Below are positions 1 through 64,000 of a DNA stretch of 64,000 bases, in pieces (the first letter of the stretch is position 1; every line of letters starts with the position of its first letter). The stretch comes from Candidatus Omnitrophota bacterium (lineage in GTDB: Bacteria; Omnitrophota; Gorgyraeia; 1-14-0-20-64-10): positions 1,291-65,290 of the forward strand of contig JACQCH010000011.1 of assembly GCA_016201735.1 (NCBI GenBank), in the 5' to 3' direction. A program made the position numbers and the translations under genes. Below the pieces are notes generated by a model, which worked only from the letters and a program-made list of their open reading frames with translations, was not told where the DNA came from and did not search any database.

Positions 1-792
1 ATCTCCGCCACCCTCTCTTCGTTGGGGGTCCCCTCCCTTTGGCTCCATCCGGCCGAGGCGGCCCACGGAGATTTAGGAAGGGTCACCGGGCAGGATGTGG
101 TGATTGCCCTCTCCCACTCCGGCGAAACGGATGAGATTCTCCATCTTCTTCCCGTTTTAAAAAGGATCGGATCGAAACTGATCGCCATCACCGGCAATTC
201 AAACTCCCGGTTGGCCCGCCAGGCCGATGTGGTTCTCAATACCGGAGTCAAGAACGAGGCCTCTCCCTGGGGATTGGTCCCGACCGCCTCGACGACCGCC
301 ATGCTGGCCCTGGGAGATGCCTTGGCGGTCGCCCTTTCGGAACAGCGGGGCTTCAAGCCGGAAGATTTCGCCGCTCTCCACCCGGGCGGCTCGTTGGGAA
401 AGCGGTTGACCCTGCGGGTGGAGGACCTGATGCGCACGGGCAGGGCGAACCCTGTGGTGCGGGCATCCGACCCGGTCAAGAAAGTACTGCTGGCCATCAC
501 CCGGGCCCGGGCCGGGTCGGCCGGGGTGGTGGATCGGCGGGGGCGCCTGCTCGGGATCTTTACCGACGGGGATCTTCGCCGGCACGCGGAGAAAGACCTC
601 CACATCTTGAAGCGCCCTGTCTCGCAGGTGATGACGAAGAATCCGAAAACCTTGCCGGTCGGGCATCTTGCCGTCGAGGCCCTGAAGCTGCTTCGCTCTC
701 ACCGGATCGATGAGATCCTGATTGTCGACGGAAAATCCAGGCCGACCGGCCTGTTGGACATCCAGGACCTTTTGAAAGCGGGGCTGGTCTAG
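1..792 (+). CDS. kdsD: arabinose-5-phosphate isomerase (KdsD/GutQ family; SIS domain + tandem CBS domains), 5' end truncated by window edge
   Basis: Translation contains SIS-domain motifs (VIALSHSGETDEI, ITGNSNS) followed by two CBS-like segments. The open frame continues to nt 1. The KDO phosphatase gene follows immediately. Confidence 0.8.
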   Translation: MSATLSSLGVPSLWLHPAEAAHGDLGRVTGQDVVIALSHSGETDEILHLLPVLKRIGSKLIAITGNSNSRLARQADVVLNTGVKNEASPWGLVPTASTTAMLALGDALAVALSEQRGFKPEDFAALHPGGSLGKRLTLRVEDLMRTGRANPVVRASDPVKKVLLAITRARAGSAGVVDRRGRLLGIFTDGDLRRHAEKDLHILKRPVSQVMTKNPKTLPVGHLAVEALKLLRSHRIDEILIVDGKSRPTGLLDIQDLLKAGLV

Positions 793-1329
793 GTGAGGAT
801 CAGCAAATCCCAGCTGCGGGCCCGGGCCAAAAAAGTCCAGCTGCTGATCCTGGATGTGGATGGGGTGTTGACCGACCGGCGGATCATCGTCACCTCCAAC
901 GGAACCCAGACCAAGTCGTTCGATGTGCAGGATGGGTTCGGCCTCGTCATGGCCCGGAAGGCCGGTGTAAGGACCGCGATCATCACCGCCGGGCGGTCCG
1001 CTGTGGTGACTCTCCGGGCCCAGCAGTTGAAGGTGGATTGGGTGGCCCAGTTTGCCCAGGACAAAGCAAAGGCCTTCGAGGACTGCCTTCGGCATTTCCG
1101 CATCTCGCCGTCGGCGGCCGGCTACGTCGGAGATGACCTTCCCGATCTGCCGGTTCTAAAGAGAGTCGGGTTTTCCGCCACGGTCGCGGACGGCCGGCCG
1201 GAAGTGAAGCCGCACGTCCATTACGTCACGAAAGCCGCCGGCGGGCGTGGAGCGGTTCGGGAGGTGGTGGAGTTGATCCTCCATGCTCAGGGACATTGGC
1301 CTCAAGTCGTCCGGAGGTACCTCAGATGA
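793..1329 (+). CDS. kdsC: 3-deoxy-D-manno-octulosonate-8-phosphate phosphatase (HAD superfamily, KdsC)
   Basis: GTG start. HAD motif ILDVDGVLTD. The C-terminal GDDLPDL motif is typical of KdsC. Adjacent to kdsD. Confidence 0.8.
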   Translation: MRISKSQLRARAKKVQLLILDVDGVLTDRRIIVTSNGTQTKSFDVQDGFGLVMARKAGVRTAIITAGRSAVVTLRAQQLKVDWVAQFAQDKAKAFEDCLRHFRISPSAAGYVGDDLPDLPVLKRVGFSATVADGRPEVKPHVHYVTKAAGGRGAVREVVELILHAQGHWPQVVRRYLR

Positions 1330-1443
1330 TGCTCCATCTCGGGGTCCTGGCGTGGAGCGGTCCGTTCCCGGCATCGCAGAATCTTCGGCTCGGGGATGGG
1401 GTTCTCAGACCCGCTCCGGAGCCATTGCATGAGATCTTCGGGG

Positions 1444-1488
1444 TGTCAGGGGGCAGGCCCGATGCCGGAACTGGCCTGCCCCCTGACA
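1444..1488 (+). terminator. 15-bp perfect-stem hairpin (tgtcagggggcaggcc / ggcctgccccctgaca) downstream of kdsC; no T-tract
   Basis: Inverted repeat read directly from the sequence. No U-run follows, so it may be a Rho-dependent or processing structure rather than an intrinsic terminator. Confidence 0.3.
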
Positions 1489-1504
1489 GGCCCCCGATTG
1501 AGCG

Positions 1505-2023
1505 GTGGTGCGGACTATGATGAATCCTGAATCGTCGGGGAGAAGGCCGGGGAAATGGACCCTCCCGATGATTCTGTTGGGGGTCTATTTCCTTATCAAA
1601 CTTCAGGGGTGGAACTACGGGTTCCGGGCGATGAATTTGGAGAAGCAGTTGGAGCACCTGCGGCCGACCCTTTCGGCGATTGTTCTTTCCGAACAGCTGG
1701 AGTCGACCCGGGCCGGGCTGACCCAGGTTCTCGATAAGATAGGGGGCTTAGGCCTCCAGGGCGGCCCATTTCTGCAGCAGCTTTCGAAGAACCTGCCGGC
1801 TGAGATCACCCTTGAGAAGATGGAGGTGAGTGCGGAAGGACTCCAGATTCATGGAACTTTGAGGCCGGGCGCGCACACGGCCGAGGAAACCCTGGCTCTT
1901 TGGGCGAAGCAATTGGAGGAGAACTGGCATTCCGTGCAGGTCCAGGAACTGGTTCCGGATCCCAAGACTCAGGAGGTCTGGCACTTTCAGTTGAAGGCGC
2001 GGAGGGTTTCAGATGTTTCCTGA
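1505..2023 (+). CDS. hypothetical membrane protein, PilN/GspL-like (N-terminal TM helix + coiled coil)
   Basis: ORF of 172 aa with a single TM segment (WTLPMILLGVYFLIKL) followed by a helical region. Sits between kdsC and the OstA-like gene, where lptC is normally found, but lacks obvious OstA beta-jellyroll character. Confidence 0.45.
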   Translation: MVRTMMNPESSGRRPGKWTLPMILLGVYFLIKLQGWNYGFRAMNLEKQLEHLRPTLSAIVLSEQLESTRAGLTQVLDKIGGLGLQGGPFLQQLSKNLPAEITLEKMEVSAEGLQIHGTLRPGAHTAEETLALWAKQLEENWHSVQVQELVPDPKTQEVWHFQLKARRVSDVS

Positions 2024-2630
2024 AGCGAACCGGCGGGAAAAACATCTGCTGGGCGGTTTGGGACTCCAGGTCCTGGTCGTTGGGCTTCTGGTTTTTGTCT
2101 ACACGCAGGCGGCCCGGCAATTGAATTATCAGCGGGGGCAGTTCTTGAAATTCCAGGAGCAGCTTTCGGCGGCGAAAGCTCAGGTAGCGAAAGCAGGCAG
2201 CCCGGATTTGGAGAAACTCCGGGCCCAAGTGGCCGAGCTGGAAGGCCGGCTGGCCGCTCTCAAGACCCTGCCGGAGTTGGCCAAGACCCTGGAATCGTCG
2301 GCGAAAGAGCGGTTCGGGTTCCACGACGTGACCCTCATGGTGGGAGTGGTGGAGAAGACCGTCCAGTCGGACCTCCCGGACCGGCCGGCTGTCGCGGCGA
2401 ATCTGGTGGGATTGGAGCTGAAGGGAGCCGCCAGCACCCGGGAAACGGCCGCCTTCTTGGACAGCTTGACCTCTTCCCTCTCGAAATTTCTGTTCCCCCT
2501 TCAATCCATGCAGTTGGAGGCGCAGGCCCCGAATCAGCAGGGTCCGCTCGCCGTTCGTTTAAAATGGCTCGTGGCGGTTTCTCCGGAATCGGAGTCGGCC
2601 CCCACAGCGACCGCGCCGTCCGCTCATTGA
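2013..2630 (+). CDS. hypothetical membrane protein, PilO/GspM-like
   Basis: ORF of 205 aa overlapping the previous gene by 11 nt (operonic). TM helix, then a coiled coil, then an alpha/beta C-terminal region. Confidence 0.45.
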   Translation: MFPEANRREKHLLGGLGLQVLVVGLLVFVYTQAARQLNYQRGQFLKFQEQLSAAKAQVAKAGSPDLEKLRAQVAELEGRLAALKTLPELAKTLESSAKERFGFHDVTLMVGVVEKTVQSDLPDRPAVAANLVGLELKGAASTRETAAFLDSLTSSLSKFLFPLQSMQLEAQAPNQQGPLAVRLKWLVAVSPESESAPTATAPSAH

Positions 2631-2666
2631 CTTTTCCTAACCGTCTGATATAGTGTCTGTTTCACG

Positions 2667-3476
2667 ATGAGAGCGGTCCTCTGCTGTCTGATTTTTTTAG
2701 TGGGCTTTCTGGGATGTTCAAAGAAAGCCGGCCCGCCGCCTCCTCCAATCGCCTCCTCGAATGACGCGGTTTCTGTCTTTACCCTGGTTGGGCACTCGGA
2801 CAACGGCCGCAAGAAATGGGAGGTCCAGGGGGAGACGGCCGATCTTCTGGGGGAGATCGTTCAGCTTTCTCCGGTGACGGCCAGGAGCTTCGGGGATGTG
2901 GAGGTGAAGCTCACCGCCAACCGGGGGCGGTACCAGAAGACCACCCAGGACATTTATCTCCAGAAGAATGTGGTGGTGACTACCTCCGACGGGGGGCGGC
3001 TCACGACGGAGTCGCTCCAGTGGTGGCATGAGCGGGATATGGCCCGGACCCTGGATTGGCTCAACATCAGCCGGCCCGGGATGACCGTGCTCGGGATCGG
3101 CGGTGTCGGGTTCCCGAAGCTGAAAAGGGCCCGGGTGGAACGGAAGATCACCGTGACCCTTCAAGGGGAGGAAGGGCAGACGGTGGTGACCTGCGACGGG
3201 CCGATGGAGGTCGATTATGTCCAGCACAAGGCCCGGTTCTGGCGCAACGTCCTGGTCCGGGACGCGCAGGGGTTCATTCGGTCCGATCGGCTCGATGTTC
3301 TTTTGACGTCCGAGACGAACCAGATTCAGGAAGCCCGGTTTTGGGGGCACGTGCAGATTCATCGTGGGAACCAAAGGGCCACTGCCCAGCGGGCCAATTA
3401 TTGGGGTTCACCCAAACGGACCCGCCTGACGGGCCATACACGGATGGTGATGCTTCCTCAAGACAATGAGCAGTAA
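2667..3476 (+). CDS. LptA/LptC-family (OstA-like) lipoprotein
   Basis: Signal peptide with lipobox (LGC). OstA-like repeat character. The C-terminal region resembles LptA (…TAQRANYW…TRLTGHTRMV). Overlaps lptB start by 11 nt. Confidence 0.6.
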   Translation: MRAVLCCLIFLVGFLGCSKKAGPPPPPIASSNDAVSVFTLVGHSDNGRKKWEVQGETADLLGEIVQLSPVTARSFGDVEVKLTANRGRYQKTTQDIYLQKNVVVTTSDGGRLTTESLQWWHERDMARTLDWLNISRPGMTVLGIGGVGFPKLKRARVERKITVTLQGEEGQTVVTCDGPMEVDYVQHKARFWRNVLVRDAQGFIRSDRLDVLLTSETNQIQEARFWGHVQIHRGNQRATAQRANYWGSPKRTRLTGHTRMVMLPQDNEQ

Positions 3477-4200
3477 CGGATCTCTTTTAGAAACGCAGGG
3501 GCTGGCCAAGAGCTACAACGGGCGGCGGGTCGTCGACCAGGTGGCTCTGACCGTCCACCGGGGAGAGATCGTCGGTCTTTTAGGACCCAACGGGGCGGGA
3601 AAAACCACCACCTTCTACATGGTGGTGGGGTTGATCCCGCCGGAGAACGGCCGGATCCTGTTTAACGGCCAGGAGATCACCCGCCGGCCGATGCACCAAC
3701 GGGCCCGGATCGGGATCGGGTACCTGGCTCAGGAGCCGTCGATCTTCCGGCGGCTGACGGTCGAGGAGAATATCCTGGCGATCCTGGAGACCTTGAACTT
3801 GTCTCGAGCCCAACGGCTCTATCGGCTGGAGCAGCTTTTAGATGAGTTGGGACTGCGGGGGTTAGCGAAAGCCAAAGCCGATACCCTTTCCGGAGGGGAG
3901 CGGCGGCGTCTGGAGATTACCCGGGCCCTGGTGACCCAGCCGACGTTCCTCCTGCTGGATGAGCCTTTTTCGGGGATCGATCCGATCGCCGTGGCCGAAT
4001 GCCAAGAGATCATCCGGGGATTAAAGAGCCGGGGGTTGGGGATCCTGCTGACCGATCACAACGTCCGGGAGACCCTGGCTATTACCGACCGGGCGTATCT
4101 GATGGCCGAGGGCCGGGTGTTGATCACCGGGGGCGCCCAGGATCTGATCCAGGACCCGAAGGCCCGGGAGCTGTATCTGGGCCCGAAGTTCCAAATGTGA
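3466..4200 (+). CDS. lptB: LPS export ABC transporter ATP-binding protein LptB
   Basis: Walker A GPNGAGKTT, ABC signature LSGGERRRLEI, Walker B LLLDEP. Canonical lptB length (244 aa) and context. Confidence 0.9.
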   Translation: MSSNGSLLETQGLAKSYNGRRVVDQVALTVHRGEIVGLLGPNGAGKTTTFYMVVGLIPPENGRILFNGQEITRRPMHQRARIGIGYLAQEPSIFRRLTVEENILAILETLNLSRAQRLYRLEQLLDELGLRGLAKAKADTLSGGERRRLEITRALVTQPTFLLLDEPFSGIDPIAVAECQEIIRGLKSRGLGILLTDHNVRETLAITDRAYLMAEGRVLITGGAQDLIQDPKARELYLGPKFQM

Positions 4201-4202
4201 GT

Positions 4203-4354
4203 GAGGCCGAAACTTATGGAGCGAAGCGAACATAAGTTTGTTGGCCGAACTCATCCCGAGGCGACGAAGTCGCCGAGGGATCTCACGCGAACGTCATCTC
4301 GAACGAAGTGAGAGATCTCGAGATTTCTCGGCGGCTTCGCCGCCTCGAAATGAC
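4203..4354 (+). repeat. structured intergenic element, copy A of a 3-member CGAAG-loop hairpin family (lptB-hpf spacer)
   Basis: Hairpin aaacttatg-[gagcgaagcgaa]-cataagttt flanked by ggcc/ggcc. A catcccgaggcgacgaagtcgccgagggatctc core that is identical at 40296-40328. A second hairpin atctc-[gaacgaagtga]-gagat. A GC hairpin (ggcggc ttc gccgcc) inside gagatttctc…tcgaaatgac. Confidence 0.6.
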
Positions 4355-4386
4355 GGTGGAGGCGGACTCGCAATGACGGAGTTTTT

Positions 4387-4704
4387 ATGCGCGTCACCCT
4401 GACGGCCCGTCATGTAGAAGTTCCGGAGCTGTTTCGAGAGCTTTTGATGTCCAAGCTCGAGAAGCTGGAGCATTTCGGCCATGAGATCCTGGGACTGCAC
4501 GCGATCTTCGGCCGGGAGAGGTACTTTTACACGGCGGAGCTGACGTTAACGACCAAAGGTTTAACGCTGGTGGGCAAGGCCAAGGACCAGCGGGATCTGC
4601 TGACCTGCATGGAGGAGGCACTGATGAAGCTGAAAGAACAGCTTCGGCGCCATGAATCGAAACAGGTGGAAAACCGGCGCCGGAACGGGCCCCACCGTCC
4701 TTAG
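4387..4704 (+). CDS. hpf: ribosome hibernation promoting factor (HPF/RaiA, sigma-54 modulation protein family)
   Basis: 105 aa. The N-terminus MRVTLTARHVEVPELFRE is typical of HPF. GGAG RBS 7 nt upstream. Sits downstream of lptB, as in many genomes, but here without rpoN in between. Confidence 0.85.
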   Translation: MRVTLTARHVEVPELFRELLMSKLEKLEHFGHEILGLHAIFGRERYFYTAELTLTTKGLTLVGKAKDQRDLLTCMEEALMKLKEQLRRHESKQVENRRRNGPHRP

Positions 4705-4707
4705 CGA

Positions 4708-5982
4708 ATGGGAACGACCCAGGTGGCTGTCACTGCGAGATTAAAAGAGATCGCTCCTTGCCAGAAGGAGCTTCACGTCGAGGTTCCCCGCGAGGAGATC
4801 GAGGCGGAGTTCGAGGCGGTCTACCGGGAGCTTAAGAAAAATGCGTTCGTGCCCGGTTTCCGGGTAGGGTTCGCCCCCCGGGATCTTCTGGAGCGGTATC
4901 ACGGGGAAAAAGCGAAGGAAGAGGTTTTAAACCGCCTGGTCGCCCACTCATTGGAAGAGGCCTTGAAGCAGCAGGAATCGCTGGATCTGGTCGGTCGGCC
5001 GTCGGTGACCGACCTCCAGTTTGATCCGAAGACCAAACTCTCCTACTCGGCCAGGCTGGAGGTGGCCCCCCAGGTGCCGCTGGGGCGGTACAAAGGGCTC
5101 TCCTTAATTCGCCCCAAGGTCAAAGTGACGGAAGAGGATCTTTCCCGGGTCCTCGCCCGCATGCAGGAATCTCAGGCCCAGTTGGAACCGGTGCTGGAGT
5201 CCCGGCCCGCCGCCGAGGGAGATTTCCTTCTGGCCAATGTCACCGAGCAGAGTCCGGGCAAGCCACCGGTGAAGCGCCGGGATCTGATCATCCCGCTGGA
5301 TCTTTCCAAGGAGAAGGATCCGGATGGAATTTTAAAGGGACTGCTGGGGCTGACTCCGGGTGAAGGGAGGTCTCTCCCGGTGAAGGAGGGACGAACCCTC
5401 ACCGTGGAACTTAAAACGATCAAGGCCAAGCGCCTGCCGGCTCTCGACGACGCCTTCGCCCGATCGGTCGGCTCCTTTGAAACGCTCGCGGCGTTGAAGC
5501 AGGCGATTCAAGAAAGCCTGCAGAAAGAAGGGGAGGCCTCCCAGCGCCAGGCCTTGGAGTCGCAGGCGATCCATGAGCTGCTGGAAGGATGGAATTTCGA
5601 TGTGCCCCCCTCCTTGGTCGGATCTCAGGCGCAGCGGCTCTTGAAGGAGCGGGCCCTGGAATTGATGAACCAGGGTGTGCCGCCGTCGGAGGTGGAAGAG
5701 CGGGCCAAACTTCTTGCCGAGCAGGCGAAGCTGGACGCGCTCAAACAGGTGAAGCTGTTTTTCATTCTGCGCCGGATCGCCGCCAGCGAAGAGATCTCGG
5801 CGACCGCACAGGAGATAGAAGCCCGGCTGAAGGCCTTGGCGGACCGGCTCAAGGTTTCCGTCGAGGAGGTCCGGAAGGATTTAGAGGCACGGGAGCTTCT
5901 GGAGGAGTTGGGTTGGAACATTGTTCGGATGAAGGTGTTCGATCTCATTATTCAGGAGGCAACCATCAATGACCGAACGTAA
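4708..5982 (+). CDS. tig: trigger factor
   Basis: 424 aa. N-terminal ribosome-binding domain with GFR(V/K)G motif ([10 protein letters not shown]). Followed by clpP. Confidence 0.9.
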
Positions 5983-6571
5983 CCAGATGTTGGTACCGAT
6001 TGTCGTGGAGCAGACCGGAAGAGGGGAGCGGGCCTATGACATCTATTCCCGTCTGTTGAAGGACCGGATTATTTTCATCGGTTCCGGGATCGATGACTTG
6101 ATCGCCAACCTGATCATCGCCCAGATGCTGTTCCTTCAGATGGAGGACCCGCACAAGGACATCAACGTTTACATCAACTCTCCCGGCGGGATGGTGACGG
6201 CGGGGCTGGCGATCTACGACACGATCCAATTCGTCAAGCCCGACGTGGCCACCTACTGCATCGGGCAGGCCAGTTCCATGGGGGCGGTGCTGCTGGCCGC
6301 CGGCACCAAGGGAAAACGGTACAGCCTGCCGGAGGCCCGGATCATGATTCACCAGCCCTGGGGCGGGACGCAGGGGGCTGCGTCGGACATCTCGATCCAA
6401 GCGAAGGAGATCCTCCGGATGCGGGACCGGCTCAACGAGATCCTGGCCCGGCACACCGGCCAGCAGCTGGACAAAATTCAGAAGGACACCGACCGGGATT
6501 TCTTCATGTCGGCGAACGATGCCAAACAGTACGGGATCGTCGACGAGGTGATCGTGGGAAAGCAAAAATGA
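5969..6571 (+). CDS. clpP: ATP-dependent Clp protease proteolytic subunit ClpP
   Basis: Catalytic Ser/His motifs ([19 protein letters not shown]). 200 aa. Overlaps the tig stop. Confidence 0.95.
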
Positions 6572-6574
6572 CCC

Positions 6575-7684
6575 ATGGTGCGTGACCCGATCTTACTGAC
6601 GCCGGGACCGACACCGGTTCCTCCCGAGATCCGCCAGGTGATGGCGCGTCCCATCCCCCACCACCGGACGCCGGAATTCCAGGCGATCCTGAAGGAGGTC
6701 GGGGCCGGGTTGAAAACCGTTTTCCGGACCCAGCAGGATGTTTTGATCTTCACCAGTTCCGGGACCGGGGCGATGGAGGCGGCGGTGGTGAACCTGCTGT
6801 CGCCGGGGGAGACGGCCTTGGTGATTCAGGGCGGGAAATTCGGGGAGCGCTGGGCCGAGATCTGCCGGGCGTACCGGATTTCCGTGGTGGAATTCAATCC
6901 TCCATGGGGCAAACCGCTGGACTTAGAATCCGTCAAACAGGAAACGACCAAGAACCCGTCGATCAAGGCGGTTTTCTCCACCCTGTGCGAAACGTCAACC
7001 GGGGTCGTGTTCGACATCAAGGGTTTGAGGGCGGCGATCGGCCCGAAGCCCCTCTTGGTCGTCGACGCGATCAGCGGACTAGGGGCGGATCCGTTCGACA
7101 TGGACGGCTGGGGCGTCGACGTGACGGTAAGCGGTTCCCAGAAGGGACTCATGCTTCCCCCGGGGCTGGCCTTTATCGCCCTGTCCGCCCGGGCGTGGGA
7201 ACAAGTGGACCGCTCCACCTCTGGCCGGTATTATCTGGATCTGCGGCTGGCCCGGGAGGCCTGGAAGGAGACGGATACCCCCTTTACCCCGGCGATCTCC
7301 TTAATCATCGGATTGGCCGAGTCGCTTAAAATAATTCAAAAGAAGGGACTCGATCAGGTCTTGGCGAATAATCGAAATCTCGCGGAATCGGTCCGGAAAA
7401 CGATCAAGGGACTGGGATTGGAGCTGTACACCGATCCGGCCTGCTCGAGCAACGGAGTGACCTCGGTCAAGGTTCCCGCCGGTGTCGATGGGAAAGAGCT
7501 GTTGAAGCGGCTCCGGAAGGAGGAAGGGATCGTTCTGGCCGGCGGCCAGGGCAAGGAGCTGGCCGGGAAAATTTTTCGGATCGCGACGATGGGAGCGATC
7601 GGTCCCGAGGAAATCCGGGTGGGGCTGGCCGCATTGGAAAAGGTGCTCAGTTCAATGGGTTGGAAGGCGGTGCTGCATGGCTGA
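6575..7684 (+). CDS. class V aminotransferase (serine-pyruvate / phosphoserine aminotransferase-like)
   Basis: PLP-dependent class V fold signatures (LLTPGPTPVP, FTSSGTGAMEA, SGSQKGL). Immediately upstream of serA, suggesting a role in serine biosynthesis. Confidence 0.75.
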   Translation: MVRDPILLTPGPTPVPPEIRQVMARPIPHHRTPEFQAILKEVGAGLKTVFRTQQDVLIFTSSGTGAMEAAVVNLLSPGETALVIQGGKFGERWAEICRAYRISVVEFNPPWGKPLDLESVKQETTKNPSIKAVFSTLCETSTGVVFDIKGLRAAIGPKPLLVVDAISGLGADPFDMDGWGVDVTVSGSQKGLMLPPGLAFIALSARAWEQVDRSTSGRYYLDLRLAREAWKETDTPFTPAISLIIGLAESLKIIQKKGLDQVLANNRNLAESVRKTIKGLGLELYTDPACSSNGVTSVKVPAGVDGKELLKRLRKEEGIVLAGGQGKELAGKIFRIATMGAIGPEEIRVGLAALEKVLSSMGWKAVLHG

Positions 7685-9272
7685 ATCGATCCGGATCCTG
7701 GTCACTGACCCGTTGGCGGAAGAGGGGATTCATCTTTTAAAGTCGGAGAATCAAGTTTCCGTCGATGTGAAAACGAAACTGACGGCCGAAGAGCTGTTGG
7801 GAATCATCGGCCAGTACGATGGGCTCGTGGTCCGCTCTGGAACGCAGGTGACCAAAGAGGTGCTGGACAAAGCCGGGCGGCTCAAGGTGATCGGGCGGGC
7901 CGGAGCCGGCTTGGACAACATCGACGTGGAGACTGCCTCCAAACGGGGGATCATTGTGATGAATGCCGCCGGGGGGAATACGATTTCCACAGCGGAGCAC
8001 ACGATGTCTCTTCTCTTAAGCATGACCCGGAATATTCCGCAGGCGAGCGCCACTCTCAAAGGAGGCAAGTGGGACCGGTCCGCTTTCATGGGGGTGGAAC
8101 TGTACGGCAAGACCCTGGGGATCGTCGGCTTAGGGAAGGTCGGTTCCGAAGTGGCCCGGCGGGTGGTCGCTTTCGGGATGAGGATCATGGTGTACGACCC
8201 GTATCTTTCCGAGGAGAAGGCTCGGGAGCTGGATGCCGAGCCGGTCGCGCGGATTGAGGATCTGTTTAAGAGGGCCGACTTCATCACCGTTCATACCCCG
8301 CTGACCAATGAGACGAAGGCCTTGATCGGAGAAAAGGAATTCGCCCTCATGAAAAAGGGGGTCCGGATCGTGAACTGCGCCCGGGGCGGGATCGTGGATG
8401 AGAAAGCGCTGGTGGAGGCAATCCGTTCCGGGAAGGTGGCCGGCGCCGCATTGGATGTGTTCGAGCAGGAACCGCCGGCGAACAAAGAGTTGCTGGGCCT
8501 GCCGCAAGTGGTCGTGACGCCCCACCTGGGGGCCTCGACGGAGGAGGCGCAGGTGAACGTCGCCCGGGAGATCGCGGTCAGCGTCCGGGACTGCCTCTTG
8601 GGCAAAGGGATCCGCAACGCCGTCAACGTTCCCTGCGTCGATCCGGAGGTGCTCAAACTGATCGAGCCATACCTGAAGCTGATCGAGCGGATGGGATCCC
8701 TCCAGGCCCAATTGGTGGAAGGCCACATCCGGGCCGTCCGGATCCGCTACGTCGGCGAGATCGTCCGGCTGGAGCTGGCGCCGCTGACCATCTCCTTCAT
8801 CAAGGGACTGCTCACTCCCGCCCTGCAGGAGTCGGTCAACTACGTCAACGCCGCGGTGATCGCCAAGGAGCGGGGAATCAAGGTGATCGAGTCGAAAGCG
8901 ACCGAGGCGGAGGATTTCGCCAATCTGATCGTGACGACCGTCGAGACCGACCGGAAAACCACCCAGGTGGACGGGACCCTCTTTACCCGGTCCGACCCCC
9001 GGATCGTCCGGATCAACGATTTCCATGTGGACGCGGTTCCCTCGGGAGCCATGCTGGTGGTCCGGAATCTGGACCGCCCCGGCATGATCGGCCGGATCGG
9101 AGCGACCCTGGGCTCCAAAGGGATCAACATCAGTTGGATGACCTTCGGCCGGAAGGACCAGGGGGGCGACGCGATCACGGTGCTCAACCTGGACCAAGTC
9201 CCTTCCCCTCAGGTTTTGGCGGAGATCAAGAAACTGCCCGATGTGCTGGACGCTACCCTGGTAAAGCTCTAA
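7677..9272 (+). CDS. serA: D-3-phosphoglycerate dehydrogenase with C-terminal ACT domain
   Basis: NAD-binding GxGxxG (GIVGLGKVG). 2-hydroxyacid dehydrogenase catalytic region. C-terminal ACT domain. 531 aa. Confidence 0.9.
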   Translation: MAESIRILVTDPLAEEGIHLLKSENQVSVDVKTKLTAEELLGIIGQYDGLVVRSGTQVTKEVLDKAGRLKVIGRAGAGLDNIDVETASKRGIIVMNAAGGNTISTAEHTMSLLLSMTRNIPQASATLKGGKWDRSAFMGVELYGKTLGIVGLGKVGSEVARRVVAFGMRIMVYDPYLSEEKARELDAEPVARIEDLFKRADFITVHTPLTNETKALIGEKEFALMKKGVRIVNCARGGIVDEKALVEAIRSGKVAGAALDVFEQEPPANKELLGLPQVVVTPHLGASTEEAQVNVAREIAVSVRDCLLGKGIRNAVNVPCVDPEVLKLIEPYLKLIERMGSLQAQLVEGHIRAVRIRYVGEIVRLELAPLTISFIKGLLTPALQESVNYVNAAVIAKERGIKVIESKATEAEDFANLIVTTVETDRKTTQVDGTLFTRSDPRIVRINDFHVDAVPSGAMLVVRNLDRPGMIGRIGATLGSKGINISWMTFGRKDQGGDAITVLNLDQVPSPQVLAEIKKLPDVLDATLVKL

Positions 9273-12798
<3,526 letters not shown>

Positions 12799-12813
12799 AA
12801 GGAGAAGTATACG

Positions 12814-13464
12814 ATGAAACGAACCGTTTGGTTTTTGACAGCTCTCATTATTGGATTGACCCTGGATGTTCGCGGCGCGGTGTCCGCCGAGGGGCCGATG
12901 GCTCCTCCAGCGGCTGAGAAGCCGGCAGCGCCTGCTCCCGCCAAGGAGACGGTCTGGCTCGATGACGATCTTCCGGCCAACGCCAAAACGCAAGGGACCT
13001 GGGTCTGGGACACGGCCACTTTCTCAAGCGGCGCCAAGTCCCACGGGCACCCTTCCGCCAAAGGAGTGAATTCCCACGGATTCACCGCGGATCCGGTTTC
13101 CCTGTCGAACAGCGGGATGATCGTCCAGCAGGTCTGGCTGGATCCCAAAGATCCGCCCAAGGGGATCATGCTCAAGTTTAAGCTTGCCAGCGGAGAGGAA
13201 GTCGGCGTTTACTGGGAAGGGGAAGAGGAGGTCTTCAATCCCGGCGAGAATGAGGAGGTCTGGTATTACGGCCTTCTTCCGGAGCTGGGGAAGTGGACCT
13301 CCTTAGAGGTTTTGTCCGAAGATCTCGGATTAGAGGGAGAGAAGATCGCCGGAGTCAGCTTCGTCACCTTCGATGGGCGGGTTCTCTGGGATAAGACCGT
13401 CTTGACCGAAGCCCCGCCGGCAGAGGATCTGGAGTCGTTGCCGGAACTTCCTCCACAGAAGTAA
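12814..13464 (+). CDS. secreted hypothetical protein (signal peptide, Pro/Ala-rich linker)
   Basis: Signal peptide MKRTVWFLTALIIGLTLDVRGAVSA. GGAGAA RBS. No recognisable catalytic motif. Confidence 0.55.
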   Translation: MKRTVWFLTALIIGLTLDVRGAVSAEGPMAPPAAEKPAAPAPAKETVWLDDDLPANAKTQGTWVWDTATFSSGAKSHGHPSAKGVNSHGFTADPVSLSNSGMIVQQVWLDPKDPPKGIMLKFKLASGEEVGVYWEGEEEVFNPGENEEVWYYGLLPELGKWTSLEVLSEDLGLEGEKIAGVSFVTFDGRVLWDKTVLTEAPPAEDLESLPELPPQK

Positions 13465-13497
13465 ATTAATAGTAATGGAGTTTCTGATCCGCTTCCC

Positions 13498-13527
13498 TTG
13501 ACAAAAGGGGAGAGGATCAGGTATAGT
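13498..13527 (+). promoter_or_regulatory. sigma70-like promoter (TTGACA-N18-TATAGT) upstream of giant ORF 1
   Basis: Near-consensus -35 and -10 hexamers read directly from the sequence at 13498-13503 and 13522-13527. Confidence 0.45.
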
Positions 13528-13550
13528 TTGGTCAAGTTGTAAATTTCCAC

Positions 13551-13579
13551 CCTGGGTTCCATTTCTGAACCCAGGGCGT
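13551..13579 (+). promoter_or_regulatory. 5' leader hairpin (ccctgggtt-[ccatttctg]-aacccaggg) between promoter and giant ORF 1 start
   Basis: 9-bp perfect stem read from the sequence, located in the predicted 5' UTR. Confidence 0.35.
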
Positions 13580-13599
13580 TCATTTATGCCAGTTCGAGA

Positions 13600-16500
13600 A
13601 TGCGTTGGAAGAATCTTTTATTGACCTTTAAAGTGACAAATGCAAACTCCCCGATGAAGGCAAGCCCAAGGGCGTTCGTTTCCCTTCTTCTCATCCTTAC
13701 TTCACTCACCACCTGGACTGTTCCTTCCGGAGCCAGCCCTGAGCCCAGTCGAAGGGCCCTTCGCCAAACCCAGGAGAGCGAGCAGTCGGGTTCAGATCGC
13801 CAGCAACTCACCCAAGCCATCACCCGGGAATCCAATCCGCCTTCCCTCGCCGCCGGCCTGGAGGAGAAGTTCACCAGCTACAAGGAATTCCTGAATGACA
13901 AAAAAGAAGGACACCAACATCACCTAGATGAGCGAGAGAAAGGAAAGGTTTCTCCGGGGAGCATGATCTGGCATGATCTGCTGGATATCCAGATCATCCT
14001 TCCATTGCTGGGGCGTGCCGCGCCCAACTGGGCGAAGAAGCATAACGCCGATCTCATCGGGCTGCTTCAAGGTGCACTGATCCGCCTGACCGATTCCTAC
14101 CAGCAGTATTACAAACAGAGAGATCCTAATTCCCAGTCACAATGGAACGTGCGGGTGATCCAGGGAGGGAATCTCCGGTCCCTCTTCGAGAAGAAATTGG
14201 GATCAGCCACCAACATCAAATGGATTCACTCATTAGGGTATCCTGGACTGAGGGTGGAAACAGTTAGGAGTCTGCTGAATGACCAGCAGGTGGATTCGAT
14301 TCTCTTCGCCTTGCATGGAAACGATCCCCCCGAGGTTGTGGTTTTCGAAACGTCTTCTCATCTTATCGAGGGCGCCAAGAAGGGGGTCAGCGTACCCTCT
14401 TATGTGGAGTTAGGCAGGCATCTCCGGTCTCTCCAAGCTAAACCGACCGGTGGACGGGCGCTCAGTGCCTATAACGCGGCGCGGATTGAAGATGATAAAC
14501 ATAAGCCCCCTTCTTCAGCGGAACCTAGGGCCGCCTCGACTGTTGGACGGGGGGCCGGCGCACAGGGATCTTCCTCGCAGGGGCCTGCGGCTCCCCAACT
14601 GTCCGAACTGGAAAAACAATTAAACAGGGATCTTTTCTATCCCTCGGCCGGAGGAGATTTGAAAGGATCGGATGGTTTCTTCATCTTCAGACAGCGTTGG
14701 TGGAGATATCCATATCCGCAGCGGGAGCAGATCCTGAAGAGTTCTGGCGGTGAACTGTGGGGAATTCTCCAGCGCCGTTTCGGAATCGGGTCGACCTACG
14801 CCATGCAGCTTCTAGAAGGGGAAGAAGGGCAGAGACTTGGGCAGGGTTATGCTTTCGCCAGCAAGGATGAGGTTCGGATCTTTGTCCAGGACGTACTGCC
14901 AACCCTTCAATCCGCGGCCCAACAACTGGCCGAGAAAGTGAAAGGGGTAGAGGAGAACGAGCGGGAGGGGATCCGATCCAAAGTGTATCAAGAGACTGTG
15001 TCGGATATCCTTCCACGGATTGACAGGAACCTGAGAGATGACCAGGAGCTTGCGCTCGCAATCGGTTACCTGACGGAGCTCATCTTCACGGGAGAATATA
15101 AGGATTCCAGGGCGCTTACGGGGCTTGCAGAGGCCCTTTGGCAAGATTTCCAGAAACCCTGGAAACCGGCGCCGCCCGAATCCGCTGGGCCGCCCGCCAC
15201 GCCGGGCGCGACCCAGGCCGGGCTGGAGGAAGAGGTAAAGGTCCTCCATGGGCACAAAGGGCCGGTGCGGAAAGTGGCGTTCAACACAGGGAAGAGGAAC
15301 AGGGGTCTGCTGGCTTCGGCCAGCGATGGAGAGATTCGAATTTGGGATAGTAAAGGAACAGCTCGCCGGCCGGTCTTTAAGCATGAACCCGATGAACAGG
15401 TGTTGGTTGTGGCTTTCCGGCGGACCGGGAGCGCCGTGCTGGTGGTAGGCAATCGATCCGCCGTCAGCTGGGATGTTGGGAATAATATGCGGTTTCCAAC
15501 GAGGATTTTCTATCCTCCGGAGCTTCGGATTGACGCCGATTCCCTTCATCCAGACAGCATCGCGTTGTCGCCTGGCCGCACCTCGATGGTGATCGCTGGC
15601 AAAGAAGGTGCAATGGCCGTCATCCAGAATCTGGATCCGGATCGCAAGCTCAAAGGGTTAGATAAGCCGATGGGGATTCTGGGGCAACTTCAACCAGAGA
15701 AGGGGGCGGTGTTGAGTGTTGCTGTCAAGCCGGAGGATCCGGAGAAGGTGAGTCGGGGAAGATACATGGATGGCTGGGTGGCAGCCCTCGGCACCAGTAC
15801 AGGAACAGTGGAGTTATGGAAACTTCTAGAGCTTGCCGACCCCTTTCACAACGTCCAGATTCAGAGCAGGAGATTCTTGGTCCTCCAAGGTAACAGCGGC
15901 AAGATCATCAGTCTGGCCTTCGATCCCAGTTCGAAGGGAAAGATTCTGGCTGCCGGGGATGATCAGGGAAGAATTCGCATTTGGAATGCAATGAGGCGGT
16001 CGTTTCAGGAGATCCCTCTCGAGGAGAAAAAGGAGATTCTGGCTCTGACCTTCAGTCCCGATGGCAGAATCTTGGCTTCGGCTGGCGAAGCAGGGACGAT
16101 CCAATTCTGGGATGCCGTCACCGGCTGGCCCTTAGGATTCCGGCGCCCCAATGAAAATCAGCCGACAAAGATCTTGAGTCTTGCCTTCAACCTGGACGGC
16201 ACCCAAGTGGCCGCCGGCCGGGACGACGGCACGATTCTCATCGCGGGTGTTCCCGTCCCTCCTGTTCCCGCCGCCGGAATGGAGGAGAGAGAGAAATTGG
16301 AATGGCAACAGAGAATCGGGCAGGCGTTTAAGGGATGGGAAGCCCGGGGTTTGATTCGGTCGGCCGATCCCTTCGTGGGGGGCTTGCTGCAGACGCGACG
16401 GGAGGTCCAGAATGAAATCAATGAGTTAAGTAAACAACCCGAATATACATTGGCCTATAAGAGCTATAGACCATTCCGGCAGGCCCGATTGGGATTCCTG

Positions 16501-19500
16501 CAAACCCTCAGTTTTCTTCTAGAGGCCCTGGGCCAGGATCCATCGAAAAGTTCGGCTCGAATTATAAAAAGAAGTGAGCCGACCCTAGAGAAGACAGGAC
16601 TGGTTTGGTTTCGTCTTGGATTCCCCATTGATGGAAGAGAGTTCCAAGCGGTTCTTAGGTTCCATGTGGATGATACAGAATACCCCTATCTTTCAATCAA
16701 CATTCGTGGCCAGACCCAGGCTTTTAAGATCAAGACGATGCCTGATAAAACAAAACAAATTAAGATACCAACGCCCTATCTCCAATTCTATACCGATACC
16801 AGCAGAGCAAGATGGAGGAAAAACATCTACTATTTACCTGGATGCTTCAACAATCTTCCGGAAGGAGCGGAAGAGCCAGAAGTCTTGGAAGCTTTCCGCA
16901 ACTTCCAAAAGGGCCTGATTGAGGCAATCCAGAAATTGCCGTTGGCCCCTCCCGCCGCCGGAATGGAGGAGCCGCTGGATTCCGACGGGGCGTTCTGGAG
17001 ACTGGAGCAGTACGCCCAGAAGGAAGAGGTCGAGATCCGTCCCGCCAGCTTCTGGTTTGACAAGGCGGGCAGGCAGATGCATCGCCGGGTTCTTGAACTG
17101 CGGCGCTCGAAGGACCCGCATGCTCTTCCGGAACTGCTGAAAATCATGGATGATCCCAGTGTGCTGGATGACGTTCGGGTGGCGGCTGCCCGGGCGTTGA
17201 TTGGCATCCCGCTCCTTGACGGTTCCGATATCGAGACGGCGCTCGATGCGGTGGAACGGTTGAGCCGGCACAATGACCATCCTCCGCGCCCTGCGCCCGC
17301 TTTGGCGCTGTACGATCCGGGATCTCCGTTGTCGCAGAGGCGGAGCCGTTTCCGAAGGCAGTTGATCGGGGTGCGCAATCATCTTATCTCTCTCCTTCAG
17401 CAGGTTCCTCCAGGCCCAGGCCTCTCGCCGGATCAGATCTTCGAGCGGCTTTCTCCCCTTTTGCAACGGCCCCCCGTCAGGGTATTGGCGGTGGGCGTCG
17501 TGGGAGTGGCCGCCGGAAGAAACGGGATTCTCTCCGATGAAACCGGTCAGGTCTATGACCACTTTATCAGCCTGAGTCCGGTCAATCGCCTGCTGTTGCT
17601 TTCTTCCTTAGACGCGACGCAGCTCCACGAGGGCGTTTTAAACCGGCTGCCTAACTGGGCTCGGAAGGGAGCGATTCCGATTTATGTCAACGAGGAGGGG
17701 TCCTCAAAAGGACGTTTGTTTCTCCAATGGGTTGAGAAAGAGAGAATAGGCCCTTCGATGGCCCTTTTCATGGACGACGATCCTGAAAGTTTCAGGGTGT
17801 TTCCGAATTCGTGGCCCGGGACGCTGGTTTATCTCGGACGCTACGATCCAGAGCTTTCCCAACTTCGCCCCAATGTCATTCAGATCAGCCGGCCGGATGA
17901 GGGAAGACCATTTAACCGGGTCGAGATTGCGCGGATCGCCGCCCTGGTTGAGTTCGCCAAACAACGGTTCGCAGGGTCGGCAACTCTTCAAGCGGCCGCC
18001 TCGGGGAATGTGTCGGGTCAGCGGCCAGTGGAATTTCTCCTCTACCAGGCCCGTTTGACCGGACCCGCTGCCGAGGATTGGAGCCCGCTGAAGGCCGGTG
18101 CTTCGGCTCCGCTCGGCGCAGGTTTGGAAGAAGCCTTCGTCACGGGGCCGGCCAAAGGATTCACGACTAAAGTAGAACGGGTAATAGAAACAGGAATCCC
18201 CGTTGCTAAACGAAAGGTCGGGCGGCTGTTGCCGATGAAGACGGTCTGGGATTTGGCCGGGGCCACGATGACCGGAGGGGCCAACGGCCTGGAGGATCTG
18301 TCCGCGGAGGATTCTTCCTCGGCGAACCGGGTCATGGAGTGGGCCAATGATGGACTGCGTTGGTTGAATGTGCGTTCTTCCATTCCAGTCATCCAGCGGG
18401 TCTGGAAACGCCTTCAGGAGGAAGGCCGCAGGGTTCTTCCGGTCGAGATGAGGGCCAACCACGCAATGACTCTGGATTTTACCGATGAGGAGCCGGCGGT
18501 TCGTCTCGACACCACGGTGGCCTCCGAGCTGAACGGGCGGGAATTCAATGCCGGGCGGCCGCTTCTTTACGCGGTCGGCCTTTTCCATGAAGCGGCTATG
18601 GCGGCTGGGTTCACCCCTCGGGAAGCAATCCATCTGACGCTGGGGCTGTACCAGGGGATGACGGCCCAGGAGCGGCAGAATCTTCAGGCGATCCTTCGCT
18701 CTATCTACATTGATCATGGAAATACATGGGCCCTTTTCCTCCAGGATGCCTCCGACTCAAAGTCCGCAGATCTGAACCCCACTGAGTTTTCTGGAATGGA
18801 TACGCTGACGTTGGAAGAACGTTTGAATGAGGAACCTTCTTCATCCGCGCGCGGGCAGATCACGGCGATCCGGAATTATCGGGACAAATGGGTCTCCTGG
18901 CTGATGGGCCAACTTCTTATTGACCTGCCGTATGACCGGATTGCTTTCCGGCAGGCCATGGAGGAGGGCAATGTGGATGCCAGACGTCGGGCCGCCTACG
19001 AGGTGATTCGGGATTACGACCGTGATGTGGAGCAGGGTAACGCCGAGCGGATGAGCACCGTGGTTAGGGAAGAATGGCTTCCGGAGGATCTGCCGTATCC
19101 GGTCCTGGTCGGCGGCCGCGAGAGCCGGGCCTTCGGCAACCAGGCGCAGTTGTTCGCCAACAGCGCTTATGTTTTGAAGACGGCGGAGATTGTCCATGCC
19201 GCTCAGCTCCTTCTTGAAGTGGCTCGGGGCAAGGAACTGCTGGCGGAATTGGAGAAGATCGCCAATGCGGCTCCGATTTCGGCGCAGGAGGAATTGAGGA
19301 AAGCGGTTGGGCGAGTCAAGGAGTTGCTGGCCCACTTGGGACCGGGAGCGGACCGGATCCGGCAATTGGTGTTCGGACCCGGCAAGGTTGTTGCCTCAAC
19401 TCAGTACGCGGGCGCGCTCCAACAATTACGAGAAAACCTGGAAATCTTCCACAGCCAGGCGTCTAAGGTGATGGAGCAGGCGAAGGATCAGGTGGTCGCG

Positions 19501-22500
19501 GCGAGCACCGAAGGGGTTTCCAGACGTCTTCCGCAGGAGAATCTAACGGTCGGCTTCCGGGAAACTCAGCAGCGACTCACCGAGTTCGCGGACAAGGGGG
19601 GCCGGATCGCCGACGCGATGGATCAACTCTGGAAAGCGATCCTTCAAGGAGAATCGTATGCGGCGGCCTACAGCGTGCTGATGCAGAGGCCATCCCCCAC
19701 CGGGTCGGAAAAGTTCAAGGCAAACGAGCTGGAGGAGAAGCCGGAGCAGGAAGAGGTCCTCCGGAAACTGACCCGTTTAGGCGGTCAGAACCTTTACATG
19801 AGCCCCAGCTACGACTGGGTGGCCGAGGCGACGGACATTATCGAAGCGGCGCCCCTCTTTATCTACGAGCGGACGATCGAAGTGGATGAACATACCGTCA
19901 CCGTGTTTGAAGTGGACCAGGAAGGGCTCGAGCAGACGGTCCGGCAGATGGCCGACTACTGGGCGCTGAACATTGACAAGACGATGGATTCCGAGCATCT
20001 GGCGCTGGCGCGCGAGATCGTGGTTCGCACGAATCCGGCCCTCATGGCAGCGGCCGCCGAGCTGATGAAGCAGGGCCTGCCCGAGGAAGCGGCGCACCGT
20101 CGAGCATTCCAGCAGATGGAGGATTCAGGGAAGCGAGAAGTCCTTCTCAATAGAGTGGCTTTGGTGGCGGCTTGGATCGCCAGTGAGTTTGACCGGCGGA
20201 TCGAGGAAGTTGAGCGGTTTACTGAAGAGCAGTGGCGGAAACAGCATTTTATCGATCGGGTGGAAGCTCTGCGGGCACTATTGCTGGGCGATTCTCGGGA
20301 GCCGATTTACACCGGTTTCTGCAAAGAGTGCATCAGCCGATCCCAGTCGAAGGCCGAAACTCTTCGAACCGAGACAGACCGCTTGCAGGGAATTGTCTTG
20401 GCGCAGCGCCGGCCTCTGCCGGCTTTCCATATGCTGACGACGGAAGCGCCCGGGCTGGTGGAGGGATTCATCCAGGTGGTTCTCGAGGAGGAGATGGCTC
20501 TGCGGAATCTCCTTCGGGGTGAAGGCCGCCGCCTCGGGTTGGATCTTGAGCAGGAAGTCAAGGATGGGATGAAGAAGTACGCCGACCGGATTCAAATCCT
20601 GGGATGGAAGGTGATCCGGGAATTCGGCTATGAGCCGATCGTCGAGCAGTACGAGGCGCAAGGATTCTCTCGTGAACGGGCGATTCAGCAGGTGATCGGT
20701 GACCATCTGTCGCTCCAGGAGGAGCTGGCACGTCTGGCGGTCCTGGTGGAAATGGCGGAGGTGGAAGCGGGACCCGGTTACATCCTCGATCCGGAGGATC
20801 CAGATCATCCCCTCGTGACGGGACGCATCGGGAAACCAGGAAGGTCCCCGGACGACAATTATACTAAGTCGTGGACTCATCATTTTGAGCAAGAAGCATT
20901 TGAGCAGGTCTGGCAGCGCAACAAGCTCGATCCCGACTTGGCCCAGCGGATAACTCAGCTCCGGCAGGATGGAAGGACTGAGGTGGAAGCGATCGATGGG
21001 GCAATCGAGGAATCGCCTCTCTATAGTCAGGAGATTAAAGACACGGTCCGCTGGTTGGCCCGGCGGAGGGCGCTGGAGAATCTAGATGAGCGGCATCCGG
21101 AACTCCATCTGCAGGACCGGGTGCGTCGCTGGTACCGGGATCATACCGCCTTGGCGCGGACTACCGCCCGTCGTGAGACGGTTTCCGCTCATTCTCTTCA
21201 CCCAAAAATGTTGGATCCTCGGTACGCCTACTGCAGCGGGACCATCCAGGAGACGAAGGATGGGAGGCTCCGCCCGACCGGTGGGCGCAAGCGGTATCAC
21301 CTGATCTACGCCAACAGCCGCGTGAACTTGGGCAAGGGTGAGAAGGAATCGGTGGAAGTCTTGCCCCAATGGGTCGGCGTCACGGATCCGCTGGCGGCGG
21401 CTCACGGCAAGCGGTTCTACGAGCTCATCAACTTTAATCCGCAGATTCGCACCATTGTGGAAACCGAGAACCTGAAGGTATCTGAGAATCAGTGGATGGC
21501 GATGGTCCGGGCGATCCGGAACGTCCAGGCCTACTTCGTCGACCGGCTGGGACGGGGGGACATCGAAGACTTGGCTTATCAGTTTGATCAGCGTGGGGGA
21601 TTGACGGCGGCTGCACTCAAGCAGGGAGAGTCTTACCAGGCCGGGCCGACCGCCGGCTACTGCATCCCGAAAGACATTTTATTCAAGCTGTTCGTGGCCA
21701 CTCATCAGGATGCCGCCAAGCTTTCTCAGATTGGAGTCCCGAAACACCTGCACCGAGGAGTCATCCAAATGGCCGTCGAGCTGGCGGCTGCTCAAGAGAA
21801 TTTCGAGACGGTAATGGAATGGGAAAGTTGGGCGGCCCTGCAGTTGCTTTCTCAGAAAGCGCTGGAGAAAAGGTTCGGCCTGGACGGCGCGAAGTCGTTG
21901 GGGAAGCATTTCGGCAGGTACATCAGCGTTACCGGTGGCATCCCCGTCTTCCACGTGACAAAGATCCGACAACTGCTGGAGTTGACCGGCGTGCCCAGTC
22001 CGCTTCTGGCGCGGCTCCAGGATCTGCACTCCGCCCTCTGGAGCAACTGGGCGGAGCGGAAATTGACCCTGCCGGCGGAACAGGTGAACCGTTCGGTGGT
22101 CTTCACCATGACCCGGCAGATTCCAGAGGCGGCGAAGGAAGCCAAGGCGCTGAATCCGACGGCCGGTATCGTTGATCCCGACCAGCTTCGGGTCCATTTC
22201 TATGGGACCTACAAGGGGGATGAAAATTATCCTTCCCAGCCGGACGTCCGGTTCGCCTGGATCATGCGGGCGGTGATGATCTTAAGCGGCTTCGGGAAGG
22301 AAGTGGCCCTTTCTCTCGACGAAGAGGGCCAGATCCTGGCCCGGCTGGCCTGGGAAGGATTCCGCCCCGATTCGAACGATCCTGAAGATCAGAAGGTGAG
22401 GCGGTACCTGGCGAAGGAGTTGGCCGGTGTTCCGGATTTCGAGCTTCCGAGGGATCAGGCGATTGTCAATCGGCTGAAGGAGGCATTCCCCGTCCACACG

Positions 22501-25500
22501 ACGGTGGGGGACATCACCATTACCGTCGTGCCTGGAGTTTCCAGTGAGGATCTACTGGGCTTCAGCTCCGAGACAAAGGAACTGTTGGGAAATGTGGCGA
22601 CCCAGACGCAGGAACTGCTTCAGTCCAAGGGGATCTCCCCGGCGCAGATGAAGGCCGATGCCCAACAGCATTGGACATTCCCGCAGGAGTGGGTGCCGTT
22701 GAATGATCTTTCACCGGAAGAACAGAGAGGGTTGAAGGAGGCAGTCGCCGGCAAGATTCATCCGTTAGTTCTGCGGCTTCGGGGCCCCGGCGACAAATTT
22801 CTGGAGGATCTGCAAAGCCAGGATGTGGTGGTTTTCTCGGTCACTCATCCGGAAATTATGGCCTTGGACCCTGCCCACTTGAGGGACCTGATGCTGGAGG
22901 GGCACCCGAACAGCGCTTTGACGGCGCTGGACTTCGTCGCGCAGGGGCGCCACCGGGTCTGGTTCGACCGGGACATCATGAACTGGTACGCGGCGGGCCG
23001 GGGCGTTGATGAAAACGGCCAGCCGATCTTGAACTGGGAGGAACGGGATTCGAAGGGGCGCCAGGCGGTCTACCGGGCGTTTGGTTTCGGGACGGATGAT
23101 TACAGACCTCTTTTGGGAACCGGTCTGCGGGAAGAAGTGGTTCGCCAGGAGCTCCGGGCCAGAGAAATGTTCAAAGGTTTCGAACAGGTGGCCGGCGCCT
23201 CCGAGGAGGATCTGCCGCGTGCCGTCCAAGCTTTCCAGGCCCGCTTCGGAGAATGGTTCGAACGGAACCAGATGGTCACGGAGGCGGATCTAGCCATCCA
23301 GTACGAACAGCAGATGCTGTCGAATCGCCGTTGGAAGCCGCGGGACGAGGCCGTTCGGGAAGCCCTGGTGGACATCACGACCGGCCTGCCGGCCGAGAAA
23401 TTCGGCAAGGACCATTGGCTGGCGACGGGCGGGATGTTCCTCTTGAATGGGGCCCCGCAGGAGCAGATCGACCGGGTCTTGGCGATCGTTCATAAAGCGC
23501 AACAGCGGATGACGGCTCCTGCCGCCGCTGGGCTGGAAGAATCGAACCCTCGGGTGGCCCTCCTCATCAAGCCGCGGCTGACTGCGGCGGCCATTCGGTT
23601 CGCCGAACGAAAAGGAGAAATGTTCTCCGTCAAGGCCAGCGAGTCTGACGCGGTGAAAGCGGTGCAGCGGCGGAAAGGGTTGGCTCTGGAAGCGACCCGG
23701 CTGGCGGCGCTCAAGGCCCGCCAGGAAGGGTTCAACTCCGTCGAGCCGATCACTGAGGCGGCGCAGATTCCCCAGGCGCTCGTTTCCGCCAGGGAACAGA
23801 TGGATCAGATGCTCGCTGAACTTCAAACCCGCACCTCGGCTTCATCAATCCACCAGCACGTCGGCCGCGTCATGGGAACGACTGTTCAGGTTCTTCGTCG
23901 TCTGGCTGAGGAGCTGATCTCCGATGAAAAGGAACGAGAACGAGTTCAAGATCAGGTCAAGAAATTATGTCAGGGCCGGGAGATAGATCTTAAGACCTGG
24001 AATATTTTTGGAGGCAGTTATGAGGACCATGGAATTCTGGCCCGGCTCTTTGAGCTGGCCGGCCCATCTCGGCGAGACGAGGTGACGGCGGCAATGGAGC
24101 TTCTTTATCTAAGCAGCGTTTTGGAAAGAACGGCCAGTTTTCTTGTCCTTCCGGCAGAAGAAGTGGATGAGCGGCTTTTGTTGCGGGCGCTGGCTGGATT
24201 TTTTGCCGAGACAATCGACGATCATTTCTACGAATACAATCCCTGGGCGTTTGACCCGAAGAGGGGACTGACCTTTAAAGATTTCTACGATGAGCTCGGC
24301 GCATTGAAGCCCGAGCGGGCGGAGGAGCTTTATCAGGTTTCCTGGGAACACCACCGGACGCTTTATCGATATGTCCGGCACTTGATTCTCACCAAGACGG
24401 AGGCCAAAAACCTCTCTATCGGAGACCAATATGATTTGTTTGGGCAGATTCGGTTGGGGCAGAGTGTTGCGCAAGATGAACTGATAGCGCAGGCGATCGG
24501 CGCCGGCGCCCCGGGTCGCTATGAGCGGCTCTGGCGGGCTTACAACCAGACCAGGGAAATGGTTTTCATCCGCAACGACGGGTTCACCCTGCCGATGGTC
24601 TTCGAAAAAATGGATCCGGAGGATCCCGAGATTCTCGACGTCCGGCATCGGGTGAACCATGCCTTCCTCGCCCCGGTGGGGCGCACTCATTACTCCCGGG
24701 CTTTGATGGAGGCCGGCCAACTCGGCGAGAATCTTTTCATCACCCGAGATGGGGAGATGGCGACACCAGCCGGGGCAAAGGGGCCGGTGCTCCAGATCCG
24801 GGACGCCCAGTTCTGGCTGACCGAGTGGCAATATCGCCAGGCCCTGATCCGCTGCCGGGGCATGAATCCTGCCGACGCGGACCGTCAGATTGCCGAGGAT
24901 CAAAGGACAGGCCGATTGACTCCGAAGGGGATCCGGGCCGCGGCCCGGTTCACCCGGCCGGTCACCATCGGATCGGTGGTTCCCATGCACCATCATTACC
25001 TGGAGCCGGAGTTGGTGGCGGCTGGTTATCCGGCGACCGATAAATCTCCGGTTCTGTATAAAGTCACCTACGACAAGTCGATCTATCCCGAAATCTACAA
25101 TCCCGCCGAGCGGACGGGAGTTCACCTGCCGGATGAAATCGACTGGTACCGGGAGGATACCGAGGCAGCGGCGTCCGCCCCGGAGGCCAAGCAGGCCATC
25201 GCCGTGGCCTTAAGGCCGTTTGCCCGGAAACACGGGATCATCGTCGCCAAGGGTTCCGCCGAATCCGGGGCCAGGAATTTTAAGCGGTTTGACTTTGTAG
25301 ATGAGCAGGGGAAACAATTCACTCAGCAGGAATTTGAAAAGCGCCTAGCCGAGGCGGCGGAATTCATTTATCAGGTCTCCACCGGGCAGAATGTGACGAT
25401 CCAGCGGGCGATCGTTGTGACGCCGATTGCCTGGATGGATCCGAAGGCGGTGCAGGAGTTCGTTGAACGGCAGATTCGGGAATGGGCGGTACCCGTCAAT

Positions 25501-28500
25501 CTCCAACGGCATCCCAAGAGCTGGGTTTACGGGACGCTGAGGATTATCCCTTCCGCCGGGATGCCAAAGGATCTGAATAATCTGGATAATCCCGTCAACT
25601 GGCAGCCTGCTTATCCAATCAGCTTGAACAGTCTTCAGGTGGCGACCAACGTGGGGCGGCAGGGCACCCTTGAGATGTTGACGCCGGGGATGGTCCGTCC
25701 CGAATTCCGTGAGACGTTCATCCCGGACCTGGAGGCGGCGGGCCGGGCCGCCATGGCGGCGACGGCCAAATACGGGAAGAAATACTGGGACGAGGTATAC
25801 GCGCCGGAGTACATGAAGAAACATGGTGTCGCCCCGCCCGAATTCGACGCGACCGGCGTCCCGTACTGGTGGCCCCGCAACCTCATGCTTGACTTTCTGC
25901 CGGAGCCGGTCTGGGGACGTGACGGCCAAGAGGTGCCTGGTGCCAGGGTGATCGATGTGATTCCCGGAGATCCAAAGAAAGGGACTCAAGCTCGGTTTAC
26001 CCTGCAGGACCCGGAAGGGAACGTCATCGAGAATGGACAAGTTCTCCGGTTCACCTTCTGGTTGTTGGAGCCCAACGTCGGGATCGGTCTCTGGGACCGT
26101 TATTGGAAACGGGAAGAAGTTCACGAAAAGGCCGCCGCCAAGACAGAGAAGCGTCCAGTCGACTGGTCGCGCGTTGGGGTGAGCGACCGGATTGTCTTGA
26201 GCAACTATTTGGCTGTTGGAGAGGCGTTCCTGAAAGCGAAATTTGGGGGTGACTACTTTGGACCGGCCGGGCTGCACCGGGGCGGACCGGATCAGCCTTC
26301 TTCCCCGACTGGAACATCTCCACGGCCGATTGCTCTATGGAATCCTCCTAGCGAGCCCATGTCCCCGCCCGTCGAGGTTCTGTCGGAGCGAGCGGATGAT
26401 AGAGTACAGGAACTCCTTCCGTTTCCCCTGACCCTGGCTGTGGTGGTCGGCAAAGAAACCCTCATGAACCATCACCTTTATCCTTGGATCGTCGGGGCGC
26501 AGGGCCGGGCGGTCAACGTGATCGGTGTCCATGAGGATTGGCTGACTTCCGACGAGCGAGCCGCGCGCTTGATGGCGTTCGACCCTAAGACTCGCCGGTT
26601 GATCGAGTTTTCCGTAGATCAGCCGGTTCCGGTAACCGATGCTTTTATCGTAGAGCTTCCCCAGTCGGATGAAGTGCCTCACCATCAGAGGTTGAGTGAA
26701 CGTCTTAAGAAAGTCGGCATCCACGTGATCAATCTCGCCGGCCCTTCAAAGCAGCGGGCGGATGATAAAAGCTGGCTCCGGCGGCAGATGGACCGTCCGA
26801 TGTCACCGGACCCTGTTGCGGTGCCCCAAAGCATGTTTGTTTCTCGGGGGACTCCAGAGTCGAAGTTTCAGGGGAATCTGTCCTACTTTGCCAAGTGGAG
26901 TCCTTTGGGTTTGGTGATACAGCCTAAGGAAGGAACAACCGAAGGAAAGGGAGTGGAATGGTTCGCTCCGGATGACCGGGCTGGGCAACTCCGTTATCTC
27001 AATCAACTTATCGAACAGCAGGACGCGATGGTAAGCACCTTTCGTGGAAATGTGACGTATCGGGATCGGCCGCTGGTACTTCGGTTCAACGTGGCGGCAG
27101 GTGAAGTCACCTCCGCCTCCGCCGTGGTAGGACCCGAAGGGAGTCGTATCGCTTCTTTGGGCAGGGGCGGTAAAGGTGAAACGGAATTGCTGGGCACGGT
27201 TCTCCAAGGGCTTCAGGATCTTGAGGGAAGACCGGTTCCTGTAACGGCAGAAGATTGGGCTCGACTGGAAACGGCTGCTCGAATCGCCGCAGAAAAAGTG
27301 GATCTGCCGATCATCGGCATTGATCTGGTTCTGGAAAGAGATCCTGCAGGGGTTCTCCGAGGGGTGGTTCTCGAGGCCAACGCCCGGCCCGGTACCTTGA
27401 TTTTCGGTGAGAGAGTGGAATTTCCAGAGGATGGTCCCATCGAAAGCCGCCCCGCCGCGCCGGTCGGCCCCGCTTTCTGGAATTCCATTGGGATCCCGGA
27501 GGCGGAAGTCCCTGTCTCAGCGCAGTCCGCCGGCCTGGAGGAACAGAGGAGCTTTACGATCCGTCAATGGCAGACGATCATATCCAATCCAGACCGGAGC
27601 GGACTCACAGCCCTTGTGGGAAAAATGGTACCGGCCGACCAAGTGGATAAAGAGCTCAAGCATGTAAGAGACCTCGTCGAGCAGGCAGCGGAGAGGAAAG
27701 ATCTATTCAATTTGGAGGACAAGACCTCTCTCGCCTATGCTCCGGGGCGCGTCCGCTTCTACTCGGGCCATACCGATTTCCGTGGGTTGGGAGGGCAGAC
27801 CATTAATGCGGCTGTGCAGCATGGAATCTGGATGCTTGTCCAGTTAACGGAGGATGGCCGGGTGATCGCGGAGAATCTGGATCCCCGATACCGACCTCTT
27901 CGATTTGGCATGACGGACGATGATGCCTTGCCTCCAGAAGGGATTCGGCGGATCCGTCCCGATTGGCTCAACTGGGTTGAGCCGAGGGCGATTTCCGACC
28001 AGTGGGAAGGCCTCTTAAAAGGGACTTTAGCATTTATTCGGACGGAAATTCTAAATTCCGAGAACATCCGGCGCAGTACGCTGGTCGGGAAAGGAGTCCG
28101 CCTCCTAGTTTCGGAAACCGACCTCCCAACAGGGAAGGGCTTCAGCTCTTCTTCGGCGCTGCCGGGAGCGTTCGGCCATGCCTTGAATGCGCTCTTACCG
28201 CTGGAAGCCGGGTTGAGCCCTTCGGATTTGGACCAACTGGATTACGCGAATTACTTGGTGGGAGGTCGAGCGGGCACGGCAGATTTGACAGCGATCAACG
28301 CAGGCCAACTCGGCAAGATCTCAGTGCTCTGGTCTTTCCCGGATCGTTTGGAGGAGGAACCGGTCGGTCTGCCGGAGCGATTCCGTTTCTTCATCGTCGA
28401 CTCCGGTCTGACCAGGCTGGATGATAAGACTCAACCCGTGGAGATCAGAAATTACGCGGCCTACATCAAGTCAATGACCGGAATGGGCTACGCCCTGGGG

Positions 28501-30447
28501 GCCCTTTGGCTTCGGCATTTGGCACGCGCCGATCCGACCCTCGCTCCTCTTGAACAGGTGCTGTTGGCCTCGGGTCCGCCGGCGCAGCCGTTTGGGCTCT
28601 TGCGGGAATTGACGGAGGCTGGAACTTTGATCGGACCCGAGTACGTTTCGATGGTTGGAGGGAAGGATTCGGCTGCTCGGCGGGTTTTTCTTCAACGGTT
28701 AATGAATCGGGTTCCCAACGATTGGACACTAGGGCGACTCTACGAAGAGATCCATGAAGAGGATTTAAGGCCGGAGATGGATCCTTTATTGGCAGGATTT
28801 ACTCCGCTGGGAGCCCATCGTCTTCCCAGTGCACTTGACTCCTTGCGGCTGCAAACTGTTGTCCCATTGCGCCAGATGGTTTCGTATGGGATTCAAGAAG
28901 TGGAGCGGGGCCTGGCTTATGTTAAGGAAGCCCAAGCAGGCGATGCAAGTGGGATCCTCCAACTGATGAGGGACGCCCAGCGTGGAGATCGCGCGGTCTG
29001 GAATTTTCAAGGGGATGGGAGTCTTGCCCTGACTTCTTGGGGAGAGCGGAATCCTGAAGAGGCTTTCTTCCGCAGTCTTCCGGAGATCGATCGAATGATC
29101 GACCAATTCCAGGAGGCTCTTGATGCCCGTTATGGGCCGTTGTCTGTTGCGGGGCGCATTACGGCCGCAGGACTGGGAGGTGCGATTGCGATTGGCACTA
29201 CAGCGGAAGCTTATGAGGAGTCGAAACGTTATTGGAGTCAACAGGGATTGGAGGTGATCGAAGTCCAACCCAGTGGAGGGGCAAGAGCCGTCCATCTGCC
29301 AGCCATGGCTGCTGCCGGGTTGGAGGAAGTTCAAGTGGTTGCCCTTTCGGTGGAGACGACAAAGACCCGATTAAATCAAGTGGCGCAGACACTGGCAAGC
29401 AGCCTGCAATTCCCTGCCCATTTGCTTCAGCCGGCTCTGGATGGGGAATATTACCCGATTTCTGCAGAGGAAATGCTTTTTAAACTCCTTGGGGAGCTGT
29501 GGAGCAACGCCAGAGAACATGTCCCTGTCGAGTTCCAATCCACTGCAAAAATCGAACTCTTGGTTGTCCAAGAACCGATCAATCCCTATCTTCTCCAGAG
29601 GAAGTTGGTTATTCGGTACGCCGATTATAATCCCAAACCCTTTGCCGTTGATATCCGTGGAGCGGTAGAAACACGTGGGGTTACGGAAAAACCATCAGGG
29701 ACTTCTCAAGGGGTTGGCTTGAAGTTGATCCGGGAGATGATCGGAATTCCTAAGGGAGCTTCTATGATGGTTGAATCGACAGATGTCGATGGTGCGCGCA
29801 GGCGTTTTGAGTACCGCCGCTTGGGTGGAACAGTGGAAGAGCTCCCTTCAACTCGTCCCCAAGGGACGGAAATCGTTATTCAGTTGCCGGCAGGTAGCGT
29901 CTCCTCACGCAGTCTCTCGCTGAGAGCGTTGGCCGAACAGATCCGTCATCAACTCTCTCCCCTCTCGGCCGCTGGGCTGGAGGAAAAAGCCGTTGTCAAA
30001 GGCCAGAAGCCGGTGGTTCCGACCCAGGAAATCTCCAAGCTGCTGCAGTTTCCTCCCGGTTCCGAACAGCGCTGGCAGGTGCACATCTTTGATCCGGAGA
30101 ATGCCGATGTCGGTCGGCTGGTCGCTGCCCTGATCCAGGATCCGGTGGTGATCATCGCCAGGGATGAGAAACAGGAAAAGGCCCTTCTCAATTCCGGTTT
30201 TGTCGGGGACGACCGGATCGTAGTGCGTCTGGATCTTCGCAGCAACGACATTGTGAAGGCCCGGGAATTTTCGGCTAATCTTTATCGAGCGCTGTTTTCC
30301 CCGCAGTATTACACGGCTGCTCAGCGGCAGAACCTGGTGGTTTGGTTGGCGAGAATCTTGGAAATCTACAACATTCCGGACTCCATCTTATCTCTGGACG
30401 GTGCTCAAGATAAGCTCAAGTTCTTGGAAGCTCTTCGTGCGGCTTAA
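13600..30447 (+). CDS. giant mosaic multidomain protein 1 (5615 aa; signal peptide, WD40, HEAT-like, UGDH-like, ATP-grasp, GHMP-kinase-like and GHKL ATPase modules separated by a recurring A-A-G-L/M-E-E junction motif)
   Basis: Uninterrupted 16.8-kb ORF, far longer than the longest antisense artefact ORF in this window (2.3 kb), with multiple recognisable domain signatures. The probable true start is ATG 13654 (MKASPRAFVSLLLILTSLTTWTVPSGA, a Sec-type signal peptide). Confidence 0.8.
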   Translation: MRWKNLLLTFKVTNANSPMKASPRAFVSLLLILTSLTTWTVPSGASPEPSRRALRQTQESEQSGSDRQQLTQAITRESNPPSLAAGLEEKFTSYKEFLNDKKEGHQHHLDEREKGKVSPGSMIWHDLLDIQIILPLLGRAAPNWAKKHNADLIGLLQGALIRLTDSYQQYYKQRDPNSQSQWNVRVIQGGNLRSLFEKKLGSATNIKWIHSLGYPGLRVETVRSLLNDQQVDSILFALHGNDPPEVVVFETSSHLIEGAKKGVSVPSYVELGRHLRSLQAKPTGGRALSAYNAARIEDDKHKPPSSAEPRAASTVGRGAGAQGSSSQGPAAPQLSELEKQLNRDLFYPSAGGDLKGSDGFFIFRQRWWRYPYPQREQILKSSGGELWGILQRRFGIGSTYAMQLLEGEEGQRLGQGYAFASKDEVRIFVQDVLPTLQSAAQQLAEKVKGVEENEREGIRSKVYQETVSDILPRIDRNLRDDQELALAIGYLTELIFTGEYKDSRALTGLAEALWQDFQKPWKPAPPESAGPPATPGATQAGLEEEVKVLHGHKGPVRKVAFNTGKRNRGLLASASDGEIRIWDSKGTARRPVFKHEPDEQVLVVAFRRTGSAVLVVGNRSAVSWDVGNNMRFPTRIFYPPELRIDADSLHPDSIALSPGRTSMVIAGKEGAMAVIQNLDPDRKLKGLDKPMGILGQLQPEKGAVLSVAVKPEDPEKVSRGRYMDGWVAALGTSTGTVELWKLLELADPFHNVQIQSRRFLVLQGNSGKIISLAFDPSSKGKILAAGDDQGRIRIWNAMRRSFQEIPLEEKKEILALTFSPDGRILASAGEAGTIQFWDAVTGWPLGFRRPNENQPTKILSLAFNLDGTQVAAGRDDGTILIAGVPVPPVPAAGMEEREKLEWQQRIGQAFKGWEARGLIRSADPFVGGLLQTRREVQNEINELSKQPEYTLAYKSYRPFRQARLGFLQTLSFLLEALGQDPSKSSARIIKRSEPTLEKTGLVWFRLGFPIDGREFQAVLRFHVDDTEYPYLSINIRGQTQAFKIKTMPDKTKQIKIPTPYLQFYTDTSRARWRKNIYYLPGCFNNLPEGAEEPEVLEAFRNFQKGLIEAIQKLPLAPPAAGMEEPLDSDGAFWRLEQYAQKEEVEIRPASFWFDKAGRQMHRRVLELRRSKDPHALPELLKIMDDPSVLDDVRVAAARALIGIPLLDGSDIETALDAVERLSRHNDHPPRPAPALALYDPGSPLSQRRSRFRRQLIGVRNHLISLLQQVPPGPGLSPDQIFERLSPLLQRPPVRVLAVGVVGVAAGRNGILSDETGQVYDHFISLSPVNRLLLLSSLDATQLHEGVLNRLPNWARKGAIPIYVNEEGSSKGRLFLQWVEKERIGPSMALFMDDDPESFRVFPNSWPGTLVYLGRYDPELSQLRPNVIQISRPDEGRPFNRVEIARIAALVEFAKQRFAGSATLQAAASGNVSGQRPVEFLLYQARLTGPAAEDWSPLKAGASAPLGAGLEEAFVTGPAKGFTTKVERVIETGIPVAKRKVGRLLPMKTVWDLAGATMTGGANGLEDLSAEDSSSANRVMEWANDGLRWLNVRSSIPVIQRVWKRLQEEGRRVLPVEMRANHAMTLDFTDEEPAVRLDTTVASELNGREFNAGRPLLYAVGLFHEAAMAAGFTPREAIHLTLGLYQGMTAQERQNLQAILRSIYIDHGNTWALFLQDASDSKSADLNPTEFSGMDTLTLEERLNEEPSSSARGQITAIRNYRDKWVSWLMGQLLIDLPYDRIAFRQAMEEGNVDARRRAAYEVIRDYDRDVEQGNAERMSTVVREEWLPEDLPYPVLVGGRESRAFGNQAQLFANSAYVLKTAEIVHAAQLLLEVARGKELLAELEKIANAAPISAQEELRKAVGRVKELLAHLGPGADRIRQLVFGPGKVVASTQYAGALQQLRENLEIFHSQASKVMEQAKDQVVAASTEGVSRRLPQENLTVGFRETQQRLTEFADKGGRIADAMDQLWKAILQGESYAAAYSVLMQRPSPTGSEKFKANELEEKPEQEEVLRKLTRLGGQNLYMSPSYDWVAEATDIIEAAPLFIYERTIEVDEHTVTVFEVDQEGLEQTVRQMADYWALNIDKTMDSEHLALAREIVVRTNPALMAAAAELMKQGLPEEAAHRRAFQQMEDSGKREVLLNRVALVAAWIASEFDRRIEEVERFTEEQWRKQHFIDRVEALRALLLGDSREPIYTGFCKECISRSQSKAETLRTETDRLQGIVLAQRRPLPAFHMLTTEAPGLVEGFIQVVLEEEMALRNLLRGEGRRLGLDLEQEVKDGMKKYADRIQILGWKVIREFGYEPIVEQYEAQGFSRERAIQQVIGDHLSLQEELARLAVLVEMAEVEAGPGYILDPEDPDHPLVTGRIGKPGRSPDDNYTKSWTHHFEQEAFEQVWQRNKLDPDLAQRITQLRQDGRTEVEAIDGAIEESPLYSQEIKDTVRWLARRRALENLDERHPELHLQDRVRRWYRDHTALARTTARRETVSAHSLHPKMLDPRYAYCSGTIQETKDGRLRPTGGRKRYHLIYANSRVNLGKGEKESVEVLPQWVGVTDPLAAAHGKRFYELINFNPQIRTIVETENLKVSENQWMAMVRAIRNVQAYFVDRLGRGDIEDLAYQFDQRGGLTAAALKQGESYQAGPTAGYCIPKDILFKLFVATHQDAAKLSQIGVPKHLHRGVIQMAVELAAAQENFETVMEWESWAALQLLSQKALEKRFGLDGAKSLGKHFGRYISVTGGIPVFHVTKIRQLLELTGVPSPLLARLQDLHSALWSNWAERKLTLPAEQVNRSVVFTMTRQIPEAAKEAKALNPTAGIVDPDQLRVHFYGTYKGDENYPSQPDVRFAWIMRAVMILSGFGKEVALSLDEEGQILARLAWEGFRPDSNDPEDQKVRRYLAKELAGVPDFELPRDQAIVNRLKEAFPVHTTVGDITITVVPGVSSEDLLGFSSETKELLGNVATQTQELLQSKGISPAQMKADAQQHWTFPQEWVPLNDLSPEEQRGLKEAVAGKIHPLVLRLRGPGDKFLEDLQSQDVVVFSVTHPEIMALDPAHLRDLMLEGHPNSALTALDFVAQGRHRVWFDRDIMNWYAAGRGVDENGQPILNWEERDSKGRQAVYRAFGFGTDDYRPLLGTGLREEVVRQELRAREMFKGFEQVAGASEEDLPRAVQAFQARFGEWFERNQMVTEADLAIQYEQQMLSNRRWKPRDEAVREALVDITTGLPAEKFGKDHWLATGGMFLLNGAPQEQIDRVLAIVHKAQQRMTAPAAAGLEESNPRVALLIKPRLTAAAIRFAERKGEMFSVKASESDAVKAVQRRKGLALEATRLAALKARQEGFNSVEPITEAAQIPQALVSAREQMDQMLAELQTRTSASSIHQHVGRVMGTTVQVLRRLAEELISDEKERERVQDQVKKLCQGREIDLKTWNIFGGSYEDHGILARLFELAGPSRRDEVTAAMELLYLSSVLERTASFLVLPAEEVDERLLLRALAGFFAETIDDHFYEYNPWAFDPKRGLTFKDFYDELGALKPERAEELYQVSWEHHRTLYRYVRHLILTKTEAKNLSIGDQYDLFGQIRLGQSVAQDELIAQAIGAGAPGRYERLWRAYNQTREMVFIRNDGFTLPMVFEKMDPEDPEILDVRHRVNHAFLAPVGRTHYSRALMEAGQLGENLFITRDGEMATPAGAKGPVLQIRDAQFWLTEWQYRQALIRCRGMNPADADRQIAEDQRTGRLTPKGIRAAARFTRPVTIGSVVPMHHHYLEPELVAAGYPATDKSPVLYKVTYDKSIYPEIYNPAERTGVHLPDEIDWYREDTEAAASAPEAKQAIAVALRPFARKHGIIVAKGSAESGARNFKRFDFVDEQGKQFTQQEFEKRLAEAAEFIYQVSTGQNVTIQRAIVVTPIAWMDPKAVQEFVERQIREWAVPVNLQRHPKSWVYGTLRIIPSAGMPKDLNNLDNPVNWQPAYPISLNSLQVATNVGRQGTLEMLTPGMVRPEFRETFIPDLEAAGRAAMAATAKYGKKYWDEVYAPEYMKKHGVAPPEFDATGVPYWWPRNLMLDFLPEPVWGRDGQEVPGARVIDVIPGDPKKGTQARFTLQDPEGNVIENGQVLRFTFWLLEPNVGIGLWDRYWKREEVHEKAAAKTEKRPVDWSRVGVSDRIVLSNYLAVGEAFLKAKFGGDYFGPAGLHRGGPDQPSSPTGTSPRPIALWNPPSEPMSPPVEVLSERADDRVQELLPFPLTLAVVVGKETLMNHHLYPWIVGAQGRAVNVIGVHEDWLTSDERAARLMAFDPKTRRLIEFSVDQPVPVTDAFIVELPQSDEVPHHQRLSERLKKVGIHVINLAGPSKQRADDKSWLRRQMDRPMSPDPVAVPQSMFVSRGTPESKFQGNLSYFAKWSPLGLVIQPKEGTTEGKGVEWFAPDDRAGQLRYLNQLIEQQDAMVSTFRGNVTYRDRPLVLRFNVAAGEVTSASAVVGPEGSRIASLGRGGKGETELLGTVLQGLQDLEGRPVPVTAEDWARLETAARIAAEKVDLPIIGIDLVLERDPAGVLRGVVLEANARPGTLIFGERVEFPEDGPIESRPAAPVGPAFWNSIGIPEAEVPVSAQSAGLEEQRSFTIRQWQTIISNPDRSGLTALVGKMVPADQVDKELKHVRDLVEQAAERKDLFNLEDKTSLAYAPGRVRFYSGHTDFRGLGGQTINAAVQHGIWMLVQLTEDGRVIAENLDPRYRPLRFGMTDDDALPPEGIRRIRPDWLNWVEPRAISDQWEGLLKGTLAFIRTEILNSENIRRSTLVGKGVRLLVSETDLPTGKGFSSSSALPGAFGHALNALLPLEAGLSPSDLDQLDYANYLVGGRAGTADLTAINAGQLGKISVLWSFPDRLEEEPVGLPERFRFFIVDSGLTRLDDKTQPVEIRNYAAYIKSMTGMGYALGALWLRHLARADPTLAPLEQVLLASGPPAQPFGLLRELTEAGTLIGPEYVSMVGGKDSAARRVFLQRLMNRVPNDWTLGRLYEEIHEEDLRPEMDPLLAGFTPLGAHRLPSALDSLRLQTVVPLRQMVSYGIQEVERGLAYVKEAQAGDASGILQLMRDAQRGDRAVWNFQGDGSLALTSWGERNPEEAFFRSLPEIDRMIDQFQEALDARYGPLSVAGRITAAGLGGAIAIGTTAEAYEESKRYWSQQGLEVIEVQPSGGARAVHLPAMAAAGLEEVQVVALSVETTKTRLNQVAQTLASSLQFPAHLLQPALDGEYYPISAEEMLFKLLGELWSNAREHVPVEFQSTAKIELLVVQEPINPYLLQRKLVIRYADYNPKPFAVDIRGAVETRGVTEKPSGTSQGVGLKLIREMIGIPKGASMMVESTDVDGARRRFEYRRLGGTVEELPSTRPQGTEIVIQLPAGSVSSRSLSLRALAEQIRHQLSPLSAAGLEEKAVVKGQKPVVPTQEISKLLQFPPGSEQRWQVHIFDPENADVGRLVAALIQDPVVIIARDEKQEKALLNSGFVGDDRIVVRLDLRSNDIVKAREFSANLYRALFSPQYYTAAQRQNLVVWLARILEIYNIPDSILSLDGAQDKLKFLEALRAA
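15232..16260 (+). other. WD40 beta-propeller module of giant protein 1
   Basis: Repeated WD-like units (LHGHKGPVRKVAF…SASDGEIRIWD; ILAAGDDQGRIRIWNA; ILASAGEAGTIQFWDAVTG; QVAAGRDDGTILIAG). The module is bounded by junction motifs at 15217 and 16267. Confidence 0.7.
21652..21675 (+). other. UDP-glucose/GDP-mannose dehydrogenase-like catalytic Cys motif (AGYCIPKD) in giant protein 1
   Basis: Matches the GGYC(L/I)PKD active-site signature of the NDP-sugar dehydrogenase family. Confidence 0.5.
26700..27430 (+). other. RimK/GshB-like ATP-grasp ligase module in giant protein 1
   Basis: …SRIASLGRGGKGE… and IGIDLVLERDPAGVLRGVVLEANARPG resemble the RimK R-x-N-x-x-x-GG and C-terminal (E/V)NxxPG ATP-grasp motifs. 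Confidence 0.55.
28126..28161 (+). other. GHMP-kinase ATP-binding motif (PTGKGFSSSSAL) in giant protein 1
   Basis: Matches the Px(G/S)xGLGSSAA signature of GHMP kinases (galacto-/mevalonate-/homoserine kinases). Confidence 0.55.
29460..29760 (+). other. GHKL (histidine-kinase-like) ATPase module in giant protein 1
   Basis: N-box-like LGELWSNAREH and G2-box-like SQGVGLKLIREM. The module lies between the junction motifs at 29311 and 29968. Confidence 0.55.
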
Positions 30448-30515
30448 TATGAAGAAGTGGTTTGGGTTAGCGGCAATGCACAGGTTAAAGCGGAGAGATC
30501 GGCGAGACGGAGGAA

Positions 30516-30626
30516 TTAATGAGCGCGTTTTTCCCGCTTACGGGTTCGCCGATCTGCCCAGCCCAGAAAGAGGACAATTAGAATCAGGATTCCTGCGGCT
30601 GCGTAAACTCCCAGAAGCCATTCCAT
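30516..30626 (-). CDS. possible small membrane protein (about 36 aa; MEWLLGVYAAAGILILIVLFLGWADRRTRKREKRAH)
   Basis: Hand-translated minus-strand ORF in the spacer between the giant genes. GGAGAA RBS 8 nt upstream. One TM helix plus a basic tail. Too short for the ORF track. Confidence 0.2.
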   Translation of the reverse strand: MEWLLGVYAAAGILILIVLFLGWADRRTRKREKRAH

Positions 30627-30640
30627 CTATTAGGTTCTCC

Positions 30641-30859
30641 TTATTGGTCGATCCACAGAACCGCTGCAATCAGGGCTACATACATTATCAACCCCAACAA
30701 CAAGATTCGCAACCGGAATGTCTGTCCCAAGACATTGCTCAGCACCCAGGCAACCAAGATGGCGTTGCCCGCATTCAGAAGAGCTTTCGCCAGATTCTCC
30801 TGTTGTTTGCGAGTGAGTCTTACGCTCATAGGGTCATTGTGCATGGTATGAATATACAA
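30641..30859 (-). CDS. possible small membrane protein (72 aa, C-terminal TM helix)
   Basis: ORF in the lower-GC inter-giant spacer. C-terminal hydrophobic segment LLLGLIMYVALIAAVLW. Divergent from giant ORF 2. Confidence 0.3.
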   Translation of the reverse strand: MYIHTMHNDPMSVRLTRKQQENLAKALLNAGNAILVAWVLSNVLGQTFRLRILLLGLIMYVALIAAVLWIDQ

Positions 30860-30904
30860 AATTTTATCAAAAATATCAATAACAAAAAGGGAGAGAAAAT
30901 TTTC

Positions 30905-33900
30905 ATGCGAAACGGTTCATTGAAGTCGTTGGTATCGCTGGTTCTTATCGTCGCATCATTCACAAGCTGGTCGACCCCGTCGTTTGCCCTGCGGCAGAGC
31001 CAGAGAGCCGACAGCAAAAGCGGGCTGGAGGAAATCCGTGTGGCCTTGGGGGATGGGCAGAATCCGCCCACTTGGGCGTGGTCAGAGAACGGCGGCCCCA
31101 TCTCTCTGCAGCAGCGAGTGAGCTTGATCTTGGAGGCGAACAGGAACACGAAAGGTGCTTTCGATTTGGGGCGGGCTGTCGCGGTGGCGGGTCACGGGAA
31201 GAAATCAAAACTCTCCAAGCGCTTTGAGCCGCTCTCCGACTATCTTGAGTCGGTAATTCCGGTCGAACTGCGAGAACTGGTTCTGGAAGGGCAGATGAAA
31301 GATGATCCGATCCTGCATCAGTCATCCCTGCTGGCGCAAGATCCCCAAGCCGCTTCCATCCTGGATTGGGTGAAAAGGAACGTTCGGTTCGTCGTGGTTT
31401 CGGATCAAGGGAACGGCTACCTGGCCGCTCAAGGGATCGCCGGTAGCCCGGAGCACACCGCGGTGATGGCCTACGCCGGCTGGCACGCCTATCCCCATTG
31501 GGAGAAAGGGATGGAGCCGGAGATGAAGGAAGCGATCCGGCGCGGCATGCGGGCCCGCCAGCAGAATCAGTCTCTGCGGCCGGATGAACTGCCAGGTCCT
31601 CCCTCGGTCTACTTGAGCGAAACCCAGATCCGGCAGTTCATGGCGGCCAAAGAGGAAGGCCGCCAAGTGCTGGCGATCAAACTGGCGCACGAGATCAAGG
31701 ACATCCTGCGCCAAGGGCGGCACGAGGAGGAAACGCCGGCCTTGACGCGCCAGGTCAACGAGTTCCTTAGCCGGAACATGCAGGCGGTCCAGCAGGTGAA
31801 GGAGCAGCAGGCGGCAGCCGCCCGTCTCCGGGAGCAACAGAAGCTGCACAAGTTCCACGCCACCGTGGATCTGACGGCGGTGGTGAAGACGAATCTACTG
31901 TCCGCTCATGCGCGACAGGAGATCGTCCGGGCGGTGGAGGATTTTCTTCACGCCCAACAGAAGAATGGAACTATCTTCGGGTTCAACGTCTTTCTCTTTG
32001 ACGGGGGAAAGATGCTGGTGGTGGATTTTGATTATCGGTTGACGGGTGAGTTAGAGAGGAATCCCAGGAAGCTGGCCGGCTATGCGGTGGAGCGTGCCCT
32101 GGATCAAGCGGCGAGACTGAATCTTTTGGAGCCGGATGGAATTCCGAATCTTCAGTCTCCCGAAACACAGAGACTGCTGAAGTTTGAATCCGGCGAGCAG
32201 CAGTTGACCCAGCGGGCCGCCGAGCCGATCGTGACCGTGCAGGCGATCGGCCTTGGAATGGGGGCTTTCAACCGGGCGATCTGGCATCTGCTCGTCGGGG
32301 ATGTCGGCCACCTGCAGGCGATCGCCGGCGACCAGGGCTTCCGGGTAAGGGTAGCCAACCTGAACGACATCCGTGAAGGGAAGGAACCGAGGTACCGGAT
32401 CTACGACTTCGATACTCCCGGCCTCAGCAAAGAGCAGCTCGAGCAGATCATTCAGCAGATTGAGCGAAATGAAATAACGGAAGAGGACCTCCCAGGAAAA
32501 TTCAGCCAGAATCTCCACCAGCTTCACCGGTTGGTCGGCGCGATGGACGAGTACGCCATCGAGGGAGTCTACCCGCTGCCGGGCAGCCGGTTCGCCTACA
32601 AAGTCGGCAAAGAAACCGTCACCCTCACCGACGAGCCGATCATCAAGGTGCACCTACATCCAAACCCGGTGGCGGAGTTCCGGGCCCAGTCCGGTGGTTG
32701 GGCGACCGGTTCCTATCAGAAGGTTTTGACCCTGCCGTACTTCGCCCCCAACGCCGACCAGACCCGCTGGGCCGGCTGGATTCCGGTTTCAAACAGGGAA
32801 GCGGAAGATTTGACCTCCCTCGATAAGGAAGGATGGCCCAGGCAGGAGATGGGTTTCGTGACCGCCTGGGGCGGGTCGCAGGACCGGGGCGGAACCGGGC
32901 GAGGCGAACCGCCGGTGACCGATGTCTTCGGCAAAAACGATCAGACGGAGATCAACCGCAAGGAGGACATGGATTTCCTCTTGGGGGTGTGGAAGGACAT
33001 AGGAGATTTTGAACCGCGGCTGACGGCAGCGGAAGCGGCCCGGCGCGCGAAGGAAGCGGCGGAGGCCTTCCCCTCCGTGGAGAAGGTACCCGCCGGCGTT
33101 CCTCCAGTCGGCGCATGGCATCCGATCCCGAACTTGAAGAAGGGTGAAGCAGACCCTGTGGTTGAATCCCTCCACGGTGAAGGCAAGCTCACCTGGAGTT
33201 TCTTCAAGGCCGACATCGGCGGCAAGGCGGGGCACGACCAGGTGCTCCAGACGCACATGGCGGCCGCCCGGGCCAAACTGGCGGAGGCCAAAGAAAAGGG
33301 ACTCATCAAGGATTACACCGTCTACTTCGTGGGAGACGATATGCAGTTGGGCATTCTCCACGACAAAGGGGTCCACAACGACGAGATTCACGCCATGGCC
33401 TGGCAGGTTTTTTGCTTCGGTTACTGGGTCTCCTGGAATTTGGGGCTGGAGCCGTATGGCCACGGGCAGGACATCCGGATCGCGGAGCTGTTTTCCAAAT
33501 ATCCGATTGAACAACACGCAAAGCTGACCCGAAGGGATGTGGAACTGTTGAAGACCGACTTTCAACAGGTAGCGACAGGCTGGGGAAACGTCCCGGGTCC
33601 GCTTAAGGCCAATGCCCAATTGGTTTCGACGTCGGCGCTGGACAAGTGGGATTTGCTCGATGCGGCTTTGAAGAAATGGGAGAGTGGGACCACCGCCGGG
33701 ACCATCGTGACCGAAGCGGTGCCGGTGGGCAATGTGACCGGGATGGGCATTGGCTGGGTTGAATCGGACGGCCAGGACGAAGAGCCGCTGATGATCTTCG
33801 GTCTGGATAAGTCGGGTGCCGGTGGTTTCAATCCCCGGCTGGTCAGGACGCTTTATAAGGCGCTGAATGCCGGGGATCTCTCCCGCGACGATCTGGTGGA

Positions 33901-36900
33901 GATGTGGGACGTCGAGGAGCAGAAGCGTGTCTTCCTCCGGATGGGGGACCACGAAGCCCAGATCCGGGGAATGGCCGCCCAGGTGAACAAGTACAACTTC
34001 AAGCGGATCATCGAAGCTAAGACAGGAAAGATTCTCGGCTGGCTCTCCTCTGAGATCCTGTCCAAGATCGGCCACGCATATGTAGGCAAGGACGACCCGA
34101 TCCTCGCTCTTCGGCAGAGGATCGGCCGCCACATGGCCGAGACGTTTAAGGATGTCCGGACCGCTCCGACACCCCAATTGGGAGACGAAGCAGGTTCGCA
34201 CAATCTCGCCAACGTCTTCCGAGCATGGTGGCAGTCGTTCCCGGGCGAGAAGAGCAATCCTGTCGGTGTGGCGATTACCTTCCTCGTTCGGAACGGCAGG
34301 ATTGAGTCAGAGGATGAGGGCTCCAAGCCAAAATACGACGAAGGTCGGAGGAGGACGGAGAGATTCAACCGAATCTTCTCCGCTGTCCAGGGGGAGTTCT
34401 CTCCGCTGGTGGCCAACCGGAAACAGATCGAGCCGTCCTATTCCCGGGCGCAGATGCTCGACAAGGCGGACCAGGCTCCGACCGCCTGGGTGGATCGGCC
34501 CTCCGTGAACGCCGGTTTGGAGGAGAATATCCCCCCTGTCTGGGTTGCGCGTCCAGAGGTGCTCGCTGGTTTTGAGCCAAAGGGAATCTTTTTCGACTTC
34601 GACGACACCCTCTGGCCCGGTTTCCCGCGGGATCTGGAGGCGGGATCGATCGCTTCCTGGGTGACGGGCCGGCCGAATCCCAGCCCGGAGATGGTGAAGC
34701 AGGTGAAAGATTTCCTCATTGAGACGAACGGAATGAGCTGGCGCGAGCGCAAGGAACAGTGGCGCTGGAACCTGCCGGGGGATCATGAGGCCTTCATCGA
34801 GCGGTTGCAAACTCAGCTCCGGCAGTTCATCCATGAGCACCATCTCACCGACCCTCGCTTCTTGACGCCGGGGGCTTCCTCACTTCTTGAAGCCCTCAAG
34901 GAAGCCGGAATTCAAATGTCGATCGTGACCGGTGGAGGCGCCGATTCCCGCCGACAGTACGCCGACGGACTGGGCATCGGCGGATTCTTCAAGCAGATCT
35001 ACGGCGGCGGCGAGAAGGTCGCCACCATCCGCCAAGGGATGAGGGCGTGGGGCTTTCAGCCGAACCAGGTGGCCATGGTCGGCGACGGGATTCCGGACAT
35101 CCGAGCGGCATTGCAGAATGGCATCTTGGCTGTGGGATTCGCGACCACCCCGGAACATCGCCGGCGGCTCATCGATGCCGGCGCCCAGGTGGTCATCTAC
35201 CGGGATTTTACCGCCTTGAAATCGATCTTGGGAGTTTTGAATATCCGTCAACGGCCTGCCGCCGGGCTGGAGGAATGGAGAGGGGGTCCTTTTCTGCGCC
35301 TGTATGTGCGGAGCGGTGATAATCGTACGCAGGGAAACGATAATCGCGCTGTGATTTATAACTTCAACCCATCCACGGGGGACCAGGTTTGGGTCAGTTT
35401 GTTAAATCGCCGCCGCCGTATGACGACCCTGGGAGCCCATTCCACTAACCCTCTGGGCGAGAGGGTTCCAGAGGATGTGGTAATCTTCCGTGGAGAGGTG
35501 ATGAGAAAGATCCTCGAAGCAGCGATGAAGAACGGGGATCTCGACCCCAAATTGTTCGAGGAGATTTGGCCGCGGGGCAGCAGGTCCCTGGAGTTCCGCA
35601 ACCCTAAGACGTTGGAGGCGCTGAACAGCCCTTGGATGAAGGAATCATTGGCTTTTCGAAAGCAGGCCGTATTAAAGAGGAAGCAAACCCATGAACCGAA
35701 GGGAGGCCTCGTCGCCACCTATCAACCTGGGGAGTGGGTCATTTTCTTTGACACCGCTGGGGACAACCAAACCCTCTGGCATCCCTTCGCAGAAGCGAGG
35801 ATCTTTCCCAGTAGCGATGATTCTGCCGCGCTCTCCTTCTCCGCGTTGAAGAATGTTCGCATTGACCGTGAAAGTAGGTATCCGTCCGCCGCCGGGCTGG
35901 AGGAGGAATATCGTGGACCTACGAGGGATGGGGCGGTCATTCTGAATCCGGATGTCCAAGGAGCGTGGCCGCCGCCGGCAGACACAGTGCGGTCCTTCAT
36001 TGCTGCAAGGCCCGGCAGCCAATTCCTGCTGACGGTCTTCAGAGGACCTTCCGGGAACCAAACGTGGGATCAAAAACAGTTTTACCTTGTCCGGCTAGAG
36101 AAAGGGAAGAAAGTCTCCTTTCTCCGCCCGGATTCCATTGAGTTAGCGGACTTCAGGAAACCGGAGAAGATCGTCCCGGTGCAGAGGGTGGTGGCTCTGC
36201 CGGATCGTGTGCGTGTCCGACCCGGTGCTCAGTGGGAGACAGCTTCCCAGCCAAGTGAAGGGGTTCGCATCGAGGATTTGCAGATGTCTATTTCTGTCGA
36301 ACCGGGAAAGGATGGTCTGCGCTTCCAGTTCGAGCAGAAGGCCAGGGATCCAGAGGCGGTCCCCCCGCTTTATTTGATCTTTCCATTGGACGCAGTGGAT
36401 GCTTGGCAAACGACGCTTCAGGCATATCGGAGTGTGAGTTTTGAGGTTCTGGCGGCATTGCGGAACCGGCCCGCTAAAAGTTTCCAGATCGACAAGGATT
36501 GGGTCGGGCAGAGTCTGCCTTCGGGTCAGGTGATTGATCAGGCGATTGCTCTGTTGAATGAGGATCCGACCCGTGTTCTTCAACTGCAATTTGGCGCTCG
36601 AGATCTATTCATCATCAAGTCCGTCGGCGACGGCTCCCGCGCCTGGATGGATGCCCAGATCGACTCCCTCAAGCAGCAGCTTACCGCCGGGTTGGAGGAA
36701 TCGAAGTTAAAACCGGAAGATATTCATATCCTGATTGTGGACGATGATCTTTCCATCCAAGGCGTGATTAATGCGGTGGTAACTTTATTGGTGAAGTTGC
36801 AAGGAATTGACGTTAGCCATATTCATGTGGCAGGAACGGTGGATGAAGCGCTGACTCTCATTGAGCAATTTAAACCTCAGTTTGCTTCCCTAGACATGAA

Positions 36901-38008
36901 TCTGAAGGATCCGGAGGGCCGGACCGGGATTGACATTGCCCGGAAATTGAAAGAGACGGACCCCTCTGCCCGGGCGATTTTGGTGGCTTTATTAGAGACA
37001 GACCAACAGATAGGCCGGAAGGATCAGGAATTGGCGCCCGGGGGCCTGCTTGCCGGGTTTGTCGAGAAGCCGAATATCATCCCGCCCCTCACGATGTTTG
37101 TGAATCGATTCCTGAAGGATCGAGTCGGATCCCCCGCCGCCGAGGAAGCGGCAGAGCCCGAAGAGATCCGGCAGGCTCGGGTCGAGGTAGATTTCGCCCG
37201 CACGCTTTTGGAGAAGACCTCCCAGGGGGCGGTGGATCAGGCCGAGCTGGCGCAGTATCAGGCTCGCCTCATGAGCGCTAAGAACAAACTTGCCTCCCTG
37301 CTCCGGCAGCAGAAGGAGGCGAAGGCCGGCGCCGAGGAGAAGAAAGAGGAAGCGCCGTCGCAGTTGGTGGTGGAGGCCCGGGCGGCGGTGAGGACCGCGG
37401 GAATCCGGCTTGCGGAGGCCACGCGGTCATACGTTTACACGACATGGCGAGACGTTGAGACGGCCGAGCTGGATCTGCGGCGGGCGGAGGTTTGGCAGAG
37501 TCACATCACACCTAACCCGATACCGCCGGAAACTTCCGCCGGCATGGAGGAGGTTCGTGCGGACCGGGTGAAGGTGACTCCGGGGGCGAAGCCGCAACTG
37601 GGCCGGGTTTTCGTGCAGGTTCGGGATGAGGCGGTTCAACCGTGGATTCATCTCTTGGGCTCCGAACCGATCTGGCTGTCGGACACCCTCAGAGGGGCTT
37701 CGGAGGATCTGCTCCATCAGTATCTAGGAGCAAACGCTGGGGAGGCCGACATTGCCTTCGTCGTTCCTTCGGTGATTCGAGAGGCTCCGGACCAGTGGAA
37801 CCGGCAGTTCCAGGGATACCGATTGCCTGCGGTGGAAGCGCCGTTGGGATTAATTCAAAAGTTGCAGGCGGATGAGTTGGCGGCGCTCTTGGGCCACTTG
37901 CAGCGGGTCCATGCGGAGCGAGGTTTCATGGGAGGCGTGATCCATCTGCTGGAGATCAGCGTGGAAGAACATGAAGGAGAACGGACTCTCCTGATTCGAT
38001 CCGCGTAG
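30905..38008 (+). CDS. giant mosaic multidomain protein 2 (about 2368 aa; signal peptide, FBP aldolase/phosphatase-like, HAD phosphatase and REC receiver modules separated by the same A-G-L/M-E-E junction motif)
   Basis: ATG 30905 is preceded by an AT-rich region and a GGGAGAG RBS and encodes a signal peptide (MRNGSLKSLVSLVLIVASFTSWSTPSFA). The ORF-track start at 30401 is read-through of the spacer. Six junction motifs and several domain signatures are present. Confidence 0.75.
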   Translation: MRNGSLKSLVSLVLIVASFTSWSTPSFALRQSQRADSKSGLEEIRVALGDGQNPPTWAWSENGGPISLQQRVSLILEANRNTKGAFDLGRAVAVAGHGKKSKLSKRFEPLSDYLESVIPVELRELVLEGQMKDDPILHQSSLLAQDPQAASILDWVKRNVRFVVVSDQGNGYLAAQGIAGSPEHTAVMAYAGWHAYPHWEKGMEPEMKEAIRRGMRARQQNQSLRPDELPGPPSVYLSETQIRQFMAAKEEGRQVLAIKLAHEIKDILRQGRHEEETPALTRQVNEFLSRNMQAVQQVKEQQAAAARLREQQKLHKFHATVDLTAVVKTNLLSAHARQEIVRAVEDFLHAQQKNGTIFGFNVFLFDGGKMLVVDFDYRLTGELERNPRKLAGYAVERALDQAARLNLLEPDGIPNLQSPETQRLLKFESGEQQLTQRAAEPIVTVQAIGLGMGAFNRAIWHLLVGDVGHLQAIAGDQGFRVRVANLNDIREGKEPRYRIYDFDTPGLSKEQLEQIIQQIERNEITEEDLPGKFSQNLHQLHRLVGAMDEYAIEGVYPLPGSRFAYKVGKETVTLTDEPIIKVHLHPNPVAEFRAQSGGWATGSYQKVLTLPYFAPNADQTRWAGWIPVSNREAEDLTSLDKEGWPRQEMGFVTAWGGSQDRGGTGRGEPPVTDVFGKNDQTEINRKEDMDFLLGVWKDIGDFEPRLTAAEAARRAKEAAEAFPSVEKVPAGVPPVGAWHPIPNLKKGEADPVVESLHGEGKLTWSFFKADIGGKAGHDQVLQTHMAAARAKLAEAKEKGLIKDYTVYFVGDDMQLGILHDKGVHNDEIHAMAWQVFCFGYWVSWNLGLEPYGHGQDIRIAELFSKYPIEQHAKLTRRDVELLKTDFQQVATGWGNVPGPLKANAQLVSTSALDKWDLLDAALKKWESGTTAGTIVTEAVPVGNVTGMGIGWVESDGQDEEPLMIFGLDKSGAGGFNPRLVRTLYKALNAGDLSRDDLVEMWDVEEQKRVFLRMGDHEAQIRGMAAQVNKYNFKRIIEAKTGKILGWLSSEILSKIGHAYVGKDDPILALRQRIGRHMAETFKDVRTAPTPQLGDEAGSHNLANVFRAWWQSFPGEKSNPVGVAITFLVRNGRIESEDEGSKPKYDEGRRRTERFNRIFSAVQGEFSPLVANRKQIEPSYSRAQMLDKADQAPTAWVDRPSVNAGLEENIPPVWVARPEVLAGFEPKGIFFDFDDTLWPGFPRDLEAGSIASWVTGRPNPSPEMVKQVKDFLIETNGMSWRERKEQWRWNLPGDHEAFIERLQTQLRQFIHEHHLTDPRFLTPGASSLLEALKEAGIQMSIVTGGGADSRRQYADGLGIGGFFKQIYGGGEKVATIRQGMRAWGFQPNQVAMVGDGIPDIRAALQNGILAVGFATTPEHRRRLIDAGAQVVIYRDFTALKSILGVLNIRQRPAAGLEEWRGGPFLRLYVRSGDNRTQGNDNRAVIYNFNPSTGDQVWVSLLNRRRRMTTLGAHSTNPLGERVPEDVVIFRGEVMRKILEAAMKNGDLDPKLFEEIWPRGSRSLEFRNPKTLEALNSPWMKESLAFRKQAVLKRKQTHEPKGGLVATYQPGEWVIFFDTAGDNQTLWHPFAEARIFPSSDDSAALSFSALKNVRIDRESRYPSAAGLEEEYRGPTRDGAVILNPDVQGAWPPPADTVRSFIAARPGSQFLLTVFRGPSGNQTWDQKQFYLVRLEKGKKVSFLRPDSIELADFRKPEKIVPVQRVVALPDRVRVRPGAQWETASQPSEGVRIEDLQMSISVEPGKDGLRFQFEQKARDPEAVPPLYLIFPLDAVDAWQTTLQAYRSVSFEVLAALRNRPAKSFQIDKDWVGQSLPSGQVIDQAIALLNEDPTRVLQLQFGARDLFIIKSVGDGSRAWMDAQIDSLKQQLTAGLEESKLKPEDIHILIVDDDLSIQGVINAVVTLLVKLQGIDVSHIHVAGTVDEALTLIEQFKPQFASLDMNLKDPEGRTGIDIARKLKETDPSARAILVALLETDQQIGRKDQELAPGGLLAGFVEKPNIIPPLTMFVNRFLKDRVGSPAAEEAAEPEEIRQARVEVDFARTLLEKTSQGAVDQAELAQYQARLMSAKNKLASLLRQQKEAKAGAEEKKEEAPSQLVVEARAAVRTAGIRLAEATRSYVYTTWRDVETAELDLRRAEVWQSHITPNPIPPETSAGMEEVRADRVKVTPGAKPQLGRVFVQVRDEAVQPWIHLLGSEPIWLSDTLRGASEDLLHQYLGANAGEADIAFVVPSVIREAPDQWNRQFQGYRLPAVEAPLGLIQKLQADELAALLGHLQRVHAERGFMGGVIHLLEISVEEHEGERTLLIRSA
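33180..34440 (+). other. fructose-1,6-bisphosphate aldolase/phosphatase (FBPA/P, archaeal-type class V FBPase)-like domain in giant protein 2
   Basis: Collinear resemblance to FBPA/P as recalled from memory: SFFKADIGGKAGH (vs SVIKADIGSLAGH), MAAARAKLAEAKEKGLIKDY, VGDDMQLGILHDKG, HAMAWQVF, YVGKDDPILALRQ (vs YVGKDDPVMIVRLQ), VRNGRI. Confidence 0.55.
34570..35200 (+). other. HAD-superfamily phosphatase module in giant protein 2
   Basis: HAD motif I FFDFDDTLW and motif IV MVGDGIPDIRAA. Bounded by junction motifs at 34508 and 35258. Confidence 0.65.
36700..37100 (+). other. response-regulator receiver (REC) module in giant protein 2
   Basis: ILIVDDD acidic pocket, phospho-acceptor context FASLDMNL, and a conserved Lys in GFVEKP. 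Begins 4 residues after the junction motif at 36686. Confidence 0.65.
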
Positions 38009-38041
38009 ACGGTAAGAAGTGTATGATATACTGAGTGCATT

Positions 38042-38458
38042 ATGGAGATTAAGAGTCTTGGATTGAAGGTTAGACGACCATTGCACCGTCTAGGGGTAAG
38101 GTTAATCTATCTCTATGGATCGCAAGCGTTGGAACGGTCGAGCCCCCTCAGCGATGTCGATATCGGGGTTGTCTTCCGGAACCCCAAGCGCCTTGCCCAG
38201 CGAGCCGCCCTTCGATTGGAGCTGATGAAATGTTTGGAGCCGATCCTTTCCCCGGAACTCTCGAAGGAGATAGATCTGGTATTCCTTCAAACTGCCTCAC
38301 CGGTGCTCCAGTTTGAAGCCATCAACGCAAGATGTCCCCTGTTTGTAGCCGACCCAGTCTTTCAAGCCGATTACGAGGCCCAGGTGATGCGGGAGTATCT
38401 CGATGTTCGCCCCTTGGTTGAGGTCCACTACCAAGCCGCGCTTGATCGAGCCGCATGA
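38042..38458 (+). CDS. mntA: nucleotidyltransferase-fold protein, MntA-type antitoxin of a HepT/MntA (HEPN/MNT) toxin-antitoxin pair
   Basis: Minimal nucleotidyltransferase motif LYGSQA…SDVDIGVVF. 138 aa. 4-nt overlap with the downstream HEPN gene. Confidence 0.75.
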   Translation: MEIKSLGLKVRRPLHRLGVRLIYLYGSQALERSSPLSDVDIGVVFRNPKRLAQRAALRLELMKCLEPILSPELSKEIDLVFLQTASPVLQFEAINARCPLFVADPVFQADYEAQVMREYLDVRPLVEVHYQAALDRAA

Positions 38459-38922
38459 GATCTGTTCCTCTTAACCGGAAGGTTCTGCTCAATCGTCTCT
38501 CAGAGATTGAACGCGACTATCTGGAATTAGGGAAGTTCCGACATCTGACTCTTAAGGAATTTTCAAAAGGAGTTCACTTTGCGGTTGCAGAACACTACCT
38601 TCGGCGTGCCCTGGAGGCGACTTTTGATGCTGGCAACCACATTCTTTCCCGCCTCCCTTTGGCTCCGGGCCAACGGCCGGAGACTTACAAAACCATCGCG
38701 CTTGCCCTGGGGCGTTACAAGATTGTCTCCGAAGCGTTTGCTCAGGGGCCTTTGCAGGAGATGGCTGGCTATCGGAATCGACTGATCCATTTCTATGATG
38801 AGATTACACCGGAGGAACTCCACGAAATCATTCAGTTCCATCTGGAAGATCTAGATACCTTTGCGAAGGCCTTGCGGAAGATCGTCCTCCATCCAACGCG
38901 GATTGGACTGAGGATTCAGTAG
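38455..38922 (+). CDS. hepT: HEPN-domain protein (DUF86/HepT-type toxin)
   Basis: C-terminal R-x4-6-H HEPN motif (YRNRLIHFY). 155 aa. Translationally coupled to the MNT gene. Confidence 0.75.
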   Translation: MRSVPLNRKVLLNRLSEIERDYLELGKFRHLTLKEFSKGVHFAVAEHYLRRALEATFDAGNHILSRLPLAPGQRPETYKTIALALGRYKIVSEAFAQGPLQEMAGYRNRLIHFYDEITPEELHEIIQFHLEDLDTFAKALRKIVLHPTRIGLRIQ

Positions 38923-38928
38923 TTTGCC

Positions 38929-38958
38929 TTGACGGAGTAAATTGCCGGGTGTTAGAAT
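38929..38958 (+). promoter_or_regulatory. sigma70-like promoter (TTGACG-N17-xTAGAAT) upstream of the peptidoglycan-binding gene
   Basis: -35 hexamer at 38929-38934 and -10 hexamer TAGAAT at 38953-38958, read from the sequence. Confidence 0.4.
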
Positions 38959-39013
38959 CGGACCATTCGGGTGAAAGCTTTTATTTAACCCACCTTAAAG
39001 GAGACTAACCATC

Positions 39014-39532
39014 ATGTTGCAAAGCAAAACTGGTTTGTGGATCGCTGGGCTCGCGGCGGCCGTTGTATTGGTCAGCGTCGGGTATGGAATGGGCCGAAGG
39101 GCCGGCGGGACGGTGTCGGATGCCTCTCGCGCTTTAACACCAGCGGGGGCGCCGCTTCCCCCGATTCAGATTGAACCGATTCACCCGCAGGAAGAGCTGG
39201 CTGCGATTTCTAAGACACCGGCGCAGGAAGCATCAACGGCGCAGCAGAACCCACCCGCGCCGGCCGCTTCTGCCGCCCCTTCGCAGGTGGCTTCTTCTGC
39301 CGGGCAGGGAATTCCCGCGGAGGAATCGGCTCGGGTTCGGGAAGTCCAGCGGGCGCTCAAAGCCGCCGGATTTGACCCGGGGCCGACCGACGGCCACCTT
39401 GGGACTAGGACCCGGACGGCCATCCGGGATTTCCAGACTCAGCAGGGATTGGAGCCGGACGGGAAGGTGGGTCCCAGGACCTGGAGCAAGTTGGAGCCAT
39501 TCTTAAACAAGCAGTCGACCTCAGGAGATTAA
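39014..39532 (+). CDS. membrane-anchored peptidoglycan-binding (PG_binding_1) domain protein
   Basis: N-terminal TM anchor, Pro/Ala-rich linker, and a C-terminal PG-binding repeat (VREVQRALKAAGFDPGPTDGHLGTRTRTAIRDFQ…). Confidence 0.7.
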   Translation: MLQSKTGLWIAGLAAAVVLVSVGYGMGRRAGGTVSDASRALTPAGAPLPPIQIEPIHPQEELAAISKTPAQEASTAQQNPPAPAASAAPSQVASSAGQGIPAEESARVREVQRALKAAGFDPGPTDGHLGTRTRTAIRDFQTQQGLEPDGKVGPRTWSKLEPFLNKQSTSGD

Positions 39533-39539
39533 AGCGACC

Positions 39540-40247
39540 ATGCGTGGAATCCCTCTGTTTTTAGCGGCCGCCCTCGGCAGTATGGTGATGACCGGATGCG
39601 GGGTTAATTTTTATTCGGGCCGGCCCAGCGACGTGCACCGCATTAAAGAGTTGTCGGCCGAGATGGATCGGCTGAAATCGCAGAAGATGGCGGAGGTTCA
39701 GCAGCTCAAGGATGCGCAGGCCCTCCTGGAGCAGCGGTTGAGGAAAGAGATCGGCGACAAGCAGGTGACGTTGGAAATGGCGGAACGGGGGCTGGTTCTT
39801 ACCTTCGTCTCGGAGGTTCTCTTTGACTCCGGCAAGGCGAAGATCCGCCCGGAGGCGGAGGGGGCCCTGTCCAAGGTGGCCTCGGTGATCCAAGAGAAGG
39901 TGGCGGACCGGGAGATCGGCATTGAAGGGCACACGGACGACCAGCCGATCAAGGCGTCGGGCTGGAGATCCAACTGGGAACTCTCGACCGCCCGGGCGAC
40001 GAGCGTGCTGCATCTCTTGGAGGAGAAGGGAGTCAGCCCCAGGCAGATGGTGGCCGCCGGATACGGACAGTATCGGCCGGTCACTCCCAATGATTCTTCC
40101 GGGGGACGCCAGCAGAACCGGCGGGTCGAAATCGTGATCCTGCCCAAGAAGCTCACCCGGAGCGAGCAGGCCCTCCTGCGCCGGGCCCAGGCCTCGGCGG
40201 AACCGGAAGTCGCCAGCAAGGCCAAAGAATTGGAAGAATATAAGTGA
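39540..40247 (+). CDS. OmpA/Pal-family peptidoglycan-associated lipoprotein
   Basis: Lipobox (VMTGC). OmpA C-terminal domain (…GHTDDQPI…NWELSTARATSVLHLL…NRRVEIVIL). Confidence 0.85.
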   Translation: MRGIPLFLAAALGSMVMTGCGVNFYSGRPSDVHRIKELSAEMDRLKSQKMAEVQQLKDAQALLEQRLRKEIGDKQVTLEMAERGLVLTFVSEVLFDSGKAKIRPEAEGALSKVASVIQEKVADREIGIEGHTDDQPIKASGWRSNWELSTARATSVLHLLEEKGVSPRQMVAAGYGQYRPVTPNDSSGGRQQNRRVEIVILPKKLTRSEQALLRRAQASAEPEVASKAKELEEYK

Positions 40248-40254
40248 AATGAAG

Positions 40255-40376
40255 CCCAGACTTACGGAACGAAGTGACGTAAGTCTGCGGCTGAATTTCA
40301 TCCCGAGGCGACGAAGTCGCCGAGGGATCTCGTTTTCAAAGATGAGATTTCTCGGGCCTTTGGCCCTCGAAATGAC
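40255..40376 (+). repeat. structured intergenic element, copy B of the CGAAG-loop hairpin family
   Basis: Hairpin agacttacg-[gaacgaagtga]-cgtaagtct. A core identical to copy A (catcccgaggcgacgaagtcgccgagggatctc). gagatttctc-[gggcc ttt ggccc]-tcgaaatgac, with compensatory changes relative to copy A. Confidence 0.6.
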
Positions 40377-40392
40377 TGCGAGGGATCATTAA

Positions 40393-40752
40393 ATGGAGGA
40401 CCGGTTTAGAGGGCTCACCGTTGCGCTGACCGTGGTGGCGGTGGCGGCCCTATCGGTCTCGTTCCTTTCGGCCGCCAAGGCGAAAAACAATCAGCGGGAA
40501 TTGGTGACGCTCCGGGCGGAAACGCAGCGGCTCAAGCAGGTCGGTCAATCTCTGGAAGCGGGTCTGCGGGAGACGCAGGAGAAGTTTGCCCAGGAGCAGG
40601 CGGCGACCCAGGGCCTGAAAGAAGCGCTGGCTCAGGAGCAGTTAAAAAATAAGGCCTTGGCCGAACAGCTTCAGAGACAACAGCAGCAGGTTTCGAAGGC
40701 CGCGTCCAATGCGCAAGGCCCGCAAGTCAAAAGCAACCTCAAAGCCCGGTAA
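40393..40752 (+). CDS. membrane-anchored coiled-coil hypothetical protein
   Basis: 119 aa. TM helix then a Gln/Ala/Leu-rich coiled coil. GAGGGA RBS supplied by the upstream element. Confidence 0.5.
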   Translation: MEDRFRGLTVALTVVAVAALSVSFLSAAKAKNNQRELVTLRAETQRLKQVGQSLEAGLRETQEKFAQEQAATQGLKEALAQEQLKNKALAEQLQRQQQQVSKAASNAQGPQVKSNLKAR

Positions 40753-41155
40753 GGTCGATTCCCTCATTGTTCTGCAGCCGCGGGATCCCTGGTGGATCTA
40801 CGCCTATTGGGAATTGACGCCAGCCGCCGTCGCGCGGGGCCGGGCGAGGATGGGCCCGGAACAGGAAAGTGCCGCGTGGATCCTTCGTGTTTATGAAGAA
40901 GAAACCTCCCGCTCGTTTGACATCCCCCTGGCTCCGGGTGCCGGCGATTGGACGATTCAGGTCCAGCCGGATCGGACCTGGGTTGTCGAGATCGGCTTGA
41001 GGGGCGAAAGCGGCCGGTTCGCGGCGCTGGCCCGGTCCAACCCGGCTCGGACCCCGCCGGATCGGCCCTCCGATCGGGTCGATGAGGATTGGGGTCTGAT
41101 TGAGTCGATGCCTGAGGGTTGGCCCGGCCCTTCCTCCGGCGAAAGACCCGCCTGA
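40709..41155 (+). CDS. DUF4912-family protein (partner of GH57 branching enzymes)
   Basis: Motif DSLIVLQPRDPWWIYAYWEL is typical of DUF4912. The start is uncertain because the ORF overlaps the previous ORF by 44 nt. Confidence 0.55.
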   Translation: MRKARKSKATSKPGKVDSLIVLQPRDPWWIYAYWELTPAAVARGRARMGPEQESAAWILRVYEEETSRSFDIPLAPGAGDWTIQVQPDRTWVVEIGLRGESGRFAALARSNPARTPPDRPSDRVDEDWGLIESMPEGWPGPSSGERPA

Positions 41156-42756
41156 TTTCCCCCAAAGGATTTCTCTGTCTTGTCCTTCACGGGCATCTGC
41201 CGTTTGTCCGGCATTCCGAAATTCCGGAGTGTCTGGAAGAGGACTGGTTCTTTGAAGCCCTGACAGAAGTTTACCTGCCCCTCCTGGAGATGTTCCGGCG
41301 GCTTGAGGCCGACGGCGTTGGCTTTAAGATGGCGATGGGTCTGTCTCCCACTCTGATCGCCATGATGACCGACCCCCTTTTGGAGTCCCGTTACGAGATT
41401 TATCTGGATCGGCTCGTTGGGCTTTCTGAGTCGGAGTGCCGCCGGACGGCCGGCGATCCTCAGTTCGCCCCCTTGGCCAAACTGTACCATCAGCGCTTTC
41501 TTCGGATCCGGGAATTTTGGAACCAGATCATTCATCGGGACCTGTTAGGGGTTTTTCTGGATTTAAGCCGGAGCGGGCGGCTGGAACTGATGACGACCGC
41601 AGCCACCCACGGGTTTCTTCCTTTGATGGAGGTTTGTCCGGCGGCCCTGCGGGCCCAGATTCAGGTGGGCTGCCAGAGTTTCGAGAAGGCGTTTGGGAAC
41701 CGGCCCGCCGGTTCAAACCGGCCGGCCGGGTTTTGGCTTCCGGAATGCGGGTTCGCCCCTTCGGTGGATTCGGTTTTGTCCGACGCCGGAATCCGGTACA
41801 CCTTTTTGGAAACGCATGGGATCCTCCACGGGACTCCCCGGCCGAGGTTCGGCGTCTACGCGCCGGTCCGTTCTCCATCGGGGCTGGTCCTTTTCGGCCG
41901 GGATCCGGAGACGGCGCGCCAGGTCTGGTCGGCGGCAGAGGGTTACCCGGGTGATTTCCAGTATCGGGAATTTTATCGGGACATTGGCTTCGACCTGCCG
42001 GAACAATATCTGAAGCCGTTCCGCGTCCATGGCGGCTTGAGGACGGCGACGGGAATCAAATATTTCCGGATCACCGGACGGACCGACGCCAAGGAACCTT
42101 ATCAGCCGGAAGCCGCCCTGGCGAAGGCCCGGGAGCACGCGGGCAACTTCCTGTTCAACCGGGAGCGCCAGGCGGAGCATCTTTATCGGATCATGAATCA
42201 GCCGGCCGTGGTGACGGCGATGTACGACGCGGAGCTGTTCGGCCACTGGTGGTTTGAGGGGCCGGCTTGGCTGGAGCATCTTTTCCGGGAATTCGACGCC
42301 AACCGGTCCGTTGTCCAGCTCAAGACCCCGGGGGAGATTTTAGCCCGGGCCGAACGGATTCAGACGGTGACGCCTCATCTATCCACCTGGGGCTGGAAAG
42401 GGTATAATGAGATGTGGCTTCAGGGAACCAACGCATGGATCTATCCGCATCTTCACCGGGCCGCCTGGCGGATGAACGAGTTGGTCTCCGGGAATCCGGT
42501 GGCTTCCGGGATTACCCGGCGGGCGTTGAACCAGGCCCTCCGGGAGTTGTTCCTGGCCCAATCGAGCGATTGGGCTTTTATCTTGGCGCAGAGGACGGCC
42601 TCCGGCTACGCGCAGAGCCGCCTTCAGAAGCACCTCGGGATTTTCGCACGACTCTATGAACAGATTCGATCTGGAAACATTGACTCCGCTGGGCTTACTG
42701 AGATCGAAGGGCAAGACAACCTCTTCCCCTTCCTTGACTACCGGGTCTATCGATAA
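41119..42756 (+). CDS. GH57-family 1,4-alpha-glucan branching enzyme
   Basis: LVLHGHLPFVRH N-terminal motif and overall GH57/DUF1957 architecture. 545 aa. The start is uncertain because ATG 41119 overlaps the upstream gene by 37 nt. Confidence 0.8.
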   Translation: MARPFLRRKTRLISPKGFLCLVLHGHLPFVRHSEIPECLEEDWFFEALTEVYLPLLEMFRRLEADGVGFKMAMGLSPTLIAMMTDPLLESRYEIYLDRLVGLSESECRRTAGDPQFAPLAKLYHQRFLRIREFWNQIIHRDLLGVFLDLSRSGRLELMTTAATHGFLPLMEVCPAALRAQIQVGCQSFEKAFGNRPAGSNRPAGFWLPECGFAPSVDSVLSDAGIRYTFLETHGILHGTPRPRFGVYAPVRSPSGLVLFGRDPETARQVWSAAEGYPGDFQYREFYRDIGFDLPEQYLKPFRVHGGLRTATGIKYFRITGRTDAKEPYQPEAALAKAREHAGNFLFNRERQAEHLYRIMNQPAVVTAMYDAELFGHWWFEGPAWLEHLFREFDANRSVVQLKTPGEILARAERIQTVTPHLSTWGWKGYNEMWLQGTNAWIYPHLHRAAWRMNELVSGNPVASGITRRALNQALRELFLAQSSDWAFILAQRTASGYAQSRLQKHLGIFARLYEQIRSGNIDSAGLTEIEGQDNLFPFLDYRVYR

Positions 42757-43453
42757 ATCCCGGCTCCCCCGCCATGTAGCGATCATCATGGATGGGAACG
42801 GCCGGTGGGCTTTAGGCAGGGGGTTGCCCCGGGTGATGGGGCACCGGGCCGGGATCAAGTCGGTCCGGGCCACGGCGGAGCTGGCCCGGGAGTTGGGAAT
42901 TCAGATCCTGACCCTGTACGCTTTCTCCGTCGAGAACTGGAAACGGAATCCTCGGGAGGTGGCGACCCTGATGCGGCTCTTAGACGAGTATCTCCGCCGG
43001 GAACTGCCGACCCTGATGAAGAACGAGATCCGCCTGAGCGTGCTGGGGGACATCACCGGGCTGCCCCAGGGGGTGCGGGAACATTTGACTCAAGTGATGG
43101 AGACGACGAAGGCCAACGGCCGGATGACCTTGAACCTCGCCTTAAATTACAGCGGCCGGTCCGATATCCTCCAGGCGGCCAAGCGGATCTCCGCAGAAGT
43201 CAGGGCGGGGAAATTAAAGGAAAGCGAGCTCACGGAAACCACCTTCAGCCGGTTCCTTTACACCCAAGACCAGCCGGATCCGGACCTCCTCATCCGGACC
43301 AGCGGCGAACAGCGGATCTCCAATTTCCTTCTCTGGCAGATCTCCTACACGGAGCTGTACCTCACCCCCACCCTCTGGCCGGACTTCGGCAAGCCCGATT
43401 TTCTGAAGGCGCTCGTCGACTATCAGCAGAGGGAGCGGCGCTTCGGCGCCTAG
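42656..43453 (+). CDS. uppS: undecaprenyl-diphosphate synthase (cis-isoprenyl transferase)
   Basis: RHVAIIMDGNGRWA and ENWKRxxxEV motifs. The true start is probably the TTG near 42734, because ATG 42656 overlaps the GH57 gene by 100 nt. Confidence 0.85.
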   Translation: MNRFDLETLTPLGLLRSKGKTTSSPSLTTGSIDKSRLPRHVAIIMDGNGRWALGRGLPRVMGHRAGIKSVRATAELARELGIQILTLYAFSVENWKRNPREVATLMRLLDEYLRRELPTLMKNEIRLSVLGDITGLPQGVREHLTQVMETTKANGRMTLNLALNYSGRSDILQAAKRISAEVRAGKLKESELTETTFSRFLYTQDQPDPDLLIRTSGEQRISNFLLWQISYTELYLTPTLWPDFGKPDFLKALVDYQQRERRFGA

Positions 43454-43727
43454 TGCACCCGGCAGGGAGTTTTCAGCGGGCTGGAAGCCTAGATGTGCGG
43501 CCAGTTCGAGGCGCGACGACGAAGGCGTACTCCCTGGAGTACGTCGAGGAGGAGCAACGATGAAATGGCCGCACAGATGGGCTTCCCCGAAGGGGCTGGG
43601 CGATTTTGGGCTGCGACTGCGTCGCTCGATCGGGCGCGTACCGCTGCGGGTACGCATCCCTCCTCGCTCCTTGTCTCGCTCCAAAATCGCCTCAGCCAAC
43701 CCGCTGAAAACTCCCTGCCGGGTGCAC
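43453..43727 (+). repeat. MITE-like element: 275 bp bounded by 28-nt perfect (32-nt, 1 mismatch) terminal inverted repeats, with internal palindromes
   Basis: gtgcacccggcagggagttttcagcgggctgg at 43453-43484 is the reverse complement of 43696-43727. Internal hairpins include cgtactcc/ggagtacg and gcgac tgc gtcgc. The element exactly fills the uppS-cdsA spacer. Confidence 0.55.
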
Positions 43728-43731
43728 TGAT

Positions 43732-44562
43732 ATGTCGAATCTGCTCCCCCGGCTGATCACAGGGGTGGCTCTTGTCGGGCTGGCGGTCTGGACCCTGTTC
43801 GGGGCCCCTCTTTGGGTTTTCGCCTTCGTGACGACTGGCTTCATCCTGCTGGGGCTGAACGAGTTCTTTTCCCTCGTCGAACTTAAAGGGATCGTCATTG
43901 AGCGGTTGATCGGCCTTTCGATCGGATTGTTGATTCCCCTCTCCATTTATTGGGAGTTTGAACCGACGAAAGGATGGGAGTTGTTTTTCATGGCCCTGGT
44001 TTTTCTCGCCCTTTTTCTGCTGCAGCTGGGCAGGAAGGACAGCTCCCAAGCGATCCAAGGAATTTCCACCGCTCTCTTTGGAATTTTCTATGTCTCCTGG
44101 TGCTTCAGTTTCCTGATCAAGCTGCGGCTGACCACGGGCCCCATGGTTCCCGACGGCCGGTGGCTTGTGGCGTACCTGCTTCTTGTGACCAAAGGAGGAG
44201 ATGTGGGGGGCTATGCGGTCGGGTCGATCTTCGGCCGGCACACCTTGATCCGCCGGATCTCCCCCTCGAAAACCTGGGAGGGGATGATCGGCGGCTTAGT
44301 CTTTTCCCTGGCGGCCGCTTTCTTGATGAAGCCGGCCTTCCCGTCGATTCCCTTAGGGCATCTGCTGGTTCTTGGGCTTCTGCTGGGGATCTTGGGCCAA
44401 CTCGGGGATCTCTCGGAATCGATGATCAAGCGGGATTGCCAGGTGAAGGATTCCGGGAGGATTCTTCCCGGGATGGGTGGGATCCTTGATGTGATCGACT
44501 CTCTTCTCTTCGCTTCGCCAATCTGCTATTTTTATGTCCGGAAGTTTTTCATTGGATCGTAG
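43732..44562 (+). CDS. cdsA: phosphatidate cytidylyltransferase
   Basis: Multi-TM protein. C-terminal CTP-transferase signature (…SMIKRDCQVKDSGRILPGMGGILDVIDSLLFA). Confidence 0.9.
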   Translation: MSNLLPRLITGVALVGLAVWTLFGAPLWVFAFVTTGFILLGLNEFFSLVELKGIVIERLIGLSIGLLIPLSIYWEFEPTKGWELFFMALVFLALFLLQLGRKDSSQAIQGISTALFGIFYVSWCFSFLIKLRLTTGPMVPDGRWLVAYLLLVTKGGDVGGYAVGSIFGRHTLIRRISPSKTWEGMIGGLVFSLAAAFLMKPAFPSIPLGHLLVLGLLLGILGQLGDLSESMIKRDCQVKDSGRILPGMGGILDVIDSLLFASPICYFYVRKFFIGS

Positions 44563-44565
44563 ACG

Positions 44566-45741
44566 ATGAAGAAGCGGATCGTCATTCTGGGGTCCACCGG
44601 TTCCATCGGGGTCAACACCCTGAAGGTGGTGGAGGATCACCCGGAGGAGTTCCGGGTGGCGGGCCTTTCCGCCCAGACCCGCGTGGAGGAGCTGGCCGCG
44701 CAGGCCAAGGCCTTTAAACCGGAATGGATTGCCGTGGGCGAAGCCTCGCGGGCCGATGCACTCCGGCGGCTGCTTCCCGGGTTCGAGGGGCGGATCCTCG
44801 TCGGAGAAGAAGGGGTAACGGAGCTGGCTGTCATGGAGGGGGCGGACCGGGTGATTGTGGCCATCACCGGGGCCGCGGCCTTGAAGCCGGTCTTGGCCGC
44901 CGTCGCCAAGGGCCGGACCCTCGGCCTGGCCAACAAGGAAACCTTGGTGATGGCCGGTGAATTGGTGATGGAAAAGGCCAAGGCCTTTTCCGCGACCCTT
45001 CTTCCGATCGACAGCGAGCATTCGGCGATCTTTCAATGCCTGCAGGGCCAGCCGCGTCAGCAGGTCCGGCGGATTTTGCTCACCACCTCCGGCGGCCCTC
45101 TTCGGGAGGTCCCCGCGGCGGAATTTCCCCGGCTCACCAAGGCGCAGGTGATGGATCATCCCCGCTGGAAGATGGGGCCGAAGATCACCGTCGATTCGGC
45201 CACCATGATGAACAAGGCGCTCGAGGTGGTTGAGGCGGTCCGGCTCTTTGGGGTCGGGGTGGATCAGGTGGAGATCCTCGTCCATCCGGAGGCGATTGTT
45301 CACTCGATGGTGGAATTCATCGACGGCTCCGTGATCGCCCAGCTGGGGATCACCGACATGCGCCTGCCGATCCAGTACGCGATGACCTATCCCGGGCGCT
45401 TAAGCAATTCCCTGCCGGCTCTCGATCTGGTCCGGTTAAAGTCGCTGACCTTCGAAGCGCCCGATCGTCGTAAATTTCCCTGCCTGGAATTCGGTGTTCA
45501 GGCGGCCAAGAGCGGAGGAACGATGTCGGCGGTCTTAAACGCCGCCAACGAAGCCTGCGTCCGGGCCTTCTTGAGCGACGGGCTTCCCTTTGTGCGGATC
45601 CCGTCCCTCATCGAGTCGGTCTTAAGCCGCCATCGATTGGTTCCCCATCCGACCCTGGAACAGATCCTTCAGGCGGATTCCTGGGCTCACGAACAGGTCC
45701 GGAGAGAACTGGCTCCGGTCTCGACAGGAGGATTCCGATGA
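44566..45741 (+). CDS. dxr: 1-deoxy-D-xylulose-5-phosphate reductoisomerase
   Basis: N-terminal ILGSTGSIG NADPH motif and typical Dxr length and signatures. Confidence 0.95.
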   Translation: MKKRIVILGSTGSIGVNTLKVVEDHPEEFRVAGLSAQTRVEELAAQAKAFKPEWIAVGEASRADALRRLLPGFEGRILVGEEGVTELAVMEGADRVIVAITGAAALKPVLAAVAKGRTLGLANKETLVMAGELVMEKAKAFSATLLPIDSEHSAIFQCLQGQPRQQVRRILLTTSGGPLREVPAAEFPRLTKAQVMDHPRWKMGPKITVDSATMMNKALEVVEAVRLFGVGVDQVEILVHPEAIVHSMVEFIDGSVIAQLGITDMRLPIQYAMTYPGRLSNSLPALDLVRLKSLTFEAPDRRKFPCLEFGVQAAKSGGTMSAVLNAANEACVRAFLSDGLPFVRIPSLIESVLSRHRLVPHPTLEQILQADSWAHEQVRRELAPVSTGGFR

Positions 45742-46820
45742 CTCCGTGGCTGGCGTTCTTGATCACGTTAAGTCTCATCATCCTGGTCCATGAGATGGGT
45801 CATTTCCTCATGGCCCGGGCCGTGGGGGTGAAGGTGGAACGGTTTTCCCTCGGATTCGGTCCGTGCCTCGCCCGGTTCACCCGGAAGGGAACCGAATACG
45901 CCATCAGTCTCTTCCCGTTCGGCGGCTACGTGAAGATGGCGGGGGAGTCGGCGGAGGATGGCCCCAAGCAGCCGTGGGAATACCGGGCCCGATCCGTCGG
46001 AGAGAGGATGGCGATCGTCTTCGCCGGCCCTTTCATCAATTACGCGGTCGGCTTTCTTCTCTTCTTTCTGATTTTCCTTTGGGGGGCGCCGATCCTTTCC
46101 GCGACGGTGGGAGAGGTCTTGAAGGGGTATCCCGCCGAGGCGGCCGGCTTAAGGAAAGGGGACCGGATCCTCAAAGTGAACGGGAAGCCGATGGAGAGTT
46201 GGGAGGAGGTCACCCAGGCGATCCGCCAGGAGACCGCCTCGGTGGCGCTTCTCGTCGAGCGGGAGGGGCAAGTCTTCGATCTGGCCCTGACTCCGAAGGT
46301 AAGCGAATCCAAGAATATTTTCGGGACCCAAAGCCGGGTCGGGATGATCGGGATCACCCCGTCGGGGCAGACCCTGACGCGTCGTTACCCGGTCGGGCAG
46401 GCCCTGGCTAAGGCCGGAGAACGGATCTGGGGGCTGACCCTGCTCACCCTTCAGGCCCTCTTCAAGCTCGCTTCCGGCGGGATCTCTTTCAAGGAATCGA
46501 TCACCGGGCCGATCGGGATCTTTTACATTACCTCCGCCGTGGCGGAGCAGGGGCTTCTCTCGCTCCTGCAGTTGATCGGGATTTTAAGCACCAGCTTGGG
46601 GCTGTTCAACCTCTTGCCGATCCCTGTGTTGGATGGAGGGCATCTGGCGTTCCTGGCATTGGAGCGGATCAAGGGAAAGCCGGTGAGCAGCCGGACTCAG
46701 GAGATGATGACTCGGGTTGGGATGGGGTTTTTGTTGGTGCTGCTGGTTGTCGTCACCTACAACGACCTGATCAAGTTCAAGATAGTGGATCGATTTTTGC
46801 CCTTCCTCGGCCGCGATTGA
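45738..46820 (+). CDS. rseP: RIP metalloprotease RseP (site-2 protease; HExxH + PDZ)
   Basis: HEMGHFLMAR zinc motif in TM1, a PDZ domain, and a C-terminal LDGG motif. Confidence 0.9.
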   Translation: MTPWLAFLITLSLIILVHEMGHFLMARAVGVKVERFSLGFGPCLARFTRKGTEYAISLFPFGGYVKMAGESAEDGPKQPWEYRARSVGERMAIVFAGPFINYAVGFLLFFLIFLWGAPILSATVGEVLKGYPAEAAGLRKGDRILKVNGKPMESWEEVTQAIRQETASVALLVEREGQVFDLALTPKVSESKNIFGTQSRVGMIGITPSGQTLTRRYPVGQALAKAGERIWGLTLLTLQALFKLASGGISFKESITGPIGIFYITSAVAEQGLLSLLQLIGILSTSLGLFNLLPIPVLDGGHLAFLALERIKGKPVSSRTQEMMTRVGMGFLLVLLVVVTYNDLIKFKIVDRFLPFLGRD

Positions 46821-46839
46821 AGTTGGTATACTGAATCGG

Positions 46840-48627
46840 ATGGACAAATCTTATAAACACACCGGTCATTCCCGCGAAAGCGGGAATCTGGCACAATTTG
46901 ATCCTCGCTTTCGCGAGGATGACATCCCTTCCTCCAACGTCCGGCGGCGCAGCCGAATGGTCCCGGTGGGGTCCGTCCAGGTCGGCGGCGGGGCCCCTCT
47001 GGCGGTCCAATCGATGACTACCACGAATACCCAGGAGATCGCCGAAACCGTTAGGCAGACCGGCGATTTGATTCGGGCCGGCTGCGATCTGGTCCGAATC
47101 ACCGCCCAGACCACGACGGAGGCGAAGGCCTTAGGGTTGATCAAGGCCCAGTTGGCCCAGAATGGTTTGAACGCCCCGCTGGTGGCCGACATCCACTTTA
47201 ACCCAACGGCGGCCTTGGAGGCGGCGGAGCATGTGGAGAAGGTGCGGGTCAACCCCGGGAACTTTTCCGATTCCAAACGGTTCGCTCAGCGGGAATACAG
47301 CGATGGAGAATACCAGGAGGAGTTGGGCCGGATCGAGTCGGCCTTCGCTCCCTTGGTGGAAAAGTGCAAGCGGCTTAAGAGGGCGATCCGGATTGGAACC
47401 AACCACGGCTCTCTGTCTGACCGAATCATGAACCGGTACGGGGACACTCCCCAGGGGATGGTCGAGTCGGCCATGGAGTACGTCCGGATCGCGGAATCAA
47501 AAGGATTTCATGAGATCATTCTCTCCATGAAGGCCTCCAACCCGGTCATTATGCTCCAGGTAAACCGCCTGCTGGCCGACACTCTCGAGCGTCATGGAAC
47601 CGCCTATCCTCTCCATCTGGGGGTGACCGAAGCCGGCGAGGGAGAAGATGCCCGGCTCAAATCGGCGCTGGGGATTGGAGTCCTGCTGGCCGAAGGGATC
47701 GGCGACACGATCCGGGTTTCCTTGACGGAGAATCCGGTCAAGGAAGTTCCTGTCGCCCGGGCGCTGGCCCGTTGGGCCCAGGACCGGTGGAGTCAAGGCA
47801 AACTGCTCCCTCAGCCGCTGCATCCGTTTACCTGGAGGCGCCGTCCCAGCAGGCCGGCCTTGGTTGAAACACTCGTCATCGGCGGCGAAGAGCAGGTCAA
47901 GGTGGGGCTCTTTAAAGGAGACGCTCCGCATCCTAGAAGCGCCGGCGGGAGGGACACCCCCTGCGAGTTCGTTCTCGAGGACAGCGAGGCGACCCGCTCG
48001 AAATTCCATCTCATCGAGGCGGAAGAGCTGTTGGCCGAGGGGCGCAGGGCCGCCCGCCGGCTCGAGGAGAGGAACGACCGCCGTCCCATGATCCTCGTCT
48101 GGGATGCCCGCCGGTTCCTGGAGGATGACCTGCCCCTTTTGATCGAGGCGGCGGTGCAGGTGGGCGGGCTTTTGGTGGATGGAATCGCGGACGCCGTGGT
48201 GATCCGTTCCAAACTGCCCGCCCAGCGGATCCTGACTCTCATCTACAACCTTCTCCAGGCGGCCCGGGTCCGGTCGGTCAAGACCGAGTACATCGCCTGC
48301 CCGGGGTGCGGGCGGACCCTGTTCGATCTGGAATCGACGACGGGGCGGATCAAGGCGAAGACCGGCCACTTAAAAGGGGTCAAGATCGCTGTGATGGGCT
48401 GCATCGTCAACGGTCCCGGCGAAATGGCCGATGCTGATTTCGGGTACGTCGGCGGCTCCCCCGGAACCGTCAACCTGTACGTTGGCAAGGAGATGGTGGA
48501 GCGGGGGATTCCCTCCGTGCAGGCCGACGAGAAACTGATCGCCCTCATCAAGACCCACGGGAAATGGGTGGATCCCCCCATGACGTCATCTCGAGCCCCG
48601 CAGGGGCGAGAGATCTCGCTTTTCTAA
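46840..48627 (+). CDS. ispG: 4-hydroxy-3-methylbut-2-enyl-diphosphate synthase (long form with insert domain)
   Basis: N-terminal TIM-barrel motifs (VGGGAPLAVQSMTTT) and a C-terminal 4Fe-4S cysteine cluster (ACPGCGRT…GCIVNGPGE). Confidence 0.9.
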   Translation: MDKSYKHTGHSRESGNLAQFDPRFREDDIPSSNVRRRSRMVPVGSVQVGGGAPLAVQSMTTTNTQEIAETVRQTGDLIRAGCDLVRITAQTTTEAKALGLIKAQLAQNGLNAPLVADIHFNPTAALEAAEHVEKVRVNPGNFSDSKRFAQREYSDGEYQEELGRIESAFAPLVEKCKRLKRAIRIGTNHGSLSDRIMNRYGDTPQGMVESAMEYVRIAESKGFHEIILSMKASNPVIMLQVNRLLADTLERHGTAYPLHLGVTEAGEGEDARLKSALGIGVLLAEGIGDTIRVSLTENPVKEVPVARALARWAQDRWSQGKLLPQPLHPFTWRRRPSRPALVETLVIGGEEQVKVGLFKGDAPHPRSAGGRDTPCEFVLEDSEATRSKFHLIEAEELLAEGRRAARRLEERNDRRPMILVWDARRFLEDDLPLLIEAAVQVGGLLVDGIADAVVIRSKLPAQRILTLIYNLLQAARVRSVKTEYIACPGCGRTLFDLESTTGRIKAKTGHLKGVKIAVMGCIVNGPGEMADADFGYVGGSPGTVNLYVGKEMVERGIPSVQADEKLIALIKTHGKWVDPPMTSSRAPQGREISLF

Positions 48628-48633
48628 ATTCCT

Positions 48634-49953
48634 ATGCGCTGGTCGCAGACGCACATCCCCACGCTCCGCGAGACTCCCACCGAAGCGGAGGTGGTCAGCC
48701 ACCGGCTGATGCTCCGGGCCGGCCTCATCCGGAAACTTTCCTCCGGCACCTATTCGTATCTGCCGCTGGGCATGCGCTCCCTTCTGAAAGTGATCGGGAT
48801 CATCCGGGAAGAGATGAACCGGGCGGGGGGCTTGGAGGTTCTGCTTCCGGCCCTCCAGCCGGCGGAGATCTGGAAACGGTCCGGCCGCTACGCCCTGATG
48901 GGGCCCGAGATGATCCGTTTCAAGGACCGGCACGGGAAGGAGATGGTGCTGGGACCCACCCATGAAGAGGTGATCACCCTGTTGGTTTCCGGCGAGGTCC
49001 GCTCTTATCGGGATCTGCCGAAAAACCTGTACCAGATCCAGGTGAAATTCCGGGATGAACCGCGGCCCCGTTTCGGCGTCATCCGCTCCTCGGAATTTCT
49101 GATGAAGGACGCCTACAGCTTCGACCGGGATGAGGCGGGTCTGGCGGTCAGTTATCAGAAGATGTACGGCGTGTACGGCCGGATCTTCGCCCGGTGCGGG
49201 CTGTCCGCGATTCCCGTCGAGGCGGAGACCGGTGTCATGGGAGGGAAGGATTCCCACGAGTACATGGTTCCGGCGGCAACCGGAGAGGATGTCGTGATCC
49301 GCTGTTCGGGCTGCGGCTACGCGGCTTCCAAAGATAAGTTTCTTTCCAATTCCACCCAGACGACAGGACAGTCTCCTTCACCTGAACCGAAGAGCTCCGA
49401 TCCCTGTCCCAAATGCGGGAAACCGATCGAGGTCCTTTCTGCGATCGAAGTGGGACACATCTTTAAGTTGGGCACCAAATACTCCTCCATCCTCGAAGCT
49501 ACTTTCCTCGATGAGGGTGGCAAACAGAAGCCGTTTATCATGGGCTGCTACGGGATTGGGGTGACCCGGATTCTTGCCGCGGTCGTCGAGACCCATTCGG
49601 ATGATTCCGGGATCCGTTGGCCTGTCTCGATCGCCCCTTATCCGGTGGTGATCGTTCCGATCAATCTGGCGGAACCCTCGACCCGGGAAGCGGTGGAATC
49701 CCTCTATCGGGAGTTGACCCAGGCCGGGCTGGAGGTTCTCCTGGACGACCGGGAGGTCTCCGGAGGGGTGAAGCTCAAGGATGCGGATCTGATCGGGTTT
49801 CCAATCCGCATCTTGATCAGCGAGAAGACGTTACAGAAATCCAGCATCGAGCTCAAACTCCGTTCCGAGACCGAGCCCACCCTGATCGAGCGGGCCCAAG
49901 CGCTCCCTGCCGTTAAAAAGCTCCTTGACAAGGAGTCCCTTCTCGTCGGATAA
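48634..49953 (+). CDS. proS: prolyl-tRNA synthetase, short form without INS editing domain, with a CxxC…CxxC insertion
   Basis: Class II aaRS motifs, proline-specific. 439 aa. Inserted segment CSGCGY…CPKCG. Confidence 0.85.
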   Translation: MRWSQTHIPTLRETPTEAEVVSHRLMLRAGLIRKLSSGTYSYLPLGMRSLLKVIGIIREEMNRAGGLEVLLPALQPAEIWKRSGRYALMGPEMIRFKDRHGKEMVLGPTHEEVITLLVSGEVRSYRDLPKNLYQIQVKFRDEPRPRFGVIRSSEFLMKDAYSFDRDEAGLAVSYQKMYGVYGRIFARCGLSAIPVEAETGVMGGKDSHEYMVPAATGEDVVIRCSGCGYAASKDKFLSNSTQTTGQSPSPEPKSSDPCPKCGKPIEVLSAIEVGHIFKLGTKYSSILEATFLDEGGKQKPFIMGCYGIGVTRILAAVVETHSDDSGIRWPVSIAPYPVVIVPINLAEPSTREAVESLYRELTQAGLEVLLDDREVSGGVKLKDADLIGFPIRILISEKTLQKSSIELKLRSETEPTLIERAQALPAVKKLLDKESLLVG

Positions 49954-50007
49954 TAATCTATCGCTATGTAATATTCCACCGGTTGCATCGAGGTTTAGGT
50001 AAAGATC

Positions 50008-50038
50008 AAGTGGGAGCGTTTCATGTCCCACTTTTTTA
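50008..50038 (+). terminator. intrinsic terminator after proS (gtgggag-[cgtttcatg]-tcccac + TTTTTT)
   Basis: GC-rich stem followed by a run of six T, read directly from the sequence. Confidence 0.6.
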
Positions 50039-50046
50039 TTCTCGAT

Positions 50047-50120
50047 GAGGCCCGGACTTGCGGAGAATCAACGACGCAAGTCCGTTGGCCGAATTGATCC
50101 CGAGCGAAGCGAGGGATCTC
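50047..50120 (+). repeat. structured intergenic element, copy C of the CGAAG-loop hairpin family (5' leader of rimP)
   Basis: gaggcc-cggacttgcg-[gagaatcaacga]-cgcaagtccg-ttggccgaattgatcccgag-cgaagcg-agggatctc. Collinear with copy A, with compensatory stem substitutions. Confidence 0.55.
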
Positions 50121-50123
50121 ATC

Positions 50124-50597
50124 ATGAATCACATGGATAAAGAGGCGGTTCTAAGCCAGGTGAGAGAGCTGATTCAACCTTTGCTGGCCAGCCGCCGGAC
50201 GGAGTTGGTGGAGCTGACCTGCCGGCCCGAGGGAAGCCGGGTGGTCTTACGGTGCCTGGTGGATACGGCCCGGGGGATCACGGTCGATGAGTTGAGCCGT
50301 CTGAACCAGGCGATCGGCGCCTTGTTGGACGAGCATGATCTGATCCCGGATCGGTACCTGCTGGAGGTCAGTTCCCCCGGTTTGGATCGGCCGCTCAAGA
50401 CCCAGATCGATTTCGAACGGACGATCGGCCGGCGGATCCGGGTGATGATGACGGTTCCGGTGGATTCCCAATGGGAAATGACCGGTGAGCTGTTGGGGGC
50501 CGGGGAGGAGATGATTACCTTGAAGCTGGATAATGGGGATAAACTCCAGATCCTGCTGTCCCAGATTTCCCGCGCGGTTCAGGAGATCAAACTGTGA
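50124..50597 (+). CDS. rimP: ribosome maturation factor RimP
   Basis: RimP/YhbC fold motifs (LEVSSPGLDRPL). ATG 50124 has a GAGGGA RBS. The upstream ORF-track extension (50058) would run through the structured leader element. Confidence 0.8.
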   Translation: MNHMDKEAVLSQVRELIQPLLASRRTELVELTCRPEGSRVVLRCLVDTARGITVDELSRLNQAIGALLDEHDLIPDRYLLEVSSPGLDRPLKTQIDFERTIGRRIRVMMTVPVDSQWEMTGELLGAGEEMITLKLDNGDKLQILLSQISRAVQEIKL

Positions 50598-51799
50598 ACG
50601 CTGAATTCTTAGCGGTCTTGGACCATCTGACTCGAGAGAAAGGGATCGACCGGGAGGTGATCCTGGAAGCAGTGGAGTCCGCCTTGGTCAGTGCCGCCCG
50701 GAAGGCAATGGGGCCGAAGGCAGTCGATGTGGAGGTGAAGATCGACCGGACCACCGGGTCGATCAAGATTTTTTCCGATGGGAAGGAGATCCCCGACGCC
50801 GGCTTCGGCCGGATCGCAGCTCAGACGGCGAAGCAGGTGATCTTTCATAAGATCCGGGAAGCGGAACGGAACGTCGTTTTCAACGAGTTCTCCCCTAGGG
50901 CGGGGACGCTTCTGACCGGAAGCATGCACCGTTTCGAACGGGGAGCGGTCATTGTGGAGCTGGGCAAGACGGAGGGGATTGTCCCGAAGCGGGAGCAGTC
51001 CCCCAAAGAGAGTTTCCGTCCCGGCGACCGGATCCGGGCCTACTGCCTGGAGGTCAACAAGACGGCCAAGGGTCCGCAAGTCATCCTCTCCCGCTCGCAT
51101 CCGAACCTGGTCAAGGAACTTTTCAAGTTGGAGGTGCCGGAGATTGCCCAGGGAATCGTCGAGGTGAAGTCGATTTCTCGGGAGGCCGGCGACCGGACGA
51201 AGATCGCCGTCCATTCCAAAGAGGAAAAGGTGGACTGCGTCGGGGCCTGCGTGGGGATGCGGGGCACCCGGGTCAAGGACATCGTCCGGGAGCTGCACGG
51301 TGAGAAGATCGACATCATCCGTTGGAGTCCGAAACTGGAAGAGTATGTCACCGCCGCTTTGGCTCCGGCGAAGGTGGCTGAGATTAAACTGAGTCCGGAT
51401 AAGAAGCGGGCTGAGGTGCTCGTGGACGACGACCAGCTTTCCCTGGCGATCGGCAAGCGGGGCCAGAACGTCCGGCTGGCCGCTAAATTGACGGGCCTGG
51501 ACATTGATATCCGTTCGAAGGCCCAAGCCGCTCAATTGGCGAAGATCAATGTCGCCGATCTGCCCGGCGTTGGGCCGAAGATGCTTGAAGCGTTGACGGC
51601 GGCTGGTTTCGAGACGGTAGCGGGCATCACCCAGGCCAGTTTGGAAGAGCTGACTCAAGCCAAAGGGGTGGGTGAGAAGACGGCGAAGAAACTCCTTGGG
51701 GGAGCCAAGGAACTGCTTGCTCAATTAGAGAAGGAACTCGCCGCTGAGCAGCAGAAGAAGGAACAGCAGCAGGAACAACCGCCGGAGCAGCCGGGATAG
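50594..51799 (+). CDS. nusA: transcription termination/antitermination factor NusA
   Basis: S1 and two KH domains (…IGKRGQNVRLAAKLTG…). GTG start overlapping the rimP stop. Confidence 0.95.
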   Translation: MNAEFLAVLDHLTREKGIDREVILEAVESALVSAARKAMGPKAVDVEVKIDRTTGSIKIFSDGKEIPDAGFGRIAAQTAKQVIFHKIREAERNVVFNEFSPRAGTLLTGSMHRFERGAVIVELGKTEGIVPKREQSPKESFRPGDRIRAYCLEVNKTAKGPQVILSRSHPNLVKELFKLEVPEIAQGIVEVKSISREAGDRTKIAVHSKEEKVDCVGACVGMRGTRVKDIVRELHGEKIDIIRWSPKLEEYVTAALAPAKVAEIKLSPDKKRAEVLVDDDQLSLAIGKRGQNVRLAAKLTGLDIDIRSKAQAAQLAKINVADLPGVGPKMLEALTAAGFETVAGITQASLEELTQAKGVGEKTAKKLLGGAKELLAQLEKELAAEQQKKEQQQEQPPEQPG

Positions 51800-51833
51800 C
51801 CGGAATCGGAGTCGGCGACTTAAGAGGGATCGA

Positions 51834-53972
51834 TTGGCAATGCGCGTATTTGAACTGGCAAAAAAACTAGGGGTTTCCACGAAGGAGCTGACGGCCCTTT
51901 TGGGCCGGCTTCATATCAAGGCTCCGACTCACATGAGCAGTCTGGATGAGGGGGCGGTGGCGAAAATAAAAGCCGCTCTCAAGCCCGCGAAACCTGCGTC
52001 TCCTGCGCGGAAAAAATCGGTGATGCCAGTGAGTAAGCCGGTTCCTCCGGTGAGCAAACCGGCCCCGCCGGTGAGCAGGCCGGCCCCGCCGGTGAGCAGG
52101 CCGGCCCCGCCGGTTGAAAAACCAGTTTCGCCCCCGGCTCCTCCTGTTTTGCAAGAACCAATTCCCGCAGCTAAACTGGCTGCACCGGTCGTTGTCGCGG
52201 CAGAACCACCCCCTTTAAAGCCTCTCTCCATCAAAGTTCCCCTGACAGTGAAAGAATTGGCCGATAAACTTGCCGTTTCCCCCAGCGACTGCATTAAACG
52301 GCTGCTCGGCATGAAGATCTTGGCCACCATGAATCAGCTCCTCACCGAAGAGACCGTTGAAAAACTTTTGAAGCCGTACGGCTACCAGTACCAGCGGATG
52401 CCGACGGTTGAAGAGCAGGTTGAAGCGATCCACGAGGTGGAGGACCGGGCGAAGCTGAAACCCCGCCCCCCCGTAGTGACCTTCATGGGCCACGTGGATC
52501 ATGGAAAGACTTCCCTCTTGGACGCGATCCGGAAAACCAAAGTGGTCGAAGGGGAATCCGGCGGGATCACCCAACACATTGGCGCTTACCGGGTGATCCT
52601 GCCCAAAGGGGTGATCACCTTTCTGGACACGCCCGGCCACGAGGCCTTCACCGCGATGCGGGCCCGAGGGGCTCACGTCACCGACGTGGTTGTCCTCGTC
52701 GTGGCGGCAGACGATGGGGTGATGCCTCAGACCATCGAGGCGATCGATCACGCGAAGGCGGCCGAGGCCACCATCGTCGTTGCCTTAAACAAGATCGACA
52801 AACCCTCCGCCAACCCGGACAAGGTAAAGAAACAGCTCATGGAGCTGGGCCTTAACCCCGAAGAGTGGGGCGGCAAGACGATCATCGTTCCGGTCTCGGC
52901 CAAGACCGGCGACGGCATTGATCAGCTTTTGGAGATGCTTCTCCTGGAAGCGGAGGTTCTGGAATTGAAGGCGGACCCAACCAAACCGGCCCGGGGGATT
53001 GTGCTGGAGGCGGAGCTTTCCAAGGGGGGAGGGCCTGTGGGCCACATGCTGGTCCAGACCGGCACCCTCCATGTTGGAGATGTTTTCGTATCGGGCCCTT
53101 ATTGGGGCCGGGTCCGGGCGATGCTCGACGAGCGGGGCCATCGGTTGAAGGAAGCGAACCCCTCCACCCCGATCGAGTTGTTGGGCCTCAACGGGGTTCC
53201 CAAACCGGGCGAGTCGTTCCTTGTGGTTCCGGATGAGCGGCAGGCCAGGGAGATCGTCTCCCGCCGTCAGGAAGAGCTGCGAGGGGCGACCAAACCGACT
53301 TCCCGGCGGGTGATTACCTTGGAAGAGTTCCACCAGCAGTTAAAGGTTGGAAGGGTCAAAAGTTTGAACCTGATCTTGAAGGCCGACGTGCAGGGATCGC
53401 TCGAGGCGTTGCGCGATTCCCTGCTTAAAATTTCCTCCTCCGAGGAAGTAAGCATGAAGATCATGCACGCCGGGGTGGGAGATGTGACGGAACCAGATGT
53501 CCTGCTGGCCGAAGCTTCGGACGCGGTGGTGATCGGTTTTCATGTGGGGATGACGCCGGAGGCGGAGGTCCTGGCCAAACTGGAAAAAGTCGACGTCCGC
53601 CTGTACCGGATCATTTATGAAGCGGTGGCGGATATCCGGGCGGCCCTGGAGGGCCTGCTGGAACCGCGCCTCGTCGAAACGGTCCTTGGAAAGGCGAAGG
53701 TCCTTGAGGTCTTTAAGGTTTCCAAGTCAGGCACCATCGCCGGCTCTCAGGTCCTCAAAGGAAAGATCGTTCGGGGCGCCATGGCCCGGGTCTTCCGGGG
53801 CGATGAGAAATTGTTCCAGGGAAAGATCTCCTCCCTCAAGCGATTCAAGGAGGATGTCCGGGAGGTGGCCGAAGGCCTTCAGTGTGGGATCAGCGTGTCG
53901 GGCTGGACCGATTTCCAGCCGGAGGACTTGATCGAAGCGGTCGACGTGCAGTCGGTCGCTCAGAAATTATGA
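51834..53972 (+). CDS. infB: translation initiation factor IF-2
   Basis: G domain (GHVDHGKTSLLD, DTPGHEAF, NKID). Pro-rich N-terminal repeat region. Start is TTG 51834 or ATG 51840. Confidence 0.95.
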   Translation: MAMRVFELAKKLGVSTKELTALLGRLHIKAPTHMSSLDEGAVAKIKAALKPAKPASPARKKSVMPVSKPVPPVSKPAPPVSRPAPPVSRPAPPVEKPVSPPAPPVLQEPIPAAKLAAPVVVAAEPPPLKPLSIKVPLTVKELADKLAVSPSDCIKRLLGMKILATMNQLLTEETVEKLLKPYGYQYQRMPTVEEQVEAIHEVEDRAKLKPRPPVVTFMGHVDHGKTSLLDAIRKTKVVEGESGGITQHIGAYRVILPKGVITFLDTPGHEAFTAMRARGAHVTDVVVLVVAADDGVMPQTIEAIDHAKAAEATIVVALNKIDKPSANPDKVKKQLMELGLNPEEWGGKTIIVPVSAKTGDGIDQLLEMLLLEAEVLELKADPTKPARGIVLEAELSKGGGPVGHMLVQTGTLHVGDVFVSGPYWGRVRAMLDERGHRLKEANPSTPIELLGLNGVPKPGESFLVVPDERQAREIVSRRQEELRGATKPTSRRVITLEEFHQQLKVGRVKSLNLILKADVQGSLEALRDSLLKISSSEEVSMKIMHAGVGDVTEPDVLLAEASDAVVIGFHVGMTPEAEVLAKLEKVDVRLYRIIYEAVADIRAALEGLLEPRLVETVLGKAKVLEVFKVSKSGTIAGSQVLKGKIVRGAMARVFRGDEKLFQGKISSLKRFKEDVREVAEGLQCGISVSGWTDFQPEDLIEAVDVQSVAQKL
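52029..52112 (+). repeat. four tandem copies of a 21-nt unit (gtgagcaggccggccccgccg) encoding the VS(K/R)PAPP repeat of the IF-2 N-terminus
   Basis: Direct tandem repetition read from the sequence. It is in-frame and coding. Confidence 0.8.
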
Positions 53973-54103
53973 CCCCGCCCCTCCGTTCCTGCGCTGTCGA
54001 ACAGCGCAGGACAACCAAGATGGAGTTCGACAGCGCTTGTGCCGAGCGATTGCTCGGCACCATGAAAGGCCGTTCGGCCTTTCATGGGAATGGAGGGGCG
54101 GGG
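53973..54103 (+). promoter_or_regulatory. nested multi-hairpin structure in the infB-trpS spacer whose 12-bp outer stem sequesters the trpS RBS
   Basis: ccccgcccctcc (53973-53984) is the exact reverse complement of ggaggggcgggg (54092-54103), and the latter contains the GGAGG RBS for the GTG start at 54103. Three internal hairpins are present, plus alternative pairing between gcgctgtcgaac and gttcgacagcgc. Confidence 0.45.
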
Positions 54104-55074
54104 TGAGACAGCGGGTTCTCTCCGGAATGCGGCCTACCGGCCCCCTGCACCTGGGCCATCTGGTCGGCGCCTTAAAGAATTGGGTTCTCCTTCAGGAACA
54201 GTACGACTGTTTCTTCATGGTGGCCGACTGGCACGCCCTGATGAGCGAGTACGAACATCCGGAAGCGATCGCCCGCAATACCCGGCAGATGGTCGCCGAT
54301 TGGATCGCCGCCGGGATCGATCCCCGGCGCTCGGTGATCTTCCGCCAGTCGGACGTTCCGGAACATCTGGAACTTTACATGGTCCTCTCCATCCTGGCTC
54401 CACTGGGTTGGGTGGAGCGGGTCCCGACCTACAAGGAGCAGCTTCGGGAGGTGACCGGCCGGGACCTGGCGACGTACGGTTTCTTAGGATACCCGGTCCT
54501 CCAGGCGGCGGACATCCTGCTTTACAAGGCGAATGCCGTGCCGGTCGGGGAGGATCAGATTCCCCACTTGGAGCTGACGCGGGAGATCGTCCGGCGGTTC
54601 AAGTTTTTGTACCAGGCGGATATCTTTCCGGAGCCGAAACCACTGTTAACGAAGGAAGCGAAGCTTTTGGGAATCGACGGCCGGAAGATGTCCAAGTCGT
54701 ACGATAATTTCATTGCTCTCTCGGAAGGCCCGGATGAGATCCGGAAGAAGACGCAGAAAATGTTCACCGACCCCAAGCGGATCAAGATGACGGACCCGGG
54801 ACACCCGGAAACCTGCAACGTCTGCCATTACTGGGAGGTGTTCGTCCCCGAGCAGGCCCCCAAGGTTTGGGAGGAGTGCCGGACCTCCAAGCGGGGCTGC
54901 ACCCAGAACAAGCAGGAGCTGGCCGAAGCTCTCATTCGGATCGCGGAGAAATTCCGGAGCTCCCCGGTGGACTCGAACCCGGTGGACAAGATTCTCGCGG
55001 AAGGGGCCGAGCGGGCGACCAAGGTAGCTCGGGCCACGATGCAGGAGGTCAAGAAGGCGGTCGGCCTTTCATGA
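54103..55074 (+). CDS. trpS: tryptophanyl-tRNA synthetase
   Basis: Class I aaRS with HIGH-type motif (TGPLHLGHLVG) and KMSKS. GTG 54103 gives an N-terminus collinear with bacterial TrpS (MRQRVLSGMRPTG…). Confidence 0.9.
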   Translation: MRQRVLSGMRPTGPLHLGHLVGALKNWVLLQEQYDCFFMVADWHALMSEYEHPEAIARNTRQMVADWIAAGIDPRRSVIFRQSDVPEHLELYMVLSILAPLGWVERVPTYKEQLREVTGRDLATYGFLGYPVLQAADILLYKANAVPVGEDQIPHLELTREIVRRFKFLYQADIFPEPKPLLTKEAKLLGIDGRKMSKSYDNFIALSEGPDEIRKKTQKMFTDPKRIKMTDPGHPETCNVCHYWEVFVPEQAPKVWEECRTSKRGCTQNKQELAEALIRIAEKFRSSPVDSNPVDKILAEGAERATKVARATMQEVKKAVGLS

Positions 55075-55808
55075 GCTACAAGGTGAAGCTGGAGATCTTC
55101 GAGGGGCCGCTGGATCTTCTCCTGCATCTGGTCAAGCAGAACCATCTGGAGATTGCCCAGATCCCGATTGCCCAGATCACCGATCAGTACCTGAAGTACC
55201 TGGAGCTGATGCAGGCGCTGGACCTGGAGATCGCCGGGGAGTTTCTCGTCATGGCGGCGACCCTGATGCAGATCAAGTCCCGGATGCTCCTTCCCCCGGA
55301 GGTGTTGACTCCCGAGGAAGCCGAGGAGCCGGACCCGACCCAGGAACTGATTCAGCGGCTCCTGGAATATCAGCGGTTCAAGCAGGCAGCGGAGTTGTTG
55401 AGCACGATGGAGAAGAACCGGTTTGTTCAGTTGAGCCGGCCCGCCGCGCCGGATGGGGCGGCCGCGGCGGAAACCGAGGAGCTGAAGGAGGCCAGTCTCT
55501 TTGATCTGTTGAACGCCTTTTCCCTGTTCATGAAGGGGCAGGTTTCCCGGGAGTTATTCCATGAGGTCATTAAGGATGAGTTTACCGTAGAAGAGAAAAC
55601 GGAGATCCTGCGGAACCTCATTCAGGATCGGGGCAAATTAGGGTTTTCCGATTTGTTCGGCGCCGCCAAGAACACCCTGGAGATCATCGCCACCTTCCTG
55701 GCCCTCTTAGAGCTGATCCGACTCAAGGAGATTGTGGTTCGGCAGGCCCAGCATTTCGGCGAGATACTGATTCTACGGAATACCGACGAGTTAAAGACCA
55801 CCGCATGA
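55071..55808 (+). CDS. scpA: segregation and condensation protein A
   Basis: N-terminus MSYKVKLEIFEGPLDLLLHL is typical of ScpA. ATGA overlap with the trpS stop. Confidence 0.85.
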   Translation: MSYKVKLEIFEGPLDLLLHLVKQNHLEIAQIPIAQITDQYLKYLELMQALDLEIAGEFLVMAATLMQIKSRMLLPPEVLTPEEAEEPDPTQELIQRLLEYQRFKQAAELLSTMEKNRFVQLSRPAAPDGAAAAETEELKEASLFDLLNAFSLFMKGQVSRELFHEVIKDEFTVEEKTEILRNLIQDRGKLGFSDLFGAAKNTLEIIATFLALLELIRLKEIVVRQAQHFGEILILRNTDELKTTA

Positions 55809-56419
55809 CAGACACAGAAGCAAAACGGATTCTCGAAGCCCTTTTGTTGGTCTCGGACAAACCGCTTCTCCTGGAACAGGCCCGCGAGACCATCGGGGCC
55901 GATTTTCAGGAGACCGATCTGCGGCGGGCCCTGCTCGAGATGGCCGAGGAATACGCGGCAGCCAACCGGGGAATGCGGATCGTGGAAGTAGCGGAGGGGT
56001 TCCAGCTGGTCACCGACCCGGAACTGTACCCGTACGTGACACGGCTGACCCATCGGGTGAAGACGGTCCGGCTCTCCCGGCCCGCCCTGGAAACACTGGC
56101 GATCATCGCCTACCGCCAGCCGCTGACCCGGGTTGAGATCGAGCAGGTGCGGGGAGTGGACGCCTCCGGCGTTTTGGATACCCTGCTCAAGTTCAACCTG
56201 ATCAAGGTCACGGGCAGGAAGGAAGTGGTGGGGCGGCCCCTTCTTTACGGAACGACCCGTGAATTCTTGGATCATTTCGGGTTAAAGAGTCTGGAGAATT
56301 TGCCGACGCTGGAAGAGCTGAAAGCAATGGCCGGACCCGTAGCGCCTGTCCCTGCGGGAGAACCTAATGAGCCAGTCAACGAATCAACGAACCCTCAATC
56401 AGCTGCGCAAGCGGATTGA
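55805..56419 (+). CDS. scpB: segregation and condensation protein B
   Basis: Tandem winged-helix ScpB motifs (ILEALLLVSDKPL…). Overlaps scpA by 4 nt. Confidence 0.85.
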   Translation: MTDTEAKRILEALLLVSDKPLLLEQARETIGADFQETDLRRALLEMAEEYAAANRGMRIVEVAEGFQLVTDPELYPYVTRLTHRVKTVRLSRPALETLAIIAYRQPLTRVEIEQVRGVDASGVLDTLLKFNLIKVTGRKEVVGRPLLYGTTREFLDHFGLKSLENLPTLEELKAMAGPVAPVPAGEPNEPVNESTNPQSAAQAD

Positions 56420-56639
56420 CCGGATCGACCGGAAACTGGTCGGCCTCTTAAACGAACGGGCCGCGCTGGCGGTCCGGATTGGCGATCTGAAAAAGAAAAA
56501 GGGGCTTCCGGTCTTTGACCGCCGCCGGGAAGCCCATGTCCTCTCCCGCTTGAGCCGGAGCCGGAACGGGAAACTGCCGGCCACCTCGATCCGGAAAATC
56601 TTCCGGGAGATCCTGGGTGAGAGCCGGAAACTCCAATGA
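56367..56639 (+). CDS. chorismate mutase (AroQ class), stand-alone
   Basis: 90 aa. CM_2 pattern LRKRIDRIDRKLVGLLNERA…. Confidence 0.7.
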   Translation: MSQSTNQRTLNQLRKRIDRIDRKLVGLLNERAALAVRIGDLKKKKGLPVFDRRREAHVLSRLSRSRNGKLPATSIRKIFREILGESRKLQ

Positions 56640-57478
56640 GCACCATCGCCTATTTGGGTCCGGAGAAAACGAACACCCACTTCGCGGCGCAGAAGAAATT
56701 CGGCCGGCGCTGCCGCTATCTTCATGCCCCGACGGTGGAGGATGTGTTCCGATTGGTGGAACGCCGTAAAGCGGAGTATGGGGTGGTGCCGATCGAGAAT
56801 TCACTGGAAGGGGCGGTGACCCACACGCTGGACCGGTTCATCGATTTCAAGGATTCGCCGGCGAAGATCTGCGGTGAGATCGAACTTCCGATTCAACATT
56901 ACTTGATTATTCATCCTGGAGCGGCCGTTGGAAAGATTCGGGTCGTCTACTCCCACCCGCAGGCTCTGGCGCAGTGCCGGCCCTGGCTGGTCAAGAACTG
57001 TTCCGGGGCGAACTACCGGGAGCGGGATTCCACCGCGGAAGCGGTGAAGGAGCTGTTTAACAAAGAGGAGAAGTCTTGGGGATTGAACGAGCGGGGGGCG
57101 ATCGGTCGAAGCGAGCTGGCGAAGGAGCATCGGTTGAAGACAGTCCCGATTCCCCATGATCAGGAGAATAAGACCCGCTTCCTGATCATCTCGCTTAAGG
57201 CCACACGACCGGGGAAACGGAATAAGACCTCTCTCATGTTCGCTCTCAAGGATCGGCCGGGAGCTCTGCACGACACGCTGGTGCCTTTTAAACGATGCGG
57301 GATCAACCTGACCAAGATCGAATCCCGCCCGTCGAAGCGGAAGGCGTGGGAGTACCTGTTCTTCATTGATCTGGAAGGACACGAATCGGAACCCCGCGTT
57401 CAGAAAGCGCTCAAGGGTCTCGGGGAAAGCACTTCCGATTTACGGATCTTGGGATCATACCCGATCCAGAGGGGATAG
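56636..57478 (+). CDS. pheA: prephenate dehydratase with C-terminal ACT domain
   Basis: PDT domain followed by an ACT domain (…LMFALKDRPGALHDTL…ESRP). Overlaps the chorismate mutase gene by 4 nt. Confidence 0.85.
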   Translation: MSTIAYLGPEKTNTHFAAQKKFGRRCRYLHAPTVEDVFRLVERRKAEYGVVPIENSLEGAVTHTLDRFIDFKDSPAKICGEIELPIQHYLIIHPGAAVGKIRVVYSHPQALAQCRPWLVKNCSGANYRERDSTAEAVKELFNKEEKSWGLNERGAIGRSELAKEHRLKTVPIPHDQENKTRFLIISLKATRPGKRNKTSLMFALKDRPGALHDTLVPFKRCGINLTKIESRPSKRKAWEYLFFIDLEGHESEPRVQKALKGLGESTSDLRILGSYPIQRG

Positions 57479-58585
57479 TTGGAAATTCAGACGATGGGAA
57501 GACAGTTGGCTCGAAAATGTTTAGAAGGGGTGAACTCTTACTCTCCGGGAAAACCGATTGAGGAGGTCCAGAGGGAGTACGGGCTTTCCCGGGCCGTCAA
57601 GCTGGCCTCCAACGAGAACCCGTTGGGGCCCAGCCCCAGGGCGCTGGAGGCGATCCGGCGGGCCCTGCCGAACCTACACCGGTATCCGGACAGCCACTGC
57701 TTTTACCTGGTCCGGGAATTGTCCCGCCACTGGGGCCTGCCGCCGGAGCAGTTCTTGGTCGGCAACGGTTCCGATGAGCTGATCACTCTGGCGGCCCGGG
57801 CGTTCCTGGATCCGGGGGATGAAGTGGTGATCGCCGAACCCACCTTCCTCATCTACCGGATCGCCGCGCAGATCGCCGGGGCCCGGGTGAAGGTGGTAAA
57901 ATCCAAGCAGTTCCGTTACGATCTGGCCGGGATGCGCCGGGCGGTGACCCCCCGGACCCGGCTGGCCTTTATCGCCAACCCGGACAATCCGACCGGGACC
58001 TACGTGACCAAGGCGGAGGTGGACGCCTTTATGGAGGACCTTCCACCGGGGGTCATCGTTTTTCTGGATGAGGCCTACGCGGAGTTAGTGGATGCGCCGG
58101 ACTATCCGGATTCCCGGCTCTATTTGGACCGCCGGCCGGTGATCCTCACCCGAACCTTCTCGAAGGCCTATGGGTTAAGCGGCATCCGGGTCGGTTACGG
58201 GATCGGATCACCGGAGCTGATCCAGGCGATGCAGAAGGTGCGGGAGCCGTTCAACGTGAACAGTCTTGCCCAGGCGGCCGCGGCGGCCGCCCTGGAGGAT
58301 TCCGAGCATCTGGAAACGACCCGGCGTCTCCTGCGGGAGCAGAAGCCGGTTCTCTATCGGGCGCTGGAGGAGCTGGGATTTTCCTGCGTCCCGAGCGCCA
58401 CGAACTTTATCCTTTTTCATGTGGGTCCGCGGGCCGGTCGGCTGGTTCAGGCGCTGCTGAAGCGCGGAATCATTGTCCGGGACATGCTGGCCTGGGATCT
58501 GCCGGAATACATCCGGGTGACCGTGGGGTTGCCCGAGGAAAACCAAGCATTTATCCAAGCAGTCAAAGAGGAGTCAATCAAATGA
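57479..58585 (+). CDS. hisC: histidinol-phosphate / aromatic aminotransferase (class II)
   Basis: LASNENPLGPSP motif and PLP-lysine region (…FSKAYGLSGIRVGY). Embedded in an aromatic amino acid cluster, so it may act on aromatic substrates. Confidence 0.8.
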   Translation: MEIQTMGRQLARKCLEGVNSYSPGKPIEEVQREYGLSRAVKLASNENPLGPSPRALEAIRRALPNLHRYPDSHCFYLVRELSRHWGLPPEQFLVGNGSDELITLAARAFLDPGDEVVIAEPTFLIYRIAAQIAGARVKVVKSKQFRYDLAGMRRAVTPRTRLAFIANPDNPTGTYVTKAEVDAFMEDLPPGVIVFLDEAYAELVDAPDYPDSRLYLDRRPVILTRTFSKAYGLSGIRVGYGIGSPELIQAMQKVREPFNVNSLAQAAAAAALEDSEHLETTRRLLREQKPVLYRALEELGFSCVPSATNFILFHVGPRAGRLVQALLKRGIIVRDMLAWDLPEYIRVTVGLPEENQAFIQAVKEESIK

Positions 58586-59595
58586 TTATCGTCTTAAAGC
58601 CGGAAGCAACCGAAGCGCAGATCAAACACATTGTCACCAAGGTGAAGTCGATCGGGTTAAAGCCGATGATTTCCCGGGGCGCGGAACGGACGATCATCGG
58701 TGTGATCGGGGAGGAGGACCTTCTCCGGGTTCAGCCGCTCGAGGTTTTTCCCGGGGTGGAGAAGGTAATGCCGGTTCTGGCTCCCTACAAGCTGGTCTCC
58801 AGGGAGTTCAAGCCGGCCGACACCATCATCGAGGTCAATGGGGTCAAGATCGGCGGCAAGAAGGTAGCCGTTTTAGCCGGTCCTTGCGCCATCGAAAATT
58901 TCGAGCTGCTGCTTTCCATCGCCCGAAGCGTTAAGAAAGCGGGCGCTTCCGTTTTAAGGGGCGGAGCCTTCAAGCCCCGGACCTCCCCCTACAGTTTCCA
59001 GGGACTTGGGGAAGAGGGGCTGAAATTCCTGGCGGAGGCGAAGAAACGGACCGGTCTTCCGGTCATCACGGAGCTGATGGACCTGCGGGACCTGGAGCTC
59101 ATCGAGCGGCACGCCGACATCATCCAGATCGGGGCCCGCAACATGCAGAACTTCGATCTCCTGAAGGAGGTGGGGCGCTCCAAGAAGCCGGTTCTTTTGA
59201 AGCGGGGCATGGCGGCGACCATCAAGGAGTGGCTCCTCTCGGCCGAGTACATTCTCCAGAACGGGAATTTCAACGTGATCCTCTGCGAACGGGGCATCCG
59301 GACCTTCGAGACGGAGGCCCGCTACACCCTCGACATCAACGCGGTGCCGCTCATCAAATCCTTGAGCCACCTGCCGATCGTCGTGGACCCGAGCCACAGC
59401 AGCGGCCGGTGGGGACTGGTGCCCGCGATCGCCAAAGCAGCCGTTGCGGCGGGGGCGGATGGGATCATCGTCGAAGTCCACGCCAAGCCGGAAGAGGCCC
59501 TCTGCGACGGGCCTCAATCGATGCTCCCGGAGAAATTCGCGAAGCTCATGGTGGAGCTTCGGAAAGTCGCCCGGGCCGTCGGCCGGGAGATATGA
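58582..59595 (+). CDS. aroF: 3-deoxy-7-phosphoheptulonate (DAHP) synthase, type I-beta with N-terminal regulatory domain
   Basis: KDO8PS-like TIM-barrel motifs (AGPCAIE, KPRTSPYSFQG, DPSHS). An N-terminal ACT/FL-like segment of about 80 aa. Confidence 0.85.
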   Translation: MIIVLKPEATEAQIKHIVTKVKSIGLKPMISRGAERTIIGVIGEEDLLRVQPLEVFPGVEKVMPVLAPYKLVSREFKPADTIIEVNGVKIGGKKVAVLAGPCAIENFELLLSIARSVKKAGASVLRGGAFKPRTSPYSFQGLGEEGLKFLAEAKKRTGLPVITELMDLRDLELIERHADIIQIGARNMQNFDLLKEVGRSKKPVLLKRGMAATIKEWLLSAEYILQNGNFNVILCERGIRTFETEARYTLDINAVPLIKSLSHLPIVVDPSHSSGRWGLVPAIAKAAVAAGADGIIVEVHAKPEEALCDGPQSMLPEKFAKLMVELRKVARAVGREI

Positions 59596-59605
59596 AGCGC
59601 CAATA

Positions 59606-60472
59606 ATGTCCCGCCCGCTCTTTCATCAAATCACCATCGTTGGTCTGGGCTTGATCGGGGGTTCGCTCGGGATGGCGGTCCGCCGGCGCAAGCTGGCCCG
59701 CTGCGTGATTGGATTCGCCCGGACAGAGGCGACCGTCCGGCGGGCAAAGGCAAGGGGTGCGGTGGATGACGGCTGCACGGAGCTTTGCCCCGACTGGCTC
59801 GGCTCCTCCGATTTGGTGGTGATCGCGACTCCGCCGCTGTCAGTCGTTCCCATCGCCCGGCAGGTTGCGCGGCTGACCTCCCACCGCTTTATCCTTACCG
59901 ACGTCGCCAGCACGAAGGGTCAGATCATCTCGCGGCTCGAGCGGATCCTGCCGTCCCGGATCTCCTATATAGGAAGCCATCCGATGGCCGGATCGGAGCG
60001 TTCCGGAGTGGAGGCGGCCGATCCCCGTTTGTTTGAAGGGGCCGCTTGCATTTTGACCCGGATGTCTAGGACTTCATCGGGGGCCCTTTCGAAGGTGGCT
60101 TCACTCTGGAGAAAGGTGGGGGGCCGCTCCATGGTTTTATCGCCGGCTCGGCACGATGCCCTTGTCGCCCAAGTCAGCCACGTCCCGCATCTGGCGGCGG
60201 CGGGACTGGTATTGGGAAGCCGTCCTGAATCATTGGATCTTGCCGCCGGCGGGTTCTCCGACTTGACGCGAATCGCTCTCTCGGACCCTGCGATGTGGAA
60301 CGAGATCTGCCGAACGAATCGCCATGAACTAAAGAAGGCGTTGGAACAGTTCATCGGTCAGATGAACCGGTTTAAAGGACTGCTTTCCAGCCCGGATGGA
60401 TCCAAGCTGCTCGGTTTACTGCGTCTGGCCCAGCGGCGGAGGCGGCAGCTTCGAATAAAAGGAGGCGGGTGA
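59606..60472 (+). CDS. tyrA: prephenate/arogenate dehydrogenase
   Basis: Rossmann motif IVGLGLIGGSLG. TyrA catalytic region (GSHPMAGSE). ATG 59606. The ORF-track 59444 start overlaps aroF. Confidence 0.85.
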   Translation: MSRPLFHQITIVGLGLIGGSLGMAVRRRKLARCVIGFARTEATVRRAKARGAVDDGCTELCPDWLGSSDLVVIATPPLSVVPIARQVARLTSHRFILTDVASTKGQIISRLERILPSRISYIGSHPMAGSERSGVEAADPRLFEGAACILTRMSRTSSGALSKVASLWRKVGGRSMVLSPARHDALVAQVSHVPHLAAAGLVLGSRPESLDLAAGGFSDLTRIALSDPAMWNEICRTNRHELKKALEQFIGQMNRFKGLLSSPDGSKLLGLLRLAQRRRRQLRIKGGG

Positions 60473-61182
60473 CGCCGCTGATCATCACCATCGATGGGCC
60501 GTCCGGGACCGGCAAATCCACGGCGGCCCGCCAGCTCGCCAAGCGGCTCGGCTACCTTTATCTCGACACCGGAGCGATGTACCGGGCGGTCGGCTTGAAG
60601 GCGCTCGAGAAGAAGATTCCCCTGACCGAGCGGGGCGCGTTGGTTAAACTGGCCGCGCGCAGCCGGATCACTTTCCGGGTGGACCCGGGCCACCGGCTGA
60701 GGGTTCTTCTCGATGGGGCCGACGTGACGGAGGCGATCCGGCGGCCGGAGGTTTCCGAGGCCGCTTCAAGGGTAGCCACGATTCCCGCCCTCCGGCGGGC
60801 CTTGGTCCGCCAGCAAAAGGGGCTGGGCGCCCGCGGCCGGGTGGTGGCGGAGGGTAGGGACACCGGGACGGTGGTTTTTCCATCCGCTCCCTTGAAGTTT
60901 TTCTTGACGGCCAGCGCCAAAGAACGGGCCCGGCGGCGTTTGAATGATCTGCGCAAGATGGGACACCCGGCCAGCCTCTCCCAGGTTCTCGAGGAGGTCA
61001 AACGCCGGGACCTCCGGGACCGGCATCGGACCGCCTCGCCGTTGCGCGTTCCCAAAGGGGCGGTTCGGATCGACAACACGGGGTTGAAATCCAACCAAGT
61101 CATTGCTATAATGGTGGATTATGCTCAAAGAATCCTTCACCGCAACCGCCGAAGGGGCATTCATGGACGACGAGCTGTCTAA
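60469..61182 (+). CDS. cmk: cytidylate kinase
   Basis: P-loop ITIDGPSGTGKST and the CMP-binding region. Immediately upstream of rpsA, the classic arrangement. Confidence 0.9.
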   Translation: MTPLIITIDGPSGTGKSTAARQLAKRLGYLYLDTGAMYRAVGLKALEKKIPLTERGALVKLAARSRITFRVDPGHRLRVLLDGADVTEAIRRPEVSEAASRVATIPALRRALVRQQKGLGARGRVVAEGRDTGTVVFPSAPLKFFLTASAKERARRRLNDLRKMGHPASLSQVLEEVKRRDLRDRHRTASPLRVPKGAVRIDNTGLKSNQVIAIMVDYAQRILHRNRRRGIHGRRAV

Positions 61183-62809
61183 ACTTTACGAAGAGAGCTT
61201 TCGGGAGATCGAGGAAGGCCAGATCGTCAAGGGCCGGATCATCGGCTTGACCGAGACCGACATCCTCGTCGATGTCGGCTACAAATCCGAAGGGTCGATC
61301 TCACTGGAGGAGTTTGACGATCCCTCCGTCCTGAAGGTGGGGGATCCCATTGAGGTTTTCCTGGAGACCGTCGAGGACGATGAAGGGTTCATTGTCCTCT
61401 CCAAGCGGAAGGCCGAGAAGGCGAAAGGGTGGGAGCGTCTTCTGGCCATGGCCAAGGAGGGGGACCTGCTGGAAGGTAAGGTCACCCGCAAGGTCAAGGG
61501 AGGCCTGATGGTGGATGTCGGGGGGGTGGAGGCCTTCCTGCCTGCTTCTCAGGTGTTCCTCCGGGGCTTCGGGAATTTGGATGCCCTCGTGGGACAAACG
61601 ATGAACGTCATCATCATCAAAGTCCATAAGGCCCGGAAGAACCTCGTTGTTTCCCGGCGAGAAGCCCTCCTCAAAGAAAGAGAGTCGATGCGGCACAAAC
61701 TCCTGGATGAGCTGGAGGTGGGCCAGGTTCGCCAGGGAGTGGTCAAGAACATCACGGACTTCGGGGCCTTCATCAGCTTAGGCGGCGTGGACGGGCTTCT
61801 CCATATCACCGACATGAGTTGGGGCCGGGTCAACCACCCCAGCGAGGTGGTCTCCGTCGGGCAGAAACTGGACATCATGATCCTCGGATTCGACCGGGAA
61901 ACCTCCAAGATCTCCCTGGGCTTAAAACAGCTTCAGCCCAACCCCTGGGAGCAGGTGGAGGCCCGTTACCCGGTCGGCACCCGCCTCAAGGGGAAGGTCG
62001 TCAGTCTCATGCCTTACGGCGCCTTCGTTGAATTGGAAAAGGGGTTGGAGGGGCTGGTTCACATCTCCGAGTTTTCCTGGACCAAACGGCCCTCCCATCC
62101 GAGCGAGATCGTCAAGGTGGGCGATGAGGTGGAGTGCGTCATCCTCAGTGTGGACCGGGAGAATCAGAAGATCGCCCTGGGGATGAAGCAGATGGAGGCC
62201 AATCCCTGGGAGGCGTACGTCAAGGAGCACCCGGTGGGCAGCCGCGTGACCGGCCGGGTTCAACACCTGACCGAGTACGGGGCCTTCGTTGAATTGGCCG
62301 AAGGGATTGAAGGGCTGCTGCACGTGCAGGATCTTTCCTGGACCCGCCGGTTCAACCATCCGTTTGAATGCCTCAAGAAAGGGCAGGAAGTCGAGGTCGT
62401 GATCCTTTCGGCCGATCCGGAAAACCGGAAGATCGCTTTAAGCATCAAGTCCCTGACCCCCGATCCATGGCCCACGATCGCCGGCCGATTCCCGACCGGC
62501 ACGTCGGTGCAGGGGGTCGTCACGAAGATCGCTCCTTTCGGGATCTTCGTCGAGATCGAGAAGGATCTGGACGGGCTGGTTCATTTATCGGAACTGCCGG
62601 TCGAGCTGCCGGCCCACTTAAAAGGGCGCACCCGGCGCAAGCCCCAGGCCCCCGCATCCCCCGCGGCAGTCGAGGCAGCCGATCCCCAGGGACAGGCGGT
62701 CGCCGCCTTTCTTGAGACCCAGTTTAAGGTAGGCGATACCGTGCAGGCCCGCGTCCTCCGGATCGATGAAGAGCAGCGCCGGATCGCCCTCAGCCTCAAG
62801 CGCGCCTAG
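61163..62809 (+). CDS. rpsA: 30S ribosomal protein S1 (six S1 domains)
   Basis: Start at ATG 61163 gives an N-terminus collinear with E. coli S1 (MDDELSKLYEESFREIE…). Repeated S1 modules. Confidence 0.95.
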   Translation: MDDELSKLYEESFREIEEGQIVKGRIIGLTETDILVDVGYKSEGSISLEEFDDPSVLKVGDPIEVFLETVEDDEGFIVLSKRKAEKAKGWERLLAMAKEGDLLEGKVTRKVKGGLMVDVGGVEAFLPASQVFLRGFGNLDALVGQTMNVIIIKVHKARKNLVVSRREALLKERESMRHKLLDELEVGQVRQGVVKNITDFGAFISLGGVDGLLHITDMSWGRVNHPSEVVSVGQKLDIMILGFDRETSKISLGLKQLQPNPWEQVEARYPVGTRLKGKVVSLMPYGAFVELEKGLEGLVHISEFSWTKRPSHPSEIVKVGDEVECVILSVDRENQKIALGMKQMEANPWEAYVKEHPVGSRVTGRVQHLTEYGAFVELAEGIEGLLHVQDLSWTRRFNHPFECLKKGQEVEVVILSADPENRKIALSIKSLTPDPWPTIAGRFPTGTSVQGVVTKIAPFGIFVEIEKDLDGLVHLSELPVELPAHLKGRTRRKPQAPASPAAVEAADPQGQAVAAFLETQFKVGDTVQARVLRIDEEQRRIALSLKRA

Positions 62810-62852
62810 CCCACCGCTGCATTCCCATGCTGCCGTTCGTGCCCCAGTTCTC

Positions 62853-64000
62853 ATGAAATCTCCCTCTGATCAACTCTCCCTCCTGAAGCGGGGAGTCTCC
62901 GAGTTGATCTCCGAGGAGGAGCTCAAAACAAAACTTTCCCGCGGGAAACCCCTGGTCGTCAAGGCCGGTTTTGATCCGACGGCGCCCGACCTTCATCTGG
63001 GCCACATTGTTCTCTTAAGGAAGCTCGCCCATTTTCAGCAGATGGGCCATCAGATCGTCTTTCTGATCGGCGACTACACCGGGATGATTGGGGATCCTTC
63101 CGGGCGGACGGAGGATCGCCCCGCTTTAACCCCCGCCCAGGTGCTTGCCAACGCCAAAACGTACAAGGCCCAGGTGAGCAAGGTCCTCAACGTCAAGAAG
63201 ATCCAGGTCCGGTTCAACAGCGAATGGCTGGGCCCGTTGCGGCTGGCCGACTTCCTGGCGATCGCCAACAAGCTCACGATCCCCCGCCTCCTGGAACGGG
63301 ACGATTTCACAGAGCGCCTCAAGAAAGGGGCCTCCCTGACCGTCACCGAGTCGATCTATCCCCTCCTGCAGGCGTACGACTCCGTCGCTTTAAAAGCCGA
63401 CGTGGAGCTCGGAGGCACCGACCAGAAATTCAACCTCCTTCTGGGCCGGGCCCTCCAGGAACGGTTTCGGCAGGAACCCCAGGTGGTGATCACGATGCCC
63501 CTCTTGGAAGGGACCGACGGGGTCGCCAAGATGTCCAAGTCGTTCAAGAACGCCATCGGAATTACCGAACCGGCCGATCAGATCTACGGAAAGGTGATGT
63601 CCGTTCCGGATTCCCTGATGCTCCGGTACTACGAACTCCTGACCGAGGAGGATCTGGCGGCGGTCAAGGGGATGCACCCGATGCAGGCCAAAGAGCGGCT
63701 GGCTTTCCTGTTGACGGCCCAATTCCACGGCAAGGAGGCCGCGCAAGGCGCGCAGGACCAGTTCACCAAGGTGTTCCGCCAGAGAGAACAGCCGGCCGAG
63801 GTTCCGGAATTCAAGATTCCCGATTCATTCATCAAGGATGGAAAAGTTTGGATCGTTGCCTTGATGGTGGAGGCGGGCCTGGCTCCCTCCAAGGCCCAGG
63901 CCCGCCGTCTGATTCAGCAAGGGGGCGTGGATTTGGACGGAAAGAAACTGACCGATCCGGAAATTTCCTTGGGGATCAAACCTGGCTCCGTCCTCAAAGT
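62853..64000 (+). CDS. tyrS: tyrosyl-tRNA synthetase, 3' end beyond window
   Basis: Hand-translated open frame. HIGH motif (PDLHLGHIV) and KMSKS (AKMSKSF). The frame remains open to nt 64000. Confidence 0.9.
   Translation, partial: MKSPSDQLSLLKRGVSELISEEELKTKLSRGKPLVVKAGFDPTAPDLHLGHIVLLRKLAHFQQMGHQIVFLIGDYTGMIGDPSGRTEDRPALTPAQVLANAKTYKAQVSKVLNVKKIQVRFNSEWLGPLRLADFLAIANKLTIPRLLERDDFTERLKKGASLTVTESIYPLLQAYDSVALKADVELGGTDQKFNLLLGRALQERFRQEPQVVITMPLLEGTDGVAKMSKSFKNAIGITEPADQIYGKVMSVPDSLMLRYYELLTEEDLAAVKGMHPMQAKERLAFLLTAQFHGKEAAQGAQDQFTKVFRQREQPAEVPEFKIPDSFIKDGKVWIVALMVEAGLAPSKAQARRLIQQGGVDLDGKKLTDPEISLGIKPGSVLK

Follow-up and report, generated by a model that had tools for sequence, protein, structure and literature searches.

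The closest described system pairs SsnA-family GIY-YIG nucleases (CDD family cd10448) with Ssn-related-motif (SRM) hairpins, which include the NTS of Neisseria (Chenal et al., Nat Commun 2025, PMC11893778). SsnA binds NTS/SRM hairpins only as single-stranded DNA (ssDNA), on one strand only, and it does not bind RNA (PMC11893778). Cleavage depends on the three nucleotides just before the palindrome and binding on the C that follows it, whereas the loop can be removed or extended (PMC11893778). The phenotype in Neisseria is at the level of the host, namely, control of transformation (PMC11893778). Four Ssn enzymes and their organisms have been tested biochemically, Omnitrophota not among them (PMC11893778). 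A second body of work defines the CGTC-tagged REP superfamily, to which Neisseria dRS3 and Rickettsia RPE-4 and RPE-6 belong (Di Nocera et al., BMC Genomics 2013, PMC3733652).

We analyzed a 64-kb stretch of Omnitrophota DNA (the window). A preliminary description had reported three structured intergenic elements of one architecture, here called copies A, B, and C, and had offered a REP-like repeat or a 5'-UTR regulatory element as explanations. All three are present at the positions given, on the + strand, and the patterns that they share are far beyond chance. One of these, ATCCCGAG-N(3-30)-GAGGGATC, occurs three times in the window versus 0.02 expected, and another, GAGATTTCTC-N-TCGAAATGAC, twice versus 0 expected. 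The 33-nt core attributed to both A and B is indeed identical. However, three copies are not the full set. A model built solely from units of other genomes (R1), together with the sequence, places nine hairpin units over five sites (Table 1). With R1, seven of these units have E <= 7e-4. Another, at E 0.04, has an inverted partner that scores 9.1 bits. Sites D (46865-46923) and E (48585-48617) and the fragments at 4367-4377 and 40379-40389 had been overlooked, and copy A has a third unit, at 4293-4319. Inverted units bound A (in part), B, and D, and all of the window copies are inside co-directional operons. We consider it likely that the elements are mosaic clusters of REP-type small palindromic repeats, with a unit of the CGTC-tagged REP/SRM kind, which bears out the REP-like option.

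Table 1. Hairpins, units, and fragments in the window. R1, unit model; R2, composite model, used to score hairpin 1 plus the joined unit.
Feature	Position	Strand	Layout or sequence	Score	Remarks
Copy A hairpin 1 (module 1)	4201..4251	+	GTGA-GGCC-G-AAACTTATG-GA-GCGAAGC-GAA-CATAAGTTT-GTT-GGCC-GAACT	R2 85.8 bits (composite 4201-4284)	First base 1 nt past lptB stop codon
Copy A unit 1, forward	4250..4284	+	CTCAT-CCC-GA-GGCGAC-GAA-GTCGCC-GA-GGG-ATCTC	R1 23.9 bits, E 7e-4	Degenerate tag, CTC for GTC
Copy A unit 2, forward	4293..4319	+	GTCAT-CTC-GA-AC-GAA-GT-GA-GAG-ATCTC	R1 41.4 bits, E 2e-8	Top score in window
Copy A unit 3, inverted	4320..4354	-	GTCAT-TTC-GA-GGCGGC-GAA-GCCGCC-GA-GAA-ATCTC	R1 29.5 bits, E 3e-5	"Second module" of the preliminary description
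Fragment of further inverted unit	4367..4377	-	CTCGCAATGAC, reverse complement of GTCATTGCGAG		By sequence only; directly precedes hpf GGAG and ATG (4387)
Copy B hairpin 1	40249..40298	+	Lower stem AGCC/GGCT, upper stem AGACTTACG/CGTAAGTCT, apex GA-ACGAAGT-GA	R2 77.8 bits (composite 40249-40331)	Begins 1 nt past ompA-like stop codon (40245-40247)
Copy B forward unit	40297..40331	+	Core identical to A unit 1, tag TTC	R1 24.9 bits, E 4e-4	
Copy B inverted unit	40344..40376	-	GTCAT-TTC-GA-GGGCC-AAA-GGCCC-GA-GAA-ATCTC	R1 30.9 bits, E 1e-5	
3' half of forward unit	40379..40389	+	GCGAGGGATCA		Gives GAGGGA 7 nt before ATG at 40393
Site D, rseP-ispG spacer	46865..46923		Forward 46865-46890 (GTCATTCCCGCGAAAGCGGGAATCT) plus inverted partner 46898-46923	R1 17.1 bits, E 0.04 (forward); 9.1 bits (partner)	dRS3/NTS-like: 8-bp stem, GAAA loop, without GA/GA
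Site E, solo unit	48585..48617	+	GTCAT-CTC-GA-GCCCC-GCA-GGGGC-GA-GAG-ATCTC	R1 33.2 bits, E 3e-6	ispG 3' end
Copy C hairpin 1	50045..50095	+	ATGA-GGCC-C-GGACTTGCG-GA-GAATCAAC-GA-CGCAAGTCC-GTT-GGCC-GAATT	R2 93.6 bits (composite 50045-50120)	Inserted past conserved rimP-leader hairpin and T-run (relatives compared)
Copy C forward unit, tagless	50096..50120	+	GAT-CCC-GA-GC-GAA-GC-GA-GGG-ATCTC	R1 33.0 bits, E 3e-6	GAGGGA (50111-50116) 7 nt before rimP ATG (50124)

The stretches tcatcccgag…gagggatctc and gagatttctc…tcgaaatgac had been described as two modules, but they are one hairpin unit in opposite orientations. The latter stretch ("module 3") is the unit on the opposite strand, GTCATTTCGAG-GCGGC-GAA-GCCGC-CGAGAAATCTC. 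The unit has the form (G)TCAT-xyz-GA-(variable mini-hairpin, often GCGNAGC)-GA-z'y'x'-ATCTC. Its outer stem is 5 bp, made of an A-T pair, a T-A pair, and three covarying pairs. The internal loop is a conserved tandem G·A/A·G in a C-GA-G context, which favors sheared tandem G·A pairs in DNA. The apex is a mini-hairpin of variable length (6 to 43 nt), most commonly GCG(N)AGC. The previously noted CGAAG motif is present, but it is not simply a loop: these are G-N-A triloops, closed by C-G, atop the conserved internal loop. Triloops of this kind are the classic very stable DNA mini-hairpins of Hirao and Yoshizawa. The sequences d(GCGAAGC) and d(GCGNAGC) in particular are said by Hirao, Yoshizawa, and colleagues to be very stable as DNA, and the commonest unit apex is exactly GCG-N-AGC, although that is a physicochemical motif and not a genetic element family.

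Outside the palindrome, the unit has a conserved and oriented (Y)GTC tag on its 5' side and a conserved C directly 3'. In alignment A1 the invariant columns include G1, T2, C3, A4, T5, A23, T24, and C25. Within the window, all nine units have AT-C at the 3' end, with the C being the binding determinant in Neisseria. Six of them (A2, A3, B2, D1, D2, and E) carry the GTC tag, and the three joined to module 1 have CTC, TTC, or TTG in its place. The positions at which SsnA cleavage, binding, and loop tolerance are decided are the invariant or variable positions of our alignment, which supports a unit of the Ssn type.

The hairpin structure is under selection. With anchoring on the flanks only, complete complementarity of the outer triplets was seen in 100 of the 113 non-seed units versus 38 in shuffles, and at least 10 different triplet pairs occur among the non-seed units. 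The GA/GA loop is retained in 237 of 260 units, but 139 of those 237 come from the scan, whose pattern itself required GA on either side. DNA folding of copies A to C and sites D and E gave the hairpins predicted, and z-scores for the composites (see below) range from -4.8 to -5.4. Nearest-neighbor DNA folding of both strands revealed no clear strand asymmetry.

The units resemble SRM/NTS in several ways. They are oriented hairpins whose palindrome starts with AT, is followed at once by a C, and, where the tag is present, is immediately preceded by YGTC. The loop can vary or be dispensed with, and most copies are intergenic. Repeats also flank a gene for a single-domain GIY-YIG protein of ~90 amino acids in a repeat-gene-repeat order, here in other genomes. 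Apart from the base that precedes GTC, site D (GTCATTCCCGCGAAAGCGGGAATCTGG) is identical to the NTS consensus. However, most window units differ from SRM/NTS in having the tandem G·A/A·G internal loop, a second short stem, and a GNA triloop, and in those attached to module 1 the GTC tag, on which cleavage depends in Neisseria, is missing. The published SRM search sequence, HGTCWYN(0-2)YYVSBRHN(0-5)WNVSBRGN(0-2)RNCYNB, had 0 matches in the window (0/9 units) and 0 in seven GA/GA-type loci. It had 8, 4, and 4 matches in the Neisseria, Azospirillum, and Shinella loci, respectively, and unit D1 misses it at the first base only.

Features shared with the CGTC-tagged REPs are an unpaired CGTC/TGTC tag, complementary A-T residues at the start of the stem, frequent inverted dimers, location near the 3' ends of upstream ORFs, and occasional in-frame insertion (PMC3733652). 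Unit E at the end of ispG resembles the intragenic REPs of that study. The CGTC-1 to -4 families have perfect 8- to 9-bp stems, 4- to 5-nt loops, and a CCA-like tail, which in the window only site D fits. In contrast, most units here have a 5-bp stem, the GA/GA loop, a 2- to 6-bp stem, a 3-nt loop, and a CTC tail, and in A, B, and D the tags of each inverted pair face outward. The mosaic organization is like that of BIMEs (E. coli), NIMEs (Neisseria), and RIMEs (rhizobia), with a few hairpin types in alternating orientation, short conserved linkers that connect them, and insertion between genes. The unit sequences are different, however, and the BIME enzyme is a RAYT, which is another class of protein.

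Three syntenic Omnitrophota relatives (L134, L136, and L137) were compared with the window. None has a unit in 65 kb, and their orthologous spacers are much shorter (2-131 nt) and without the element. At site D they have 0-5 nt or an unrelated spacer. Therefore, the window elements are insertions rather than conserved leaders, and the comparison shows that the copies were inserted into short spacers of co-directional operons. At site E, the insertion replaced the ancestral ispG stop codon and added ~16 codons relative to the three relatives. In addition, the hpf locus is broken within element A in independent assemblies, as a dispersed repeat would lead one to expect.

Inside co-directional operons, the window copies would be transcribed. 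An alternative is that they are cis-acting RNA structures in 5' leaders or intercistronic regions that control how hpf, the coiled-coil gene, and rimP are translated or how stable their mRNAs are. They might sequester or present GAGGGA, or they might stabilize the upstream mRNA as some REPs do. The stems covary, as such a structure would. In B and C, GAGGGA comes from the 3' arm of the unit, 7 nt ahead of the ATG, and would be masked if the hairpin formed. The preliminary description had assigned the ribosome-binding sites of all three genes to the elements. This is so for the coiled-coil gene and rimP, but the GGAG of hpf is outside element A. It has also been argued that many REPs work as RNA (PMC3733652). 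Even so, we regard RNA regulation as improbable. The elements are missing from the orthologous spacers of the three syntenic relatives, and across many phyla the unit is beside unrelated genes in both orientations. Rfam gave 0 matches for the whole window at gathering thresholds, and permissive settings over 4150-4420 brought up no more than chance-level hits (mir-9456, and Acido-1 at 12.9 of 50 bits). The apical loops are the C-G-closed G-N-A triloops of DNA, not the GNRA or UNCG typical of RNA, and the characterized partner, SsnA, does not bind RNA (PMC11893778). The 5'-UTR option of the preliminary description fares poorly for the same reasons. The elements are inserted copies of a widespread repeat family, not gene-specific RNA regulators.

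Other readings of the elements were also rejected. A small ORF could start from an ATG/GTG in module 1 (MRPKLTERSE…), but the changes in the stem compensate one another as nucleotides and alter the peptide non-conservatively. The R'/R'' consensus of integron attC sites is absent. A kink-turn or box C/D motif was discarded because there is no 3-nt bulge and there are no C/D boxes. No intrinsic terminator or promoter was predicted within A. A sequencing-adapter artifact does not fit units that vary, covary, and occur in isolate genomes.

In A, B, and C, one unit is part of a composite, in which an ACTTRYG-stem hairpin (module 1) is connected through a GAAYT linker to a unit that lacks the GTC tag; module 1 itself carries no tag. 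Seven copies of its GGCC-closed hairpin were available, three from the window and four from other Omnitrophota contigs. Pairing held in 96.5% of cells, and 10 of 21 pairs changed on both sides, which 0 of 500 shuffles reached, so the compensatory changes described previously are confirmed. The sequence of the composite is conserved across genomes that differ in G+C (59.5% and 38%). The composite is distinct and so far found in Omnitrophota only. Four of six composites directly adjoin a stop codon, as does unit E. At one locus (L020) it is antisense to both neighboring genes, which is also difficult to reconcile with a leader RNA. In two others (L139 and L171), it is kept at the orthologous spacer downstream of the gas-vesicle gene gvpK, with compensatory changes. 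Conservation in orthologous spacers was seen for the composite at this site but not for the unit in the three syntenic relatives. The gvpK copy counts in favor of the RNA alternative. It suggests a host-level or RNA-level function, which a view of the repeats as selfish would not predict. The composite is a candidate for a further, undescribed hairpin-protein pair.

The preliminary description had staked its reading on additional copies, and these exist both in the window and in many phyla. Scanning a genome collection for ATCCCGAG…CGAGGGATCTC gave at least 120 loci. A scan of viral contigs gave only 15 matches. Among 139 scan matches, GTC was directly upstream in 130, though outside the search pattern, and the base before it was T in 81 and C in 39. 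Isolate genomes with the unit include Legionella, Vineibacter, Dysgonomonas, Planktothrix, and Neisseria. Contexts across phyla varied, with unrelated neighbor genes and both orientations. When the ORFs around the 120 loci were clustered all against all, no broadly enriched family was found, and no transposase family stood out. The only cluster adjacent to units was a small GIY-YIG cluster from 3 loci.

This GIY-YIG gene was flanked by units in 3/3 loci found from the hairpin side and in 6/6 independent loci found from the protein side (L123, L124, L127, L128, L129/130, and L140). GA/GA units are on both sides of the gene in ten independent loci (L005, L060, L079, L123, L124, L127, L128, L129/130, L140, and L150), and L152 has a strong GA/GA pair upstream only. 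The ten mostly have the order forward unit, gene, reverse unit, and the gene encodes a single-domain GIY-YIG protein of ~90 amino acids. The upstream unit ends 13-30 nt before the ATG (69 in L079), and the start of the downstream unit is 8-45 nt past the stop codon (114 nt in L128). Compared with the N. gonorrhoeae homolog of N. meningitidis SsnA, the protein shows 42% identity (E 9e-26), and its closest solved structures are the UPF0213 proteins 1ZG2 and 1YWL. Among cultured organisms with the GA/GA type, the gene is flanked in Planktothrix, where it is on a plasmid (WP_083616022.1), and has the units on its upstream side only in Spirosoma. In Azospirillum, Shinella, and N. gonorrhoeae, ssn is flanked by perfect-stem SRM, dRS3/NTS, or RIME-like hairpins. 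One repeat (in L155) we take to be the Neisseria repeat dRS3. A literature search for GIY-YIG with REP, MITE, or TIR returned nothing relevant.

The cognate protein proposed in the preliminary description therefore has a counterpart, a partner gene in other genomes, but it encodes a GIY-YIG ssDNA nuclease (Ssn) rather than a REP-associated tyrosine transposase (RAYT). We consider it highly implausible that the elements are GTAG-type REPs mobilized by a RAYT. The resemblance is only a general one: both are short, intergenic palindromes that form inverted pairs and mosaic clusters. However, the tag is (Y)GTC and not GTAG, the unit-flanked gene is not a Y1/HUH transposase, and no transposase family is prominent among the neighbors of the 120 loci.

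A different possibility is that the repeats are MITE-like, non-autonomous miniature transposons. A unit-ssn-unit of ~0.4 kb would mobilize them in trans, with the GIY-YIG protein as a transposase or homing enzyme, and the repeats would be selfish DNA without a host role. This overlaps our explanation but differs from it on function, and we think that it could be correct but is rather doubtful. It fits with the forward unit-gene-reverse unit order that recurs in most loci, and with gene-less forward-spacer-reverse pairs, which are common. The gene is found between glyQ and glyS, between sufB and sufC, and past recA, as if inserted there, and insertions are present or absent among relatives. Chenal et al. 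also remarked on a likeness to insertion sequences (PMC11893778). On the other hand, no target-site duplication was visible at any of the five window sites, and the start-codon-proximal unit is reversed in L060 and L123. To our knowledge, no single-domain GIY-YIG protein has strand-transfer or ligation activity, and we know of no demonstration by anyone that an Ssn transposes. The 94-amino-acid protein P0070 has one genomic context only, glyQ-ssn-glyS in 24/24 contigs read. That could be held against mobilization, although a single context is no evidence either way on mobility. Finally, the published Neisseria phenotype is host-level (PMC11893778).

We return to the REP/SRM-type repeat as the best explanation. 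By analogy with the biochemistry of the four Ssn enzymes, the unit would act as a hairpin in ssDNA, on one strand only. A cognate Ssn nuclease would bind it and nick a few nucleotides upstream, which might affect ssDNA that enters by transformation or is exposed during replication and recombination. The Ssn-unit interaction would probably account for the spread of the repeat. The Shine-Dalgarno-like sequences of rimP and the coiled-coil gene, and the C-terminal extension of IspG, are likely to be incidental side effects. The cognate nuclease in this organism is only putative because there is no Ssn gene in the window or identified in the Omnitrophota loci examined.

Three things appear to be new: the tandem G·A subclass that escapes the published motif, the Omnitrophota composite, and a composite copy kept at an orthologous site. 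We think it unlikely that either the unit-ssn-unit cassette is an autonomous mobile element or the composite is a separate functional element and not an Ssn substrate. If the former were true, the GA/GA-type cassette, at about 370-420 bp with a single-domain GIY-YIG ssDNA nuclease, would be the smallest self-mobilizing DNA element known. It would also answer the question raised in 2013 of what moves CGTC-tagged REPs. If the latter were true, the composite would have its own binding partner.

Apparent covarying RNA leaders are thus recast as dispersed DNA hairpin repeats whose partner enzyme, Ssn, was characterized only in 2025. This guards against annotating three operon leaders as regulatory RNA and two spurious protein extensions as coding. 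Our findings suggest that the Ssn/SRM system is wider than published. Units of the GA/GA subclass are found on both sides of Ssn homologs in cyanobacteria, Ignavibacteria, and bacteria of the candidate phyla radiation, and upstream of one such homolog in Bacteroidota. These loci are ready-made new enzyme/site pairs for ssDNA tools.

All three copies of the element in the preliminary description (A, B, and C) were found in the window, on the plus strand, and the observation is confirmed. A pattern search of the window for ATCCCGAG-N(3-30)-GAGGGATC returned three occurrences, versus 0.02 expected, and GAGATTTCTC-N-TCGAAATGAC occurred twice, versus 0 expected. A and B share an identical 33-nt core, as claimed. 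The module reported as tcatcccgag…gagggatctc is a hairpin in which TCAT-CCC and a tandem GA lead into a short G+C stem capped by a GAA loop, followed by GA and GGG-ATCTC; its two GA dinucleotides lie opposite each other in a C-GA-G context. However, the supposed separate second module is this same hairpin unit on the opposite strand, GTCATTTCGAG-GCGGC-GAA-GCCGC-CGAGAAATCTC; in copy A, ATCCC/GGGAT of the forward unit becomes ATTTC/GAAAT in the inverted one. Copy A also contains a third unit. Module 1, the GGCC-closed hairpin, has an apex of the same kind (GA, mini-hairpin, GA) on another stem, RRACTTRYG/CRYAAGTYY.

Locations of the elements and associated features
Feature	Sequence	Position	Strand	Context
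Copy A	window	4203-4354	+	lptB-hpf spacer
Third unit in copy A	window	4293-4319		
Stop-codon junction of copy A	window	4198-4209		
Large ORF	window	13600-30447	+	5615 aa
Large ORF	window	30401-38008	+	2535 aa; head to tail with the preceding ORF
Stop-codon junction of copy B	window	40245-40257		
Copy B	window	40255-40376	+	before the coiled-coil gene
Distorted gene call	window	46840-46956		
Site D, forward/inverted unit pair	window	46865-46923		rseP-ispG spacer
Site E, solo unit	window	48585-48617		3' end of ispG
Distorted gene call	window	48585-48627		
rimP leader	window	49925-50040	+	promoter, then hairpin and T-run
TTGACA-18-GATAAT	window	49925-49954	+	near-consensus promoter of rimP leader
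Copy C	window	50047-50120	+	before rimP
Composite	L139	1875-1950	-	directly 3' of gvpK
Composite	L171	2389-2477	+	directly 3' of gvpK
Module 1 alone	L171	924-999		overlaps end of gvpL/F gene
Unit-ssn-unit cassette	L140	1461-1829		
Unit-ssn-unit cassette	L153	1001-1294		
Unit-ssn-unit cassette	L123	1501-1830		
Locus with Ssn-type gene and units	L150 (NZ_LR882964.1)	17850-20119		Planktothrix agardhii plasmid p1
Half-unit array	L079	~2260-2400	-	before complete unit adjoining ssn gene
Half-unit array	L070	7100-7190	+	Francisellaceae MAG

A scan of one genome per species with the pattern ATCCCGAG-N(3-24)-CGAGGGATCTC gave at least 120 loci. The matches listed came from Acidobacteriota, Verrucomicrobiota, Gemmatimonadota, Bacteroidota, Chloroflexota, Firmicutes, candidate-phyla-radiation bacteria, Legionella, and others. 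GTC, which is outside the search pattern, immediately preceded 130 of the 139 matches listed, among which a unit was often followed by an inverted copy whose stem triplet was different. With GTCAT…GA…GA…ATCT as the only anchor, the outer triplets were fully complementary in 100 of 113 non-seed units, versus 38 in shuffles, and at least 10 different triplet pairs occurred. When the anchor was only a complementary outer stem, GA/GA was present in 237 of 260 units, a count that includes the 139 scan matches, whose pattern already fixed GA on both sides. The apex ranged from 6 to 43 nt and was most commonly GCGCAGC, GCGAAGC, or GCGTAGC. The unit occurs widely, and its structure is under selection.

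A covariance model of the unit (R1), built from 21 units that all came from genomes other than that of the window, detected seven units in the window at E values of ≤7e-4 and an eighth at 0.04, whose inverted partner scored 9.1 bits. This search added two sites absent from the preliminary description, D and E. Some gene calls are distorted by the units. The longest ispG ORF begins at 46840 and continues across site D, producing a spurious peptide (HSRESGNL…DPRFREDD); the true start is likely 46957. The rimP ORF is likewise overextended, through copy C (LIPSEARDLI).

The homologs of IspG assign the window to Candidatus Omnitrophota. In three syntenic relatives from this phylum, the genes follow one another as in the window (OmpA-like, small coiled-coil gene, …, uppS, cdsA, dxr, rseP, ispG, proS, rimP, nusA, infB), but no units were found in them within 65 kb. 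The spacer after the OmpA-like gene, which holds B, is 145 nt in the window and 18 to 44 nt in the relatives. The rseP-ispG spacer, with site D, is 136 nt, whereas in two relatives the genes overlap or are 5 nt apart and in the third (L137) the spacer is an unrelated 229 nt. Site E lies in ~50 inserted nt, lacking in the relatives, that replaced the ancestral ispG stop codon and displaced termination, so that IspG gained ~16 residues (…MTSSRAPQGREISLF). Before rimP, element C, absent from the relatives, stands between a conserved leader (promoter plus hairpin-T-run, GTGGGA…TCCCACTTTTTT) and the start codon. Therefore, C has replaced the native ribosome-binding region. The window elements are insertions in this genome, not conserved leaders. 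Of the two readings offered earlier, a 5'-UTR regulatory element is not supported, because the relatives have no units and the orthologous spacers lack the element; the REP-like reading was right. In two independent assemblies of the hpf-tig locus (Logan SRR12113410 and SRR12113409), the contig stops within element A, 84 nt before hpf, a repeat-induced break of the kind that a dispersed repeat would be expected to cause. No promoter or terminator was predicted in A. The proposal that the elements supply ribosome-binding sites held in part: GAGGGA before rimP and the coiled-coil gene derives from the 3' arms of units, which means that these two sites are now probably supplied by the elements, but the GGAG of hpf lies outside the element.

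The promoter of the rimP leader and its hairpin-T-run (GTGGGAGCGTTTCATGTCCCACTTTTTT in the window) are both conserved in two of the relatives, L136 and L137; the third, L134, shares the hairpin. The hairpin-T-run probably serves the rimP-nusA-infB operon as an attenuator or terminator. At the place of the two very large ORFs of the window, the relatives encode giant products of 2157 to 3797 aa, which match glucose-6-phosphate isomerase, transaldolase, transketolase, and WD40 propellers.

The elements are a structural variant within a known kind, the CGTC-tagged REPs and Ssn-related motifs. The CGTC-tagged superfamily, which includes dRS3 and Rickettsia RPE-4 and RPE-6, has stems that begin A-T, lies mostly near ORF 3' ends and at times in-frame within genes, and "apparently lack[s] a dedicated transposase" (Di Nocera et al. 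2013, PMC3733652). A repeat-flanked gene encodes SsnA, a 94-aa single-domain GIY-YIG protein (CDD cd10448). SsnA binds its hairpin (NTS; generally SRM) solely in single-stranded DNA and on just one of the strands, and the cut falls a few nucleotides upstream of the hairpin (Chenal et al. 2025, PMC11893778). Cleavage is set by the three bases 5' of the palindrome and binding by the C just 3', deletion or extension of the loop is tolerated, and SsnA reduces transformation by NTS-containing DNA (PMC11893778). The positions critical for SsnA are the invariant columns of our unit alignment (G1 T2 C3, A4 T5, A23 T24, C25), and the variable apex is the counterpart of the dispensable NTS/SRM loop (Chenal et al. 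2025). Site D equals the NTS consensus apart from the base before GTC. However, the published degenerate SRM search sequence matched none of nine window units and none in GA/GA-type loci; it had 8, 4, and 4 matches in the Neisseria, Azospirillum, and Shinella loci, respectively. Therefore, the tandem-G·A subclass escapes the published search motif.

Clustering of ORFs around the at least 120 loci listed revealed no general neighbour. Among these loci, it gave a three-member cluster of ~90- to 130-aa proteins directly abutting units. These are GIY-YIG domains, with units on both sides in each locus. From the protein side, we retrieved homologs and the DNA around five and then a sixth (L123, L124, L127, L128, L129/130, and L140), and units were on both sides of the gene in every one of these independent loci. 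The upstream unit ended 13 to 30 nt before the start codon, and the downstream reverse unit began 8 to 45 nt past the stop codon, except in L128 (114 nt). The start-codon-proximal unit was reversed in L060 and L123. Annotated plasmid records, when searched, added cultured organisms to this picture. In Planktothrix, strong GA/GA units flank the gene on either side, and Spirosoma has a strong GA/GA pair upstream only. Azospirillum and Shinella have perfect-stem GTCAT hairpins with weak R1 scores, the flanking hairpins in Neisseria gonorrhoeae are dRS3 repeats, and Sinorhizobium has CTCAT-type (RIME-like) palindromes that R1 did not detect. The GIY-YIG protein of GA/GA-type loci shares 42% identity with the N. 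gonorrhoeae SsnA homolog, and its nearest solved structures are UPF0213 proteins. The unit is associated with Ssn-family genes.

Unit-ssn-unit cassettes split normally adjacent or co-operonic genes: glyQ/glyS in a Portnoybacteria-like organism (L140) and sufB/sufC in Azospirillum lipoferum (L153). In L123, the cassette directly follows recA. On the P. agardhii plasmid, the gene and its units have an MmeI-type restriction-modification gene on one side and drmA, the DISARM helicase gene, on the other, which is a defence-island context. Tandem half-unit arrays also occur in two loci (e.g., GTCATCCCGAGCGGAGCGGCGGCCCCCTCC four times in L079), a pattern suggestive of slippage, or of abortive events that recurred, at the 5' half of the hairpin.

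From the published Ssn enzymology, we infer that the units would act as hairpins in ssDNA, in a strand-specific manner, which a putative cognate Ssn would bind and nick. An apical GCGNAGC and C-GA-G tandem mismatches are classic very stable DNA motifs, which supports a role as DNA; selection on RNA would favour GNRA or UNCG loops.

The composite, in which module 1 is joined by a GAAYT linker to a unit, is a distinct entity. Its covariance model (R2) finds seven copies: A, B, and C, one in an Omnitrophota MAG (L020), one in a 37.6% G+C contig (L139) whose GvpL has Omnitrophota as its best named relatives, and two in L171, of which one is only module 1. So far, the composite is found only in Omnitrophota, and it is not described in the literature consulted on CGTC-tagged REPs and Ssn. 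Across the seven copies, 96.5% of cells pair and 10 of 21 pairs are changed on both sides; no shuffle reached this pairing, and slid controls were ~35% paired. Units joined to module 1 never have the GTC tag; CTC, TTC, TTG, or TTT stands in its place. Under the Neisseria rules, such tagless units would permit binding but not cutting.

L139 and L171 are low-G+C (~38%) Omnitrophota gas-vesicle clusters whose GvpL proteins are 71% identical, and both have a composite after gvpK. Between these two copies, the stems carry compensatory changes and the L171 apex is longer, which points toward retention or homogenisation and away from decay. Five of six composite copies, including A, B, and those in L139, L020, and L171, start TGA(R)GCC 0 to 2 nt from the upstream stop codon (junctions TGAgTGAGGCC, TGAaaTGAAGCC, and TAAaTGAGGCC). 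This adjacency may reflect target preference or selection. The module 1 that stands alone in L171 overlaps the end of a gvpL/F gene.

Follow-up and report, generated by a model that had tools for sequence, protein, structure and literature searches.

The 64-kb window analysed here, meaning the whole stretch of DNA, holds two giant genes in tandem; these genes and the parts mapped within them below lie on the forward strand. Giant gene 1 (13600..30447) encodes 5615 aa from the ATG at 13600 or 5597 aa from the ATG at 13654. An independent Logan assembly, which is 100% identical across 12.2 kb, calls this gene from Met19 at 13654, giving 5597 aa. Its product carries a predicted Sec-type leader, nine copies of a junction motif and the C terminus ...LEALRAA. 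Giant gene 2 (30905..38008) encodes a protein with a predicted Sec-type leader, six motifs plus one variant copy and the C terminus ...LLIRSA. Both giant ORFs described in an earlier note on this DNA exist, but the second does not begin where its longest frame does (30401-38008): the real start is the ATG at 30905, upstream of which lie a AGGGAGAG ribosome-binding site and AT-rich DNA. Starting there, the product is 2367 aa long and identical to NCBI MBI3615283.1, which is annotated as 'fructose 1,6-bisphosphatase'. The window belongs to the metagenome-assembled genome of an uncultured Candidatus Omnitrophica bacterium: besides the identity of protein 2, the adjacent protein is 100% identical to NCBI HY211_02070 (Candidatus Omnitrophica), and the best purA relatives are Omnitrophota metagenome-assembled genomes. 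Scans of the 64-kb window for tRNAs and Rfam families were empty.

The earlier note had proposed that a six-residue motif, A-[A/S]-G-[L/M]-E-E, recurs in frame at 15 sites. We found all 15 present and in frame, nine in gene 1 and six in gene 2; the full six residues occur at only 8 of the 15, whereas the five-residue core [A/S]-G-[L/M]-E-E occurs at every one. Chance expectation is below 0.1, as had been estimated: in 2000 shuffles, the mean was 0.053 copies for protein 1 and 0.014 for protein 2 (together ~0.07), and the maximum count reached was 2. None of the window's other six-frame ORFs of 100 aa or more has a copy, consistent with the note's impression of its neighbours. The 12 residues upstream of the motif contain on average ~6.3 Pro, Ala, Ser or Thr residues, compared with ~3.2 expected; the Pro/Ala/Ser-rich stretch reported before every copy is thus real on average but lacking at two unenriched copies.

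Protein 1 begins with a predicted Sec signal peptide (MKASPRAFVSLLLILTSLTTWTVPSGA; 13654..13734), which, like the others described here, was called by eye from sequence inspection and resembles the leaders of protein 2 and its relatives. The first motif, AGLEE at aa 85 (13852..13866), is followed by AGLEE at aa 540 (15217..15231), directly after which comes a WD40 beta-propeller within a 352-aa module (15217..16272); homologous modules are placed elsewhere in the related proteins P0184 and P0175. AGMEE occurs at aa 892 (16273..16287) and again at aa 1120 (16957..16971), the latter heading a 387-aa module with a weak HEAT-repeat match. Two large modules with no recognised family follow, one of 1803 aa after AGLEE at aa 1507 (18118..18132) and one of 1334 aa after AGLEE at aa 3310 (23527..23541). 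The next copy, AGLEE at aa 4644 (27529..27543), opens a 595-aa module (27529-29313) that contains a GHMP-kinase or galactokinase-like domain (27712..28407). AGLEE at aa 5239 (29314..29328) precedes a 219-aa module in which a GHKL-like N-box and G2-box can be picked out by eye, with no HMM match. The last copy, AGLEE at aa 5458 (29971..29985), starts the 158-aa C-terminal module (29971..30444), which ends in ...LRAA and has homologues at the C termini of P0193 and P0178.

In protein 2, the predicted signal peptide (MRNGSLKSLVSLVLIVASFTSWSTPSFA, then LRQ; 30905..30988, by inspection) is followed by SGLEE (31019..31033). The earlier note placed the first motif 40-70 residues beyond the signal peptide; in protein 2 this does not hold, as the motif lies ~10 residues after the AxA site. 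An FBPase_3 (fructose-1,6-bisphosphate aldolase/phosphatase) domain, matched end to end by its profile (33185..34435), forms the C-terminal part of the ensuing 1164-aa module (31019-34510). AGLEE at 34511..34525 opens a 250-aa HAD phosphatase module (34511..35260) with intact DxDxT, T, K and GDGxxD motifs, and AGLEE at 35261..35275 opens a 210-aa module of unrecognised fold that starts W-x-G-G-P (35261..35890) and recurs in at least eight other proteins, twice in P0153. A 265-aa module of unrecognised fold follows AGLEE at 35891..35905 (35891..36685) and is also found in P0173, P0182 and P0188. AGLEE at 36686..36700 begins a 284-aa receiver (REC) module (36686..37537) in which the receiver domain itself starts 10 residues on, has the DD...D...KP residues and is followed by a helical, charged tail; within this tail lies the sixteenth, variant copy, AGAEE (37325..37339). 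AGMEE (37538..37552) starts the 156-aa C-terminal module (37538..38005, ending ...IRSA), members of whose family keep a C-terminal position in P0169, P0152 and P0186 and in proteins of the related loci L081, L083 and L090.

Together the two proteins contain WD40, HEAT-like, GHMP kinase, FBPase_3, HAD and REC families plus unannotated modules; no family dominates either protein, and ~60% of the giant-protein sequence has no annotation. Of the domain calls made from sequence by the earlier note, WD40, HAD and REC are backed by profile matches, whereas GHKL has neither HMM nor PDB support beyond the boxes seen by eye. Its statement that segments between motifs are of single-domain size fails for three of them (1803, 1334 and 1164 aa). 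FBPase_3 starts ~720 residues into its module, at an internal domain boundary without a tag. As the three modules of 1.1-1.8 kb-aa have such untagged internal boundaries, the tag does not mark every domain. A PDB sequence search with the three largest modules returned noise only. A word-index homologue search returned only generic WD40 proteins for a 1510-aa query and no match for a 936-aa query.

The motif marks the boundaries of modules, which bears out the structural side of the earlier note's interpretation. In an exhaustive HMMER search, the matched stretches began and ended at motifs (query residues 1-250, 251-460, 461-725, 726-1009 and 1010-1165), and the same modules were found in different orders in other proteins. 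In locus L081, two tags exactly bracket a full-length FTHFS (E = 1e-184, profile positions 11-538 of 556). AlphaFold placed the core of the HAD module at pLDDT > 90 and the two tags that flank it in low-confidence segments of pLDDT ~40-80, at the N- and C-terminal edges of the model, so that these two copies are predicted to sit in flexible linkers. A search for internal repeats and for paralogy between proteins 1 and 2 found that the leaders alone match. The tag is also present behind the leader, where there is no upstream module, and it therefore belongs to module N termini rather than to linkage as such.

Related giant genes carry the motif even though their modules are otherwise unrelated. 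Within the window and among these relatives, the refuting conditions named in the earlier note (a motif common in other genes, related giant genes lacking it) did not hold. Syntenic, fast-evolving large proteins with G-x-E-E were found in at least nine related contigs (the tag-bearing syntenic loci include L001, L081, L083, L085, L090, L091, L093 and L095), nearly without sequence similarity to proteins 1 and 2; tblastn of the window proteins against the syntenic loci gave a single REC-like match. Tag density was 2.92 per 1000 aa in 29 related proteins (46,182 aa) compared with 0.065 in flanking housekeeping ORFs (30.7 kb-aa). A logo of 152 sites gave P at -3/-2, A at -1, then A (84%) or S (16%), G (100%), x as L (51%), A (24%) or M (12%), E (100%), and E (93%) or Q (7%), with no conservation downstream of G-x-E-E. 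A MAFFT alignment of mixed modules, anchored on the shared tag, was misaligned and was left out. Omnitrophota-type giants that share the HAD module lack AGxEE and have recurring tags of their own instead: RTST (12 copies), SSSP (12), RSPSG (5) and RTSP (4-5), the last flanking the HAD module on both sides. Tags that differ by lineage in this way would follow from co-evolution of each tag with its reader.

The codons of the motif vary synonymously, as the earlier note reported (GCC/GCT/GCA/AGC; GGN; CTG/TTG/ATG; GAG/GAA). In relatives, x is encoded by TTA, CTT, CAG, ACG or GCG and the first Glu is often GAA; these differences suggest that selection on the tag acts at the peptide level. Within the window, no GCG is found among 22 Ala codons of the tags and every Leu is CTG or TTG. 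We considered a DNA-level constraint as the cause of this uniformity, and codon-pair context accounts for most of it, leaving a mild residual: in the window, GCC encodes 59% of the Ala residues that precede Gly, and CTG or TTG encodes 73% of the Leu residues that precede Glu. The residue at x is steadier within a gene than within a genome (in L083, gene a has Q or A and genes b and c have L), which hints at concerted evolution in addition to selection by a single reader.

Several features of the proteins point to export, and we infer from them that the giant proteins leave the cytoplasm through Sec. A leader ending ...P-[AS]-[FYW]-A-L-[RK] is common to the whole family, including protein 2 and its relatives, and a tag follows the signal peptide in essentially every member with an intact N terminus, as judged from leaders called by eye. 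Cysteine makes up 0.10% of residues in proteins 1 and 2 versus 0.71% in neighbouring genes (p = 1e-15), and 0.035% in relatives versus 0.89% in comparison genes. A hydropathy scan of the giant proteins found no transmembrane helices beyond the leader. At the other end, complete proteins terminate in A (6 of 9) or V (3 of 9), and given the three that end in V, a rule of small C-terminal residues is not universal. Three C-terminal domain families compared by hhalign had no detectable relation, and the AlphaFold model of the protein 2 C-terminal domain, built from a 4-sequence alignment, had a mean pLDDT of 52.5 and was not used for fold searching.

The tag is most likely a recognition site read in trans and probably a protease cleavage site. 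The fuller reading, which we favour tentatively, is that an endoprotease recognizes this peptide and cuts at or near it after export, such that the genes would encode bacterial polyproteins. Each chain has four parts in order: a predicted signal peptide that is specific to the family and ends ...P-A-F-A-L-R; within ~0-40 residues of this leader, a first G-x-E-E tag; a variable string of unrelated modules, each placed after [A/S]-G-x-E-E in a short Pro/Ala-rich, presumably flexible linker; and a C-terminal domain of ~155-185 aa, usually ending in a small non-polar residue. The modules comprise complete enzymes of cytoplasmic type (FBP aldolase/phosphatase, HAD phosphatase, GHMP kinase), WD40, HEAT and receiver domains and many unrecognised folds, and the endoprotease, cutting at or beside the tag once the chain has been exported, would free them as separate proteins. 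The scissile bond is a matter of speculation: a cut between [A/S] and G would leave released modules with a small C-terminal residue, as at most of the natural C termini.

No protease that could act in this way emerged from our searches. A viral-type self-processing polyprotein would be expected to bring its own, with a specificity matching the junctions, and no peptidase family was detected in proteins 1 and 2 at E <= 0.01-1 in Pfam and NCBIfam or by PDB sequence search; the ~60% of residues that are unannotated may yet hold an embedded protease. Among 16 relatives, there was no peptidase in the 25 most frequent of 40 Pfam families. The only proteases detected in the 64-kb window are ClpP and RseP, housekeeping genes in the conserved backbone. 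A conserved 216-aa secreted protein encoded upstream (12814-13464) was considered as a dedicated protease or partner and rejected, since L092 and L094 retain it but lack the giant genes.

The failure to find a protease also agrees with an uncleaved tag. The tag could instead be a docking or modification site that acts once per module in proteins that stay intact, like beads on a string, with a periplasmic chaperone, an outer-membrane translocation or anchoring factor, metal ions or a modifying enzyme as possible partners. The evidence is the same as for cleavage and would suit such a role: a short peptide that stays invariant in flexible linkers whatever the fold downstream, that is present right after the leader as well and that is specific to lineage. 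The presence of exactly one leader and one C-terminal domain per polypeptide, whatever its module count, suggests that the chain is handled as a unit. However, the upstream 216-aa protein is not a dedicated partner, for the reason given above, and a small residue or Gly followed by an acidic pair looks, weakly, more like a protease site than a docking site. We regard a docking or modification role as rather unlikely.

Several of the same observations could also arise from history alone. The tag may be an evolutionary seam, the conserved beginning of the mature chain in ancestral single-module secreted proteins (leader-ALRxxGLEE-module), that has no biochemical role in the fusion and persists, or is homogenised by gene conversion, as in-frame gain and loss of modules recombines at the seams. 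This would explain why the same G-x-E-E follows every leader, why homology stops precisely at the tag and modules have been shuffled, why x is homogeneous within a gene, and why the window codons (GCC GCC GGN NTG GAG) are more uniform than amino-acid conservation needs. Most of that codon uniformity, however, is ordinary codon-pair context, and a conserved length of ~15 nt with synonymous differences is too short for homologous recombination. Moreover, across 150 sites from genomes with modules too diverged to be recognised as related, G, E and E are invariant, which argues for purifying selection on the peptide, and different lineages hold different, equally strict tags. A seam without function is improbable. 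A nucleic-acid signal, in which (C/T/A)TGGAGGAR would act as an internal Shine-Dalgarno-like pause or NTG as an internal start, has a very small chance of being correct: TGGAGGA is found in 13 of the 15 window copies and NTG at x in all 15, but Leu before Glu is CTG or TTG in most ordinary window cases as well, start codons downstream are not found at any fixed spacing, and the TTA, CTT, CAG, ACG and GCG codons at x in relatives, together with frequent GAA, destroy both GGAGG and NTG, which largely refutes it.

Returning to the polyprotein reading, we compared the window proteins with known systems and, as the earlier note had supposed, the literature that we searched describes none with this signature; searches on AGLEE returned noise only, and those on Omnitrophica polyproteins nothing relevant. 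Polymorphic toxins use comparable marks, as VENN in CdiA and DPxGL in Rhs proteins mark the joins of exchangeable modules, where homology breaks. These occur once per protein, before the variable toxin tip, whereas the window tag recurs before every module. Sortase substrates of the LPXTG type have their motif at the C terminus, before a hydrophobic segment and a positively charged tail. The window tags do not fit this pattern: they are internal and are followed by acidic residues and folded modules, and the proteins have no C-terminal transmembrane segment.

Secreted proteins that are cut offer closer parallels. MARTX toxins are huge secreted proteins with exchangeable effector modules and unstructured linkers, cut at defined linker residues (Leu), which frees the modules (PMC2900308, PMC5218395). 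What sets them apart is RTX repeats, a type I secretion route and an InsP6-activated cysteine protease domain within the chain; none of these was detected in the window proteins (no match to RTX or hemolysin-type repeats in Pfam or NCBIfam, and no Peptidase_C80-type domain, in line with the peptidase searches above at E <= 0.01-1); the window proteins have instead a predicted Sec-type leader, a strict pentapeptide tag and many metabolic enzyme modules of housekeeping type. The gingipain and HagA polyproteins of Porphyromonas, substrates of the T9SS, combine a Sec leader, multiple domains, a C-terminal domain for a second export step and proteolytic maturation (PMC4804311, PMC5445135). Their sites are Arg or Lys, cut by the gingipains themselves, unlike the window tag; the phylum differs, the window family has at least three unrelated C-terminal domain families, and the C-terminal modules of the window proteins match no T9SS C-terminal domain, or any other entry, in Pfam or NCBIfam. 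In Mycoplasma hyopneumoniae, the large surface proteins P97/P102 are cleaved at S/T-X-F↓X-D/E motifs in predicted disordered regions by a protease that is unknown (PMC3322551). The likeness is a short motif with an acidic residue, there after the scissile bond; the Mycoplasma motif, established by mass spectrometry, is loose, whereas the window motif is strict and defined by sequence only, and the organisms and protein families differ.

The nearest relatives are in the same phylum as the window. Omnitrophota 'multi-enzyme metabolic cluster' proteins (bioRxiv 10.64898/2026.06.07.730766) and the giant genes of West-Roberts et al. (bioRxiv 10.1101/2023.11.21.568195) likewise tile many Pfam families in one polypeptide. 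According to these two papers, they include HAD, receiver, HK-type ATPase and sugar kinase domains with HEAT and WD40 scaffolds, have a signal peptide or membrane association and diverge fast. At 2.4 and 5.6 kaa, the window proteins lie near the bottom of the size range of the Omnitrophota giants; they have a predicted leader and, by hydropathy scan, no transmembrane helices. Neither paper mentions a junction motif, a linker or a cleavage site: the words 'motif', 'linker' and 'cleav' never appear in the 2026 text, and cleavage points are said to be unknown in that of 2023. The present analysis adds the tag, the conserved ending of the leader, the depletion of cysteine and the C-terminal domains.

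Enzymes found in the giant proteins of the clade include FBP aldolase/phosphatase, glucose-6-phosphate isomerase, transaldolase, FTHFS, SHMT, sugar kinases and HAD phosphatases. It speaks against the polyprotein reading that exporting enzymes which depend on ATP and cofactors would have no evident physiological use, except where their site of action is a host cell or some special compartment. Extending the polyprotein reading to the clade, it is possible, if doubtful, that these Omnitrophota export complete central-metabolism and signalling enzymes as polyproteins and that the lineage-specific tags are the sites of co-evolving proteases. These would free the modules beyond the cytoplasm, perhaps inside a host or prey cell.

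The literature leaves open whether the giant proteins of Omnitrophota act as single chains or in pieces, and knows no cut sites (bioRxiv 10.1101/2023.11.21.568195); with the tag there is now a first concrete candidate for the site of cutting or recognition. Strict, conserved across the clade and set at module boundaries, it predicts exact junctions, for which existing metaproteomes can be searched with semi-specific peptides. It also provides a splitting rule that yields units small enough for structure prediction, and a handle on the reader enzyme by phylogenetic profiling over lineages with AGxEE, RTSP/RTST, SSSP or no tag. Full-length core enzymes within leader-bearing, cysteine-free polyproteins, one of them named 'fructose 1,6-bisphosphatase' by NCBI, are an annotation problem that affects metabolic reconstructions of these host-dependent bacteria. 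If the polyprotein export reading is true, these genes would be a cellular counterpart to the viral polyprotein strategy and would supply a general parsing grammar for giant bacterial proteins.

All 15 motif sites that an earlier note had placed in the two tandem giant genes are present and in frame. The six-residue form proposed there, A-[AS]-G-[LM]-E-E, matches just 8 of them, whereas the core [AS]-G-[LM]-E-E matches every site, and a variant copy, AGAEE, lies at 37325; we refer to [AS]-G-x-E-E, with x variable, as the tag. Consistent with the low chance expectation estimated previously, residue shuffles gave 0.05 copies in protein 1 and 0.01 in protein 2, and the other window ORFs of at least 100 aa hold none in any frame. 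Averaged over the sites, the 12 residues upstream of the tag contain twice the share of P, A, S and T found in the whole proteins, but two sites are not enriched.

Both giant genes are long plus-strand ORFs in the ORF call of the window. Gene 1 (13600–30447, plus strand, 5615 aa) was recovered, 100% identical over 12.2 kb, in the Logan assembly of run SRR12113409, where the gene call begins at the second Met (13654). The longest frame of gene 2 (plus strand) runs from GTG 30401; its true start is ATG 30905, because AGGGAGAG and an AT-rich spacer precede this codon and the 2367-aa product is a public protein (identical to NCBI MBI3615283.1, 'fructose 1,6-bisphosphatase [Candidatus Omnitrophica bacterium]'). 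By eye, a near-consensus promoter (TTGACA, 18 nt, TATAGT; 13498–13527) lies 5′ of gene 1, and a perfect 10-bp hairpin (about 13550–13559 pairing with 13567–13576) lies in its presumed 5′ leader. The 457-nt spacer between the two genes contains a 72-aa minus-strand ORF (30641–30859) with two hydrophobic helices and sigma-70-like hexamers directly upstream (30879–30851), which could encode a small membrane protein in divergent orientation. One of only 7 cysteines in protein 1 lies in GYCIPKD (21655–21675; aa 2686–2692), which we take to resemble the catalytic-cysteine motif of UDP-glucose/GDP-mannose dehydrogenases; HMM and PDB searches returned no match backing this likeness.

Housekeeping genes surround the giant genes, and every one is encoded on the plus strand: tig, clpP, aminotransferase, serA, purA, H+-pyrophosphatase and a small secreted protein on the 5′ side, and an MNT/HepT toxin–antitoxin pair, peptidoglycan-binding protein, OmpA, GH57, uppS, cdsA, dxr, rseP, ispG, proS, nusA and infB on the 3′ side. 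The small secreted protein (12814–13464) matches an NCBI protein from a Candidatus Omnitrophica MAG at 100% identity. It belongs to no Pfam family, and we used its 134 homologues to fetch related loci. Its family is Omnitrophota-specific and always follows the H+-pyrophosphatase gene, of which one related contig (L081, 5564–9987) has two tandem copies versus one in the window. Because the backbone is conserved among these loci while the interval from the small protein to the peptidoglycan-binding/OmpA pair varies, the giant genes form a variable island within a conserved chromosomal backbone. The interval is empty in L092 and L094, encodes a 947-aa and an 1844-aa protein in L093, and contains strings of proteins of 1–3.5 kaa or more in L001, L081, L083, L085, L090, L091 and L095. 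The small secreted protein is retained in both loci without giant genes. The MNT-type nucleotidyltransferase/HepT RNase pair (38042–38922) lies between gene 2 and the peptidoglycan-binding/OmpA genes and is missing from the equivalent place in L093; in L089, a Zeta-toxin gene follows the small secreted protein. This site seems to be a hotspot for insertions.

The large proteins of these loci share almost no sequence with those of the window (tblastn found one REC-like module), yet they carry the tag: AAG[TMAV]E[QE] in L001, AG[LFP]EE in L081, AG[QA]EE (one gene) and [AS]GLEE (two genes) in L083, [AS]GLEE in L090 and L091, and G[LVM]EE in L093, which was looked at only once the tag hypothesis had been formed. 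Tag density was 2.92 per 1000 residues in 29 relatives (46,182 aa), compared with 0.065 in flanking housekeeping ORFs. Across 152 sites, proline is enriched at −3/−2 and alanine at −1, followed by A (84%) or S (16%), G (100%), x (L 51%, A 24%, M 12%), E (100%) and E (93%) or Q (7%), with no conservation downstream. As the earlier note proposed, conservation acts on the peptide, because codon choice at x and at the glutamates varies widely among the relatives (including TTA, CTT, CAG, ACG, GCG and GAA). The GGAGG and NTG of the window copies are not kept in relatives, and the codon uniformity of the window tags is mostly ordinary codon-pair bias.

We use 'module' for a tag-to-tag segment. An exhaustive HMMER search of 1.84 billion representatives was run with the C-terminal 1165 residues of protein 2. 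The matched stretches of the 291 hits start and stop at tag positions, which separate HAD (query residues 1–250), a 210-aa module (251–460) and a 265-aa module (461–725) of unrecognised fold, REC (726–1009) and the C-terminal domain (1010–1165). These modules occur elsewhere in other positions and orders; the 210-aa module, for instance, is at the front of the match P0175, late in P0184 and present twice in P0153, and its order relative to WD40 is reversed between P0175 and P0184. In L081, a full-length formate–tetrahydrofolate ligase (E = 1e-184) is precisely bounded by two tags. Modules recognised in the family include FBP aldolase/phosphatase, HAD, GHMP and PfkB kinases, GPI, transaldolase, KDPG aldolase, FTHFS, SHMT, PLP enzymes, GNAT, REC, WD40 and HEAT, and in the window both HAD and REC retain their catalytic residues. 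The earlier note gave single-domain sizes for segments with recognisable domains, but three window modules measure 1.1–1.8 kaa, and the FBP aldolase/phosphatase starts about 720 residues inside its module, so some domain boundaries lack a tag. AlphaFold2 modelling of the HAD module and its flanks (24 sequences) gave a core with pLDDT above 90 and placed both flanking tags in low-confidence segments (pLDDT about 40–80), a few residues off the folded domain.

By inspection, every member with an intact N terminus has a Sec-type leader ending in P-[AS]-[FYW]-[AG]-L-[RK], and the first G-x-E-E lies about 0–40 residues past it, often as ALRxxG[LV]EE. Because the tag also follows the leader, where there is no upstream module to join, it belongs to the start of each module. 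The giant proteins have 8 cysteines in 7973 residues (0.10%, versus 0.71% in other window genes; p = 1e-15), and those of L001, L081, L083, L085, L090, L091, L093 and L095 have 0.035% versus 0.89%, a depletion that fits proteins exiting the cytoplasm. No transmembrane helix was found in the giant proteins beyond the leader. The last tag usually lies 144–185 residues before the protein end, and at least three families of C-terminal domain of about 155–185 aa, ending in IRSA, LRAA or LEAA, showed no detectable relation by hhalign. The last residue is Ala in 6 and Val in 3 of the nine complete proteins in the fetched loci; Ala or Val ends 8 of 37 ordinary window proteins. Small non-polar C termini are seen in LRAA (30436–30444), IRSA (37997–38005) and proteins of L081, L083, L090, L093 and L001; other endings are TSA and LEAA, and three proteins end in QV or GV.

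Some large Omnitrophota-type proteins with the same HAD module, one of them annotated Candidatus Omnitrophota, lack AGxEE. Among these, P0157 has 12 copies of RTST, P0180 and P0183 have 4–5 copies of RTSP[ML], some before and some after the HAD module, P0162 has 12 copies of [AS]SSP and P0165 has 5 copies of R[RA]SPSG.

Recognition in trans is the best explanation for the tag, because it is strict, independent of the fold that follows, located in flexible linkers, present where no linkage is needed and swapped in other lineages. Our preferred reading, tentative and held at somewhat less than even confidence, is endoproteolytic processing of exported polyproteins, in which an endoprotease would read the tag in trans and cut the precursor into modules. 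With a cut at [A/S]↓G, each module would end in a small residue, as most natural C termini do; speculatively, this would fit a protease that recognises C termini. Exported ATP-dependent enzymes would have no obvious use, which speaks against cleavage. The earlier proposal of a protease-cut or docking polyprotein is borne out for the boundary role, since HMMER matches break at tags. A further point against cleavage is that no dedicated protease was found in the giant proteins, of which about 60% is unannotated, that the only proteases encoded in the window are housekeeping ClpP and RseP, and that none appeared among the 25 most frequent of 40 Pfam families in 16 relatives. An uncleaved docking or modification site, which would share that boundary role, seems rather unlikely. 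Still less probable is an evolutionary seam kept through module shuffling and gene conversion; uniformity of x within a gene favours it, and strict peptide-level conservation across 150 sites argues against it. In L083 (10843–20564), x is uniform per gene and differs between neighbours (Q/A in the first, L in both that follow), which hints at concerted evolution of junctions inside a gene. A signal at the RNA level is scarcely credible, as it is contradicted by the relatives' codons.

The giant genes fall within a class, described recently, of long proteins from Omnitrophota in which many different enzyme domains tile one chain (bioRxiv 10.64898/2026.06.07.730766). The endoproteolytic reading agrees with earlier suspicions that giant proteins of Omnitrophota are processed, at cut sites that had not been known (bioRxiv 10.1101/2023.11.21.568195). 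Precedents for the proposed cleavage are MARTX toxins, cut at Leu in the unstructured linkers that separate their effectors (PMC2900308, PMC5218395), proteolytically processed gingipain polyproteins (PMC4804311, PMC5445135) and Mycoplasma adhesins, with S/T-X-F↓X-D/E sites in disordered regions (PMC3322551). We looked for the defining features of MARTX toxins, T9SS cargo and sortase substrates and did not find them; thus, the giant proteins are none of these. In line with the earlier impression that no described system has this signature, two dedicated Omnitrophota papers and wider text searches make no mention of the junction tag or its role in bounding shuffled modules, nor of the leader ending, cysteine depletion or alternative tags. 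Because the proteins that lack AGxEE have recurring motifs of their own, lineage-specific punctuation by short peptides looks like a general design of these proteins.

Follow-up and report, generated by a model that had tools for sequence, protein, structure and literature searches.

A pentapeptide placed at the module boundaries of two giant multi-enzyme ORFs: a probable cutting or docking site

Two adjoining giant ORFs, G1 and G2, carry the pentapeptide [A/S/T/G]-G-[L/M]-E-E at boundaries between their modules, with nine copies in G1 and six in G2, a total of 15 where composition alone would give 0.10 (no more than 2 across 2,000 shuffles). The pentapeptide occurred nowhere else across the six frames of the window (the whole 64-kb stretch of DNA that was analysed) and was absent from 17.4 kaa of other long + strand ORFs. 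Probably serving for cutting or docking, the motif could reveal where giant bacterial proteins split. We tentatively read G1 and G2 as Sec-exported polyprotein precursors that are processed at it, a reading whose chances we put just short of even. Multi-enzyme giants of Omnitrophota have already been described (10.1101/2023.11.21.568195; 10.64898/2026.06.07.730766), and the junction motif is absent from the texts of both preprints. Both also leave open whether such chains stay whole or are cut, and a confined, boundary-placed motif offers a concrete site at which to test this.

In the proposed scheme, each precursor would begin with a cleavable signal peptide, followed by a short conserved propeptide of the pattern (T/A)LRxQ ... 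xGLEE, continue with a string of modules and end in a shared C-terminal domain of ~140 aa. The modules would be self-contained and joined by Pro/Ala/Ser-rich linkers holding the pentapeptide, which would be recognised after export by a site-specific endoprotease, thus freeing the modules as separate proteins. Sugar enzymes would be among those freed, namely a GHMP sugar kinase, an NDP-sugar-dehydrogenase-like protein, an FBP aldolase/phosphatase and an HAD phosphatase, together with ATP-grasp ligases, WD40 and HEAT-like scaffolds and a receiver domain. Cutting at the motif, the cutting enzyme and the place where the products would act are what we infer; what we observed are the ORFs, their modules, and the numbers of the motif, its boundary placement, its peptide-level conservation and its confinement to leader-bearing ORFs. 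The features of the two ORFs are as follows.

13654..30447, + strand: G1, giant ORF (ATG at 13654; 5,597 aa)
13654..13866, + strand: leader as read from the sequence, with the Sec-type signal peptide MKASPRAFVSLLLILTSLTTWTVPSGA followed by ALRQTQ... and by AGLEE at 13852-13866, the first copy of the motif
13867..15216, + strand: module of about 450 aa, no Pfam, NCBIfam or PDB match
15217..15231, + strand: AGLEE before the WD40 module
15217..16272, + strand: WD40 beta-propeller module, Pfam WD40 3.6e-26
16273..16287, + strand: AGMEE
16273..16956, + strand: module of 228 aa, no matches (Pfam, NCBIfam)
16957..16971, + strand: AGMEE
16957..18117, + strand: module with a weak HEAT-repeat signal (17092-17286), HEAT_2 E=0.0022, below the cut-off
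18118..18132, + strand: AGLEE opening the next module
18118..26286, + strand: module homologous to a standalone ~2,650-aa family of several phyla
21295-21675, + strand: NDP-sugar-dehydrogenase-like core within the ~2,650-aa module, with GYCIPKD at its end (21652)
23527..23541, + strand: AGLEE within the ~2,650-aa module, where it interrupts a variable linker
26407..27528, + strand: ATP-grasp ligase module, GshB/Ddl/RimK-like, GRGG at 27160 and EANARPG at 27373
27529..27543, + strand: AGLEE before the GHMP kinase
27529..29313, + strand: GHMP sugar-kinase module, galactokinase-like, PTGKGFSSSSAL at 28126
29314..29328, + strand: AGLEE
29314..29970, + strand: module claimed earlier as a GHKL ATPase, no matches, model pLDDT below 50
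29971..29985, + strand: AGLEE opening the C-terminal domain
29971..30444, + strand: C-terminal domain common to these giant ORFs, by alignment, pLDDT 70-86
30905..38008, + strand: G2, second giant ORF of like design (ATG at 30905; 2,367 aa), with a signal peptide
31019, 34511, 35261, 35891, 36686 and 37538, + strand: G2 junction motifs
33185-34438, + strand: G2 FBP aldolase/phosphatase, preceded by a family-less region
34580-35116, + strand: G2 HAD phosphatase, followed by two modules without a family
36728-37006, + strand: G2 receiver domain
37538-38005, + strand: G2 C-terminal domain

The giant ORF named in the preliminary description proved real, and every peptide quoted from it lies where it had been placed. 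An upstream in-frame ATG at 13600 gives a G1 of 5,615 codons, one unbroken ORF running over 13600..30447 (+), and a GGGAGAG stands upstream of the start ATG of G2 at 30905. A public contig from a separate assembly (Logan SRR12113409, 22,198 nt) encodes an identical 5,597-aa protein; therefore, G1 is not an assembly or frameshift artefact, and this contig together with intact orthologues ruled out an assembly artefact or a pseudogene. The chromosomal setting of both ORFs consists of housekeeping neighbours. Many families tile each polypeptide and none is dominant: WD40, HEAT-like, dehydrogenase-like, ATP-grasp and GHMP in G1, and FBP aldolase/phosphatase, HAD and receiver in G2. The modules belong to sugar-phosphate and nucleotide-sugar metabolism. 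Except for WD40, no homologues of G1 residues 1-1,506, including the first module (13867..15216), or of G2 were found in the other collected loci.

Most of the enzyme and scaffold modules suggested from the translation gained support. The WD40 propeller was matched as four Pfam repeats and by many beta-propeller families. The GHMP kinase scored above the Pfam cut-off (GHMP_kinases_N 2.5e-5) and matched PDB entries 9ulx (2.1e-5) and galactokinase 1pie (2.6e-4). In these alignments it has the PGR arginine, motif II P.GKG.SSS.AL, motif III T.AG.GG and the Asp aligned to that of GalK 'GILDQ'. No substrate was assigned to it, because its score against the NCBIfam galactokinase TIGR00131 (2.2e-11) is far below the equivalog cut-off. 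For the dehydrogenase that had been read from AGYCIPKD, G1 alone gave no Pfam match, but the profile of a 16-member family matched NDP-sugar dehydrogenases up to the catalytic Cys (PDB 3g79 4.6e-7; 4a7p 1.2e-4). Pfam UDPG_MGDP_dh was matched by 14 of the 16 members (best 3.2e-8), and the alignment of the 16 sequences showed no variation at the GYC.PKD residues Cys, Lys and Asp or at a Lys and an Asn upstream; none of the members matched UDPG_MGDP_dh_N or UDPG_MGDP_dh_C, and the PDB matches ended at the central domain. By eye, there is also a stretch that seems to resemble 'AFKP..DD.R.S' of the C-domain. The catalytic residues of the GHMP kinase and of the dehydrogenase-like core are intact, indicating that these modules are not decayed remnants.

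The RimK-like ATP-grasp assignment was supported by weak Pfam matches (ATPgrasp_ST in all five homologues, RimK in two of five, and YheCD, also weak) and by a match to the cyanophycin synthetase ATP-grasp (1.3e-4 over GID.V...E.NA.PG). With a low-confidence model as query (mean pLDDT 54), the 50 Foldseek PDB matches listed were all ATP-grasp ligases or of the ATP-grasp fold (GshB 1gsa 1.9e-8; RimK 5zct 3.4e-7), at TM-scores of only about 0.2. The HEAT repeats stayed a weak signal under the cut-off, and the GHKL ATPase was not supported: its stretch had no Pfam, NCBIfam or PDB sequence match and, with N-box-like and G2-box-like strings present, lacked the D.G.G box. Single-sequence PDB searches of the ATP-grasp, GHKL-like and first modules returned nothing significant. 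Of the two roles once offered for the chain, a precursor of several enzymes is now favoured, because a conserved junction pentapeptide separates the modules, whereas an assembly line holds only loosely; a thiotemplate-type assembly line was ruled out, as carrier, condensation and ketosynthase families are missing from G1 and G2. The statement that such a fusion had not been described is out of date, given the Omnitrophota giants of the two preprints.

The placement of the motif counts in favour of cleavage. Recognised domains start about 6-35 residues after it (WD40 +6, receiver +15, HAD +24), and in one standalone ~2,650-aa protein the aligned N terminus begins about 24 residues past it. P, S, A, T and Q are over-represented among the 12 residues upstream of it, in linkers rich in Pro, Ala and Ser. 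Position 1 takes A, S, T or G and position 3 only L or M, and this L/M alternation with flanking small and acidic residues would fit selection of the protease-pocket type. Other placements count against cleavage. The junctions between the ~2,650-aa module and the ATP-grasp and between the family-less region and the FBP aldolase/phosphatase carry no motif; some relatives have additional copies inside the C-terminal domain; and one G1 motif (23527..23541) interrupts a protein that other phyla make as one chain. This last motif is found at the aligned position in L006, an exported relative, and amid matching sequence in others, and is missing from the standalone orthologues.

The motif was also examined in 18 such ORFs of nine loci (59,367 aa), the named records among which are Omnitrophota, and 68 copies were found against 1.04 expected, about 65-fold. 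The nearest locus, L006 (58% identity), is a Candidatus Omnitrophota MAG, and P0003 is Candidatus Omnitrophica. In L006, motifs flank the aligned blocks at equivalent module boundaries, three of them at the aligned position, with differing flanking residues. The peptide is kept among orthologues that are only 46-62% identical and whose linkers are otherwise unalignable, and the junctions look alike across genomes whose cargo modules vary greatly. Zero motifs were found in 12 standalone orthologues of the ~2,650-aa module (30,600 aa) and in the other ORFs of four of the additional loci. Among long proteins with the ATP-grasp module, all six complete ones bearing the conserved leader have 3-9 motifs, and the complete leader-less ones have none; P0008, P0019 and P0004 have motifs without a leader, their N termini beginning inside modules.

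A Sec-type leader opens those ORFs whose N terminus is intact, and the ~140-aa C-terminal domain closes most of the complete ones. The leaders of G1 and G2 share 35-37% identity (E 8e-5 to 2e-4), and those of the related ORFs follow the same pattern. The C-terminal domain is predicted to adopt a four-stranded parallel alpha/beta fold, and its part of the model of G1 5239-5615 gave only generic Rossmann-like matches in a fold search, all at E>0.04. A 64%-identical copy stands behind a different module in P0006, and this fragment was the only return of a C-terminal-domain profile from 5.8 billion proteins, because the domain is too short and divergent for a database of that size. NCBIfam sorting-signal models matched neither leader nor C-terminal domain.

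Alternatively, the chain may stay uncut, as an exported or surface-tethered multi-enzyme scaffold whose motif is bound by a partner or acts as a conserved hinge opening each module; the WD40/HEAT modules, the C-terminal domain or an export or chaperone factor would be the possible binders. We consider this somewhat unlikely. In L039, P0022 and P0024 the ~2,650-aa protein, ATP-grasp and GHMP kinase form one motif-less chain, and therefore these domains can work fused. No protease for the chain was detected in the window, motifs right behind the signal peptide and within the C-terminal domain are odd release sites, and one preprint handles Omnitrophota multi-enzyme giants as single membrane-associated proteins (10.64898/2026.06.07.730766). 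A docking motif, however, need not be confined to module boundaries in Pro-rich linkers, and several motif-rich relatives (e.g. P0005) have no WD40/HEAT, which therefore is not a general motif receptor.

[quoted passage not shown] This would suit enzymes that require ATP or cytoplasmic metabolites, and a receiver and any kinase whose normal substrates are found in that compartment; moreover, almost half of the long Omnitrophota proteins have been read as membrane-anchored with cytoplasmic domains (10.64898/2026.06.07.730766). Nevertheless, as read from the sequence, the leaders combine a basic n-region, a short h-region (about 15-18 residues) and a small-residue (AxA-type) site, which is the pattern expected of cleaved Sec peptides on an exported chain, and a second hydrophobic segment above the scan threshold is absent. 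In G1, the leader has a basic n-region, an h-region of about 16 residues and a cleavage-type site of small residues (Gly-Ala), and no hydrophobic segment further inside the chain exceeded the threshold, which agrees with the 'secreted-looking' chain of the preliminary description.

The motif codons vary synonymously (GCC/GCA/GCT/GCG; GGC/GGG/GGA/GGT; CTG/TTG/ATG; GAG/GAA), indicating constraint on the peptide and not on the DNA, and a DNA-level cause was ruled out on this ground. It is thus very improbable that the motif is a footprint of gene building, a recombination or cassette junction with no present protein function: widely differing cargo between similar junctions and a G+C-rich 15-mer of limited variation would fit it, but all synonymous codon choices occur, the peptide is retained where linkers do not align, and the strict L/M at position 3 with A/S/T/G at position 1 points to selection on the peptide.

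If the cleavage reading is right, a cutting enzyme is needed, and a secreted subtilase encoded beside the polyprotein gene in two related loci is a candidate. Its S8 gene lies directly 3' of the polyprotein gene in L034 and in L035/L036 (Peptidase_S8 3.5e-46 and 5.1e-37); these two loci have the fewest and most degenerate motifs, which counts against cleavage. A tblastn search with the subtilase gave no match in the 64-kb window. No peptidase Pfam match was found in G1 or G2, a large part of the chain having no family assignment, nor among the precomputed families of the relatives, and HExxH was absent from nine of these chains. The ClpP (5969-6571) and the M50/PDZ protease (45738-46820) of the window were set aside for their housekeeping contexts (tig-clpP and cdsA-dxr-M50 protease-ispG, respectively).

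Given that several modules need ATP, the freed products possibly act outside the producer's periplasm, for example in a host or prey cell. In a periplasm it is hard to see what would supply ATP-dependent enzymes with energy or serve a receiver as partner, a point that weighs against release there. A bolder proposal, which we regard as unlikely, is that one Omnitrophota clade sends out entire sets of modules (sugar-activating enzymes, ligases, scaffolds and signalling units) as pentapeptide-cut Sec polyproteins, which would parallel viral polyprotein processing in a cellular organism and whose ATP-dependent products would act outside the producer's cytoplasm, most plausibly in or on a host or prey, as modular metabolic-takeover effectors with rapidly exchanged cargo. 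Were cutting true, this would be a rare case of a cellular organism expressing ordinary metabolic enzymes as polyproteins, and it would sharpen the puzzle of why bacteria thought to live on other cells export ATP-dependent enzymes. The motif can be used for searching termini in metaproteomes, for splitting giants before structure prediction and, with leader and C-terminal domain, for finding members.

Viral polyproteins, cut by 3C-like or subtilisin-like proteases, likewise yield many mature proteins from one ORF with a short, conserved site at every junction, and small residues plus Glu/Gln surround their scissile bonds. Unlike them, G1 and G2 lie on a cellular chromosome, have no detected protease module in the chain and would be processed after export. 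MARTX toxins, which bacteria secrete and which reach about 5,200 aa, carry interchangeable effector modules, which are separated by cuts at Leu residues in unstructured inter-module segments (PMC2900308, PMC5218395). In contrast to these, the export signal of G1 and G2 is an N-terminal Sec leader with no sign of type I secretion, their modules are housekeeping-type metabolic enzymes instead of known toxins, and no segment of either matched the Pfam families of the MARTX cysteine protease domain or of the RTX-type repeat blocks that MARTX toxins have at both ends at E<=0.1. Neither the motif string nor bacterial polyproteins yielded anything relevant in a full-text search of the literature.

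The closest relatives of the central module are standalone ~2,650-aa proteins from Omnitrophota, Latescibacterota, Gemmatimonadaceae and delta-proteobacterial and Myxococcales MAGs, which are orthologues of G1 across its residues about 1507-4230 (identity 30-36%, spanning >90% of the length) and share many invariant residues with it, including GYC.PKD. In low-GC, Asn-rich sequences, such a protein is fused to ATP-grasp and GHMP kinase, giving chains of ~3.9 kaa that keep the module order of G1. Unlike G1, both kinds lack signal peptide, junction motif and C-terminal domain.

The Omnitrophota giants are tiled with sugar-metabolism enzymes, HAD hydrolases, HATPase, receiver and HEAT/WD repeats (10.1101/2023.11.21.568195; 10.64898/2026.06.07.730766). 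West-Roberts et al. reported proteins of >30,000 aa and stated that their cleavage points were unknown, which blocked analysis (10.1101/2023.11.21.568195), and the 'multi-enzyme metabolic cluster' class was catalogued from 10 kaa up (10.64898/2026.06.07.730766), a threshold below which G1 and G2 fall (5.6 and 2.4 kaa). Neither preprint mentions the junction motif, the conserved leader or the shared C-terminal domain, and the terms cleav-, linker, motif and polyprotein do not appear anywhere in the text of 10.64898/2026.06.07.730766. In contrast to those giants, G1 and G2, as read from the sequence, are of the 'SP-only' type, without transmembrane helices and without C39, S8, SecA or dockerin domains. 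Both preprints meet the same puzzle, namely whether the chains are cut and why metabolic enzymes stand outside the cytoplasm. G1 and G2 resemble these giants in a phylum that is probably the same, in many unrelated enzyme families per chain behind an N-terminal signal peptide, and in their content of sugar metabolism including FBPase (PGM in related loci), HAD, receiver and WD/HEAT.

G1 (13654..30447, + strand) lies in a single unbroken + strand ORF, 13600..30447, which counts 5,615 codons when started at its first ATG; the preliminary description used the ATG at 13654, which gives a protein of 5,597 aa. The frame is not an artefact, because a public 22-kb contig from a separate assembly (Logan SRR12113409) yielded the identical 5,597-aa protein, and every peptide quoted in that description was found in its place. 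The adjacent giant ORF, G2, has a good ribosome-binding site and is built on the plan of G1 with different cargo. On both flanks lie common housekeeping genes of bacteria, every one on the + strand: upstream are trigger factor, ClpP, class-V aminotransferase, SerA, PurA and H+-pyrophosphatase; downstream, HepT toxin, peptidoglycan-binding and OmpA proteins and GH57 branching enzyme, then CdsA, Dxr, M50/PDZ protease, IspG, ProS, RimP, NusA and IF-2.

13654..30447, +, G1
18118-26286, +, ~2,650-aa module of G1
29314..29970, +, G1 module claimed to be a GHKL ATPase
29971..30444, +, C-terminal domain of G1
30641-30859, -, small ORF of up to 72 aa between G1 and G2 (gap of 457 nt)
30905..38008, +, G2, 2,367 aa
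38042-38922, nucleotidyltransferase-like ORF (by motif only) and HepT (Pfam 2.9e-18)
39014-40247, +, peptidoglycan-binding protein and OmpA-family protein

The C-terminal part of the small ORF includes a long hydrophobic stretch that might cross a membrane twice, and sigma-70-like promoter matches lie on its strand at 30879-30843; should it be real, G1 and G2 are transcribed as separate units. Toxin-antitoxin pairs adjoin giant genes, as in the window, or stand between them, as do PrlF-like and PIN genes in a related locus (L043:4229-4432 and 7475-7930). The genes 3' of giant ORFs are alike in several loci (MBL-fold hydrolase, BatD-like protein, then OmpA or a PLP-dependent enzyme; L031:15106-16376, L032:22584-24035, L043:19853-20997), and the corresponding place in the window holds the peptidoglycan-binding and OmpA-family genes.

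The preliminary description missed a pentapeptide, [A/S/T/G]-G-[L/M]-E-E, which occurs nine times in G1, six times in G2 and nowhere else in all six frames of the 64 kb. Composition predicts about 0.10 copies, and none of 2,000 shuffles contained more than 2. Each copy sits in a linker enriched in Pro/Ala/Ser/Thr/Gln, a few residues before a domain start (WD40 at +6, receiver at +15, HAD at +24), and about 24 residues past such a junction motif lies the point where the N terminus of a standalone ~2,650-aa protein aligns, in one case. Codons vary synonymously among the copies; thus, it is the peptide that is conserved.

When the ~2,650-aa module was used as query, with one genome per species, 25 loci were collected. 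In 24 of them, from MAGs labelled Omnitrophota, Latescibacterota, Gemmatimonadaceae, delta-proteobacteria and Myxococcales, no junction motif occurred and the gene was standalone wherever complete; 12 standalone orthologues (30,600 aa) contained zero copies. Only in the closest, a Candidatus Omnitrophota MAG with 58% identity, was the module part of a giant ORF (at least 6,113 aa, nine motifs), preceded by a second giant ORF with five. In the aligned parts its motifs occupy boundaries equivalent to those of G1, within different linkers. Further searches yielded more such loci, often with two or three tandem giant ORFs, and all named records were Omnitrophota. Pooled over 18 ORFs from nine loci (59,367 aa), 68 motifs were counted versus 1.04 expected, and other ORFs in four of the additional loci had none; the last residue is relaxed to A, S, Q or T in some relatives. 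Among long proteins with an ATP-grasp module, all six complete bearers of the leader ...R(L)SAW(I/V).(I/L)QAL... carry three to nine motifs, complete leader-less ones carry none, and the remaining motif-bearing entries have non-leader N termini that start inside modules. The motif is restricted to leader-bearing ORFs.

G1 and G2 each begin with a putative Sec-type signal peptide, after which come ALRQ(T/S)Q and the first junction motif; the two leaders share 35-37% identity, and no internal hydrophobic segment passed the scan threshold in either protein. The signal peptides of G1, G2 and related loci (L006, L031, L035, L041-L045) are unusually alike for Sec signals, with the pattern ...SAW(I/V).(I/L)QAL... 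and a Gln within the hydrophobic core, and a (T/A)LRxQ stretch is conserved before the first motif; this likeness hints at a dedicated recognition step. Most complete motif-bearing ORFs close with a shared ~140-aa domain directly after the last motif (alignment A4), and one related protein (P0006) carries a 64%-identical copy of the G1 domain behind a different module. A four-stranded parallel alpha/beta fold is predicted for the G1 domain (pLDDT 70-86), and structure searches gave it no specific match. The end residues of the shared domain (G1 30424-30444, G2 37985-38005 and relatives) are alike (...LRAA, ...IRSA, ...LGVQA, ...LGIQA, ...LALQA, ...LETQM) and could form a recognition tail; some relatives have an extra motif inside the domain or in the last 15 residues. 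The domain may also occur outside the exported class, as the long relative P0098 (4,341 aa), which lacks leader and motif, ends ...EFLRAA and has a stretch resembling it.

The architecture first described for G1 is real, and the domain calls made for it mostly stand. The WD40 propeller is solid (Pfam 3.6e-26), as is the GHMP kinase (GHMP_kinases_N above cut-off), which in alignments to PDB 9ulx (2.1e-5) and galactokinase 1pie (2.6e-4) retains the PGR arginine, motif II, the catalytic Asp and motif III and looks active; its score falls far under the galactokinase equivalog cut-off. The AGYCIPKD peptide, read as an NDP-sugar dehydrogenase site, lies within a stretch (G1 residues about 1507-4230) that has its homologues in a rare family of standalone ~2,650-aa proteins, and that reading holds at family level only: G1 alone gave no Pfam match in this region, a 16-member profile matched NDP-sugar dehydrogenases through the catalytic Cys (3g79, 4.6e-7), and 14 of 16 members matched Pfam UDPG_MGDP_dh. 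Within GYC.PKD, Cys, Lys and Asp do not vary, and the flanking NAD- and UDP-binding domains were not detected in the family. Catalytic residues are intact in two G1 modules, the kinase and the dehydrogenase-like core. This family (window 18118-26286; L007-L030; P0001, P0002) is rare and strongly conserved, and its invariant residues are numerous; MAGs from several phyla carry it as a standalone gene, and the dehydrogenase-like core is its only recognisable part. The RimK-like ATP-grasp gained support from weak profiles (cyanophycin synthetase 1.3e-4; among five homologues, ATPgrasp_ST 5/5, YheCD 4/5, RimK 2/5) and from a low-confidence model, for which the PDB matches listed were all ATP-grasp ligases or ATP-grasp-fold proteins, including GshB (1.9e-8), Ddl and RimK (3.4e-7). 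HEAT repeats gave a weak signal below cut-off (E=0.0022), and neither sequence searches nor the model bore out the GHKL ATPase.

In G2, an unassigned region is joined to a class V FBP aldolase/phosphatase (Pfam 9e-50; NCBIfam 6.8e-45); the further modules are a HAD phosphatase (2e-18), whose DxDxT-type motif is intact, two unassigned ones and a receiver domain. Except for WD40, homologues of G1 residues 1-1,506 and of whole G2 were absent from the other loci collected. Cargo differs widely, and relatives bear other modules (GlmS-like SIS/amidotransferase, phosphoglucomutase I-III, MobA-like nucleotidyltransferase, hexapeptide transferase, PIG-L deacetylase, ROK and GHMP kinases, and long unassigned stretches); what recurs throughout is sugar-phosphate, amino-sugar and nucleotide-sugar metabolism.

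Our leading interpretation, held at slightly under even chances, is that G1 and G2 are polyprotein precursors: the chain would first be exported through Sec, and a specific endoprotease would then act at the junction motif. A protease site is suggested by the alternation of L and M beside small and acidic residues, as a protease pocket would select, and MARTX toxins, cut at Leu within unstructured linkers between effectors (PMC2900308), offer a bacterial precedent. No protease module was found in the G1/G2 chain. In two related loci the gene of a secreted S8 subtilase, which has an N-terminal prodomain of fervidolysin type and a tail resembling a coiled coil, lies directly 3' of the polyprotein gene (L034:10793-12550; L035:16040-17887, also L036), making it a candidate for the cutting enzyme; these two loci have the weakest motifs, and the 64-kb window contains no subtilase homologue.

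Rather unlikely is an uncut scaffold with the motif as binding site or hinge, for which it speaks that the central three modules exist as motif-free single chains. These are ~3.9-kaa, low-GC, Asn-rich, low-complexity proteins (L039, GC 0.32; P0022, P0024, P0011-P0015, P0027) with the ~2,650-aa protein, ATP-grasp and GHMP kinase in G1 order; by composition they look eukaryotic (amoeba-like). Since they lack signal peptide and motif, the three-module fusion is older than, or independent of, the exported form. A membrane-anchored chain that stays cytoplasmic is improbable, and a recombination footprint is very improbable given the synonymous variation and long-term retention of the motif.

The motif makes whether and where these giant bacterial proteins are cut directly testable, and the value of the finding lies there. 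A MARTX identity was ruled out: G1 and G2 have no CPD and no RTX repeats, and carry a Sec leader instead. The claim that such a fusion was undescribed proved only partly right. One preprint describes Omnitrophota giants tiled with metabolic enzymes, with FBPase, aldolase, PGM, TPI and GPI domains (10.1101/2023.11.21.568195). Another, which covers proteins from 10 kaa upwards, defines a "multi-enzyme metabolic cluster" class containing HAD, HATPase, receiver, PGM and HEAT/WD, finds signal peptides or transmembrane helices in 94% of its catalogued long proteins, and meets, for much larger proteins, the puzzle that G1 and G2 also pose, namely the place where exported ATP-dependent enzymes would act (10.64898/2026.06.07.730766). 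We found no description of the leader, junction motif or C-terminal domain in either, and in the text of the latter cleav-, linker, motif and polyprotein do not occur. G1 and G2 are therefore relatives of an already described kind of giant protein, from which they differ in being smaller and in having a signal peptide only.
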